Part shown: positions 1 to 62,031 of the stretch, in pieces
How positions within the stretch are numbered: position 1 is the stretch's first letter
How the letters are laid out: every line of letters begins with the position of its first letter
From: Rickettsiales bacterium (ex Bugula neritina AB1)
Lineage (GTDB): Bacteria; Pseudomonadota; Alphaproteobacteria; CAJXXZ01; UBA1459
Length of the DNA: 62,031 nucleotides
Assembly: GCA_001730065.1 (NCBI GenBank)
Contig: MDLE01000001.1
Coordinates: forward strand, 1-62,031
Direction: 5' to 3'
The notes under the pieces: model-generated
Database searches by the model: none
What the model was told of the DNA's origin: nothing
What the model saw: the letters and a program-made list of their open reading frames with translations, nothing else
Translations under genes and position numbers: made by a program

Positions 1-298
1 CTATATATTATATTAATATATATTTATATAATTTGTTCATTATTTATTTTATAAAAATAAAATAAATTCAGTAAATGAGATTATAGAATGAATGATAAAT
101 AAAAGCTAATAGAAAAGGAATTACAATTATTAAAGATATAATATAGATAAATTTATTACTATTTTTTATACCATTAATGATATAATACTTGATATAATAG
201 CCAAAACTTTTCTATAACCTAAAGATTGTTGTTTTGGTTCTGTTCTTTTTGTTTGGTTTGTTGATTTATTTTTGTTTGTTGATTTATTTATAAATCCC

Positions 299-1147
299 TT
301 AAATACATCTTTTATAAATGATGTAAGCTTCTTTTAAAGCATCTTTAAGATTTTCTGTATATTTTGCAATTGTATTATTTTTTATAAATATATAATAAAT
401 TAAATATACTACGACAATACCTATAACAAAATAATTTATATTGATATTTATATTGATATTTTTTCGTTCTATTTTTAATCCTTTTAATCCAATTATATTA
501 TCTTTTATAAATGTATTAAATACATCTTTGATAAATGATGTAATTTTATCATTATTTAAGTTATTTAATTCTTTTTCTTTTAAGATTATTTCTCCATTTT
601 TATATTCTAAGTATTGATGCTTTATTTTGTCTATTACTCTTTCTAGTGTTAATAATCTACTAAAAGTATCTAATTCTTTAATTGTTTCTTCATAATCTAA
701 GAAACTTAAATTTAATGCATATAGTGCTTTCAGAGTAATATCTTGATATTCTTCTTTATTAAAATCTTTAATAAAATTTAAATATACTTCTAAGTTATTT
801 AAGAATTCTTGTAAGTTTAAGTTTTTTTTTCCTAATAATTCATTTATTTCTTTTGTTTGTTCTATTATCAATCCCATTACGTATTCTGGTAAAGAATAAC
901 CATAACCACTTAAAGATTCTATTTTAGAGATTAATTCTGCAACTTCTTTTATTTTTTCTTTATCTGCTGTTTTTATTTCTTCTTCTGAAAAATCTTCTTT
1001 TAAAGCATTTGTAAGATTTTCTTTATTTCTTTCAATTATATTATCTTTTTTATCTTTTTCTTCTTCTGTAAGTGGTTGTTTTATTTCATGATCCATACAA
1101 TCAACCGTAAAAAAAGTAATAATAAGTAAAAAATTTTTAATATTCAT
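299..1147 (-). CDS. Hypothetical protein with N-terminal signal peptide and C-terminal TM helix
   Basis: 282-aa ORF; MNIKNFLLIITFFTVDC leader; hydrophobic YFVIGIVVVYLIYYIFI; no recognisable family. Confidence 0.6.
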   Translation of the reverse strand: MNIKNFLLIITFFTVDCMDHEIKQPLTEEEKDKKDNIIERNKENLTNALKEDFSEEEIKTADKEKIKEVAELISKIESLSGYGYSLPEYVMGLIIEQTKEINELLGKKNLNLQEFLNNLEVYLNFIKDFNKEEYQDITLKALYALNLSFLDYEETIKELDTFSRLLTLERVIDKIKHQYLEYKNGEIILKEKELNNLNNDKITSFIKDVFNTFIKDNIIGLKGLKIERKNININININYFVIGIVVVYLIYYIFIKNNTIAKYTENLKDALKEAYIIYKRCI

Positions 1148-1174
1148 ATTATATAATAATACAACATATTATAT

Positions 1175-1210
1175 TATTATCATTTACTATACTATTATCA
1201 TTTACTATAC
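1175..1210. repeat. Intergenic tandem repeat, 2 x 18 bp (TATTATCATTTACTATAC)
   Basis: Exact direct duplication between divergent ORFs. Confidence 0.8.
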
Positions 1211-1261
1211 ATAAATATGAAATTAATAAAATTTTAATAAATGAATGATACATATTAAAAT

Positions 1262-2545
1262 ATGAAATATAATTTTTTTTTATTGTTATATATCAATATA
1301 ATATTTCAATTAAATAGTTTTAAAAACAATGAAAAATTTGTAGAGGTATGTGCCAAAATAAATTTAAAAGAACATTCATTTTATGATTTTAAACTTCCTT
1401 ATGAATTTTATATTTATGACAAAAAAATACCACAAAAAAAATTATATAATCTTACTAAGAATAAAGAGTTATTTCTACATTTAGTAATTATTATGCATCC
1501 TAAATTAAAACACACACAATATATTATAACTTTTTTGAAAGAAGTATTAGGTAATCGTATACCTATTAATCATTTATCAATAGAATTTTCTGAGGAAATG
1601 ACTAGTGATCGAGAACAATGGAAAAAAGTTACAAAAAGATTAAAAGATAACTTTAATAAATATAAAATATACTTTTTACAAGTATCTTATCCTTGGTTAG
1701 ACATAAAAAACAATAAAAGTAATATAAATTCTATGATAGAAGAAATGAAAAATAATATAAGATTAACATATAATCCAATAAATTATTTAGACGAAATTTC
1801 TTATCCTGTAAATGATCAAGAAAATAAAACTTCAGAGGATAACACTAATACGATAAAAAATAATACAATTAAAAATGAGGATGATAATGTTAGTACTAAT
1901 AGTAGTAATGAAATTAGTAACGAAACTATTCCATCTATAGAAAAATTAGATCATCCTAATGATGATTGTAAATCAATTAGTGATGTAACAGAAGAAAATA
2001 GAGAAGAAGAAAAATATTCACAAAAAAATAAAAATCCTTCACCAAAAAATGATTATAATGTAACAAATATATATATTTATCCTAAAAAAAAAAAGTTATA
2101 TGAAACTTTTCTTAATTTCTTAAGAGGATTTTTAGATACTCCAACACCAAATATTCAAATTCATAGTGAACATAAGTATATTAAAGAAAATACTATTGAA
2201 AATAAGAATAACGTAAATGTTTATTTTTTAGATAATATGGCAAAATATGCACAACCAGGAGATTTTTTCCACAATCGTAATAAAATTTTAGAGGAAATAG
2301 ATAAAGCTATAAAGAAAATAAATAAAAATCCAATACACATTACTATATATAATCCTCCTAATAATTCTTATCTAAATGGTATGAAAAATTTATTTAAAGA
2401 ATGTACTGAGTATGAATATACTTATGAAATTATAAAAAATAGACCTTATATGACTCCCTACTATACAACAAATTTGAATAATAATAAAGAAAATAATTCA
2501 CCATATAGGTGTTCTTATAATAAGAACTTAACATCCACCTATTGA
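1262..2545 (+). CDS. Hypothetical secreted protein with Asn/Glu-rich low-complexity middle
   Basis: 427-aa ORF; signal-like MKYNFFLLLYINIIFQLNS. Confidence 0.6.
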   Translation: MKYNFFLLLYINIIFQLNSFKNNEKFVEVCAKINLKEHSFYDFKLPYEFYIYDKKIPQKKLYNLTKNKELFLHLVIIMHPKLKHTQYIITFLKEVLGNRIPINHLSIEFSEEMTSDREQWKKVTKRLKDNFNKYKIYFLQVSYPWLDIKNNKSNINSMIEEMKNNIRLTYNPINYLDEISYPVNDQENKTSEDNTNTIKNNTIKNEDDNVSTNSSNEISNETIPSIEKLDHPNDDCKSISDVTEENREEEKYSQKNKNPSPKNDYNVTNIYIYPKKKKLYETFLNFLRGFLDTPTPNIQIHSEHKYIKENTIENKNNVNVYFLDNMAKYAQPGDFFHNRNKILEEIDKAIKKINKNPIHITIYNPPNNSYLNGMKNLFKECTEYEYTYEIIKNRPYMTPYYTTNLNNNKENNSPYRCSYNKNLTSTY

Positions 2546-2604
2546 TAATAATATTGAGAAAATCTATTTGGAGAAAAAATAGAATTTGGTATACTTTTCA
2601 GAAA

Positions 2605-2675
2605 GCCCTTTTAGTTTAGTGGTAAAACATTTCTTTCGTAAAGAAAAAACAATAGTTCGATTCTGTTAAAGGGCA
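2605..2675 (+). tRNA. tRNA-Thr(CGT)
   Basis: Cloverleaf: GCCCTTT/AAAGGGC acceptor, TTTCT-TTCGTAA-AGAAA anticodon arm, TTCGATT T-loop; no encoded CCA. Confidence 0.9.
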
Positions 2676-2676
2676 T

Positions 2677-4467
2677 TCAACAAAAATAATCATCTATCTG
2701 AAAAAAATAATTACTTAGTTCATTAATTTTATTTTTGTTATAAGTTTTATTATAAATAATAGATTTAGCTTTATTAAATAAATCTTCTTCTATTTCTCCA
2801 AATTTAAATTGCTGAAATCCCCATTGTTGCTCCTTAAATATATTACCACTACCACGTATTTTTAGGTCCTCTTCTGCAATTTTCCAACCACATTCTGTTT
2901 TTGAAAAAAAATTAATACGTTCATTATCTTTATTATTGATTAAAAAACAAATGCTATCATTACCATGACGTCCTACACGTCCCCTAAGTTGATGAATAGT
3001 AGATAGTCCAAAATTTTCTGCATCTTCAATTACAATATAGTTTAAATTTTTAATATCTATACCTGTTTCTACACAAATAGTTGACACTAATATACCTTTA
3101 TGAAAATTATCAATAATCTGAAATTTTTCTTCATCTTTCATATCACCATGTATATAAGTACTGTCAATCCCTAACTCTTTAAAGTAATAATAACGTTCTA
3201 TTACACCTATTTTATTTTTGTAATTTTTAATGGATGAGGTAATCCATAAAATCTTTTCATCACTACTAACTTTCTTAACAAAATCTAAAATTTCTTCAAT
3301 TTTTTTTATTATTTTTGTTGTACGTTGACTTTTAAAAGGTTTAGTTTTCAAAACAGATAAATTAATATATCCATTTTTAATTAAATATAAACTACGGGGA
3401 ATAGGAGTAGCAGATAATAATAATAGATCACTTTTAGGATATTTATCTAATAATTTTTTTCTTTGTAATAATCCAAATTTATGTTGTTCATCAATAATAA
3501 GATATCCAATATTATCAATGTGTTTATCATTTATTAAAGCATGTGTACCAAAAAAAACTGTATTCTTTTCTGAATAATTATAATTTTGATTTTTATAACC
3601 ACCAATTATTAAATCACATCTTAAATTTGGAAACATTTCTTGAAAATTTTTAAAATGTTGACGGGCTAATATTGTAGTTGGTGCCATAAAAACTGCATTA
3701 AACCCACTTAATAATGTTTTCATAATACCTAAAAATGCCACTAATGTTTTACCAGTTCCCACATCTCCTTGTAAAAAACGAATTTTTCTTTTAGGACTTT
3801 TTAAATCTTCTACTAGGTCTTTTAAGACATTTTTTTGGCAATTTGTTAATGAAAACTTAAAACTACATAAAGTTTCTTTACTTATTCCTTCTAAAAAATT
3901 AATATTTTTAAACTTATGCCAAAAGCATGTATACTCATACAATTTTAGTACATTAATTGCCTCTTGAATTTCTAAAAAAGAAAATTTTTTTAAAACATGT
4001 ACTTTTAATAAAGATTCTTTTAATGATAAATTTACATTTTTTATGTATCCTGCATTTGGTAGTTTAAATAAAATATCTCGAATTTTTTCTTGATGTAATT
4101 TAAGGTTTTCAACACCTTTATATTTAATTACCACAAAAGATTTTATTTCTCCTAAATAGTATTTTGGATATAACATACAAAAATATCCATTATTATTATA
4201 AATTATTCCTGCAAAAGAATAGTTAATATTAGATTTAAGAAAAATTCTCATTTTTTTATGGAAATATCCTTTGAAAATTTTATTACTATTTACATCTTTT
4301 AAGGTAATAACTTTATAGTTATTTGAAATATCTGATTTTATAACTTGACAAAGAATAATAGGTATATAATTTGTATTTGATTTTAAAGAATTTAAGTCTG
4401 TTGTTTTATAAAATTTATAATTATTAGGAATATTAAAAAGAAGGTTATATTCCTCTTGTGTAATCAT
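2677..4467 (-). CDS. recG: ATP-dependent DNA helicase RecG
   Basis: LQGDVGTGKT, APTTILARQH, DEQHKFG, SATPIPRS, HQLRGRVGR, EDLKIRGSG motifs. Confidence 0.95.
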   Translation of the reverse strand: MITQEEYNLLFNIPNNYKFYKTTDLNSLKSNTNYIPIILCQVIKSDISNNYKVITLKDVNSNKIFKGYFHKKMRIFLKSNINYSFAGIIYNNNGYFCMLYPKYYLGEIKSFVVIKYKGVENLKLHQEKIRDILFKLPNAGYIKNVNLSLKESLLKVHVLKKFSFLEIQEAINVLKLYEYTCFWHKFKNINFLEGISKETLCSFKFSLTNCQKNVLKDLVEDLKSPKRKIRFLQGDVGTGKTLVAFLGIMKTLLSGFNAVFMAPTTILARQHFKNFQEMFPNLRCDLIIGGYKNQNYNYSEKNTVFFGTHALINDKHIDNIGYLIIDEQHKFGLLQRKKLLDKYPKSDLLLLSATPIPRSLYLIKNGYINLSVLKTKPFKSQRTTKIIKKIEEILDFVKKVSSDEKILWITSSIKNYKNKIGVIERYYYFKELGIDSTYIHGDMKDEEKFQIIDNFHKGILVSTICVETGIDIKNLNYIVIEDAENFGLSTIHQLRGRVGRHGNDSICFLINNKDNERINFFSKTECGWKIAEEDLKIRGSGNIFKEQQWGFQQFKFGEIEEDLFNKAKSIIYNKTYNKNKINELSNYFFQIDDYFC

Positions 4468-4493
4468 TATTTGTAAATTATATAATAGTTGTA

Positions 4494-7400
4494 CTAAATA
4501 GGTAAACTAAAAAATAAATTTTTATCAAAAATAATATGAATGTGTAAATGAGAGTTTGATAAAGGTACGTGATATTTGAATATTACTTTGTCTTCTTCTA
4601 TTATATGTTTTTGTTTCATTAAAAATCTATAAAAACACCAAAAATTATTAAATTTCATTTCTAAATAATGACCTTTTCTTGTAATACTATAATGTTTGTT
4701 AATTATTTTATTAATTTTATAATTAATTTTATTATTATTAGATTTTAGAGGAATACGAATAATTAACTCATTGTGAAAATATAAACTAACATCTTTTTCT
4801 GAAAGTTTATTTATATCATATTTTATATCATCTATAATAATATTTTCAAGTGGTTTAAGGGTCTTATGATTAAAGGGTTCTTTCACTAAAATATTAAATT
4901 TTGTTTTTATATAATGTCCTTTGTAATTTTGAAATATATTATTTTTATAGAAATATAATTTATTAAGAATATTACTTTCATATAAATTCAAGTCTTTTAT
5001 ATTAATGTTTTTAAATATATTAATTTGTTCATTGTTTGTATCAAGAAATTGCATAAACATTTTAGTAGTTATTATAGATGAACTATTTCTATTAAAAGGA
5101 TAATAATTTAGAATATTTTTAAATTCTTTATGAAATTGTGAATAATTTTTTTCTAGATATTTTTGGATATTTTTATTACATAAATTTTTTAAATCTTCTT
5201 TAAATATATAAAGATTATTATCAATAATATTATTATTTATAACTTTTTTATCTGTTAAAATTTTATTATTTTTATAATAATCAAAATTTTCTAAACTCAT
5301 AATAAAATCTCTAAATCTATTAAAAGAATTATTTTTTCCTTGTTTATATTTTTCTATTTCTTGAAGGATATTTATATATTTGATAAAATTTTTACTTTTT
5401 AATACTCCTAAGTGTCTATTATTTAAAATCATCAATATTTCTCTTATAAAATTTTCATTAATAAAAATTATATTTTGTAAATCTTCTTCAATACTTGAAG
5501 TAACTGTATTTACATCATTAGTAAAAAAAAGATTTTCATAAATACTATTTTGTAATTTTAATTTATATTTGTTAATATTAAAAAAAATATTTTTATATAA
5601 CTCTCTTTCTATGTAATTATCAATACAATATAAATCATTTTTTATAATATTAATCATATTATTATAAGTTTCTATATCATTAGCACTTTGAAAAAAATCT
5701 AATAAAATTGTAATGTTTGATAAAGAATCATGGAAATTTTTAATATCATTTAATCCTTCAAATGGCTTTGTAATACGATATTGTAATACCTTATTAAAAA
5801 TAGATTTGGAACTATTTTTTTTACAGATAAATAATAAAGTATTTTTTACCTTTGGAGAATATTTTGTAAGAATATTATTAATTGTATTTTCACTAATATC
5901 TTGGTTAATAACATTTTGTAATTGTCCTAAATTCCAATAACTAAAATTTTTGTTATCATTAATATTTACAACACTATTTATGGGTATATAATTATTCATT
6001 ATAGGTTCATTAATAAAATTTTTTAGATCATCTATTACACTTGTAACTTCTTTATTAAATTCAATAATTTTTTTATTAATATCAAAAATAAATATAAAAC
6101 CAAGGTGTTGTTGTTTGAGGTGAGAAATTTCATACATAAAATTTTTTGTATATTCATCCAGTTCAGGTGTAATTTTATTACTAATATTATCACTAAAAAT
6201 TATACTATTTTTTAAATTTTTACTTAACTTTTCTATTTTTATAATATCTTTAATAATTATTTTATTAATTATAAATGATAATAGTTTTTTATGTAGATTA
6301 ATAATATTTTTAATACCTTCTATTGTATATATACCTTTTGACATAAAAATATTAAAACTATCATCAAACCTTTTAAAGGTTATTTTAATAGGATGATATT
6401 CTAGGGATTTAGCGAATCTATTATATAAAATTAACACATTTGTATGAATTTCTTTTAGAGTAGAGGAAAAAGATAACTTAGCATTTTCTATAGATTTTTC
6501 ACTACGTTTTGTATAAATACCAAATCTATAAGTTTTTTTATGACTAAATATATGGTTTTCCATTTCTACTACTCTTATAATATAATCATATAAATTCATA
6601 AGATCTTCTTCGTAGTTTTTATTTGTACTTTTACTAATGTGTTTAAAAGAAAAAAAACTTAAAAGATCTTCAATTTCACATAGATCTTCATAAATATTTT
6701 TTAACATATATTTATGAGGAAAAAAGTGAGAGTACATATTTGATAAATTAATTTCTCCAATACGATTTAAAATTTCATATGTAACATAATTTTTACGTTC
6801 TTCACTATTTTTATTATCTATATTTGAAGTAATATCTTGTATGTTTTCTATGAAATCGTTATATCTTATATAAAAAGATGCAATATTTTTATATTGAATT
6901 AATAAATAAAAAAAACCAAAAAACACTAAAAAAAACATTAGTAATTTATGTAGGCTTTTATATCGTGGTATGATAACTAATCCTTGTATTGGTGTTCCTA
7001 AAAATACCTCTTCTTCTACTATTTTATGCATATAGGAAATAAAAAATGTATTTGCTACATAATTATTATTATTTTCACCAATACTATATAAATAATCACT
7101 AGATAAAGAAAAAAAAACACCTCTAAATTTATAATCTTTAACTTGCATTAATGTTTCAGTTGTCATCACAAGATTATCAAAATGAGAATAATAATCACCA
7201 TTAAAATCAATAGAATATTTATCATTGTTTATTAATTTATAATTAATAACATTAAATAACGCATGATATTCTTCTCTTATATTTTTATTTTCTCTTATTA
7301 AAAAACCTAATATTTCATCCTCAATATTATTATGAAGATATATACTCCAATTTAAATTTTTAAATACTAAATAAATTGGTAAACAATACCCTACTGTTAA

Positions 7401-7898
7401 ACGAATATAATCTAATTTATTTTTAGGTATACTTTCTTCATAAGATAATTTTAATACTATAGAATTAACGCATCTATTACTTTTAATTGATTTAAGAAAA
7501 TTTATAATAAACTCTACTTGATTTAAATCCATAATATAAAAATAAATTTTTTTATTTATAAAATACCAACATAATTTATCATCACCTGTTTCAAATACAT
7601 AATTCTTTACTATATCTTTTTCTCCTAATATAACAATTATTGGCACATCATCCGAAAGAGAATTAAGAAGTTTTTCTAATTCCAATAGTATTTTTGTAGT
7701 TGAATTTCTATAAAATATTCCTAATATGTATAACCATATTCCCTGTACTAAGGGTGCAGGATTCCATATAAATTTAGATGTATTATAACGATATTTCCAT
7801 AATAACATCATTAATGCAAAAATTATAAGAACAGCTATCGTATATACAATCATTAATTTCCATATATAAAAAAATTCTACAATACTAGAGAGTGCCAT
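4494..7898 (-). CDS. tssM: Type VI secretion membrane-complex protein TssM/IcmF-like (highly diverged)
   Basis: 1134 aa; N-terminal TMs plus a TM near aa 320-335; remnants RCVNSIVLKLS, LPIYLVF, FRGVFFS, YYPFN resemble IcmF motifs; overlaps the upstream tssL-like gene. Confidence 0.6.
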   Translation of the reverse strand: MALSSIVEFFYIWKLMIVYTIAVLIIFALMMLLWKYRYNTSKFIWNPAPLVQGIWLYILGIFYRNSTTKILLELEKLLNSLSDDVPIIVILGEKDIVKNYVFETGDDKLCWYFINKKIYFYIMDLNQVEFIINFLKSIKSNRCVNSIVLKLSYEESIPKNKLDYIRLTVGYCLPIYLVFKNLNWSIYLHNNIEDEILGFLIRENKNIREEYHALFNVINYKLINNDKYSIDFNGDYYSHFDNLVMTTETLMQVKDYKFRGVFFSLSSDYLYSIGENNNNYVANTFFISYMHKIVEEEVFLGTPIQGLVIIPRYKSLHKLLMFFLVFFGFFYLLIQYKNIASFYIRYNDFIENIQDITSNIDNKNSEERKNYVTYEILNRIGEINLSNMYSHFFPHKYMLKNIYEDLCEIEDLLSFFSFKHISKSTNKNYEEDLMNLYDYIIRVVEMENHIFSHKKTYRFGIYTKRSEKSIENAKLSFSSTLKEIHTNVLILYNRFAKSLEYHPIKITFKRFDDSFNIFMSKGIYTIEGIKNIINLHKKLLSFIINKIIIKDIIKIEKLSKNLKNSIIFSDNISNKITPELDEYTKNFMYEISHLKQQHLGFIFIFDINKKIIEFNKEVTSVIDDLKNFINEPIMNNYIPINSVVNINDNKNFSYWNLGQLQNVINQDISENTINNILTKYSPKVKNTLLFICKKNSSKSIFNKVLQYRITKPFEGLNDIKNFHDSLSNITILLDFFQSANDIETYNNMINIIKNDLYCIDNYIERELYKNIFFNINKYKLKLQNSIYENLFFTNDVNTVTSSIEEDLQNIIFINENFIREILMILNNRHLGVLKSKNFIKYINILQEIEKYKQGKNNSFNRFRDFIMSLENFDYYKNNKILTDKKVINNNIIDNNLYIFKEDLKNLCNKNIQKYLEKNYSQFHKEFKNILNYYPFNRNSSSIITTKMFMQFLDTNNEQINIFKNINIKDLNLYESNILNKLYFYKNNIFQNYKGHYIKTKFNILVKEPFNHKTLKPLENIIIDDIKYDINKLSEKDVSLYFHNELIIRIPLKSNNNKINYKINKIINKHYSITRKGHYLEMKFNNFWCFYRFLMKQKHIIEEDKVIFKYHVPLSNSHLHIHIIFDKNLFFSLPI

Positions 7899-8499
7899 AT
7901 ATCTTCCTTATTTTTGAAACAATTATAGATGTATTTTTCATATGTTGTTTTATACTAAAATAATACATTCCTTCATTTAACAAAAAAAAAACTATTAAAA
8001 TACTTCCACATATTTTTTTAAAACTCCAATAAGATTTATTATTTATAATACGAAAAGTTTCATAAGGTACTAAATTTATATCATATAAAATATTTTCTTT
8101 ATAAATTTCCATTAATTCTTTTTTGCGGGAAGTATGTAAACCTATTTCTATTCCAATAGTAGCAATTTCTATAAACATAACATTAAAAATATTATTATCA
8201 ATAATTTCATCTACATATTTTTGAAAAATAGTTTCTCCCATATTAGTACCAAATAAATAAAGCTCACCTGTATTATTTATCCATTCTTCAGGATTATTCA
8301 TATTTTGAATAAGAATTTCATCTCCCATAATAATAATAATTTGTATTATTTTTTTTGTATAATAACTATCGATATTTTTGTTCTTTTCCAGAAATTCTTC
8401 TTTAAAAGCCCACATATAATCGTAAACTTTTTCTTTTTGAAATGGTTTATGAGAAATATTTTTTATTTCATATAAAAATTTATGTAATTCCGTCAACAT
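7885..8499 (-). CDS. tssL: Type VI secretion TssL/DotU family protein
   Basis: GDEIL...W...ELYLFGTNMGETIFQ resembles the DotU signature (DE..L...W....L....F....GE.FF); single C-terminal TM; adjacent to the tssM-like gene. Confidence 0.65.
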   Translation of the reverse strand: MLTELHKFLYEIKNISHKPFQKEKVYDYMWAFKEEFLEKNKNIDSYYTKKIIQIIIIMGDEILIQNMNNPEEWINNTGELYLFGTNMGETIFQKYVDEIIDNNIFNVMFIEIATIGIEIGLHTSRKKELMEIYKENILYDINLVPYETFRIINNKSYWSFKKICGSILIVFFLLNEGMYYFSIKQHMKNTSIIVSKIRKIYGTL

Positions 8500-8544
8500 T
8501 TATAATATGATAAATTTTTTTTTTTTAAAAAATCGTTAATTTTT

Positions 8545-9030
8545 TTATATTTCATATATATTTTTTAAAATACTTTCTTTCATATTTAAAATATTTTTAT
8601 AATCACTGTTTTCTATAGTACTTAATACAAATGTATTTAAATCTATATTAATGGGTTTTGGTCCTACACCAATACGAACTCTATAAAAATTATCACCTAT
8701 ATATTGTTGAATACTTTTTATACCATTATGTCCATAATTTTTATCATTTTTTTCAATCTTATATTTTCCTAATTTTGTACGAATATCATCAAAAATAACA
8801 AAAATATTTTTAAAATTTCTATATTTTATAAATTCATATATATTTTTTCCAGATATATTCATTATAGAAGGGTTATAATAGTAAAATATTCCATCTTTTT
8901 CATATAAGTTATTTTGAATTTTTTTTACATTTTCAAAAGATAATAAGTAATAAATTAAAATATCACCACCAATATTGTGAACTGTTTTATATAAATTTGG
9001 ATTACCAAGACCTATTATTAATGTTTTCAT
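8545..9030 (-). CDS. pth: Peptidyl-tRNA hydrolase
   Basis: IIGLGNP, HNIG, MNISG, GHNGIKSI, RVRIGVG. Confidence 0.95.
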   Translation of the reverse strand: MKTLIIGLGNPNLYKTVHNIGGDILIYYLLSFENVKKIQNNLYEKDGIFYYYNPSIMNISGKNIYEFIKYRNFKNIFVIFDDIRTKLGKYKIEKNDKNYGHNGIKSIQQYIGDNFYRVRIGVGPKPINIDLNTFVLSTIENSDYKNILNMKESILKNIYEI

Positions 9031-9036
9031 ATATAA

Positions 9037-9999
9037 CTATACTATATTAAATAAGCATAGTATTTCAATTATGATTTCATTAATTAATGGAATACTTAGA
9101 ATAATCATTCCTATGATTGTTAATATATTTAAGATAATCAATAATACTCTTTTGTTTTTTTGGGACATTTTTCCAAAAGATAAAAATATATCAAAAACAC
9201 TGAACAACACCCAAAAACCATCTAGTGGTACAAAAGGTATAAGATTAAATAATCCTAAACTTAAAGATAGATTAATCAAAAATTTCAAAAGTAATAAAAA
9301 AATTGCTTTTTTATTAGATTGAGAATCAATAGATTTTGAAATAATTTTATTTATACTAATAAAAGATTTTACGTTATTAAAACTTCTTTTACTAATTAAA
9401 TTATAAATACCAACTATATTTTTTTTAAATAAATACCAACTATAAAATATATTGTTATTAAAACCACGAAGAAAATATCTTTCTTCTTTAAGTTTTTTAA
9501 AATTTTGTTCATTTACAAATCTATGTCCATCAAAAGTTACATCTTTGTCTTTATATTTATGAATAACAAATCCATCTTTTGTAAAATAATATATATTTTG
9601 TTCTGCTTTGTATTTATATACATCAATACCTACAAAATATGTTAAACCAATTATACCTACAAAAAAAAATAATATATTGAATAAAGGTCCTCCCATTGCA
9701 TATATAATTCTTTTTATAGGAGATGTTAATAACATTGCATCAATTTCAGAAATATTATTATGGTTATCACTAAAACTTACATAACCACCTAAAGGAATTA
9801 GATTAAGGGACCATACAGTTTTATGTTTATCTTCAGATTGGAAAATATTAGGGCCAAAACCTACTGCAAATTCTTTTACATCAACACCTACATATCTTGC
9901 AGTAATTAAATGTCCAAGTTCATGAATAAATGTTAAAAATAATACAATAGAAATAAAAAAAAACATGTGTAAAATATTCATATATTTGCATACTACCAT
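9037..9999 (-). CDS. rseP: Site-2 metalloprotease RseP (no evident PDZ domain; likely start at 9981)
   Basis: HELGH, FAVGFGP, IPLGGYV, GGPLFN, FNLIPFVPLDG. Confidence 0.9.
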   Translation of the reverse strand: MVVCKYMNILHMFFFISIVLFLTFIHELGHLITARYVGVDVKEFAVGFGPNIFQSEDKHKTVWSLNLIPLGGYVSFSDNHNNISEIDAMLLTSPIKRIIYAMGGPLFNILFFFVGIIGLTYFVGIDVYKYKAEQNIYYFTKDGFVIHKYKDKDVTFDGHRFVNEQNFKKLKEERYFLRGFNNNIFYSWYLFKKNIVGIYNLISKRSFNNVKSFISINKIISKSIDSQSNKKAIFLLLLKFLINLSLSLGLFNLIPFVPLDGFWVLFSVFDIFLSFGKMSQKNKRVLLIILNILTIIGMIILSIPLINEIIIEILCLFNIV

Positions 10000-10093
10000 A
10001 GATTTATAAATAAAATAAACGTATAATAAAATAAATTATTTTATAAAAATTTTTTGGATGTTTTTATAAAAATTTGTTATATAATTATTATAT

Positions 10094-11164
10094 ATGTCAA
10101 TGTCAAAAGATTATTATAGTGTTTTAGAAATAAATAAAAGTGCTAGTGATGAAGAAATACAAAAACAATATAGAAAACTAGTTTTTAAATATCACCCTGA
10201 TAAAAATCCTGGTAATAAAGAAGCGGAAGAAAAACTAAAAAAAATCAATGAAGCTTATGATGTATTATCTAACCCACAAAAACGTAAAAATTATGATACA
10301 ACTGGTAATCCAGAAGGTTCTCATGGATTTGGTGGTGATGGTGGTCATTATTACAGTAATATGGGTGGTTTTAATGTAGAAGATATTTTTGACATGTTTA
10401 CGGGTGGAGGAAAGAAAAACCATCAAGAAGTGAATCTTAATATTGAAAAACAATCTACTATTACCTTTAATGAATCTTATACGGGAAAAAATATTAATTT
10501 ATCTTTTGAAAAAAAATTAAAATGTGAAACCTGTAATGGTAGTGGTAGTAGATCAAATAGAAAAAGTAATTGTAGAATGTGTGCAGGTAGAGGTGTTGTA
10601 AATTCTTCTATTGGTGGTTTTTTTTCCGTAAATATTACCTGTAATAAATGTAATGGTGAAGGAAAAGAAAATATAGATCCCTGTAACAGTTGTAGAGGTA
10701 CAGGTGGTGTTTTAAAAAACGTCACTATTCAAGTAAAAATACCTGCAGGTATAGAAAATGGAAGTAAAATACGTGTAGTCGGTGAAGGACATGTGGGTGT
10801 TAATGGAGAACGTAATGGTGATTTATTTTTACATGTTTATGTTAAAAGTAGTGATAAATTTTATCGTGAAGGTCGTAATTTAATAATAAAATTACCAGTA
10901 GAACTAAGAAATATGTTATTAGGTGGTACTATTACAATTCCATTGCCAAATGGAGAAAATCATAATCTTACAATTAAAGAATGTCAAAATTTTAACAAAA
11001 ATATTATTGTAAAAAATCTTGGTTTTAAAGATATTAATAGATCTTTAACGGGAGATTTAATTATCATACCAGAAATTATAATACCTAAAAATTTAACGGA
11101 AAAACAAAAAGAAATTTTAAAACATTTTTTTGAAGAACAGGAAAAAAATAGTAGTTGGTGGTAA
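10094..11164 (+). CDS. dnaJ: Chaperone DnaJ
   Basis: J-domain with HPD, G/F region, four CxxCxGxG repeats. Confidence 0.97.
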   Translation: MSMSKDYYSVLEINKSASDEEIQKQYRKLVFKYHPDKNPGNKEAEEKLKKINEAYDVLSNPQKRKNYDTTGNPEGSHGFGGDGGHYYSNMGGFNVEDIFDMFTGGGKKNHQEVNLNIEKQSTITFNESYTGKNINLSFEKKLKCETCNGSGSRSNRKSNCRMCAGRGVVNSSIGGFFSVNITCNKCNGEGKENIDPCNSCRGTGGVLKNVTIQVKIPAGIENGSKIRVVGEGHVGVNGERNGDLFLHVYVKSSDKFYREGRNLIIKLPVELRNMLLGGTITIPLPNGENHNLTIKECQNFNKNIIVKNLGFKDINRSLTGDLIIIPEIIIPKNLTEKQKEILKHFFEEQEKNSSWW

Positions 11165-11172
11165 TATAAAAG

Positions 11173-12498
11173 ATGGTAAATCTTTACAATTTACATTTAG
11201 AGCAAATTATTTTAGGAACAATATTAAATAATAATGACGTATACGGTATAATTTTAAATAAAATTAATAAAGAAGCCTTTTATGATTTAAATCATCAGAT
11301 CATTTTTCAAGAAATCATAAATAATTTACATAGAATTGGTGTAGCAGATTATATTATTATTCGTGATAATGTCATTAAAGAAAAAGTTAAAGATGAATAT
11401 TTAATAGAAATAACAAAACAAAACACTCATGAAAGTAACATAAATGAATATGTAGATATGTTGAATCATCTTCATAAACGTAGAAAAGCTATTATAATTG
11501 GAGAAGCCTTAAGTAAAAAAGCTTATAAAGAAAATTTTTCCATCGCAGATATTCATGAATTTGAGGAAGAAATATTTGAATTATTAACAAACAATCAAAA
11601 AAACCAAACATTATCTTTTGAGGATAGTGTCAATTTTACCTTTAAAAATTTAAATAAAATGTTAGAAGAAAAACGTCATATGTCAGGAATGACTACTGGA
11701 TTTCCTCAATTAGATAACTTACTAGGTGGTTTACAAAAAGGTTCTTTAATTGTTATTGCTGCAAGAACATCTATGGGAAAAACCGCCTTTGCTACTAATA
11801 TAGCCGTTAATACATCTATGAATAAAGAATATGGAGGTGCTGTTGTTATATTTTCCTTAGAAATGCCTCAAGAACAAATTACAACACGTATTATTAGTAG
11901 TTTAAGTGATATATCCGTAAGTGATCTTTTATATGCTCGTATTACAGAAAGAGAAGTGGCAAGATGTGTGTCAAGTATGAAAAAGTTTTCTTCAACTCCC
12001 TTATATATTCATGATGCAGCAGATATAACAATTGGTGAAATCTTAACTCTCTTAAGAAATTTAAAACGAAAATATCAAATTAAATTAGTAGTTATTGATT
12101 ATTTACAGTTAATAAATAGTGGTAATGATAATTTTAATGAAAATCGTGTGAATGAAATTGGACGTATAACACGTCGTTTAAAATTAATTGCAAAAGAATT
12201 AAATATTTGTGTAATAGTACTTTCTCAGTTATCACGTTCACCTGAAAAGCGTGAAGATCCAACTCCAAAATTATCGGATTTAAGAGAATCAGGAAATATT
12301 GAACAAGATGCAGATGTGGTATTATTTGTTCATCGTGATAAATATTATAATAATGATAAACAAGATGATAGTTCAAAAAATTTACAGGAAGATAACCTAC
12401 AAAATGCAAAAATTATTGTAGGTAAAAATCGAAATGGCCGTCTTGGTATTGTTAATTTAATATTTACAGAAGAATATACACGTTTTAATAATTCATAA
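11173..12498 (+). CDS. dnaB: Replicative DNA helicase DnaB
   Basis: AARTSMGKT, FSLEM, IDYLQL, LSQLSR, SDLRESGNIEQDAD, KNRNG. Confidence 0.97.
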   Translation: MVNLYNLHLEQIILGTILNNNDVYGIILNKINKEAFYDLNHQIIFQEIINNLHRIGVADYIIIRDNVIKEKVKDEYLIEITKQNTHESNINEYVDMLNHLHKRRKAIIIGEALSKKAYKENFSIADIHEFEEEIFELLTNNQKNQTLSFEDSVNFTFKNLNKMLEEKRHMSGMTTGFPQLDNLLGGLQKGSLIVIAARTSMGKTAFATNIAVNTSMNKEYGGAVVIFSLEMPQEQITTRIISSLSDISVSDLLYARITEREVARCVSSMKKFSSTPLYIHDAADITIGEILTLLRNLKRKYQIKLVVIDYLQLINSGNDNFNENRVNEIGRITRRLKLIAKELNICVIVLSQLSRSPEKREDPTPKLSDLRESGNIEQDADVVLFVHRDKYYNNDKQDDSSKNLQEDNLQNAKIIVGKNRNGRLGIVNLIFTEEYTRFNNS

Positions 12499-13090
12499 CT
12501 TTATCTAATATAAATGGAAACACAGCTATTTCTCCTATTTTAGGATTCCTAAAAGAATATACTTCTTCTAAGTAAAGTAAATAATTTAAAAAGAAAAAAT
12601 ATTTATTTTTATTATAAACACCTAATAATATATTGGTTTTTTTCCCTAAAATAGAATAGTATACTATATTTTCATAATATCTAAATGCCGTAACAGTATT
12701 TTGAATATTAATAATATTTTTTTTTGCAATAGGTATATTTTTATTAACAAATTTTATCATTAAAAAGTACACTTCTTCTTCGATAGGTTTTGGGAAATAT
12801 TTTAAAAATTCTTTTAAGTTAATATCTAAAAAATATTTTTTATGTAATTCTTCACAAACTTTTTCATATGTAAAATTAATTTTTTTTCTATCTTCTTCAA
12901 AATTTATTAATAAAATATGTGGTAAATCTAATAAATTAATATATTTTTCTTGTGGATTAATAATAATAAATTTTTTTTTTTCTAAAGGTATTGTAGTAAT
13001 TATTTTTATATCAATATCTTTATAAATTTCATACTTTATATCTAAAGTTTTTAAGAAAGAATAAAAATATTTTTCATCTAATGAAATCAT
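12485..13090 (-). CDS. Hypothetical protein (possibly an eroded DNA polymerase III delta-like subunit)
   Basis: 201-aa ORF starting 3 nt after the clpP stop; no firm motif. Confidence 0.4.
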   Translation of the reverse strand: MISLDEKYFYSFLKTLDIKYEIYKDIDIKIITTIPLEKKKFIIINPQEKYINLLDLPHILLINFEEDRKKINFTYEKVCEELHKKYFLDINLKEFLKYFPKPIEEEVYFLMIKFVNKNIPIAKKNIINIQNTVTAFRYYENIVYYSILGKKTNILLGVYNKNKYFFFLNYLLYLEEVYSFRNPKIGEIAVFPFILDKVMNY

Positions 13091-13093
13091 ATA

Positions 13094-13720
13094 CTATAAT
13101 AGTCTATTAATTATACCGTCAATAAAACCTAATTCTATAGCTTCTGAGGGATTTAAAAACCAATCACGTTCATTTTTCAATGTATATTCTTCTAATGAAA
13201 TAGGTGTTGTTTTTTGTTTTTTTTTACGTACTAAAATAGTTTCATACATAATATTTGTTAATTGCTTTTTTAAGTAATTCATTTCTTCTGCTTGGATGGT
13301 AATGTCTGTTGTTTGTCCTTTAGCACCACCATGAGGTTGGTGGAGCATTATACGAGCATTAGGTAAACAATATACTTCTTTTCCTGCGGATAAAATCAAT
13401 GCACCAGCAGATGCAGCCATACCTACGCATATACATTTTGTAGGTGATTTAACATTTCTTATAGCATCAAAAATTGCAAGACCCGCATAAACATCTCCCC
13501 CATATGAGGTAATATATATATTTATTTCTGTCTTATTATCAATACTATCAAGATATAATAATTGTGCACTAATTTTTGCCGCTAAATTAATATCCACGTC
13601 ACCAAATATATACACAATACGTCCATTTGTTAATAGGTGTGAAAATATATCATGAGATACACGATATCCATCTGTGTTATCGGTTACAATAGGTACAACA
13701 TTTAAAACTTTTTTTTTCAT
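13094..13720 (-). CDS. clpP: ATP-dependent Clp protease proteolytic subunit
   Basis: DIFSHLL, YITSYGG, GMAASAG (Ser), MLHQP (His), ERDWFL (Asp). Confidence 0.95.
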   Translation of the reverse strand: MKKKVLNVVPIVTDNTDGYRVSHDIFSHLLTNGRIVYIFGDVDINLAAKISAQLLYLDSIDNKTEINIYITSYGGDVYAGLAIFDAIRNVKSPTKCICVGMAASAGALILSAGKEVYCLPNARIMLHQPHGGAKGQTTDITIQAEEMNYLKKQLTNIMYETILVRKKKQKTTPISLEEYTLKNERDWFLNPSEAIELGFIDGIINRLL

Positions 13721-13763
13721 TATCTATTATTATATAAAATAATTAATAAAAATTCTTTTAAAT

Positions 13764-13792
13764 TTGACAAATTTACATTAATATTTTAAAAT
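13764..13792 (+). promoter_or_regulatory. Sigma70 promoter of yajC: TTGACA-17 nt-TAAAAT
   Basis: Near-consensus boxes at canonical spacing; ATG follows 9 nt after the -10 box. Confidence 0.7.
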
Positions 13793-13801
13793 TATAACAA
13801 A

Positions 13802-14160
13802 ATGAGTGCTATTAAAAATTTAACAAAAATGGATAAAAATTCTATATCAATACCTAAAGAATTAATAAATAACTCTCCAAAAGAAGAAAATATATGGATA
13901 TTTTTGTTAAAAATATTAATTATTACATTAGGTTTTATATTATTTAAATATTTTTATGGAAATTATAAAAAAAAAGAAGAAGAAAAAGAAAATATTAAAA
14001 AATATCTTAAAGTTGGTAAAAATATTATTTATAATGGTATAGAAGCAACGATTGATAAAATTGATGAAAATAATATACGTCTTAAAATTAGTCAAGATAG
14101 TTGTATATATATAAATAAAGAATTTATGATGAATAATTTACACCTATTAAAAATTCATGA

Positions 14161-14164
<4 letters not shown>
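13802..14164 (+). CDS. yajC: Preprotein translocase subunit YajC
   Basis: Single TM, basic stretch, then LKVGKNIIYNGIEATIDKIDEN...LKIS. Confidence 0.75.
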
Positions 14165-15841
<1,677 letters not shown>

Positions 15842-16549
15842 TTATCCTTTATCTTTTATATTTCTATTAATAATATCATTAGTTATATTCTCTTGTCTTA
15901 TAGAATTATAAGTAAGTTGTAGTTTTTCCCATAATTCTTCACTATTCTTTAAAGATCGAATAGTTACATCCATCCTTTGACGTGTATCCATTATTTGTGC
16001 CTTTAACAAACATTTTTCTAAATTATAATACATCCAACAATTATTAATGTATATATTTTCAGAGTTATATTTTTTAAAATCTAAACTATTAATAACCATT
16101 GCTTCTTTATAAGGGATATGTACTATTATATTCACATATTTATCTATAAAAATTTCTTTAAATATTTCACTATTATTTTGTAATTTACCTAAAAATTTAA
16201 TATTATCATATGATTTAATAATTTCTAAACTTTTATTTCCTAATACATATATAATATCTTTATTTTTTTCAATATATTCATATAAAATATTTTTAATATT
16301 CTTATTAAAACTTCCCACAAAACCCATATCTGAAAATATAAAAATATGAATATTCTTATATTCATTATTAGGTACTTCTTTAATATTATCTAAAAAAACT
16401 TCTTTTATTTCATTAATATGATTTTTAATAATATCATAATTCTTATACAAAGAACGTATACGTGTTATAGATATATTTTTTAGAGATTTTGACATTTTAT
16501 AAATACTTTTAATTTTATCTATTTTTTTTTTAAGATTTTGTAGTAACAT
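15842..16549 (-). CDS. atpG: F1 ATPase gamma subunit (shortened, diverged)
   Basis: SDMGFVGSFN, YNSIRQENIT; lies between atpA and atpD. Confidence 0.85.
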   Translation of the reverse strand: MLLQNLKKKIDKIKSIYKMSKSLKNISITRIRSLYKNYDIIKNHINEIKEVFLDNIKEVPNNEYKNIHIFIFSDMGFVGSFNKNIKNILYEYIEKNKDIIYVLGNKSLEIIKSYDNIKFLGKLQNNSEIFKEIFIDKYVNIIVHIPYKEAMVINSLDFKKYNSENIYINNCWMYYNLEKCLLKAQIMDTRQRMDVTIRSLKNSEELWEKLQLTYNSIRQENITNDIINRNIKDKG

Positions 16550-17999
16550 AATTTTGTAAAACCTTCTTTATTTCATTGATAATTTCTTTTGTATTATCTT
16601 CTTTATTAATCATATCAATAATTTCACTGTGAAAATCTTTAATATAATTTAACAAATCTCTAATATTTTCTAAACTAATAATATAATCATTAGTAACACC
16701 ATAAATTAAAATAACTTCTTCCCATAATTCATAAGGATTACCATAGTTTTGTTTTAATAAATTATTTAATAAACGTCCTTTTTCTAATATTTGTTTTGTT
16801 TTTTCATCTAAATCCGTTGAAAATTCATGAAAATTTTCTAACTCCTCTATAGAAGCTATTTGTATTTTCATTGTTTTACATACTTCTTTCATTATTTTTG
16901 GCTGTGCGTTACCACCAATACGACTTACGGACATACCTACATTAATAGCAGGTTTAATATTTTTATTAAACAAATTTTCTTCTAAAAATATTTGACCATC
17001 AGTGATAGAAATAATATTTGTGGAAATATAAGAAGAAATATCAAAAGTTTCTACAACAGGTATTATAGTAATACTTTTACCGTGACGAAAGTTTTTTGCA
17101 AATTTACCACCTCTTTCTAATAAACGTGAGTGTAAATAAAAAATATCTCCTGGATATGCTTCACGACCACCATTACAACCTAATAACAATGAAATTTCTC
17201 GATAAGCTACTGCGTGTTTTGTAAGATCATCAAAAATTAATAATACGTCTCTACCAAGTCTTGTAAATTCTTCTGCAACACTAATTCCTACATAAGGAGT
17301 AATATATTGTTTTGCGGAAGAGTCAGAAGCATTAGAGGTAATAATTACTGTATAATTCATAGCTTTTTTATCACGTAAAATATCTTCAACACGCTTAATA
17401 TGAGAATTTTTTTGACCTATACCCACATAAATACAAATAACATCAGAATGTTTTTGATTAATAATCATATCTAGTGCCATTATACTTTTTCCAGTAGTTT
17501 TATTACCAATGATTAATTGTCTTTGTCCTTTTCCTATAGGAATTAAAGAATCTACAGCAAGAATCCCCGTTAATAAAGATTCACTAACAAAATCTCTTTT
17601 TTTTAAATCTGGTATTTCTTTTTCTAATGTTAGTTCTTTAGTTTCTGTTTTATCAACTTCATTGTTATTTAAAGATTCTAATTTATAATCTACTACATGA
17701 CCTATAATATTTTCTGTAAAATTTACATAAAACAATTTTTTAGTTCTTGTTATTACTACACTTTCTTTAACATCTCCTTCAAAAACCAGCATATTAAAAT
17801 GATCTTCTTTAAGAGATAGTACAATACCAATAATACCATTATCGCCAATTACTTTTTCTCCTAGCATAACAGTTGTTAAGCCACTTACAATACATATATT
17901 ATTCAATACAGATATAACAATACCTATATCTTCTTTAGAATTATTATTATATCTTTCAATTTGTTTTTTTATAATATTTTTCATGGTATTATAGTTCAT
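16530..17999 (-). CDS. atpA: F1 ATPase alpha subunit
   Basis: PIGKGQRQLIIG, DDLTKHAVAYREISLLL, GREAYPGDIFYLHSRLLER, SITDGQIFL. Confidence 0.97.
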   Translation of the reverse strand: MNYNTMKNIIKKQIERYNNNSKEDIGIVISVLNNICIVSGLTTVMLGEKVIGDNGIIGIVLSLKEDHFNMLVFEGDVKESVVITRTKKLFYVNFTENIIGHVVDYKLESLNNNEVDKTETKELTLEKEIPDLKKRDFVSESLLTGILAVDSLIPIGKGQRQLIIGNKTTGKSIMALDMIINQKHSDVICIYVGIGQKNSHIKRVEDILRDKKAMNYTVIITSNASDSSAKQYITPYVGISVAEEFTRLGRDVLLIFDDLTKHAVAYREISLLLGCNGGREAYPGDIFYLHSRLLERGGKFAKNFRHGKSITIIPVVETFDISSYISTNIISITDGQIFLEENLFNKNIKPAINVGMSVSRIGGNAQPKIMKEVCKTMKIQIASIEELENFHEFSTDLDEKTKQILEKGRLLNNLLKQNYGNPYELWEEVILIYGVTNDYIISLENIRDLLNYIKDFHSEIIDMINKEDNTKEIINEIKKVLQNYVTTKS

Positions 18000-18000
18000 T

Positions 18001-18375
18001 TCATTGCTCCTTTAAAATATCTTTCTTCATTTCTATCAAACGTTTTTTTAAAGATAAGTCCCACATAACAAAATTTTCTTTGTCTATAAAAATAAAGCCA
18101 TCTATGATATTTTTATATATTACTTCTATTCCTGAAGGGATTTTATTTTTCATATCCACCGCATGTATTGGTAATATTAATTTATATTTTTTAACTTTTA
18201 GTTTGTTTTCTAAATATTTTACAAAACCATATATTTTATTAACTTTACGATTTTTTATCATATATTTCATAAAAGATTTATTCTCTAATATATATGCTAA
18301 AATATTGTTTTTATCTATTTTTTCAGAAATAAAAAAATAATCATATATAATTCTGAAAAAGAATAAATCCTGCAT
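18001..18375 (-). CDS. atpH: Probable F1 ATPase delta subunit (strongly eroded)
   Basis: Immediately upstream of atpA; C-terminal IIDGFIF...WDLSLKKRL resembles the delta motif GG......DxSl..rL. Confidence 0.65.
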   Translation of the reverse strand: MQDLFFFRIIYDYFFISEKIDKNNILAYILENKSFMKYMIKNRKVNKIYGFVKYLENKLKVKKYKLILPIHAVDMKNKIPSGIEVIYKNIIDGFIFIDKENFVMWDLSLKKRLIEMKKDILKEQ

Positions 18376-18423
18376 ATTTTATGAAATATTATAACATACA
18401 TTTAAGAAAAAATCTTATTATTT

Positions 18424-19089
18424 TTATATATTCTTTTTATTTTTATTTAAAATTTTTGTAATAGGTATTTTCATAAAATAACATAAATTTTTATTATGTA
18501 AATTTTCATTAAAAACATAGAAACCATTTTTTTCTAATACACGTTTTGAAGGAATATTATGTTTTAGTACAGTAGCTTTTATTTCAATAATTTTATTTTT
18601 TTTCATTTCTTCTACATATTTATCAATATAAATATTAATTGCTTTTGTGGCAATACCTTGTGACCACATACTGGGATGAATAGAATAGGCAATATATATT
18701 GAATTTGGATCTATAGAACGATAATATGAGTCTATATAACCAAGTAGTTTATCATTTCCTTTTTCAAAAATACCTATTATTCTTAAATATTTTTGAGGTA
18801 ATTTACACCTATTATTTAAAAAATAATATTTAATATTTTTAAAAGGAATATGATTATAATTAAAACTATGATATTTTCTTACGAGAGGATTTTGATAAAT
18901 ATATATAACTTCATTTATATTTTTATTGTTGATTTCTTTTAGATAAATATTATTTATATTTATTTTTTTTCTACAAGAAAATTGAGTATTACTATTATTG
19001 TTTTTATGAGAATTATTAGAATATTTATACTGATAACTTAATAATATTAATAAAAATAAACTTATTATAAATAAAAATTTTTTCCACAT
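18424..19089 (-). CDS. RimJ/RimL-type GNAT acetyltransferase with N-terminal signal/anchor
   Basis: IAYSIHPSMWSQGIAT, NIPSKRVLEKNGF; likely start MWKKFLFIISLFLLILL at 19089. Confidence 0.85.
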   Translation of the reverse strand: MWKKFLFIISLFLLILLSYQYKYSNNSHKNNNSNTQFSCRKKININNIYLKEINNKNINEVIYIYQNPLVRKYHSFNYNHIPFKNIKYYFLNNRCKLPQKYLRIIGIFEKGNDKLLGYIDSYYRSIDPNSIYIAYSIHPSMWSQGIATKAINIYIDKYVEEMKKNKIIEIKATVLKHNIPSKRVLEKNGFYVFNENLHNKNLCYFMKIPITKILNKNKKNI

Positions 19090-19200
19090 ATTTCTTATTG
19101 TATATAATAATTCTTTTTTAAACAATAAATATTAGACATATATTGAAATTACATATAATAAAATATATTATCATATTCGTATGGTAATATAATAATAAAA

Positions 19201-20421
19201 ATGATAAGTAGAAAAATATTAATAGAAAATTTTTCCAATATTTTAGAGGGATTAAAAAAACGTAATAAATACATAGATAATATTGAAAAACTTCCAATTT
19301 ATTTAAATAATTTACAAAACATTACAACAGAAATAGAAAAATTACAAAAAAACAAAAATTTATTAACAAAGGATCAAAAAAATAAAAAACAAGTTATTGT
19401 TATCAATCAAGAACTTAAACAATTAAAAAAAGATTATGAAAAGTTTAATAATCTTGCAAAAGTTATTGAAATTGAAATTCCTAATTTATTAATAAAAGAT
19501 GTACCTGTAGGAAAAGATGCTAATTATAATGTAGAAGTAATAAAAAAATCTAAAGAATACAAACACAATATACCTCATTATAATATGAATTTAGTGTCCT
19601 CTGCTGCTTCTATTGTTACTAGTAGATTTATATATCTACAGGGAAAAATAGCCTCTTTAGAAAGAGCTTTAGGAAATTTTTTAATTAATTTCTTAGTTAA
19701 TGAAAAAAATTTCATAGAAATATCTGTACCATTGATATTATCAGAAAACTCTCTTATAAAAACAGGTCATATTCCAAAAGAAAAAGATAATATGTTTAAG
19801 ATTGAAGATAAAGATTTATATCTTATTCCTACTTCCGAATGCAGTATTTTAAATGTATTATCTAATAATTTATTTAAGGAAGAGGAGCTTCCTAAAAAAT
19901 TCACAGCTTTTTCTCAAAATTTCCGTAAAGAAGCGGGAGCAAGTGGGAAAGATTTAAAGGGATTAATGCGACTACATCAATTTCAAAAAGTTGAAATGAT
20001 TTATCTTACAAAAGATGAAGTTGCTTCTTTAGATTCTCTAGAAGAAATGAAAAAAAATTGCTGTAATGTTCTTGATTTATTAGGTTTAGAATATCGAATC
20101 ATACTATTATGCAGTGGAGATACAGGTCATACTGCTAAAATTACATATGATGTAGAATTATGGATGCCAGGTATGAAAAAATATATTGAAATTTCAAGTC
20201 TATCTTATACGGGTGTATTTCAATCTTCAGAGTTACAAATAAAATATCAATTATCCAATAAAAATAAAAAATTTTGTGAAGTTTTAAATGGTACTTTTTT
20301 TGGTTTAGGACGATTACTGGCAGGAATATTAGAAACATATTATGATGAAAAAAATAATTCTATTAATATACCAAGTGTTTTAAAAAAATATTTAAATTTT
20401 GAAAAAATTTTTTTAAAATAG
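19201..20421 (+). CDS. serS: Seryl-tRNA synthetase
   Basis: YLIPTSE, FRKEAGA, GLMRLHQFQKVE, YIEISS, LNGT. Confidence 0.97.
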   Translation: MISRKILIENFSNILEGLKKRNKYIDNIEKLPIYLNNLQNITTEIEKLQKNKNLLTKDQKNKKQVIVINQELKQLKKDYEKFNNLAKVIEIEIPNLLIKDVPVGKDANYNVEVIKKSKEYKHNIPHYNMNLVSSAASIVTSRFIYLQGKIASLERALGNFLINFLVNEKNFIEISVPLILSENSLIKTGHIPKEKDNMFKIEDKDLYLIPTSECSILNVLSNNLFKEEELPKKFTAFSQNFRKEAGASGKDLKGLMRLHQFQKVEMIYLTKDEVASLDSLEEMKKNCCNVLDLLGLEYRIILLCSGDTGHTAKITYDVELWMPGMKKYIEISSLSYTGVFQSSELQIKYQLSNKNKKFCEVLNGTFFGLGRLLAGILETYYDEKNNSINIPSVLKKYLNFEKIFLK

Positions 20422-20606
20422 ATAATTTATTAATAAAATTTTAATAAAATTATTAAAAAATAATAAATGTATGTATTTTAAGAAAACAGGGTATTATAAA
20501 TTCTTATTATACATCAAATAATTTAAATTTATTAATAATAATTATTGTAAAATTTTCTAAGAAATCTTGTTTTTATATTGTTTTTAATTTACAATTATAT
20601 TGTTAT

Positions 20607-20679
20607 TCTTTGTTAGCTCAGCAGGTAGAGCATTTGACTGTTAATCAAAGGGTCAGTGGTTCGATCCCACTACAAAGAG
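20607..20679 (+). tRNA. tRNA-Asn(GTT)
   Basis: TCTTTGT/ACAAAGA acceptor; TTTGA-CTGTTAA-TCAAA anticodon arm; TTCGATC T-loop. Confidence 0.95.
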
Positions 20680-20759
20680 TATTTTTTTAGATTTATTTTT
20701 TCTTTAGTAATTAAATAAATAATTTGATGATTAATATTTTTTAATAAAAATCAAATAAA

Positions 20760-30673: not shown

Positions 30674-31516
30674 TTATTTAATTCCATCCATAAATGGCAT
30701 AATGAATTGAATGAACATCATCATCCATTGATCATTAGAAATATTTTTCATTATTAATTCAAGAATCATATCAAATGAATATAATTTTCCATTAATAATA
30801 ACACAAGCTTTATCTAAAGGTGTATTATTTAAATGAACACCTAAAATATTTTTTGTATTTAATAACATTTTTTTTTCATTTTTCTTTAATTCTGAAATTA
30901 AATTATTTAATTCTGTACGAATTAAACGAATTACTTTTTGCATATCATTATTCATATTTAACATATCTTCACTTTTTATGTTTCCAAAAATTTGATTATT
31001 AGAATTTTGTTCTGTATTAGACATATTGTTTCTAAACATTATAAGCATCATATTAACACTCAAAGTGAAAAATAATTCATAAGTTTTTTTTAAGTGTTCA
31101 TTGATTTTATTGTTATTAAGTAATTGAAGTGTAATAACAAAAAACATTGCTTGAATAGCTATAGAATTACTTAAAAAACGTTCTTTTTCTTGTTTCATAA
31201 GATCATCTAAATTAGAAGGTTGGTTTTTGTCACTTCCAGAACTTGCAGTAGCAGTTATAGCATTATTTAATATAGATTCAATATCAAAACCAGGTGGGAA
31301 ATTTAAACCAGATTGTTTAAAAACTTCTTTAATAATCTTTAAAAAGTTATTTTTAATTCTTTCAGAAACAAAATTATTTAATTTTGAATTTGTTATTATA
31401 TTATTATCAAATTTTAAATCAATAACACATAATTTTTGTTCTTGTGAAGAAGAAGGTATATCTTTTGTTTCTACAGCAAACAAAGTTAATAGATAAAATA
31501 AATTTTTCATTTTCAT
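30674..31516 (-). CDS. Hypothetical secreted protein
   Basis: Likely start MKMKNLFYLLTLFAVET; Met/Asn-rich; no recognisable family. Confidence 0.6.
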   Translation of the reverse strand: MKMKNLFYLLTLFAVETKDIPSSSQEQKLCVIDLKFDNNIITNSKLNNFVSERIKNNFLKIIKEVFKQSGLNFPPGFDIESILNNAITATASSGSDKNQPSNLDDLMKQEKERFLSNSIAIQAMFFVITLQLLNNNKINEHLKKTYELFFTLSVNMMLIMFRNNMSNTEQNSNNQIFGNIKSEDMLNMNNDMQKVIRLIRTELNNLISELKKNEKKMLLNTKNILGVHLNNTPLDKACVIINGKLYSFDMILELIMKNISNDQWMMMFIQFIMPFMDGIK

Positions 31517-31564
31517 ACAATATAATAATACATAATATAGAATATTTCTGCAAGTAAAATACAT

Positions 31565-31593
31565 TTGAAATTATAATAAATATTTAATATAAT
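31565..31593 (+). promoter_or_regulatory. Sigma70 promoter of lysS: TTGAAA-17 nt-TATAAT
   Basis: Canonical spacing; ATG 8 nt downstream of the -10 box, no SD. Confidence 0.7.
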
Positions 31594-31601
31594 TCAATAA
31601 A

Positions 31602-33041
31602 ATGACTTTTGAAAATAATATAAAAAATAAATTAGAAATACTAAAGAGTTATGATAATGCTTATCAAGGATCTTTTGAAATTAATTATCCTTTAGATGAA
31701 ATACTTAAATTAGAAATTGGTACTTTTGTTAAAACCGCAGGTCGAGTAATTTCAAAAAGAAAATTTGGATCTATTACTTTCATTAATATAAATAATTTTA
31801 AAGGAAAAATACAAATTTTAATTATTAATTCAAATTTTGAAAAAACCTTAGGGGAAGAAAATATTGTAAACTTAATAGATATTGGAGATTTTATTGGTGT
31901 TCAAGGTGAGTTAAGTTTAAGTAAAACAAGTGAAAAAACAATTAATTGTGAATATATTACAATTCTTACAAAATCTTTAAAACAAATACCTGAAAAATAT
32001 CATGGCTTAAAAGATGAAGAAATAAAAATTCGTGAAAGATATATTGATCTTATTAATAATGATGAATTAAAAATAATTTTTAAAAATCGTCATTTATTAA
32101 TAAATAATATACGTAATTTCTTACAAAATGATGCTTTTATTGAAGTAGAAACACCTATGTTACATACAACACCATCTGGTGCATCTGCAAAACCTTTTAA
32201 GACTTTTTATGAAGCCTTAAATAGCGACTTTTATCTTAGAGTTGCACCTGAATTATTTTTAAAACGTCTTTTAGTGGCAGGTTTCGAAAAAGTTTTCGAA
32301 ATTAATCGTAATTTTAGAAACGAAGGTATTGATACAACACATTTACAAGAATTTACAATGATTGAAATTTATATAGCATATATGGATTATGAAAATTTAC
32401 AAAAATTTACTATTAATTTTTTACAAAATATTATCAAAAACACTCTTGGAACTCTTAAAATTCCTTTGAAAGAATCTATTTTAGATTTTGAGAATATAGA
32501 AAGGTTATCTTATAATGAATTTCTTGTAAAATATGCGGGTTTTGACATAACAAAAATGTCTAATGAAGAAATAACAGATAAAGCTAAAGTCATTGGTTTA
32601 GATACTAAAATTTACAGATCCATAGATGCAATAAAGGATGCAATTTATAAAAAACTATGTGTACAAAAGGTTCATAATCCTATTCTTGTTTATGATTATC
32701 CTTCTACACCTTTATCAATGCCACATCCTAAAAAACCTGGTTACAATCAACAATTTCAAATAATTGTAAAAGGTTGTGAATTAATTAGAGCTTGTTTAGA
32801 GCTAACGGATCCTTATAAACAAGAAAAAAATTTTGATGATCAATTAAATCTTCAAAAAAATACTAAAGAAGATGAAATTGTTCGTAAAGATATAGATTTT
32901 ATAAAAGCTCTTAAATATGGTATGCCACCTGCTGCTGGAATTGGTCTAGGTTTGGATAGATTAATGATGGTTTTATTTGATACTTCAATTCGAAATGTAA
33001 TACTTTTTCCTTCTGTGATAGATACAAATATTAATGAGTAA
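31602..33041 (+). CDS. lysS: Lysyl-tRNA synthetase, class II
   Basis: OB fold with AGRVISKR, ERYIDL, VETPML, FRNEGID, YGMPPAAGIGLGLDRL. Confidence 0.97.
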   Translation: MTFENNIKNKLEILKSYDNAYQGSFEINYPLDEILKLEIGTFVKTAGRVISKRKFGSITFININNFKGKIQILIINSNFEKTLGEENIVNLIDIGDFIGVQGELSLSKTSEKTINCEYITILTKSLKQIPEKYHGLKDEEIKIRERYIDLINNDELKIIFKNRHLLINNIRNFLQNDAFIEVETPMLHTTPSGASAKPFKTFYEALNSDFYLRVAPELFLKRLLVAGFEKVFEINRNFRNEGIDTTHLQEFTMIEIYIAYMDYENLQKFTINFLQNIIKNTLGTLKIPLKESILDFENIERLSYNEFLVKYAGFDITKMSNEEITDKAKVIGLDTKIYRSIDAIKDAIYKKLCVQKVHNPILVYDYPSTPLSMPHPKKPGYNQQFQIIVKGCELIRACLELTDPYKQEKNFDDQLNLQKNTKEDEIVRKDIDFIKALKYGMPPAAGIGLGLDRLMMVLFDTSIRNVILFPSVIDTNINE

Positions 33042-33333
33042 AATATTTCCTATAAAAAAAAAAAAAGATATTTTTATGTTAAGATACATAAAAAATATTA
33101 AAGAAAATAATATTTTTATTTTAAAAAAAAACTCTTCTTTTATAAAAGAATATATTATAATAATTTCTAAAAAAATTGTCCCTAAAAGTTATCAACGTAA
33201 TAAAATTCGCAGACAAATCAAGGAAATTTTGAGAGCATCAAATTTTAAGAATAAATTATATATAATTCTTAAAAAATCTGTTATTAAAAATAGTTATCAA
33301 GAAATCAAAAATTCTTTGCAAGTTTTATTATAA
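33034..33333 (+). CDS. rnpA: RNase P protein component
   Basis: IISKKIVPKSYQRNKIRRQIKE (RNR-type motif); 99 aa, basic. Confidence 0.85.
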   Translation: MSKIFPIKKKKDIFMLRYIKNIKENNIFILKKNSSFIKEYIIIISKKIVPKSYQRNKIRRQIKEILRASNFKNKLYIILKKSVIKNSYQEIKNSLQVLL

Positions 33334-33345
33334 ATTTTATTTAAT

Positions 33346-35865
33346 TTATAAACCTTCTAAATTATTATTTATATTATTAATATCATTATTTTGTTTAAAT
33401 ATACTTATAAAAAAATCTATTATTTTTTCTTTAAAAGAATATAATAAATATCCTATAACTGTAGTTGAACCTAACAAAATAATTACATTAAAGAAATTAA
33501 AATTGTTCTGTTTATAAACAATATATTTGTTTTCAACTTCATTATTTTCAACTTCATTATTAGATGTATTGTTTTGTGTATTATTCTGCAATTTATACCA
33601 CGGAGAATATAACATAAAAACGATACGAATAAATAATCCAACAGGTAATGAATACAAGACAAACAAGAATAGTATTTCATGTATGTTAGTTGGATTATTA
33701 TTATCTGTATAAGGTGTATTGTTATTTTTTGAATTGTCTATCGATACATCTTTTGTTGTATTATAATAATAATTAATAGAATAATTAATCATAAAAAGAA
33801 AATAAATTAAAGTTATTAATATTTTCATTGTTAAAATTATGAAATTATCTTGTTTATATAACAAAAAACTTAAAAAGCATAAGACTACAAACATAATAAA
33901 AATTATTTCTGAATTACTAGTAAAAAAACTAATAAAATCAATAATAACAAAAAAACTATACAATACAAATTGTGTCATAAAAACTGTTTTCAAATTTAGG
34001 GATAAATTAATATAGTGGATAAGATTTATTACGAAAATTGAAATGGAAAATAAAAAAAACAACAATAAATCTGGGAGAAATGGGATAAAAAAAATTAACA
34101 AAGCAATTAAATATAATAAATTTATTGTGTTATTTTTGCCATTTTGTTTCTCTTTGTTTATTCTATACATAATTCCCATGAAAACTAATATAATAATACA
34201 ACAAGTAACAGAAGTAACAGAAATATATTTTTCAATCCATTGATTTTTATTTATATATTTATATGGTAAAACCTTCCAAAGATCACATATATGTATAAAA
34301 TTATTAAAATCATTAATAACATCAATAATAAAATTATGAATAACATCAATAATAAAATTCTTAATACCATTAACAAGAAAAAAGATTACAAAGGTTCTTA
34401 TTATTATAAACATTATTATAAACGCTATTAATTCTTTATTTATTAAGTTGTTATCAAAAAAAACCATAAAATGTTGTTTTATGGGTTGTATATTATTCAA
34501 AATATTATTATCATAAAGAATTTTAAGTGTGTTTATTGTCCACATTATTTCTTCCCAAATATCATTAGGAGGATTAGGATTAGCAGGAGGATTAGGATTA
34601 GCAGGAGGATTAGGAATTTCATAAATATCTTCACTATAATTATAATATACTATTTCAACATTATCATTTTTATCGAGTTTTTCTATTTCTAATTCTAAAT
34701 TTATATTTTCTTTTACAAATAAAACTTCATCTGAATTAACATCAATTGTTTGTGAATTGTCTAAAAGTGTGTTGTTTTTATATAATTCATGTTTTTTTTT
34801 ATTGTGATATTTTTTATCTATATTTATTTTTACGGAATTAGAAAATAAATACTTACCTTTAGAAATTTTTAATTTAATCTTGTCATTGTTGATATCTTTT
34901 TTTTTAGTTTGTACGAAAAACAACTTAAGAGAGTTGATACTGAAAAAGACAATTAATACAATTAAAATTATCTGATATTGGTCTTCGAAAAATACAAGAA
35001 TGCTGGAAAAATCATTTTTATATATGTTATATATATGCATTTTAGAATTTGAATTTTCAATGTCTAGATAAAGATAATCACCGTATAGGTAAAAATAAGA
35101 TAACACAACAAATGTTAATAAAAATGCAATACAAATGAAATTCATAACAGAAAAGCGAAAAAATGCTACAAGTTCCAGTACCGAGAGAGTAAGTATAATT
35201 ATAATTAAAATAAATTTATGTTCCAAAATAATTTTATCTTCTAAAATAATTGGTTTTAAGATAAAAATATTGATAATTAAAATAATTATTTTAATTATTT
35301 TTTCAATCGAAATAAAAGAAGAAATTACAAAACATCTTCTCCTGAGTATTTCATATCCTATATAACAGAAGAAACCAAAAAAAACAACAAGCAATATCCA
35401 AAATAACACAAAAGGCACAGGTTTTAATTTATCATGCATAATATAACCAAAATAAATTCCTGAAAAGATGAACAAAATTTCAGGAAGAAATAAAAAAAAC
35501 ATCTTTATACTAAAATAACAAGTATTCACAATACAGTAATAATTAAAATTTAAACAATATTCCCACAATAATAATAATAATATCGATAAGAAAAATACAC
35601 TAGCAAAACCAGTAAAATAATATTTTTGTATAGGAGAATTATCATTATATAAATCATAAATACAAATAAAAGTTGTGATATATGTGATATATGAACAAAT
35701 AACAACAATTATAAAAAACCACCATTTATCATGTTCATTTTTTATAATTGTTGTTTGTTTTGTTTTATTTTTTAATGAATGTGTAGGTACCTGTGCTGCA
35801 TTTATGTAATTAACACAATTAAAAAGACATATAAAAAAAAATAAATTTTTGCTAATATATTTCAT
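33346..35865 (-). CDS. Hypothetical polytopic membrane protein with signal peptide and internal repeats
   Basis: 839 aa; many hydrophobic segments in two blocks around a soluble linker with PPANPN repeats. Confidence 0.65.
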   Translation of the reverse strand: MKYISKNLFFFICLFNCVNYINAAQVPTHSLKNKTKQTTIIKNEHDKWWFFIIVVICSYITYITTFICIYDLYNDNSPIQKYYFTGFASVFFLSILLLLLWEYCLNFNYYCIVNTCYFSIKMFFLFLPEILFIFSGIYFGYIMHDKLKPVPFVLFWILLVVFFGFFCYIGYEILRRRCFVISSFISIEKIIKIIILIINIFILKPIILEDKIILEHKFILIIIILTLSVLELVAFFRFSVMNFICIAFLLTFVVLSYFYLYGDYLYLDIENSNSKMHIYNIYKNDFSSILVFFEDQYQIILIVLIVFFSINSLKLFFVQTKKKDINNDKIKLKISKGKYLFSNSVKINIDKKYHNKKKHELYKNNTLLDNSQTIDVNSDEVLFVKENINLELEIEKLDKNDNVEIVYYNYSEDIYEIPNPPANPNPPANPNPPNDIWEEIMWTINTLKILYDNNILNNIQPIKQHFMVFFDNNLINKELIAFIIMFIIIRTFVIFFLVNGIKNFIIDVIHNFIIDVINDFNNFIHICDLWKVLPYKYINKNQWIEKYISVTSVTCCIIILVFMGIMYRINKEKQNGKNNTINLLYLIALLIFFIPFLPDLLLFFLFSISIFVINLIHYINLSLNLKTVFMTQFVLYSFFVIIDFISFFTSNSEIIFIMFVVLCFLSFLLYKQDNFIILTMKILITLIYFLFMINYSINYYYNTTKDVSIDNSKNNNTPYTDNNNPTNIHEILFLFVLYSLPVGLFIRIVFMLYSPWYKLQNNTQNNTSNNEVENNEVENKYIVYKQNNFNFFNVIILLGSTTVIGYLLYSFKEKIIDFFISIFKQNNDINNINNNLEGL
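34567..34615. repeat. In-frame 18-bp tandem repeat (about 2.7 copies) encoding PNPPAN
   Basis: AGGAGGATTAGGATTAGC unit. Confidence 0.85.
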
Positions 35866-36023
35866 GTCTTTATTCTTTCCTCAATTTCATATTGAGATTC
35901 TTTTTATAATTATAAAAAAAAACCAATACAATTACAATAATATGCATATACAAAAATAATTATATATTATTTTCTACATATAAACAAATACATAACATAT
36001 TCTTTTAATTAATAAATGAAAAA

Positions 36024-36097
36024 TACCTCTAAAGAGACTTGAACTCTTAAAGGGCAGATTTTGAGTCTGCTGTGTCTACCGATTCCACCATAGAGGC
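36024..36097 (-). tRNA. tRNA-Leu(CAA) with short (5-nt) variable loop
   Basis: GCCTCTA/TAGAGGT acceptor, Leu-type D-arm GTG-GAATCGGTAGA-CAC, GCAGA-CTCAAAA-TCTGC anticodon arm, CCTTT, AAGAG-TTCAAGT-CTCTT, A73. Confidence 0.9.
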
Positions 36098-36220
36098 TTG
36101 TAATTTATATTTTTTAAATATACCATATTATTTTAAATAAAAAAATTTTAAATAAAAAAAATTTATAAATTTTCATATACTTATATAAAAAATAGTTTAT
36201 AATGATTTTATGGAGGTGTT

Positions 36221-38413
36221 ATGCGTATAAAAAATTTTTTAAGAATTATACAAATAATATCAATTATTATTAGTGTTATGTTATCATTTTTTAGTTGTTA
36301 TTATTCATTAGTATATCTTAAATGTTTTCCAGTAGGTATTATTTTTTTTTTATTTGTTGCTATTTTATTTTTCTTTCTATCAATAGTTATAAAAAATTTA
36401 GTAGAAATAATTACTTTTAGAGAAAATAATAATCAAGAATTAGAGGCAGAAAGAATTAGTAATATTATTCAAGAAGGTGCCTTTTCTTATTTAAAAAATC
36501 AATATAAAATTGTTTTAATCATATCATCTGGAATAGCAATTATATTATATAAGTTTTCTTTAAGTCTATGTATAGGTTTTTTATTATCTATTTTTTTTAT
36601 GATAATAAGTAGTTTATATAGTACTTTTATTTCTACTACTACTAATGTTGTATTGACAGTTGCTGCGAAAACTTCCTCTTCATTGGCTTTTGATAAAGGC
36701 TTTAAAGGAGCATCTAGTGGTAGTAATTTCACAGTTATTATGATTTTGTCAGAAATAATAATTATTATTTTTTTATCATCTATTAAGATATATGTTGGTC
36801 TTTTTTCATTGTTCGATTTAATTATTGGTGCTGTACTTGGTGCTTCTACTATGTGTATATTTAATCGTCTTGGTGGTGGTGTATTTACAAAAGCTGCAGA
36901 CGTAGCAGGTGATATAGTAGGTAAAATAGAAAAATCTTTACCGGAAGATAGTCCTAAAAACCCAGCAGTAATAGCCGACAATGTAGGTGATAACGTAGGT
37001 GACTGTATAGGTGCAAATTCAGATATCTTTGAAAGTTATTTAAGTACATTTTTAGTAGGAATGTTTTTACATATATCTAGTGGCAATGAATTTATAATAG
37101 TATTCAGTGTATATATAATAATATCTATTTCTGGATTAATAAGTTCTTTGATTAGTGATTTTATTTTAGGTTTTACAAAAGATATATGGCAAAAAATAAA
37201 ACTATATTTTTTTAGTAGTATTATCATAAATTTTATTATTTCTTCAGTGCTTATATTTTTTTTACGTAGTAGTGTTGGTGTAAATATAAGTTTTTGTATG
37301 TACAGAAGAATTGTTCTTTGTATATTCATTGGAATGATGGGTATTTTAAGTATTATAAAAATAATAGAATATTTTACATCCGATGAAAATGCACCTATTA
37401 AGGAATTAGCAAATGCTTCACAATTTGGTGATGGTAATAATATTATATATGGTTTTGCATTAGGTTTTTTTAGTACAAGTAGTATTTTATCGGTAATTAT
37501 TGTAATGTTTTTATTAGCAGATCTTTTATTAGGAGTCAATGGTATTGCATTTATGACAATTTCTATTATTTCTCTTTCATCCACAATAATTAAACTAGAT
37601 TTATTAGGGCCTACTATTGATAATGGAGGTGGTATTGCAGAAATGAGTAATATGCATGAGTCTGTTAGAAAAAATACAGATTTTTTAGATGTTATTGGTA
37701 ATACAACAAAAGCTGTTACAAAAGGATTTTCTTCTAGTGTAGCTACTTTAACTAGTATATTATTATTAATGTTGTATAATAATTTAAAATTAAACAATAA
37801 TATACCTTTCAATAATACATGTTTATCATCACCTATGATTTTTCTAGGATTATTATTAGGATCAGTGATTGTATTGATTTTTTCTGGTTTGGGAATGAAA
37901 TCTGTAGGAGATGCTGCACAAAAAGTAGTAGAAAAAATTCGTTTACAATTTCATAATAATCCAAAAATTTTAGAGGGAGAAGAATTACCAGATTACAATG
38001 AAACAATTACTTATTTAACAAATGTATCTTGTAAAAAAATGTATACACAAATTATATACCCAATACTTATATTGATAATGAGTGTATTAATTAATATAAC
38101 TATAAATAGATTTATTATAAAGATAATTTCCACAAAAGATTTTCTTGCAGCAATAAGTATTGGTGTCACTATAGTGAGTACTTGTTATGGTTTATTTATG
38201 ACTATTACAGGTGCTGCTTGGGATAATTGTAAAAAATATATTGAAAAAGGTCATTACGGAGGAAAAAAATCTTCTACTCATAAGGCGGCTATAACTGGAG
38301 ATACGGTAGGTGATCCCTTTAAAGATACGGTAGGACCATCTTTAGGAAGTTTAGGTAAGTTTATTAACATCTTTGCAATTATTTTAATAATTCTTTTTAG
38401 AAATATTTTGTAA
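36221..38413 (+). CDS. hppA: Membrane-bound H+-translocating pyrophosphatase (K+-independent type)
   Basis: GGGVFTKAADV, DNVGDNVGD, DNGGGIAEM, GNTTKA, AWDNCKKYIE, GDTVGDPFKDTVGP; SD GGAGGT. Confidence 0.95.
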   Translation: MRIKNFLRIIQIISIIISVMLSFFSCYYSLVYLKCFPVGIIFFLFVAILFFFLSIVIKNLVEIITFRENNNQELEAERISNIIQEGAFSYLKNQYKIVLIISSGIAIILYKFSLSLCIGFLLSIFFMIISSLYSTFISTTTNVVLTVAAKTSSSLAFDKGFKGASSGSNFTVIMILSEIIIIIFLSSIKIYVGLFSLFDLIIGAVLGASTMCIFNRLGGGVFTKAADVAGDIVGKIEKSLPEDSPKNPAVIADNVGDNVGDCIGANSDIFESYLSTFLVGMFLHISSGNEFIIVFSVYIIISISGLISSLISDFILGFTKDIWQKIKLYFFSSIIINFIISSVLIFFLRSSVGVNISFCMYRRIVLCIFIGMMGILSIIKIIEYFTSDENAPIKELANASQFGDGNNIIYGFALGFFSTSSILSVIIVMFLLADLLLGVNGIAFMTISIISLSSTIIKLDLLGPTIDNGGGIAEMSNMHESVRKNTDFLDVIGNTTKAVTKGFSSSVATLTSILLLMLYNNLKLNNNIPFNNTCLSSPMIFLGLLLGSVIVLIFSGLGMKSVGDAAQKVVEKIRLQFHNNPKILEGEELPDYNETITYLTNVSCKKMYTQIIYPILILIMSVLINITINRFIIKIISTKDFLAAISIGVTIVSTCYGLFMTITGAAWDNCKKYIEKGHYGGKKSSTHKAAITGDTVGDPFKDTVGPSLGSLGKFINIFAIILIILFRNIL

Positions 38414-38466
38414 TATATATATCTATAATTACATATTTTTAATAAATATTTTTTTATAATTTTTTC

Positions 38467-39180
38467 ATGGATAACAAAATAAATAAAAATATTAATCCTT
38501 ATTTTTTATTAAAATATTCTTCAAATGTACATATAATAGAAGATTGTAATTTTTTTTCTACATCTATAGTAGTCAAAAATAATAATATTTATCTTGGTAG
38601 GTATGGATTTACGGGTGTAGGTGGTAGTTTACCTTTAAAATTTTCTGAACATATTAATAGTATTAATTCTTCAAAAAAATTTCTTCAATTTCTAAGTTTT
38701 TTATCTAGTTATATACTTCAATTAAGATTTAAATACATATCAAAACTTCTACCCAGTAATAATGGATTAATAGGAATGTTTGTGGATAAGTTAATTGGAT
38801 TAAATATTAGTAAAAAAGGAAAAAGACATTTATGTATAAGTAAAAATATAAACAATTTTAATTTAAGATATATTCTAAAAAAACAATATAAAATATCTAT
38901 AGAAATAAAAAAATTTTCTCTTATATTTATTCCTCAAAGTACAATAAAATTAACAAATAAAACCCCTTGGTATAGATATTTAGGAAAAAGAATACCTATT
39001 ATTGCTAATAAAATTATTATTCAATGTAATTCTTATAATCATTTACGAGAAATTTATAGACAACAAAAGGAAATAAAAAAAATAATTCATCAATTTTATA
39101 ATTTTTATCAACTTGTATTTAAAACTAGTGAGAAAAAAATATCTAATCAGTATATTATTTCTTCAAAAATTATTCATTAA
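38467..39180 (+). CDS. tssG: Type VI secretion baseplate TssG-like protein (diverged)
   Basis: YGFTGVGGSLPLKFSEHI...FLQFLSFL resembles the TssG motif GL.G..gpLP...tE...F..Fld.f. Confidence 0.55.
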   Translation: MDNKINKNINPYFLLKYSSNVHIIEDCNFFSTSIVVKNNNIYLGRYGFTGVGGSLPLKFSEHINSINSSKKFLQFLSFLSSYILQLRFKYISKLLPSNNGLIGMFVDKLIGLNISKKGKRHLCISKNINNFNLRYILKKQYKISIEIKKFSLIFIPQSTIKLTNKTPWYRYLGKRIPIIANKIIIQCNSYNHLREIYRQQKEIKKIIHQFYNFYQLVFKTSEKKISNQYIISSKIIH

Positions 39181-39222
39181 AGTATATATGAATAAACATA
39201 TTTTATAATATACTTTCTATAT

Positions 39223-41088
39223 ATGAATGATAATTTTATAAAAATTTTAAAATATATTTTATTTCTTTTTTGTTTTATGTCAATATTAAGTTTTTTTTAT
39301 TATTTAAATCATAAAATGGTTAAAAATGAATATCAGGAAGAAATACTATCTAAGTTCTATGACTATTCAAAACAATATAAACTTAACAATGTAAATATAT
39401 ACAACAATGGTCGTGTAGAATTTGAAAAAGTTAGTGGACAAAAAAGTTTTACAACTATACCTGATTCTTTAGAAGGTAATATTATTGATATGTTATTAAA
39501 AAAGAGTATTAATGTACGTTATATTAGAGGTAATCAAAAATCAGGTTTATTTCAAATGATAAATAATTTTGTAAAAGAATTTTTATTTATTATTTTAATA
39601 ATGTTAATTTTTTCTTATTATGGTAGAAATAGCGGTATTGGAAATATTATGAAGTATAATACCAATAAAGCTACTAGTTTAAGTGTTAAAACACGTTTTA
39701 GTGACGTTGCAGGTATTGATAATTTTAGAAGAGAATTAGAGGAGATTGTAGATTTTTTAAAAAATGGTAGTAAATATACAAGTGTAGGTTGTAATATTCC
39801 TAAAGGTGTACTTTTATGTGGATCTCCTGGTGTAGGAAAAACTTTATTAGCAAAAGCTGTAGCGGGAGAAGCACAGGCGTCATTTTTTTTTGCATCTGGA
39901 TCAGAATTTGTAGAAATGTTTGTAGGATTAGGAGCCTCTCGTGTAAGAGATTTATTTACAAAAGCACGTAATTCCAAACCTTCAATTATTTTTATTGATG
40001 AAATTGATGCAATAGGTAGAAAAAGAAAAAATACTATGCATAGTAATCAAGAACAAGAAAGCACCTTAAATGAATTATTAAATCAAATGGATGGATTTGG
40101 CGATTCTACAGGTATTATTGTAATTGGTGCTACAAATTTACCTAGTGTTTTAGATGATGCTTTATTACGTCCAGGACGTTTTGATCGTATTATTCAAATT
40201 CCTAAACCTGATATAAAAGGAAGATCTGCTATCTTATCTTTAGTTCTTAAACGTATAAAAGTACCTTATAATATTGATATTCATAAAATTGCTTCTATGA
40301 CTTTTGGTTTTTCAGGAGCAGACATTACAAATTTAATTAATGAAGCATTATTTATTTTAGTAAGGGAAAAAAAACATTTTTTAACAAATCAAGAAATAGA
40401 AAAAGCCTTTGAAAAAATTGCTTTTGGTATTAGTTCTCATAAAAAATATGATAAATTAGATAAATTAAGAATTGCAAGACATGAAGTTTGTCATGCTTTT
40501 ATGACTTATTATTATCGTAGTATACTTGATGAGGAATTTTATAAAGTTACAATTCTTAGTTATGGGGATGCTCTTGGTTTTTCTTCTCATTTTGCAAATA
40601 AAGAAAGAGTTTCTCTCACAAAAGAACAAATATATGCAACTATTGATATGTTATTAGCAGGTAGATGTGGAGAAGAATTATTTTTTGGAGAAAAAAAAAT
40701 CACAACAGGTGCTTCTAATGACTTTGAAAAAGCTACCCGTTATGCACTAGCTATGATATATAAATATGGTATGACAGAAACAAATGATAAATTTGTATTA
40801 TTAGAGGAAAATTTTAAAGATTTATATTCGGATAAAATGAAAAATGATTCTTATATAACCGCAAAAGAGATTTTAAACGAATCCTATAAACGTGTTATGA
40901 AAATAATAAAAAAAAATATTAAAATTATTAATAAAATTACTTATTTTCTATTACAAAAAGAAACACTTTATAAACATGATATAGAAGCTATTATAAATGG
41001 ATCCTTTAATATAGGTTATGGAAGTTGTATTTCTATAAAAGTTAAGGATTTATCACCATTTGATACAACCGTTTTAAATATAAGATAA
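39223..41088 (+). CDS. ftsH: ATP-dependent zinc metalloprotease FtsH
   Basis: Two TMs, GSPGVGKT, FVEMFVG, IDEIDA, ALLRPGRFDR, HEVCH, TTGASND. Confidence 0.96.
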   Translation: MNDNFIKILKYILFLFCFMSILSFFYYLNHKMVKNEYQEEILSKFYDYSKQYKLNNVNIYNNGRVEFEKVSGQKSFTTIPDSLEGNIIDMLLKKSINVRYIRGNQKSGLFQMINNFVKEFLFIILIMLIFSYYGRNSGIGNIMKYNTNKATSLSVKTRFSDVAGIDNFRRELEEIVDFLKNGSKYTSVGCNIPKGVLLCGSPGVGKTLLAKAVAGEAQASFFFASGSEFVEMFVGLGASRVRDLFTKARNSKPSIIFIDEIDAIGRKRKNTMHSNQEQESTLNELLNQMDGFGDSTGIIVIGATNLPSVLDDALLRPGRFDRIIQIPKPDIKGRSAILSLVLKRIKVPYNIDIHKIASMTFGFSGADITNLINEALFILVREKKHFLTNQEIEKAFEKIAFGISSHKKYDKLDKLRIARHEVCHAFMTYYYRSILDEEFYKVTILSYGDALGFSSHFANKERVSLTKEQIYATIDMLLAGRCGEELFFGEKKITTGASNDFEKATRYALAMIYKYGMTETNDKFVLLEENFKDLYSDKMKNDSYITAKEILNESYKRVMKIIKKNIKIINKITYFLLQKETLYKHDIEAIINGSFNIGYGSCISIKVKDLSPFDTTVLNIR

Positions 41089-41131
41089 AATTTTTATTTT
41101 TTTTATATATATTGTATTATAAAATTATTAT

Positions 41132-41881
41132 ATGCTAGCAGATTCACATACGCATTTTCAGTTTATAGAAGAAGATGTTGATAATATTTTACAAAAATAT
41201 CCTATGTTAAAATTAATTATAAATGTGGGTACTAAATTAGAGGATGATTTTCGTGTATACAATAAATACCCACAAATATATAATACTTATGGTATACATC
41301 CAAAAGAAAAAATTTCCATTCCTATTTATAAATTATTAGAAATTTTAGAAAATAAAATAAATAATGATAAAAAATCTGTAGGTGTAGGTGAAATAGGTTT
41401 GGATTTTAGTGTTGATAACTCTAAGGAAGAAATTATTAGACAATATGAGCTATTTGAAAGTCAAGTTTATTTATCTCGTAAAATGAATAAACCTATTTGT
41501 ATTCATTCCCGTAGTTGTGATATTGATTATTTGTTGAAAACCCTTAAAGGAACAAAATTTGTTCTTCATTGTTTTACTCATAATTATGATATTGCCATTA
41601 AAGCTTTAAATGCTAATGGATTTATATCTTTTTCAGGTATTGTTACTTTTCAAAAAAACGTTGAAGAAATTGTTAAAACTGCTGCTTTAATCCCAAAAGA
41701 AAGAATTTTAATAGAAACAGACGCACCATATTTAACACCAGTACCTTATAGGGGTAAAAAAAATCATCCTGGTTTTTTAGAAGAAATAGCTAAAAAAATA
41801 TCAGAAATTCGTAAAGAAAACTTAGAAGAGGTTATGAAATATACATTTTCTAATACAAAACAACTATATAATATAATATGA
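41132..41881 (+). CDS. tatD: TatD family nuclease
   Basis: DSHTH, GIHP, GEIGLD, IHSR, LHCF, ETDAPYL. Confidence 0.95.
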   Translation: MLADSHTHFQFIEEDVDNILQKYPMLKLIINVGTKLEDDFRVYNKYPQIYNTYGIHPKEKISIPIYKLLEILENKINNDKKSVGVGEIGLDFSVDNSKEEIIRQYELFESQVYLSRKMNKPICIHSRSCDIDYLLKTLKGTKFVLHCFTHNYDIAIKALNANGFISFSGIVTFQKNVEEIVKTAALIPKERILIETDAPYLTPVPYRGKKNHPGFLEEIAKKISEIRKENLEEVMKYTFSNTKQLYNII

Positions 41882-44283
41882 AATCTATAAAGCATTTATT
41901 CTACTTAAATATAATAATTTTTGGTATTAATGATATATCTAATATTAAAAATACATATATAAAATATTTATTTACACTTTCTATCTGTATATTTACATAT
42001 AAAATAATTACAAGAAAAACTAAACCTTTATCTTCTTTAGAAAATATCGATAATTATAATTCTTTAGAAAATATCGATAATTATAATTCTTTAGATAAAA
42101 ATAATTATTTTTTATTTTTTTTTGTAATTTTTGTTTTTATAATAATCTCAAATATTTTATATAAATATGTCAATTATAAATATAAAAATATACTAATTAC
42201 TAATGAGGAAAATCCTAAAAATGATAAAAATATTAGTAAAATTTCTTCTCAAAAAAATGAAGAAAATACAAATGTAAGTGATACATCTAAAAAGATATCC
42301 CTTGATAAGACTGATCATCAAAAAAATGATAAAAATATTAGTAAAATTTCTTCTCAAAACAATGAAGAAAATAATCATACAATATCCTATCAAAATATTA
42401 ACTATACAATTTATTCTATAATAATAATATTGATTATAATGTTTTGTGCTTTTCATATAATATTTTGTGCTTTTCATATAATATTTTGTGCTTTTCAAAA
42501 TAATAATGAAGACCAAAAACCTAAGAAAAAAACAGAAGATAATAAAACAGATAATCAAGAAATTGATAAATTTTTAAAATATTTGATTAAAAATTATGAT
42601 GTTTGTGATCCAACAATTATTGATATTGAAAATAATGAACAAGCATTATGTTTTAATATACAAAATATAGATGAAAAAAATTTGAAACTTTTTAATAATG
42701 AAGAAGAACCAGAAGATATTAATCCATCTTTAACTCTAAAAAAAAACCAAAACAAAATATGTGAGTTTAATTTATCCTCCTTAAAAGATTTTAGACAATC
42801 TAAAGATAAATATTATATTAATGGATATAAAGAAATTGATTATTACATAATTCCTCCTATTTATGATAAAAATAGAAAAATAAATGTAAAAGAAGAGTAT
42901 CCCTTATTAATCATAAAAGAGATTTTGAATCGTATAAAAATTCAAACAGATCCAAAACATTCTAAACAAAAGATTGATAATATTGTAGAAACTAGTATGG
43001 GAAAATACAAAATAGAAACAACAAATGAGACTAAAAAAAATTATCAATTTGAAGAAAAGGATAATAAGTCTTTTTATGAGTTAGTAAAAAAAATAATTTC
43101 TTGTAAATCTTATAATGCATTAAGCTCGGAGTATACAAAACTATCTGAAGATATCAAAAATAAAATTAAATATCATGAATATGATTATATACCAGATAAA
43201 TACTTGTTAGTTATAAAACTACCATCATCCTATAAAAATTACTTGCAAAATATAACAAAACATATAGATAATGACGGTAAAAACGATATTTTAATAGGAA
43301 AAAATAACTGTCAAATTATTGCTACTATTGATTGTTTGAAATATTTCTTAAAAGAATATAAAAAAATTTTTAATAATGATGATTTTGAAAAAAAAATAAT
43401 TGAAATGTATAATATTTTACAATTCATTTTTAGTAAAATTGAAAATGAAAAAGAAATATTTTGGAATTTATTACATTATTTTTTTACTATTAATGAACAC
43501 AAGCCCAATAATCAATGCGAGGATAAAGTAGAAATTAATGAAAATTTTAAAAAATACTTAAACCAAGCAGAACATAAATGGGATATATATACAATATATA
43601 AAGAATATAATGATAATAATAATAATAATAAATTTATTATGACATTATATAATTATAATTTTATGGAAGATAGTGTATTTCATAAAAATAAAAAAGAAAA
43701 TCCAAATATAAATGAAATAATAGAATACATTTCTGCTAGTATGATAATTTTAGTAAAAAAAGATATAGATAAAGAACAAAATATAGATGGTATAGATAAT
43801 TTCTTTAAAATTTTTGGAAATTTTTATTCTAGTGATAAAGTTGTATCTGTTTCTTCTATGAAATTTGAAAAAAATGAAAATATTTATAATTTATTAATGA
43901 AGTATTTAGAGACTTTGATTAATTTTAAAAAAAAAATTTTATCTATGAATATTATTCATGATGATAATCATTATTATGTCAAATACTTAGAAAATGAAAA
44001 TAATAAAAATGAGGATACAACAAATACATCAAAAAAATCAAATTCAAGTTTAAATAAAGAATCACAAATAAATTTCAGAAAAATAATTCATTCAAATGAA
44101 TTTATTAAAAAATATCAAAATCAAAAAAATCAAAAAGAACTAAAAAAAAAAGTAAATGATTATATTTGGGATTTTAAGAAATTAATACAAACAGAAAATG
44201 ACAACGAAATATTTCCACAAAATATTAATAAGAAACAATTTATATGGAATTTATTTTTTTATTATCAAGATAATGAAGAATAA
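41878..44283 (+). CDS. Hypothetical membrane-anchored protein with repeat-rich N-terminus
   Basis: 801 aa; signal-like start, several TMs, tandem repeats, large K/N/E-rich soluble region. Confidence 0.6.
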   Translation: MKSIKHLFYLNIIIFGINDISNIKNTYIKYLFTLSICIFTYKIITRKTKPLSSLENIDNYNSLENIDNYNSLDKNNYFLFFFVIFVFIIISNILYKYVNYKYKNILITNEENPKNDKNISKISSQKNEENTNVSDTSKKISLDKTDHQKNDKNISKISSQNNEENNHTISYQNINYTIYSIIIILIIMFCAFHIIFCAFHIIFCAFQNNNEDQKPKKKTEDNKTDNQEIDKFLKYLIKNYDVCDPTIIDIENNEQALCFNIQNIDEKNLKLFNNEEEPEDINPSLTLKKNQNKICEFNLSSLKDFRQSKDKYYINGYKEIDYYIIPPIYDKNRKINVKEEYPLLIIKEILNRIKIQTDPKHSKQKIDNIVETSMGKYKIETTNETKKNYQFEEKDNKSFYELVKKIISCKSYNALSSEYTKLSEDIKNKIKYHEYDYIPDKYLLVIKLPSSYKNYLQNITKHIDNDGKNDILIGKNNCQIIATIDCLKYFLKEYKKIFNNDDFEKKIIEMYNILQFIFSKIENEKEIFWNLLHYFFTINEHKPNNQCEDKVEINENFKKYLNQAEHKWDIYTIYKEYNDNNNNNKFIMTLYNYNFMEDSVFHKNKKENPNINEIIEYISASMIILVKKDIDKEQNIDGIDNFFKIFGNFYSSDKVVSVSSMKFEKNENIYNLLMKYLETLINFKKKILSMNIIHDDNHYYVKYLENENNKNEDTTNTSKKSNSSLNKESQINFRKIIHSNEFIKKYQNQKNQKELKKKVNDYIWDFKKLIQTENDNEIFPQNINKKQFIWNLFFYYQDNEE
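42034..42095. repeat. In-frame 27-bp tandem repeat (SLENIDNYN x2 plus partial)
   Basis: TCTTTAGAAAATATCGATAATTATAAT unit. Confidence 0.85.
42217..42373. repeat. About 52-bp direct repeat at 105-bp spacing (KNDKNISKISSQxNEEN)
   Basis: Near-identical copies at 42217 and 42322. Confidence 0.8.
42442..42497. repeat. In-frame 21-bp tandem repeat (FCAFHII, about 2.7 copies)
   Basis: TTTTGTGCTTTTCATATAATA unit. Confidence 0.85.
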
Positions 44284-44304
44284 TATAATATATGATTTTT
44301 TATA

Positions 44305-45226
44305 TTAGAATATATTTTTATTATTATATAAATCTCTAAGATCTTGGCATTTTTCTAATAACATACATAACCTTTCTATTCCTAATCCTATAGCAAAACC
44401 ATAAGTAGGTTTTTTTTGATTATTTTTAAAAACATTTTCATGAATAATTCCACAACCTAATAGTTCTACCCAATTTCCTTTTAAATTAACATCAACTTCA
44501 TAAGAAGGAGTTGTAAAAGGAAAATAACTTAGTCTCATTCTATATGTAATATTGTTATTGAATATTTTTTCTAAAAAAACATCAATAAATCCCTTAAGGG
44601 TACTTATATTCGCATCACTATTCACATATATTACATCCATTTGATGAAACATAGGAACATGTGTTCTATCGCTATCATATCTATATACTCTACCTATAGA
44701 ATATTTTTTTATTATATCTTTATTATTCCAATTACTAAAAATTTTTGATTGCACATTAGTGGCTTGAGTTCTTGGTTGTAATTTTGAGTTTAAAAAGAAA
44801 AAAGATTGTTGTTCATTACGACAAGCATGAAATTCATGAATATTTAATTTGTCAAAAATATTTTCTGCTGTATCAATTTCTTTTGCGTATTCATAAGTAA
44901 AACCAAAGCCGCTCATGATTTTTTCTATTTTATGGATTATTTGTGAAATAGGATGTAATTTACCCATAAATTTACAGGAAGGTAAATATTTTTGTGTTTG
45001 TTTTTTAGATACAACTTTTTCGTATTTTTTTAAAGCATTTTTAAAAATTTCATTGATTTTTTTTTTTTTGATTATTTATATCAATCAATAATTCTTTATT
45101 ATTTTTATCAACATTTTTAATATAATCATTAATATTTCTAATATATATGTTTTTTAATTGTTGTAGTTTTTTAAAATTTGATATTTCTTTAATTTCTTTG
45201 TTTATATTGTCTATATCAAATAACAT
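44305..45226 (-). CDS. pheS: Phenylalanyl-tRNA synthetase alpha subunit, split by a frameshift in an A13 tract (45057-45069)
   Basis: GKLHPI, GRVYRYD, HVPMFHQ, YFPFTTPS, GLGIERL; the upstream 60-aa ORF joins in frame if one A is removed. Confidence 0.9.
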
Positions 45227-45310
45227 TTTCAATATTATACTATATTTTATTGCTATTTTACAAATAAAAATCTTGATTACAAATTATCTAGATGATACTA
45301 TTGTAATAGT

Positions 45311-45583
45311 ATGAACAAAAAAATTTTATTAATCATTGTAGCCACAATAGGTGTGTTAGTATATTTAAACTTCTTTAATTGTAATAAAAACTCCTGTAAA
45401 AGTAGTATAAAAGAAGAAGATTCTAAGAGAAAAAAAGAAACTACACAAAAGACTCTGACAGAAAAGAAAGAAGAAATGTGTATTGTATGTGAAGATACAA
45501 AAGATAATAAAAATACACAAAAAACAAATAATACACAAAAAACAATCGAAAAAAATAAGAATAGTAAAATTAATAATAAATAG
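45311..45583 (+). CDS. Small hypothetical membrane-anchored protein with a CxxC
   Basis: N-terminal TM; CIVC; NTQKT repeat; promoter TTGATT-17-TACTAT upstream. Confidence 0.55.
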   Translation: MNKKILLIIVATIGVLVYLNFFNCNKNSCKSSIKEEDSKRKKETTQKTLTEKKEEMCIVCEDTKDNKNTQKTNNTQKTIEKNKNSKINNK

Positions 45584-45597
45584 ATTTATTAAAATTT

Positions 45598-45852
45598 ATG
45601 AATTTTCTTTTTTATTATAATGATAAAGAATTACCATATATTGATAAAGAAGAATTGGTATTAGTAACTAAACTAGATAAATTTTATAAAAAAATTTATT
45701 TTTATTTTCCTGAGAAAAGATTTAGTAATTTTTTTGAGAAAAAAATTTTTTTTATTAAAAGTATTAAAGGTAAAGAAAAAGAAGACTGTATTCTTGCAAA
45801 AAATATAAATAGTTATAAAATTATTGAAAATTTTTATGATATTTTTTACTAA
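45598..45852 (+). CDS. Small hypothetical protein
   Basis: 84-aa ATG ORF filling the gap before recA. Confidence 0.45.
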   Translation: MNFLFYYNDKELPYIDKEELVLVTKLDKFYKKIYFYFPEKRFSNFFEKKIFFIKSIKGKEKEDCILAKNINSYKIIENFYDIFY

Positions 45853-45907
45853 AAATAATTATAATATTTAATCATTTCCTTTGTGGAATATGATACTCTT
45901 ATAAGTA

Positions 45908-46924
45908 ATGACTAAAGACAAAAAAAACACTATTGATGCTGATAATTTAGATAATTTGGAAAGTATAAAAAAACATATTAATACTAGTTTTGGAAATGGA
46001 AGTATATGGACTTCTGAAGAAAAAAACAAAGAAAATATTCCTTTTGTTTCTACAGGTTCTATGTTACTGAATGAGGCTATAGGTGTAGGAGGTTTACCAT
46101 TAGGTAGAATAGTAGAAATTTATGGTCCTGAAAGTTCTGGAAAAACTACTTTGGCTTTAGAAGTAATTAAAAATGCTCAAAAAAATGGGAAAATTTGTGG
46201 TTTTATTGATACGGAACATGCTTTAGATATAAATTATTGTAATCGTATAGGTATTGACACCAAAAATCTTTTGATATCACAACCAGATTATGGCGAACAG
46301 GCATTAGAAATATTACAAAATATTATAGAAAGAATCTCTTATCAAAAGGGAGGTGTTGTAGTCTTAGATAGTGTTGCAGCACTTGTAACAAAAAATGAAA
46401 TTGATGGTGATATGGGAGATGTACATATAGGTCAACTAGCACGTTTAATGAGTCAATCCTTAAAAAAACTTGTGTCAGTAATTGCTAAAAATAATGTACT
46501 AGTAATTTTTACAAATCAATTAAGGTCTAAAATTGGTGTAATGTTTGGTAGTTCTGAAACTACTTGTGGTGGAAATGCTTTAAAATTTTATTCATCAGTT
46601 CGTCTTGATATTCGTAGAAGTGAATATATGAAAAAAGATGACAAAGTATTAGGTATAAAATCTAGAGTAAAAGTTGTTAAAAACAAAGTAGGATCTCCTT
46701 TCCAGGAATCTATTATAGAAATAAGATATAATCATGGTATATGCATAGAAAATGAAATTTTAGATATAGGAACAAATAAAAATATTATAGAGAAAAATGG
46801 TCATTATTATTACTATAATAATCAAAAATTAGGACAAGGTAAAGAATCTGCTTGTGAATTTTTACGTAGTAATCTTGATATAAAAAATGAAATATTAGAA
46901 AAACTTATTTCTATAAAAATATAA
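45908..46924 (+). CDS. recA: Recombinase A
   Basis: GPESSGKTT, SQPDYGEQALE, DSVAAL, GGNALKFYSSVRLDIRR. Confidence 0.98.
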   Translation: MTKDKKNTIDADNLDNLESIKKHINTSFGNGSIWTSEEKNKENIPFVSTGSMLLNEAIGVGGLPLGRIVEIYGPESSGKTTLALEVIKNAQKNGKICGFIDTEHALDINYCNRIGIDTKNLLISQPDYGEQALEILQNIIERISYQKGGVVVLDSVAALVTKNEIDGDMGDVHIGQLARLMSQSLKKLVSVIAKNNVLVIFTNQLRSKIGVMFGSSETTCGGNALKFYSSVRLDIRRSEYMKKDDKVLGIKSRVKVVKNKVGSPFQESIIEIRYNHGICIENEILDIGTNKNIIEKNGHYYYYNNQKLGQGKESACEFLRSNLDIKNEILEKLISIKI

Positions 46925-46981
46925 AATACCATTAATATTAAAATAATATCTATAAAGATATGTTATTATTATATTAGTTCT

Positions 46982-48871
46982 ATGAAATTAAATAAAAAAT
47001 ATCTCTTATTATTAATTTTTCAAGTATGTGAACTAGTTCAATTAGAAAATATTAATAATAATTTAAAACAGCAACCTCAAAATATTTTTAAAAAAATTTA
47101 CGATGAAAAATCTACAAAAAAAGATGATCTAAAAATGATTTTTAAATATTATGAACCTATGTATAAAACAACTAGAGTATTTTGTGTTTCTTTTGCAAAA
47201 ATATTTTTATTATTACAAATTTTTAGTTTTATTTCTTATATAAAAAATTTTTTATTTCCATTCCAAATAGAAATATTTGATTCATTTTCAAGATTATATA
47301 TAGATAATATTATAACTACAATGCTATTAGTAACTATTATAAATATGTTATGGGAGTGTGTTAAATATTATATTAATCATTATACTAATTATTCATTAGA
47401 AAAAAAATTTAAAAAATTTATATCAGAAGATTATATCTTAAAATTTTTATACAATGCATTAAAAAAAAGTAATTTCATAAATGGGATATCTATGGGGTAT
47501 GCAGGTATTATCTTACAATTTTTCCAGATTTCGATAAAATTATTCTTGTCTTATTTTATCTATTATTTTATACCTTTTACTTATCTCAAATCAATATTAA
47601 AAAACAATATAGAATTTTTAACAAGTTATATCCTATTTTTAGCAATTTTATCTATTATATTATTATTTATTAAAAATTATAACTCCTTAAAAAATCCTGA
47701 AACAACAAATAAAACATTTATAGGAAAGTGGGTTTATTTTTTATCAACTATTAATTTAACACATATAGTAATCAGAAATATACCATATGTATTGTTATCT
47801 ATACCAATTGACATTGTATTACAAATTCTTCCTTCTTGGGTGAGTGCAATTTTAAGTTTTTCAAGAGTATTTATAATATCCTTTTTCATAAACATAGAAG
47901 TTGTAAAAAAAGTTATCAATTATGTTATAAAATTTATATCTAGTATTTTTTATAAAATATCATGTTTAAATATATGGAAATGGAAATATTTTTATTACTT
48001 TAACTACAAAGAAGAATTTTTAGAGGAATACGATATTGTTAAAAAAAATTTTGATAATGAATGTTATGGACAAATGTTACGCTATATTAATAATAATAAA
48101 GACGATCTAAAAAAATCTAGTGAAATAGAAGAGATATTAAGTTTAATAGGAATTTATAACACAAATAATAATAATTATTCTTCCTTGAAAAAAGAAATAC
48201 AACAAATTTTTTTTCCAAAAATGTCTTTTGATGCATTGTGTAATATTGAAAAATATTATAAAACAAAACAAATTGATAATATTTCTTTACAGGAATTGAT
48301 AATATTTATTCATAATGTAATTGATAATTATCTTGTTATGATGCCAAAATATTATTTAAATGAAAAAAATTTGAAAAATTTTTTTGAGGAATTTAAAAAA
48401 ATTAGTATGCCAGATGGTGTTTATTTTACAGAAATTCAAGATATAAATTTATATGTAGAAAACTCTATAAGATCTTTAAATGAAATAAAAAAAATTGATG
48501 CAATGTTTTTAGATTATAATATATACAAGGAAGAACTTACTAAAATGGTTAACGATAAAAAACGTGTAAAAGAAATAAAAAAAACCATAAGTTATTTTGA
48601 TAATTTAAAAATATTAATAGAAAATAAAAGTAATAAATTTTATTGGCGTGATTATGTTTTAGGTTTAAATAGTATAGAAGTTAATAAAGAAGATAAAATT
48701 AAAATATCTAATAATGAAGTAAAACTTACAAGAATTACTAAAAAAAAAATTATTACTTTTACTATTTTTTTAGCTTTTATACATAACATTATCCCTTATG
48801 GAAAAAGAAAATATTTAGATTATAAAATTCAAAAAAAAATATTAGAAATGTCTATAAAAAAAAATAAATAA
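46982..48871 (+). CDS. Hypothetical polytopic membrane protein with signal peptide
   Basis: 629 aa; several TMs in the N-terminal half, soluble C-terminal half, C-terminal TM. Confidence 0.6.
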   Translation: MKLNKKYLLLLIFQVCELVQLENINNNLKQQPQNIFKKIYDEKSTKKDDLKMIFKYYEPMYKTTRVFCVSFAKIFLLLQIFSFISYIKNFLFPFQIEIFDSFSRLYIDNIITTMLLVTIINMLWECVKYYINHYTNYSLEKKFKKFISEDYILKFLYNALKKSNFINGISMGYAGIILQFFQISIKLFLSYFIYYFIPFTYLKSILKNNIEFLTSYILFLAILSIILLFIKNYNSLKNPETTNKTFIGKWVYFLSTINLTHIVIRNIPYVLLSIPIDIVLQILPSWVSAILSFSRVFIISFFINIEVVKKVINYVIKFISSIFYKISCLNIWKWKYFYYFNYKEEFLEEYDIVKKNFDNECYGQMLRYINNNKDDLKKSSEIEEILSLIGIYNTNNNNYSSLKKEIQQIFFPKMSFDALCNIEKYYKTKQIDNISLQELIIFIHNVIDNYLVMMPKYYLNEKNLKNFFEEFKKISMPDGVYFTEIQDINLYVENSIRSLNEIKKIDAMFLDYNIYKEELTKMVNDKKRVKEIKKTISYFDNLKILIENKSNKFYWRDYVLGLNSIEVNKEDKIKISNNEVKLTRITKKKIITFTIFLAFIHNIIPYGKRKYLDYKIQKKILEMSIKKNK

Positions 48872-48901
48872 ATAGTAAAAAAACTATGTTAAAATACCAT
48901 T

Positions 48902-49885
48902 ATGGGTAATTCAAATTCAATAATTAGTGGTATTCAACCTACAGGAGATCTACATATTGGTAATTATATAGGTATTTTTCATAATCTATACGAAATAATT
49001 AAAGATCCTTTATATAAAAAAAATGATATATTTATTTTTTTAGCGGATTTACATGCAATGACTATTCCTAATAAGAATTTAAAATCAAAGGGGATAGAAA
49101 TTATAAAATGGATTTTATCTACTAAAATAAATGGTAATCTTAAAATTTATTTTCAATCTGATATTACTAATATTACAAAAGGATATTGGTTTCTTTCCAC
49201 ATTTACACATATGGGGGAAATGAATAGAATGACACAGTTTAAAGAAAAAAGTGAATTAGGTAATAGTAATGTAGGGTTATATACTTATCCAATTCTTATG
49301 GCGGCGGATATTTTATATGTTAATGCTAGATTTTTAGGAGTTGGAGAAGATCAAAAACAACACTTAGAAATTACCCGTGATATTTCTATACGTATTAATA
49401 ATTATTTTTCAAGAAGTATTTTTACAATACCAGAGTTATTACCTCTACAGACTTTTCGTATTAAATCCTTAAATAATATAAATAAAAAAATGAGTAAATC
49501 AAATCCTGATGGTTGTTTATTTCTTAAAGATGATCCCAAAACAATTTATAATAAAATAAAAAAAGCTATAACTGATAAAGATACTTTTCCTACTAATTTA
49601 GAAGATTTAAAAAAACGTCCTGAAGCCTATAATTTAGGATTGATTTATAGTGTTATTGCTAATATAAGCTTACAAAATGTTATAAACAAATTTAGTGGTT
49701 ATAAATGGTCAGTGTTTAAAGAAGAACTATCAGGTGTAGTGATTCATACTCTAACAAATTTACAAAAAAATTATAAAGAAATTAGTGATGAATTTGTTTT
49801 ACAACGTACCCAGAAAGATATTCAATATATTAATTCTATTGTAGATGATAATATAAAAAAAACCTATAATTTAATGTTTCAATAA
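48902..49885 (+). CDS. trpS: Tryptophanyl-tRNA synthetase
   Basis: SGIQPTGDLHIGNY, YPILMAADIL, VGEDQKQHLE, KMSKS. Confidence 0.97.
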   Translation: MGNSNSIISGIQPTGDLHIGNYIGIFHNLYEIIKDPLYKKNDIFIFLADLHAMTIPNKNLKSKGIEIIKWILSTKINGNLKIYFQSDITNITKGYWFLSTFTHMGEMNRMTQFKEKSELGNSNVGLYTYPILMAADILYVNARFLGVGEDQKQHLEITRDISIRINNYFSRSIFTIPELLPLQTFRIKSLNNINKKMSKSNPDGCLFLKDDPKTIYNKIKKAITDKDTFPTNLEDLKKRPEAYNLGLIYSVIANISLQNVINKFSGYKWSVFKEELSGVVIHTLTNLQKNYKEISDEFVLQRTQKDIQYINSIVDDNIKKTYNLMFQ

Positions 49886-49889
49886 AAAA

Positions 49890-49962
49890 TGAATGTTCTG
49901 GGACTCGAACCCAGGACCGCCTGATTAAGAGTCAGAAGCTCTACCAACTGAGCTAAACATCC
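49890..49962 (-). tRNA. tRNA-Lys(CTT)
   Basis: GGATGTT/AACATTC acceptor; TCTGA-CTCTTAA-TCAGG anticodon arm. Confidence 0.95.
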
Positions 49963-49971
49963 ATATTTATT

Positions 49972-50000
49972 ATTATAGAATATTTACTTCATTAATGCAA
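49972..50000 (-). promoter_or_regulatory. Sigma70 promoter of tRNA-Lys: TTGCAT-17 nt-TATAAT
   Basis: Canonical spacing; tRNA starts 9 nt after the -10 box. Confidence 0.65.
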
Positions 50001-50023
50001 AAATTTTAAATATTAAATTGAAA

Positions 50024-50086
50024 GATTAAAATAAATATAATTATGATTAAAATAAATATAATTATGATTAAAATAAATATAATTAT
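50024..50086. repeat. Intergenic tandem repeat, 3 x 21 bp (GATTAAAATAAATATAATTAT)
   Basis: Three exact adjacent copies between tRNA-Lys and tRNA-Asp. Confidence 0.9.
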
Positions 50087-50093
50087 AAAAAAA

Positions 50094-50165
50094 CGAGAAT
50101 GACGGGAATCGAACCCGCGACCTCTTGCGTGACAGGCAAGCGCTCTACTACTGAGCTACATCCTC
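50094..50165 (-). tRNA. tRNA-Asp(GTC)
   Basis: GAGGATG/CATTCTC acceptor; CTTGC-CTGTCAC-GCAAG anticodon arm; G73; D-loop AGTAGTA lacks GG. Confidence 0.93.
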
Positions 50166-50296
50166 AAAATAGTATTTTTTCTAATAAGTAAATACTATAT
50201 GTTTTTAATTCTACTATATATATTTGTAAATTTCAATTTAAAAAATAAAATATTTTAATAATACATAAAATATATATTAATTGATATAATATACTC

Positions 50297-52231
50297 ATGT
50301 TATATTGGAATATATTACGAATAATTTTTATCACTATAATGATGTTATATATATCTATTACTTTATTTATATGTAAGAAAAATAAAATTTTAGAGTGGGT
50401 GTTTTTTCATATTTTTATTATCATTTCATTCATAATTATTATTCATATATCTCTTATACAAAAGATTAAAACTATTAAGAATTATATTCCACAATTTGCT
50501 TCTACTACTATTGTAAAGGATAGAAATAATATTATTATGGGAAAATTAGGACATGAATGGAGAGATTATGTAACAATAGAAAATATTCCTATAAAAATCA
50601 CAAAAACATTAATTGCTACAGAAGATACAAGTTTTTATAATAATATAGGTATTCATCCTCTAAGTATTATATATAGGATAATCAAATTTTTTCTTTATAA
50701 AGAAAAAACTATTCGTGGTACATCTACTATTACTCAACAAATGGTTAGAAATGTATTCTTATCCCATGAAAAATCTATTACAAGAAAAATTAAAGAAATA
50801 TATTTATCTTTTTATGTGACAAAATATTTTAAAAAATGGCAAATATTAGAAATATATTTTAATCATAGTGCTTTTGGTAAAAATGTATATGGTATAAAAA
50901 TGGCTGCTAAATACTATTTTGATAAAACTTTACAGGAACTTAATAATGAAGAAATTGCTTTTATTATAGGTGTAGTACAAGGTCCATCCTTTTATGATGG
51001 TAATCGAAAATCTGCTCTTGTACGTAAAAATTATGTACTTTTAAAAATGAAGGAATATCATATTATTAGCGATGAAGAGTATGAAATGTCTAAAAAAAAA
51101 ACTTTAAATTTTAAGAATTTTACAAAAATAACTTCTAGTGAATATATATTAGAAGAAGTAAAAGAAATACTATTATCTAATGACATGGATATTAATGATG
51201 GTATTATAGTAGAAACAACTATCAATGATAAATTACAAAAAATATCTAAAACTTCTTTAAATAACGTAATAAATGAATGGAAAAGACAAAATAATTCTTC
51301 CGTAAAAATTAATGGTGTTGTAATGATTATTGATCCTAAAACAGGAGAAATATTAACATCCGTAGGAGGGATAGGTTTTTCCACATCTTTTGTGGATGGT
51401 ACAAGACATATTTTACGTTCACCTGGTTCAATTATGAAAATTTTTTCAGTACTAACAGCATTAGAAAATGGTTATAATTTAGAAGATAATCTATATGGTA
51501 AAGGTGTTATATTTGATAATAAACAACAAAAAATTATTTATATAGATGATCAAGAATTATTAGAAGAATATGAAAATAATAGTAATTATAAAATTATTAA
51601 AAACTGCCCCAATAAATATTATGAACCTATTGTATTTCAAGATGTACTTTGTCAAGGATATAATACAAGTATTTTTTATCTTACATACATTTTATACGAA
51701 CAATTTTATGATAATCTTATAAAATTTCAAATTATTGAACCTTATCAGACCTGTTATTTATCAATGTGTTTAGGTAGTATTTTTATACCTATTCGTCATA
51801 TTGTAAAATGTTTTGCTCCTTTTGCAAATGGTGGTTATAAAATTCAAGATTTATTTTTAATAAAAAAAGTCCTAAAAAAAAATAAAGTAATTTATGAACA
51901 AACAGAAGATAAAAGAAAAGAAAAATTAATAGAAGAAGATATACTAAATAAAATATTATTTATGTTAAGACGTGTCATTGATATAGGAAGTGGAAGACGT
52001 TTAAAATCTTACAAATATATTATAGGAAAAACAGGTACAGGTCAAAATAATCGTGAAGGGTCTTTAATTTGTTGGAATCAGGATATGGATTATCTCATAT
52101 ATGTAAGTGTTTATAGGGAAGATTATGAAGAAATTCCAGGATTATTTGGGGCAACATTACCTTTATTTGTTACAAAAAAAATTTTAGAAAATATAGAAAA
52201 ATATAATTTTTTTTCAAAAAATAATAATTAG
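50297..52231 (+). CDS. Class A penicillin-binding protein (PBP1A-like transglycosylase/transpeptidase)
   Basis: TEDTSFY, GTSTITQQ, RKIKE; SIMK and KTGT motifs; SxN position reads GYN. Confidence 0.9.
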   Translation: MLYWNILRIIFITIMMLYISITLFICKKNKILEWVFFHIFIIISFIIIIHISLIQKIKTIKNYIPQFASTTIVKDRNNIIMGKLGHEWRDYVTIENIPIKITKTLIATEDTSFYNNIGIHPLSIIYRIIKFFLYKEKTIRGTSTITQQMVRNVFLSHEKSITRKIKEIYLSFYVTKYFKKWQILEIYFNHSAFGKNVYGIKMAAKYYFDKTLQELNNEEIAFIIGVVQGPSFYDGNRKSALVRKNYVLLKMKEYHIISDEEYEMSKKKTLNFKNFTKITSSEYILEEVKEILLSNDMDINDGIIVETTINDKLQKISKTSLNNVINEWKRQNNSSVKINGVVMIIDPKTGEILTSVGGIGFSTSFVDGTRHILRSPGSIMKIFSVLTALENGYNLEDNLYGKGVIFDNKQQKIIYIDDQELLEEYENNSNYKIIKNCPNKYYEPIVFQDVLCQGYNTSIFYLTYILYEQFYDNLIKFQIIEPYQTCYLSMCLGSIFIPIRHIVKCFAPFANGGYKIQDLFLIKKVLKKNKVIYEQTEDKRKEKLIEEDILNKILFMLRRVIDIGSGRRLKSYKYIIGKTGTGQNNREGSLICWNQDMDYLIYVSVYREDYEEIPGLFGATLPLFVTKKILENIEKYNFFSKNNN

Positions 52232-52266
52232 TTTTATTAAATAAATAAAAATTTTTATTTATAAAC

Positions 52267-52295
52267 TTGATTTATAATAAATTATTTTATAAAAT
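52267..52295 (+). promoter_or_regulatory. Sigma70 promoter of initiator tRNA: TTGATT-17 nt-TAAAAT
   Basis: Canonical spacing; only 5 nt before tRNA position 1. Confidence 0.6.
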
Positions 52296-52300
52296 TTAAA

Positions 52301-52374
52301 TGTGGTGTAGAGCAGTTTGGTAGCTCGCCAGGCTCATAACCTGGAGGTCGTTGGTTCAAATCCTTCCGCCGCAA
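52301..52374 (+). tRNA. Initiator tRNA-fMet(CAT)
   Basis: GAGC/GCTC D-stem (A11-U24), CCAGG-CTCATAA-CCTGG anticodon arm, TTCAAAT T-loop; T1-A72. Confidence 0.92.
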
Positions 52375-52518
52375 CATTTCTATTCTACTTTATTTTTATA
52401 TTTTATATTTTAATAATAATTCATTGTAAATATAAGAAATTATTTTAAATTTTAATTTTTTAATCTTATTTTTATTTCAAAGAATAATAAAAAGCATGAA
52501 TAAAATTTTAATATAAAA

Positions 52519-52600
52519 TACCTTTAATGGGACTTGAACCCACACATCAAAATGATATTAGATTTTAAGTCTAACGCGTCTACCATTCCGCCATAAAGGC
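52519..52600 (-). tRNA. tRNA-Leu(TAA)
   Basis: GCCTTTA/TAAAGGT acceptor; TTAGA-CTTAAAA-TCTAA anticodon arm; variable arm ATCA-TTT-TGAT. Confidence 0.95.
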
Positions 52601-52652
52601 AATGTTTAAATCATAACAGAATTTTTTATTTTTAACAATATTAAATAAAATT

Positions 52653-54815
52653 TTATTTTTGTATTTTTGTATTTTTATTAAATAAATTTACATATTTCTT
52701 GTTATTAAAAAACTCTGATAGATCTCCTTTGAAGGAAGACATTTTATCAAAACTTAATTTAGAAACGGATTTAATTGATTTACTAATAACTTGACGAATT
52801 CTTTCACGTGTTACTTCAAATCTTGCCCCCATATTACCAAGTGTATGGACGGTATTTTTATTATCTTTACCTTCTTCCATATTAATATCATAACTATCAA
52901 ATTTTTTAAAATTAAAACCATATCTTAAACGAATAATATATTCTTCTCTTGTAGGTAGACAAAATGTAAGTGTTTCCGTTAAATAAATAATTTCTTCCAA
53001 TGAGCGTAAATTTTCTTCAGGAGAATATTTTTTATTCATTTCTACAGAGTCCTGTAGTGTATGTTTTTCATCTTCATCACTTATAGATTTATCAAGACTA
53101 ATAACAGGTTTTGCAGCTTTTAAATTACGAGCTACTTTTTCCACAGAAACATTAAGTTTTTCAGAAATTTCTTCATAAGTAGGTTCACGACCAAGTTTTG
53201 TAGATAGTTCTCGGTATGTACGTAATAATTTATTTATTGTTTCCGTTACATGAACAGGTAAACGTAAAATACGAGACTGATCTGCTATAGCACGAGTAAT
53301 AGATTGACGTACCCACCAACTAGCATATGTGGAAAACTTATATCCTTTATGATAATCAAATTTATCAATAGCTTTAATAAGACCTGTATTACCTTCTTGA
53401 ATAAGGTCTAAAAAACTTAATCCTTTATTTGTATATCTTTTTGAATTAGAAATTACTAAACGTAAATTAGAATGCACCATATGACTTTTTGTAGTACTTG
53501 TTTTATTATATACATCATCTATTTCTTTATAATCAATAATAAATTTTTCATAATCAATAAATAAAGTTTCATATATATAATCTTTTATTTTTTTTATATC
53601 TTCTGAGATTTTATTACTTTTTTCTTGAGAAGCATTTTGTAAATCATTTTCTAATTTTGTAACAACTTTAATAGTTTTATTATAAAAAGACTGTATATTA
53701 TTATTAAAAAATGAATTCATTTTACTTTTTTGTATTCGTAAAAAAGTAATTTTATTTTTTACAATTTCTACTACACTATTAAAAGTGTTATTTTTTGTTT
53801 TTAAATTAATCATATTTGTTAAGTTTTCAATAATAGTATCTAAATTATCAAACACTTCTGGAAGTAAATTATATTCAACTTCATTTGTAATATTATCATC
53901 ATTTGTAAAACTTTTTTGTCTTTTATTAATATTAGCAATAAAAATATCAAGATCTATAAAATTTCTTAATAATAATTTCTTATTTATAAGTTGAAATTTC
54001 CATTCCGTTAATTTTTCCTTTAATAAAGGAAAAAACGTATTTACAATAATATGTAAAAAGTTCTTTTGACATTCTTCAATTGTTGTAAATATTTTTACTT
54101 CTTCTTTTTTTGTAAGTAATGGAAATTTATAAACTAATTGTAAATATATACGTGTTGTATCTTCAAAATTATGAGTAGTTTTTTTATTGTCATACTCTTC
54201 TTCTATATCATCATTACCATCATCATTTAAATCTTCATTATTACTACCATTATTTAATAAATCTTCATCTTTGTCTCCATAAATACTAATATTTAAAGTA
54301 TTTAAAGTATTAGTAATAATATCATATGCATTATCATATATTTCATTTTTATTATGTGTTAGTTCTAATAAGAAATCTTGAATATTTTTTTCATTAACAA
54401 GTTTACTTTGTAATGTATTATGTATAAATTCAATAATTTCTTCCTTATATTCTTTATAAAAATCTGTTTCTAAAAACTCTTCATTGATATTTTTAAAAAT
54501 ATTTTCCAAATCAATTCTATTATTTTTTTTTTTAGATGTTTTTATAGATTCATATAGTTGTTGTAATTTGTGTATAATATTTAAAATATTATTAAGATAA
54601 TTATCATAATTTTTTTTATTATTTATTTCTTTAAGATTATTTATAATATCTTTATGATTAATAAGTGTTTGTTTACTCATTTTTATAATTAAATTATCAA
54701 TAATTTGATGATTGTTATTATAAAATTTATCTTTTTTAAAAGGAAAATCATTTTCCATTTTAATATTTGTTAATAATTTATTTAGGGAAGATATAGATGC
54801 TTTTTTTATAGACAT
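52653..54815 (-). CDS. rpoD: Primary sigma factor RpoD (sigma70)
   Basis: [48 protein letters not shown]. Confidence 0.96.
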
Positions 54816-54899
54816 TAATATTAATAATACAATATATTTTTTTTAAAATAATATAATCTATTGTATTATGAAAAAAATTTTTTATAATTTTAATAGTCA

Positions 54900-55688
54900 A
54901 TGGTGATATACATCATAATATTATTATTAAATTCTTATTATATCATAGGAAAAAGAAAAATTATATTTTACGAAACTATTTCTTCACCGGTTGTAGTAAT
55001 AAAAAATATAAAAAATAAAACTTTAAAAAAAATATTAGAAGGAAATATAGTTTATTTATCAATGTATAATAAATCTTTATCAGATGAGGAAGTTTTTAAT
55101 AGAGTAATTTATATATTAGATAATTATTTTTATTTAGATGTAGGAGAAAAATCAATAATTTTAGGATTATTAAAATTATCTAAAAATCCTAATAATGAAA
55201 CTTATATTCATAAATTAATTTCTTTATTAGAAAAATATTATCCAAATTCTTCTTATAAATGGTTGGGGTATTTTATTTTAACGATCATATTAATACAAAA
55301 AATTGATTCTAATATTACAAATAGCTATTATACATTACAGGAATGTACAAATAATCTATTCCCTTATAGGAAAAAAAACTATTTTTATAATAATCTATTT
55401 TTGTATATTACTAATTATTATCTAAGTGAATATTATTTAAAAATTGCTAGTGATTTTTTTGTTATGAATAAGTTTGTGGAAGCTATTAGTAATTTAGAAA
55501 AAATTTTTGTAAGATCACATATTAATCCTAATAGCGCTAAAAAAGGTTTGTTAATAGCTATGGAAATTTTTGCAATTTTAGATAATAAATTACTAGTTAA
55601 TCATTATTTTAAATATTTATTAGAAACAAAAGATGAAAATTATATTCAATCAGGAAGGAAAATTTTAAAAAAGTATTATAATGATTAA
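54900..55688 (+). CDS. TPR protein, BamD-like (eroded; no lipobox Cys)
   Basis: LEKYYPNS and EYYLKIASDFF...EAISNLEKI...AKKGLLIAMEIFAIL resemble BamD helices. Confidence 0.45.
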   Translation: MVIYIIILLLNSYYIIGKRKIIFYETISSPVVVIKNIKNKTLKKILEGNIVYLSMYNKSLSDEEVFNRVIYILDNYFYLDVGEKSIILGLLKLSKNPNNETYIHKLISLLEKYYPNSSYKWLGYFILTIILIQKIDSNITNSYYTLQECTNNLFPYRKKNYFYNNLFLYITNYYLSEYYLKIASDFFVMNKFVEAISNLEKIFVRSHINPNSAKKGLLIAMEIFAILDNKLLVNHYFKYLLETKDENYIQSGRKILKKYYND

Positions 55689-55691
55689 TAA

Positions 55692-56492
55692 ATGAACTTG
55701 GATAGTAAACATGATATATTAATTAATCTATTAAAAAAATTTGTTTATAAAAAACATAAAGATAATGATACATTAGAAATATTTTTTAAAAATACAAATA
55801 ATGAAGATGTGCGAATAATTATTAGTGAAGAATATGGTTTTAATAATTTGATTTTAAATAAAGAAGATTTTACAGTATCATTATTTGACAATAATAATCA
55901 AAAATTTTCTTTAACAATAGCTTTTAAAAAAATATCAATATTTTCCTTTAATGATGTTATTTTAATTAAAAATTTACAGATTAATTCCGCCTACAATAGT
56001 AGTTTAAATTTAGAAGAAATAATGCAAATAAAAATGTATGAACATTTAATTAATTTACAGAATAAAAATGAACATGTTTTTTTAAAAATTACTTTTGAAA
56101 TGGAAGAGATAATACAAAATTTGTCTAAAAATATAAAAAAATTATCGGTAATTATTATAGAAAAAAGTATAAAAAACCTAGATATCCAATTAGAGGGTGT
56201 TAGTTTATTTTTAGATAACACCAAAGAAAATATATTTATACCTTTTGAAAATATTTTAATTTTTCTTGATTTTCAAAATAAAGTAATATTTAATAAATTT
56301 ATTAAAATACCCATCAAAGATTTAGAATTATTTGAATCATTTTTTCAGACAACTATTAAGAATCATATTACTTATTTAAACTTTAAAGAAATAGCAGAAT
56401 TAAAATCTATATCCAATGAAAATAAAGAAAAACCAAAAATATATTATGTAGATTTTAAAAACTATTTAAAAGATAAAAATGAGGATATTTAA
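55692..56492 (+). CDS. Alphaproteobacterial-type SspB (ClpXP adaptor)-like protein with two tandem domains
   Basis: Two segments of pattern LxIxF...IIi....NL....fsv.l......l.IpF..I..F; C-terminal IYYVDFKN tail resembling the ClpX-binding motif. Confidence 0.5.
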   Translation: MNLDSKHDILINLLKKFVYKKHKDNDTLEIFFKNTNNEDVRIIISEEYGFNNLILNKEDFTVSLFDNNNQKFSLTIAFKKISIFSFNDVILIKNLQINSAYNSSLNLEEIMQIKMYEHLINLQNKNEHVFLKITFEMEEIIQNLSKNIKKLSVIIIEKSIKNLDIQLEGVSLFLDNTKENIFIPFENILIFLDFQNKVIFNKFIKIPIKDLELFESFFQTTIKNHITYLNFKEIAELKSISNENKEKPKIYYVDFKNYLKDKNEDI

Positions 56493-57154
56493 TGTTTTTT
56501 ATTAGAAATTGGCGAGAATATTTAAAAAATTTTTCTTATTCAAAAATTTTTCATAATGATAAAGAAATTTATTTTAATAATATATGTGATTCTATAAATA
56601 ATTTATCTTGTAGCTTAAAAACAAATGCAAATACAGTTATAGGACGAGGAAGTATAAATACTTCTTTATTATTTATAGGTGAAGCACCTGGGGAAGAAGA
56701 AGATAAATTAGGTGTTCCCTTTGTAGGAGCTAGTGGTGTCTTATTAAAAGAAATGATTAATAGTATAAATATAGATATTAATAAAGTATACATAACCAAC
56801 ATATGTTTTTGGCGTCCACCTTTGAATCGTCCTCCTACAGAAGAGGAAATTAATATTTGTTTACCAATGGTAAAGGAAATTATCAAACTAATAAATCCTA
56901 AACTTATTGTAACATTAGGATCAACGGCTACAAAAGTATTACATAACAAAATTACAAATATTAGTAAAGTACGTGGTATTTTTAGTAAAATATCCATAAA
57001 AGATAATATTTATGAATCAATTCCTACATTTCATCCCTCTTATATTTTAAGAATTCGTTCCCACAAATCTTTGTATATGAAAGATTTTTTAACAATACAA
57101 CAGTTTATAAAAGATAATAATTTATATGAAGAACTTATAATTTCTTCAAAATAA
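56492..57154 (+). CDS. udg: Uracil-DNA glycosylase, family 4
   Basis: FIGEAPGEEED..G.PFVGASG, ITNICFWRPPLNRPP, FHPSYILR. Confidence 0.93.
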   Translation: MFFIRNWREYLKNFSYSKIFHNDKEIYFNNICDSINNLSCSLKTNANTVIGRGSINTSLLFIGEAPGEEEDKLGVPFVGASGVLLKEMINSINIDINKVYITNICFWRPPLNRPPTEEEINICLPMVKEIIKLINPKLIVTLGSTATKVLHNKITNISKVRGIFSKISIKDNIYESIPTFHPSYILRIRSHKSLYMKDFLTIQQFIKDNNLYEELIISSK

Positions 57155-57198
57155 AATAATATGAACATGAAATAAAAATATGGTATCATATTTTAGTA

Positions 57199-58815
57199 AT
57201 GATTGAAAAAAAACAAGTGAATTATTTTGTTTTATTTATGATTATATTTAATAATAAACATACAAATTGTTTTAAAAAAAATTATTTTTTACCTTATATA
57301 TCAAAAAATAATTTGTTATTAAAAAATGATTTTTTTTATTTTTTTAAAAGAAGAAAATTAATTCATCAAAAAGCAAAATTTTTTGTACAAAGTTTAGTAG
57401 AAGATATTTTAAAGGATAATAAAAATTTTTACATACATGCAAATAATATAAAAAAAATAAAAAAAATTCGTTATAATATTTCTAATAATATCTCTTATAT
57501 ATATTTTTATTTAGATGAAAGTATGGATAATATAGTTATTTCTTATAATATATATGATATTCATTCCGCCTATAAAATTTATAATATTTTGCAATATTAT
57601 GATGTTCCTATGTATAATGTAGAAGAACAAATTAAATTTTTTCAAATAGGAATTATGTTCTTTACACTTTTAGTAACAATATATAGTGTATATAAAATGA
57701 AATTTGCTCAAAATCTTCATTTAAATAATTTTTCTAAAAAATTATTAGATGACAAAGAGTATGAAAATTTAAAATTAGATAATTTATTATCCTGTTATAT
57801 GCCTACTACAATGGAAAAAATAAATGATTTTGTAAATTTATGTATTTCTACAAATATGCAAAATAATAATAAATTTTTTTTTATAGAAATATTCAATAAA
57901 TTATTTAAAAAAAATACTATAAATAATATAAAACCTATTCATAAAAATATTATTTTATATGGAAATGCAGGTACTGGTAAAACAACTTTTGCCTCTTGTT
58001 TAAGAGATTATTTAGAAAATAATATGAAAAATTTTAAAAAAATATATTATATAGATATTTCCGCTACAGAGTGTTTAGGATCCGTATTTGTAAACTCAGG
58101 TATAGAGTACGTAAAAAATCTTTTTGAGGATATAAAGAAGCACTTAAAAAATTATAAAAATCATATGATAATTTTAAATATAAATGAAATAGAACAAATC
58201 TTTATAGAACATACGGTTTCAGGAGATTTTAACACTTACAAGGATGATGTACGTAATGAATTTAAATACCAACTAGATCTTTTAAGTAAAATAAAGGAAA
58301 AAAATTTTATTTTAGTGGCAACTTCTAATATAGAAATGAATAAAAAAAATACAAGTTTATTTTTAAATTCTGCATTGATGTCAAGATTCTTTATTGTAAA
58401 AGTTGAATTAGATCCTGAAAAAATTCAAAATATTATTAAAAATATTGTAGAACAGTATTTAAAATTTGATGATTATAATGAAGAAGAAAATTTCTTAAAA
58501 AAAAAATTAATTAATGATATTACAGAATTTTTAAAGGAAAAATGTTATATATATAATATTTCTAAATCAGAAAATACACTAAATTTTATAAAAAAATCTT
58601 TGTATATTATATTTGTAAAAATTAAACTTTATTTTTTAAAATTATTTTATTATGATATATATACTAAAAATATAGAAGAAGCAATTATGCCTAGAAAAAT
58701 AGAAGGAGCTTTTATTCATATAATTGCTAATCAAAATTCAAATTCTGTTATTAATAAAAATAATCTAGAAGAATTTATAATAAAATTTAAAAAATATTAT
58801 GATTTATGGTTTTAA
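57199..58815 (+). CDS. Membrane-anchored AAA+ ATPase (FtsH-like layout, no protease domain)
   Basis: TM near aa 147-165, GNAGTGKT, Walker B-like ILNINEIE, ATSN, LNSALMSRF. Confidence 0.75.
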   Translation: MIEKKQVNYFVLFMIIFNNKHTNCFKKNYFLPYISKNNLLLKNDFFYFFKRRKLIHQKAKFFVQSLVEDILKDNKNFYIHANNIKKIKKIRYNISNNISYIYFYLDESMDNIVISYNIYDIHSAYKIYNILQYYDVPMYNVEEQIKFFQIGIMFFTLLVTIYSVYKMKFAQNLHLNNFSKKLLDDKEYENLKLDNLLSCYMPTTMEKINDFVNLCISTNMQNNNKFFFIEIFNKLFKKNTINNIKPIHKNIILYGNAGTGKTTFASCLRDYLENNMKNFKKIYYIDISATECLGSVFVNSGIEYVKNLFEDIKKHLKNYKNHMIILNINEIEQIFIEHTVSGDFNTYKDDVRNEFKYQLDLLSKIKEKNFILVATSNIEMNKKNTSLFLNSALMSRFFIVKVELDPEKIQNIIKNIVEQYLKFDDYNEEENFLKKKLINDITEFLKEKCYIYNISKSENTLNFIKKSLYIIFVKIKLYFLKLFYYDIYTKNIEEAIMPRKIEGAFIHIIANQNSNSVINKNNLEEFIIKFKKYYDLWF

Positions 58816-58845
58816 ATTTAAATTATGATATAATTAAAATCAAAA

Positions 58846-60438
58846 ATGATGTTTTTAATTAGGTATTTATGTTTTTTAACTTTTGTGGTTTATTCCCTAG
58901 ATAAACATACATCTCAAGATCAAGAAAATAATATTTTTGATGAGATTGGTAAAGATCAAAAAGAAAGAGAAGATTATACTAATTATCTTTTAGGGGCGTT
59001 TGGAGAGGGTAATAACAGTCCTTTAATTTCTTTCCTAGATTACAGAGATCCTATTAATAATAAACCTTTTATAGTTAAGTTTTTAATTAAAAAGGATAAT
59101 TATGGTTATACTATATATTTATATTGGTATGATAAAAAAAAAACTAAATATAAAATTTTTGATAGTAATATTCTAAATGAATTATCACAAATTTTAGTTT
59201 ATAATAATATTCGTGATGGAAGTACAAGTAATTCTTTTATTAATTTTATTAAATATATTCTAGGTTTTATAATAAGTGTAGTTTTATTTGTTTTTACAGG
59301 AAAATATATATATTATGAATATACACGTTTATCAGGTTTAGTTTCTTTAAAATCATTTATGGAAAATAAAAAAAGTGAATTAAGTTTTAAAGATTTATTA
59401 TTAGGATTTGACGAAACTACTCACAATACTATTAAAGAATCTTTTATCACTCCTTTAATAACACAAGAAGAGGAAGAAAATATAAGTTTTTTTCCTTCCT
59501 TGTTATTATATGGACCGGGTGGTACTGGTAAAACAACTTTATCAATTATAATAAGTGAATTTATAAAAAATATTAGTCAAAAATTTCATCAATGTAATGT
59601 ATATATGTTGCGTCCTGCTAATTTAACTCCAATAATACCAGGTATCTCTAAAACAAAAGTTATAGGGCATATGTTTAAACAATTAATTAAAACTGGACAA
59701 AATGATCAAGATACATTCCATATATTATTTTTTGACGAATGTGAAATGTTAATTTTATCGTCTGAGCCTGAGCTTGTTTCTGCATTTAAAGCAGGATATA
59801 CGGATGCTAAAACTTCTAATTTAGATAATATATGTGTTATAATTACTACAAATATACCTATAGATATTGAACCAGATTCTAAATTTGCATATAATATAGA
59901 TTCCGCCGCTTTATCAAGATTAATACCTATAGAAGTAATATCAAATACTTCTCTTAAAGGTATAAAAAGTATTACTGAAAATTTGATAAAAGATAATTTA
60001 AAAAATACTTATTTTGGAAACATGTTAGAAAATGATCCTGAAATGAAGAAAAAATTAGTCCATCAAATTTCTAAAAATTTACATGACTTATCAAATAAAT
60101 TTATAAATCGTAATGAGTATCAAAAAAAGCTTCGTAATGATCCTAATACTAAACAATTAAGTTTTGCACCTACGGATATGATTACACCAAGAACAATATC
60201 TTCAATTATAAATACAACTAATTCAAAAGTATTATCACATTGCTTTAAAAATTACATTAAAGAAGTAGAAGAAAATATTGAAAAAGAAGATTCAGAAAAA
60301 GAAGATTCAGAAAAAGTTAACTTTGAAACAAATAAAAATGATATTACAAATGCTGAAATATTGAAATTCACTAATGCAGCATTAGATAAATTTGGTGAAA
60401 AACTCACACAACAATATCAATCTTCTCTAAAACCATAA
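58846..60438 (+). CDS. Membrane-anchored AAA+ ATPase with signal peptide (paralog of the upstream gene)
   Basis: Signal peptide, TM near aa 135-155, GPGGTGKT, ILFFDECE, ITTN, IDSAALSRL. Confidence 0.8.
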   Translation: MMFLIRYLCFLTFVVYSLDKHTSQDQENNIFDEIGKDQKEREDYTNYLLGAFGEGNNSPLISFLDYRDPINNKPFIVKFLIKKDNYGYTIYLYWYDKKKTKYKIFDSNILNELSQILVYNNIRDGSTSNSFINFIKYILGFIISVVLFVFTGKYIYYEYTRLSGLVSLKSFMENKKSELSFKDLLLGFDETTHNTIKESFITPLITQEEEENISFFPSLLLYGPGGTGKTTLSIIISEFIKNISQKFHQCNVYMLRPANLTPIIPGISKTKVIGHMFKQLIKTGQNDQDTFHILFFDECEMLILSSEPELVSAFKAGYTDAKTSNLDNICVIITTNIPIDIEPDSKFAYNIDSAALSRLIPIEVISNTSLKGIKSITENLIKDNLKNTYFGNMLENDPEMKKKLVHQISKNLHDLSNKFINRNEYQKKLRNDPNTKQLSFAPTDMITPRTISSIINTTNSKVLSHCFKNYIKEVEENIEKEDSEKEDSEKVNFETNKNDITNAEILKFTNAALDKFGEKLTQQYQSSLKP

Positions 60439-60449
60439 AGGTAGTAATA

Positions 60450-60719
60450 TTGAAAAATTTTAGAAAAATATATTTACAAGAATTACTAGAAATTAATAAT
60501 CTTTTATCATTATACAATTATGAAGAACAGTTTGCTATTATGAAAATTACTACTATCAAAAATCATAAATATATTTATTTTTTAGTGAACATAGAGCATA
60601 TGGTATATTTTTACTCTTTAAAAAATAATATTATAAATATAATTAGTTTATATTATTGTAATAATTTTATTATCTATATATATGCGATGCAAAATAATAT
60701 ATGGGAAGAAATAAAATAA
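60450..60719 (+). CDS. Small protein, possibly DciA (DUF721)-like
   Basis: TTG start; YFYSLKNNIINIISLYY...IIYIYAMQ resembles the DUF721 C-terminal pattern; dnaB is in the window. Confidence 0.35.
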   Translation: MKNFRKIYLQELLEINNLLSLYNYEEQFAIMKITTIKNHKYIYFLVNIEHMVYFYSLKNNIINIISLYYCNNFIIYIYAMQNNIWEEIK

Positions 60720-60772
60720 ATTTTTTGTATAAATTAGTTGTATTATAAAAAAATTTGATAGAATAAAAATAT

Positions 60773-61960
60773 ATGAAATATACATTATATTATTTATTTT
60801 TATTAAATTATCTTACAGCAGATGTAAAAAAAACAAGTTATGTACCTAATAATAGTAATTCAATGTTTGATTTTTTACCATTGAATTTTAAAGGTGATAT
60901 GTCTTTTAAGAGCGAAAGAGTACCAGATAATAGAAGTTATATTGTACCTAGTGCAACAATAGAGTATATATATAATACCGCTAAGAATGACATAATTATC
61001 AAAATATTTCCTCCAGGTTTTTTTTATAGTGAAAATAATGCATCAGATTCTTATTTTTTAAAGAAAAAAAATGACTATACTTCTTCACCTTATATATCAA
61101 GTTTTACAGGAAGTTTATGGGATAAAATAAATTTTTCATGTTTATTAGAAAATTTAATAGGTTTAGACATGACAAGTTCTAGATCATTATTACCTAATTT
61201 AACTAATAAAGATATTAAATTTGAGGATCTATCTATTAAATTAAATCGTATGTTAAATAATAATAAACTAAACATTTATTTTTTACGTCATAATAAAAAA
61301 ATAACTTATATGGGAGGTATGGTTTTTTTTCCATTTTATTTTAATTTGATGCAAAAAAGCTTTATAAATGTTTTATCATTATGGCTTCATAATACTTGGA
61401 AATATAAAAATTTAAATATATCTTTAACAGGTCTTATGGATAATAAAGAAGAAAATAGTATGGAAATAATGATATTTTTGTCTATTAATATATTAGAAAG
61501 ATTGAAAATAACTTTTAAAAATAATTTAAATAAAAAAAATTTAGATATGGTATTTTTATTTATTATTTTTAAAAAATGGAAAAATATAGAAAATTTTAGT
61601 GTTATGTTAAATACTACTTCAAAAAATCCTCAGCAGGATTTTATAGATACTTTTTACAACTTATATACATTAATAAATAGATTTCATTTTGGTTTTAAAT
61701 TAGTTTATAACATAACAAATATATATAATTTAGAATTATTATTTATATTACCAAAAATTTTCACACAAAATACAGGAGTTTTAAAATATTATTCCTTTAA
61801 CCCTTTTGTCAATGATGTATTTTCACCAATCAATAATAATGTATTTTCACCATTAGAAAAAACAGTAAATGTTCTTAAATTTACTGTAAAGATTACTGGT
61901 GAATCCAAAAAAACAAAACCTGTTATTGCAAAAAATGAAACAAATTTATTATTATATTAA
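60773..61960 (+). CDS. Hypothetical secreted protein (possible outer-membrane beta-barrel)
   Basis: Signal peptide MKYTLYYLFLLNYLTA; aromatic-rich alternating segments. Confidence 0.55.
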   Translation: MKYTLYYLFLLNYLTADVKKTSYVPNNSNSMFDFLPLNFKGDMSFKSERVPDNRSYIVPSATIEYIYNTAKNDIIIKIFPPGFFYSENNASDSYFLKKKNDYTSSPYISSFTGSLWDKINFSCLLENLIGLDMTSSRSLLPNLTNKDIKFEDLSIKLNRMLNNNKLNIYFLRHNKKITYMGGMVFFPFYFNLMQKSFINVLSLWLHNTWKYKNLNISLTGLMDNKEENSMEIMIFLSINILERLKITFKNNLNKKNLDMVFLFIIFKKWKNIENFSVMLNTTSKNPQQDFIDTFYNLYTLINRFHFGFKLVYNITNIYNLELLFILPKIFTQNTGVLKYYSFNPFVNDVFSPINNNVFSPLEKTVNVLKFTVKITGESKKTKPVIAKNETNLLLY

Positions 61961-62031
61961 ATTATTGAAAAGAATGAAGAATATCAATATAATAATGATT
62001 AAAAAACAAGCTTCCCAAAAAGTTTTTTGTG

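What the first reader, a model, noticed from the sequence alone, without database searches (positions are those of the whole stretch)
1147..60775. Near-universal leaderless mRNA architecture, with SD sites mainly on internal operon genes
Seen: most first-in-unit genes have a -10 hexamer 6-9 nt before ATG and no SD. Examples: trpS TGtTAAAAT-6-ATG, PBP TGaTATAAT-6, FNR TGaTATAAT-6, tssG TATAAT-6, tatD TAAAAT-6, serS TATAAT-7, greA TATAAT-7, pheS TATAAT-7, GNAT TACAAT-7, tssL TATCAT-7, dnaJ/clpP/lysS TATAAT-8, secA/ftsH TATACT-8, rpoD TATTAT-8, yajC TTGACA-17-TAAAAT-9. Internal genes instead carry SD-like sites (atpA AAGGAG, atpD AAGGA, tssM AAGGA, 24323 AAGGA, udg GAGGA). hppA (GGAGGT) and the ACP-like gene are leadered exceptions. 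Established: +1 lies about 6-8 nt past the -10 box, so these transcripts would start on or next to the AUG, and RpoD keeps the PVHxxE extended -10 contacts. Inference: a reduced genome in which leaderless initiation is the default. The pattern also corrects the starts of secA, greA, rseP, GNAT and pheS.
Basis: partly seen in the sequence, partly recalled or inferred. Interest (0 to 1): 0.75.

Follow-up and report, generated by a model that had tools for sequence, protein, structure and literature searches.

The report
Promoters abutting start codons, leaderless genes
In this tiny, very AT-rich symbiont genome roughly a third to a half of the transcription units carry a promoter box 6-9 bases before the start codon, so their messages probably begin at the AUG; this is a known way of expressing genes, seen here in a bacterial group where I found no report of it.

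Summary
All named box-spacer-ATG examples are in the window. Among genes with 40 nt or more of upstream space, TAnnnT lies 6-9 nt before the first ATG in 22 of 30 in the window (9.3 expected from dinucleotide shuffles) and in 123 of 241 genome-wide (72 expected). TGnTAnnnT does so in 36 of 241 (2.5 expected). A motif model recovers TGnTATAAT, with a sharp onset at spacer 6. The boxes also carry a weak -35 TTG at 17 bp and are not enriched before tightly linked internal genes, which carry Shine-Dalgarno sites instead. My estimate is that 30-50% of first-in-unit genes are leaderless, not "near-universal"; the window is the richest contig. The anti-SD, S1 and IF3 are all retained. Six of seven sampled genomes of the same order of 0.5-0.8 Mb alphaproteobacterial genomes show the same pattern. 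Three same-class outgroups, one equally AT-rich, do not. This fits GeneMarkS-2 "group C" (PMC6028130), so it is a new member of a known kind. There is no transcript 5'-end evidence. This scan noted the same architecture before on other DNA (CPR bacteria and phages).

The parts
50282..50299 (+). PBP1a promoter-ATG unit: TGaTATAAT, spacer 6, ATG 50297
   Evidence: gene named by NCBIfam
27740..27757 (+). FNR/TrxB-like gene: TGaTATAAT, spacer 6, ATG 27755
48887..48904 (+). trpS: TGtTAAAAT, spacer 6, ATG 48902. Only 30 nt after the upstream gene, so an internal promoter.
41120..41134 (+). tatD: TAAAAT, spacer 6, ATG 41132
   Evidence: HMM N-terminus residue 2 = profile 1
38455..38469 (+). 237-aa gene without a family (reader: tssG): TATAAT, spacer 6, ATG 38467
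   Evidence: no family
19188..19203 (+). serS: TATAAT, spacer 7, ATG 19201
   Evidence: HMM N-terminus 1 = 1
19087..19102 (-). GNAT acetyltransferase: TACAAT, spacer 7, ATG 19089. Divergent from serS.
   Evidence: Pfam PF13302
23844..23859 (+). greA: TATAAT, spacer 7, ATG 23857. The longer TTG ORF from 23806 is rejected.
   Evidence: HMM alignment starts 3 residues into this start
8497..8512 (-). 204-aa gene without a family (reader: tssL): TATCAT, spacer 7, ATG 8499
10080..10096 (+). dnaJ: TATAAT, spacer 8, ATG 10094
13718..13734 (-). clpP: TATAAT, spacer 8, ATG 13720
13764..13804 (+). yajC: TTGACA, 17 nt, TAAAAT, spacer 9, ATG 13802. The only named unit with a full -35.
   Evidence: (sequence)
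31588..31604 (+). lysS: TATAAT, spacer 8, ATG 31602. Back to back with the 296-aa gene (TATAAT, spacer 5, ATG 31564) across a 37-nt gap.
39209..39225 (+). ftsH: TATACT, spacer 8, ATG 39223
54813..54829 (-). rpoD: TATTAT, spacer 8, ATG 54815
27633..27655 (-). secA: codon-8 ATG (27635) preceded by TATACT at spacer 8 and TGaTATTAT at spacer 11. The first ATG (27656) has TAGAAT at spacer 6.
   Evidence: the HMM alignment begins at residue 12 of the long form, which favours the codon-8 start
9979..9998 (-). rseP: codon-7 ATG (9981) preceded by TGgTAGTAT, spacer 8
   Evidence: HMM residue 8 = profile 2
45224..45239 (-). pheS N-terminal ORF: TATAAT, spacer 7, ATG 45226. The ORF is out of frame with the pheS body (44305-44967) at an A13 run.
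45891..45910 (+). recA: TGaTACTCT, spacer 8, ATG 45908
60756..60775 (+). 395-aa gene: TGaTAGAAT, spacer 8, ATG 60773
57181..57201 (+). AAA ATPase gene: TGgTATCAT, spacer 9, ATG 57199
36190..36223 (+). hppA, a leadered exception: TATAAT 17 nt before the ATG, with GGAGGT inside the short leader
   Evidence: sequence; NCBIfam
17999..18015 (-). atpA, an internal gene with SD AAGGAG 8 nt before the ATG and 1 nt after the upstream gene
15838..15852 (-). atpD, an internal gene with SD AAGGA
56478..56494 (+). udg, an internal gene with SD GAGGA that overlaps the upstream gene's end

Best explanation
The genome is a GeneMarkS-2 'group C'-type bacterial genome. About 30-50% of its transcription units are driven by sigma-70 promoters of the extended -10 type (TGnTATAAT, mostly without a -35). 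The hexamer ends 6-9 nt, with a tail to 12 nt, before the first ATG. RNA polymerase should therefore start on the A of the AUG or 1-3 nt (up to about 6) before it, giving leaderless or near-leaderless mRNAs. These would be decoded without Shine-Dalgarno pairing, by analogy with other bacteria through direct 70S binding to a 5'-terminal AUG. Genes inside operons, and a minority of first genes such as hppA, keep short leaders with SD sites that pair with an intact CCUCC anti-SD. The architecture is shared by most of the order of 0.5-0.8 Mb alphaproteobacterial genomes to which this one belongs. Shown here: the geometry, the statistics, the promoter-like features, the split between first and internal genes, and the distribution among relatives. 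Inferred: the transcription start sites and the mode of ribosome binding.
For: 1. Position. Dinucleotide shuffles: TAnnnT at 6-9 in 123 of 241 against 72.2 +/- 7.1; the one-mismatch box in 93 against 31.5; TGnTAnnnT in 36 against 2.5. Control windows 18-50 nt upstream in the same sequences (n=197): 49% against 26%, 37% against 11%, and 13.7% against 1.2%.
2. A ZOOPS-type EM seeded only with TAnnnT converges on TGnTATAAT. Expected sites are 0 at spacers 4-5 and 22, 14, 20 and 19 at spacers 6-9, which is 38% of 197 genes; spacers 6-12 hold 50%. In 15 mononucleotide shuffles no run recovers this motif, and the best 4-wide window holds 5-24% at arbitrary places.
3. Promoter features that were not used for selection (100 sites aligned on the hexamer): T at -3 in 73%, G at -2 in 39% (background 6%), and a TTG with G in 19% (background 6%) at the canonical 17-bp distance.
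4. It is not a ribosome-binding signal. Tightly linked internal genes (n=121) have TAnnnT at 6-9 in 29 against 23.5 expected (z 1.3).
5. It is complementary to SD. SD 4-mers occur in 2% of the 158 gapped genes with a box at 6-12, 30% of the 83 gapped genes without one, 36% of 121 internal genes, and 9% of 1555 control ATGs inside genes.
6. The starts are sound. In-frame ATGs 30 codons or fewer downstream are not enriched (6.5% of 108 against 5.9% of 1151 deep ATGs). HMM N-termini lie within a few residues of the chosen ATG for dnaJ, clpP, serS, tatD, trpS and FNR.
7. A check that does not depend on gene calls: ATGs opening ORFs of 80 codons or more at 6-10 nt after TGNTANNNT number 87, against 27 after the scrambled TGNATNNNT.
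8. Relatives. G001, G002, G003, G005, G008 and G012 of the same order show the peak (TAnnnT at 5-9: 38-62% against 21-28% in controls) and more SD on internal genes (17-45%) than on first genes (13-19%). Outgroups G020 (GC 30%), G026 and G025 show no peak and equal SD on first and internal genes.
9. RpoD retains LPVHVTE.
Against: - No transcript 5' end was seen, so the start sites are inferred from E. coli-type geometry.
- About half of the first-in-unit genes have no TAnnnT at 6-9 (118 of 241), and 72 of the 123 that do would be expected by chance. Individual calls are therefore unreliable, especially for non-extended boxes.
- The EM estimate is inflated by self-reinforcement; shuffles reach up to 24% in some window. 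The conservative excess estimate is about 30%.
- Spacers 9-12 would give 3-6 nt leaders rather than true leaderless ends.
- Orthologues do not share the state significantly. The relative's gene has a box in 15 of 36 pairs where the G000 gene has one, against 8 of 26 where it does not (Fisher p = 0.43).
- The translation machinery shows no loss that would suggest a commitment to leaderless initiation: the anti-SD is intact, a 513-aa S1 ORF is present and IF3 is present.
- My gene calls are crude: first ATG, 80 aa or more, no GTG or TTG starts, and tRNA genes not subtracted from gaps.
Confidence: 0.75

Rival explanations
1. The box is an A/U-rich, non-SD translation signal (S1 binding or an unstructured region) on leadered mRNAs that start further upstream. 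This is GeneMarkS-2 'group B', the class to which that paper assigns many Rickettsiales.
For: S1 is retained. In Table S4 of PMC6028130, Rickettsiales fall in group B (16 of 42) and group X (17 of 42) and are not listed under group C. AT-rich leaders can drive SD-independent initiation (established knowledge, recalled).
Against: The motif is not enriched before internal genes (29 against 23.5 expected), whereas a group B motif precedes first and internal genes alike (PMC6028130, passage). It carries a TG extension and a -35 TTG at 17 bp, which are promoter features. It has a hard lower limit of 6 nt.
Confidence: 0.1
2. The promoters are real, but the true start codons lie further downstream or transcription starts early. 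The mRNAs would then have short leaders of 5-20 nt translated by a non-SD route and would not be leaderless.
For: The spacer distribution has a tail to 12 nt. In relative G004 the same kind of motif sits 15-27 nt upstream with little SD, which shows that short SD-less leaders exist in the order. Two window genes (secA, rseP) did need a start correction.
Against: ATGs just downstream are not enriched for boxes. HMM N-termini match the chosen ATGs. The mode lies at spacers 6-9.
Confidence: 0.1
3. It is a chance product of 21% GC: TAnnnT is everywhere in such DNA, and the first-ATG rule creates in-frame TAA artefacts.
For: 26-31% of genes would have TAnnnT at 6-9 by chance. A 3-nt periodicity at spacers 0, 3, 6, 9 and 12 is visible.
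Against: z scores are 7 to 21 against dinucleotide shuffles, and the enrichment persists at the out-of-frame spacers 7 and 8. Control windows and ATGs inside genes show no enrichment. The GC-30% outgroup G020 shows no peak. Relatives with 28-35% GC show the same peak.
Confidence: 0.03

Closest known systems
GeneMarkS-2 'group C' bacterial genomes (Lomsadze et al. 2018, PMC6028130), such as Mycobacterium tuberculosis and Deinococcus; passages and Supplementary Table S4 read
   Same: A Pribnow box sits 6-8 nt from the start of first genes in operons, and internal genes carry SD sites. 25-50% of operons are leaderless; here the estimate is 30-50%.
   Different: Group C is mostly Actinobacteria (773 of 859) and Deinococcus-Thermus (37 of 38). 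Only 34 of 667 Alphaproteobacteria are group C, and Sphingomonadales is the only order listed. Here the genome has 21% GC and an assembly of 435,544 bp (about 0.6 Mb after correcting for 71% completeness), and the box is commonly of the TGn-extended type.
Caulobacter crescentus leaderless mRNAs (Schrader et al. 2014, PMC4117421; passages read) and Sinorhizobium meliloti (PMC3616915; passages read)
   Same: Both are Alphaproteobacteria in which leaderless mRNAs were mapped experimentally and are translated under normal growth. All S. meliloti leaderless starts are AUG.
   Different: The shares are lower: 375 leaderless mRNAs among 2201 transcripts (9.6% of CDSs) in Caulobacter, and 171 in S. 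meliloti. Both are large, GC-rich and free-living. Here the evidence is sequence only.
Mycoplasma group C genomes (26 of 70 Mycoplasma in Table S4 of PMC6028130)
   Same: Reduced, AT-rich, host-dependent bacteria with about a third of first genes predicted to be leaderless.
   Different: An unrelated phylum, and Gram-positive-type strong SD on the remaining genes (recalled).
'-10 region adjacent to ORF' genes of Deinococcus-Thermus (Zhong et al. 2025, PMC12340547; outline and abstract only)
   Same: A -10 element directly upstream of the ORF drives expression through leaderless mRNA.
   Different: A different phylum; that work has experimental support, and there is none here.
Archaeal operons (Sulfolobus, haloarchaea) and mammalian mitochondrial mRNAs (recalled, not from a call)
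   Same: First cistrons are leaderless and internal cistrons use SD (archaea). Mitochondria, which descend from alphaproteobacteria, have leaderless mRNAs.
   Different: Different promoters and ribosomes. Mitochondrial 5' ends arise by tRNA punctuation, not by promoters that abut the AUG.

Membership tests
GeneMarkS-2 group C (bacterial leaderless-transcription genomes) | Pribnow-like motif localised about 6-8 nt (about -10) from the starts of first genes in operons | tested here: met
   EM motif TGnTATAAT with spacers 6-9 holding 38% of 197 genes; shuffle z scores 7-21
GeneMarkS-2 group C (bacterial leaderless-transcription genomes) | Internal operon genes and the remaining first genes use an SD-type RBS | tested here: met
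   SD 4-mers in 36% of 121 internal genes and 30% of 83 box-less first genes, against 9% of control ATGs and 2% of 158 box-bearing genes; anti-SD CCUCC intact. The SD signal is weak in absolute terms.
GeneMarkS-2 group C (bacterial leaderless-transcription genomes) | A sizeable share (25-50%) of first genes in operons predicted to be leaderless | tested here: met
   30% by excess over controls; 38-50% by EM
GeneMarkS-2 group C (bacterial leaderless-transcription genomes) | Assignment by the GeneMarkS-2 program itself | not testable with these tools
   The program is not installed. I used my own first-ATG gene caller and EM.
Leaderless mRNA (5' end at the start codon) | Transcript 5' end mapped on the A of the AUG or within a few nt of it | not testable with these tools
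Leaderless mRNA (5' end at the start codon) | AUG as the start codon | tested here: inconclusive
   All starts are ATG by construction of my gene caller, so this is not an independent test
Sigma-70 extended -10 promoters | TGn immediately upstream of the -10 hexamer, with a weak or absent -35 | tested here: met
   G at -2 in 39% of 100 aligned sites against 6% background, T at -3 in 73%, and a -35 TTG in only about 19% at 17 bp
Sigma-70 extended -10 promoters | Sigma region 3.0 residues that contact the TG (His and Glu of PVHxxE; the E. coli assignment is recalled) | tested here: met
   RpoD reads [13 protein letters not shown]
GeneMarkS-2 group B (non-SD RBS genomes) | The same non-SD motif precedes both first and internal genes | tested here: not met
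   Internal genes have TAnnnT at 6-9 in 29 of 121 against 23.5 expected (z 1.3)

The most novel reading that the evidence does not exclude
A whole order of highly reduced (0.5-0.8 Mb) alphaproteobacterial symbionts has moved to promoter-abutted, leaderless initiation for the heads of a third to a half of its transcription units. SD would remain only for coupling inside operons. The shift does not follow from AT-richness alone, because an equally AT-rich outgroup lacks it and one family of the order places its promoters 15-27 nt upstream instead. That would make the order a living bacterial parallel to the SD-less, leaderless translation of mitochondria, and a natural series for studying how SD dependence is lost during organelle-like reduction.
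Probability: 0.45. Interest if true: 0.55.

Novelty: new member of a known kind. Interest (0 to 1): 0.4.

Why it matters
- Annotation. SD-trained gene callers will misplace starts in these genomes. The box-to-ATG geometry gives usable corrections, as for secA, rseP, greA and pheS here.
- Biology. The result adds an order of reduced alphaproteobacterial symbionts to the lineages in which leaderless initiation is a major mode. The share is two to three times that measured in Caulobacter.
- Evolution. There is an internal contrast (family f4) and an AT-matched outgroup. The link between genome reduction, intergenic shrinkage and loss of SD dependence can therefore be tested comparatively.
- Limits. 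The mechanism itself is not new, and it rests on sequence alone.

Tried and rejected
- RNA evidence. The look-up of sequencing runs listed no RNA holder. The one run guessed to be RNA (X6) laid a single 34-letter piece from a 500-letter contig on the 2-kb stretch I tried. Nothing can be said about expression or 5' ends.
- Naming the order. The first related-loci scan with RecA found nothing. The second, with an alignment, returned 80 loci that were all about 50% identical and came from many phyla, so it was uninformative. I can only say Alphaproteobacteria: alpha-type tmRNA above its cut-off in this genome, and only in Caulobacter among the 14 controls.
- recA upstream regions across the order. 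My ORF picker chose wrong ORFs in several loci. Among the usable ones the state varies: box at 6-7 in G002 and G008, SD in G009 and G010.
- Orthologue concordance of the box state. 62 pairs, odds ratio 1.6, p = 0.43; no conclusion.
- Y(-1)R(+1) context. T at -1 is no more frequent in box-bearing genes (48%) than in others (46-60%), so it adds no support.
- A per-position logo anchored on the ATG shows almost nothing, because the spacer varies; this is not evidence against the finding.
- Literature. 'leaderless' + 'Holosporales' gave 1 paper, whose single use of the word I did not read. 'leaderless' + 'Rickettsiales' gave 10 papers; I saw titles and abstract openings only, and none of these describes leaderless transcription in that order. 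A further search for 'leaderless mRNA' with Rickettsiales or Holosporales names listed 15 papers, none of which holds 'leaderless mRNA'. These searches cover open-access texts only, and I do not know the order's name.

Full report
WHAT THE WINDOW IS

The window is contig C1 of an 8-contig, 435,544-bp assembly. It is 71% complete with 0.4% contamination and has 21-24% GC.
- Table 11 is adequate: reading TGA or TAG through adds little ORF length.
- The genome carries an alpha-type two-piece tmRNA above the Rfam cut-off. Among the 14 control genomes this family is found only in Caulobacter. It is therefore an alphaproteobacterium, in agreement with earlier notes of this scan.
- Its GTDB order holds 13 species genomes, all 0.5-0.8 Mb. 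I could not name the order.
Pfam confirms the GNAT.
- The names tssG, tssL, tssM and 'ACP-like' found no family.

THE OBSERVATION

All quoted box-spacer-ATG strings exist as described, and so do the quoted SD-like sites. The question is whether they exceed chance in DNA where TAnnnT is very common.

I called genes crudely: first ATG of each stop-to-stop ORF, 80 aa or more, greedy removal of overlaps. This gave 377-380 genes covering 87% of the genome. I then split them by upstream context.
- Motif profile by spacer. TGnTAnnnT lies at spacers 6-10 in 20 of 130 divergently flanked genes and 25 of 112 same-strand genes with gaps of 40 nt or more. The background is about 0.3 per spacer position.
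- Control windows 18-50 nt upstream in the same 197 sequences (gap 60 nt or more). TAnnnT at 6-9: 49% against 26%. TAtaaT with at most one mismatch: 37% against 11%. TGnTAnnnT: 13.7% against 1.2%. Exact TATAAT: 12.7% against 2.6%.
- 200 dinucleotide-preserving shuffles, genome. TAnnnT 123 of 241 against 72.2 +/- 7.1. One-mismatch box 93 against 31.5 +/- 5.2. Extended box 36 against 2.5 +/- 1.6.
- The same shuffles, window. 22 of 30 against 9.3; 19 against 4.0; 6 against 0.4.
- Stop-codon artefact. A 3-nt periodicity from the in-frame stop that bounds each ORF is visible. However, the out-of-frame spacers 7 and 8 alone give z scores of 4.5, 7.7 and 13.4.
- A count that needs no gene calls agrees. 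ATGs that open ORFs of 80 codons or more at 6-10 nt after TGNTANNNT number 87, against 27 after the scrambled TGNATNNNT.

HOW MUCH OF THE GENOME

A ZOOPS-type EM seeded only with TAnnnT converges on T-G-n-T-A-T-A-A-T.
- Its spacer distribution is empty at 4-5. It rises abruptly to 22, 14, 20 and 19 expected sites at 6-9, then tails off (9, 7, 7 at 10-12).
- That puts 38% of 197 genes at 6-9 and 50% at 6-12.
- On 15 shuffled sets the EM never finds this motif, but it still concentrates 5-24% of genes in some 4-wide window. The EM figure is therefore optimistic.
- The excess-over-control estimate is about 30%.

I therefore put the share at 30-50% of first-in-unit genes, roughly 20-30% of all genes.

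The window is the richest of the 8 contigs: 73% with TAnnnT at 6-9 against 51% genome-wide.

The window's exceptions among its 30 gapped genes are the genes at 1262, 23552, 28785 (rnhA, which starts 14 nt after a tRNA), 35865 (SD GAGGAAAG), 36221 (hppA) and 18375 (box at spacer 10-12), plus rseP and pheS, whose first ATG as I called it lacks a box.

WHY THE BOXES ARE PROMOTERS AND THE STARTS ARE RIGHT

I aligned 100 good sites on the hexamer.
- They show T at -3 (73%) and G at -2 (39% against 6% background), which is the extended -10.
- They show a weak TTG whose G (19% against 6%) lies exactly 17 bp upstream, which is the -35.
- Neither feature was used to select the sites.

Other evidence:
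- RpoD retains the region-3.0 motif LPVHVTE. The assignment of His and Glu to TG contact is recalled from E. coli work.
- Tightly linked internal genes (same strand, gap under 40 nt, n=121) are not enriched for TAnnnT at 6-9 (29 against 23.5 expected). They do hold a few extended boxes (8 against 0.9), which I read as internal promoters such as those before trpS and dnaB. This speaks against a ribosome-binding role.
- In-frame ATGs up to 30 codons downstream of the first ATG are not enriched (6.5% of 108 against 5.9% of 1151 deep ATGs), so wholesale start miscalling is unlikely.
- Profile-HMM N-termini lie within a few residues of the chosen ATG for dnaJ, clpP, serS, tatD, trpS and the FNR-like gene.
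The secA codon-8 ATG (TATACT-8) and the rseP codon-7 ATG (TGgTAGTAT-8) match where the HMM alignments begin. greA starts at ATG 23857, not at the upstream TTG.
- pheS has an N-terminal ORF from ATG 45226 (TATAAT-7). It is one base out of frame with the body of the gene across an A13 run. One public contig spans 44953-45681 with one gap (728 letters on 729 positions). The position of the gap is not shown, so the frameshift may be an assembly error.

SD USAGE

The 16S 3' end reads ...GGAATACCTCCTTTCT, so the anti-SD core is intact. Frequencies of the SD 4-mers GGAG, GAGG, AGGA or AAGG at -20 to -5:

| Gene class | n | With an SD 4-mer |
|---|---|---|
| Gapped genes with TAnnnT at 6-12 | 158 | 2% |
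| Gapped genes without such a box | 83 | 30% |
| Tightly linked internal genes | 121 | 36% |
| Control ATGs inside genes | 1555 | 9% |

Duplex energies give the same ranking. The two signals are therefore complementary. SD is mostly, though not only, an internal-gene feature, and it is weak in absolute terms. S1 is present as a divergent 513-aa ORF (85 bits), and IF3 is present. Nothing suggests that the machinery has lost SD-dependent initiation.

RELATIVES

I ran the same pipeline on 160-235 kb samples of other genomes (results). Columns 4 and 5 give the observed share of first-in-unit genes with the motif at spacers 5-9, followed by the share in control windows.

| Genome | Kinship | GC | TAnnnT at 5-9 | One-mismatch box |
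|---|---|---|---|---|
| G001 | same family | 24% | 54% / 28% | 42% / 12% |
| G002 | same order | 28% | 51% / 21% | 30% / 7% |
| G003 | same order | 30% | 46% / 22% | 17% / 6% |
| G008 | same order | 35% | 42% / 25% | 25% / 6% |
| G012 | same order | 30% | 38% / 22% | 23% / 5% |
| G005 | same order | 31% | 62% / 24% | 46% / 9% |
| G004 | same order, family f4 | 32% | 21% / 26% | 7% / 10% |
| G020 | outgroup, same class | 30% | 31% / 24% | 11% / 8% |
| G026 | outgroup, same class | 40% | 12% / 25% | 1% / 9% |
| G025 | outgroup, same class | 58% | 4% / 5% | 0% / 1% |

- In the six positive genomes, SD 4-mers are more frequent on internal genes (17-45%) than on first genes (13-19%).
- In G002 and G003 the EM peak is even sharper than here (spacers 6-7).
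- G004 is the exception within the order. Its promoter-like motif sits 15-27 nt upstream.
- In the outgroups, SD is equally frequent on first and internal genes (18% and 22%, 31% and 31%, 25% and 27%).
- The trait therefore belongs to most of the order and does not follow from base composition. Kin are not independent, so I draw no statistics across genomes.
- Whether the same genes are leaderless across genomes could not be shown (62 orthologue pairs, p = 0.43).

COMPARISON WITH WHAT IS KNOWN

This is the pattern that GeneMarkS-2 calls group C: a Pribnow box 6-8 nt from the start of first genes in operons, and SD on the others (PMC6028130; passages read, Table S4).
- Group C holds 1028 of 4769 bacteria, with 25-50% of operons predicted to be leaderless.
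- It is dominated by Actinobacteria and Deinococcus-Thermus.
- It includes 26 of 70 Mycoplasma but only 34 of 667 Alphaproteobacteria. Sphingomonadales is the only alphaproteobacterial order listed under it.
- Rickettsiales appear under groups B and X.
- Experimentally, Caulobacter has 375 leaderless mRNAs among 2201 transcripts (PMC4117421) and S. meliloti has 171 (PMC3616915).
- My searches found no description of widespread leaderless transcription in Holosporales or Rickettsiales. They cover open-access full texts only, and I do not know this order's name.
- This scan has reported the same architecture before in CPR bacteria and in phages, not in this order.

VERDICT

The feature is real and statistically robust, and its mechanism is already known. 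The main caveat is that there is no 5'-end evidence of any kind.

Noticed in passing
window 44305-45232 (- strand): pheS is in two frames. A 58-codon N-terminal ORF (ATG 45226) ends just after an A13 run, and the 220-aa body (ATG 44967) is one base out of frame with it. A public contig spans the interval with one gap whose position is not shown. This is either an assembly error in a homopolymer at about 6x depth or a real frameshift that could be read through by slippage.
   Followed up: partly
19 of the 23 window proteins I sent to Pfam have no family at all.
   Followed up: partly
G004 (family f4, same order), sample C1:1-200000 (L015-L024): This relative lacks the box at 5-9 nt. Its promoter-like motif (TggTAtAaT) sits 15-27 nt before first ATGs, and only 7% of its first genes have an SD 4-mer. 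That suggests short SD-less leaders within the same order.
   Followed up: partly
window 28684-28787: rnhA starts 14 nt after the 3' end of tRNA-Ser(CGA) and has no box at 6-9 nt. It may be co-transcribed with the tRNA and released by tRNA processing, which would give a very short leader by another route.
   Followed up: no
window 31562-31604 and 13718-13804: Divergent gene pairs share very short control regions with back-to-back -10 boxes. The 296-aa gene and lysS are separated by 37 nt, and clpP and yajC by 81 nt.
   Followed up: no
window 57199-60438: Two adjacent genes of 538 and 530 aa each hold one AAA ATPase domain (Pfam PF00004) and nothing else recognisable. Each has its own extended -10 box.
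   Followed up: no
G000:C2:25414-26956 (L001): The 16S 3' end reads GGAATACCTCCTTTCT. As far as I recall the usual form is GGATCACCTCCTTTCT, so the CCUCC core is kept but the bases 5' of it differ.
   Followed up: no
G000:C4:5085-6464: Ribosomal protein S1 is a single 513-aa open frame that scores only 85 bits against TIGR00717 (cut-off 577). Profile positions 124-225 are unmatched, so it is very divergent or lacks one S1 domain.
   Followed up: no
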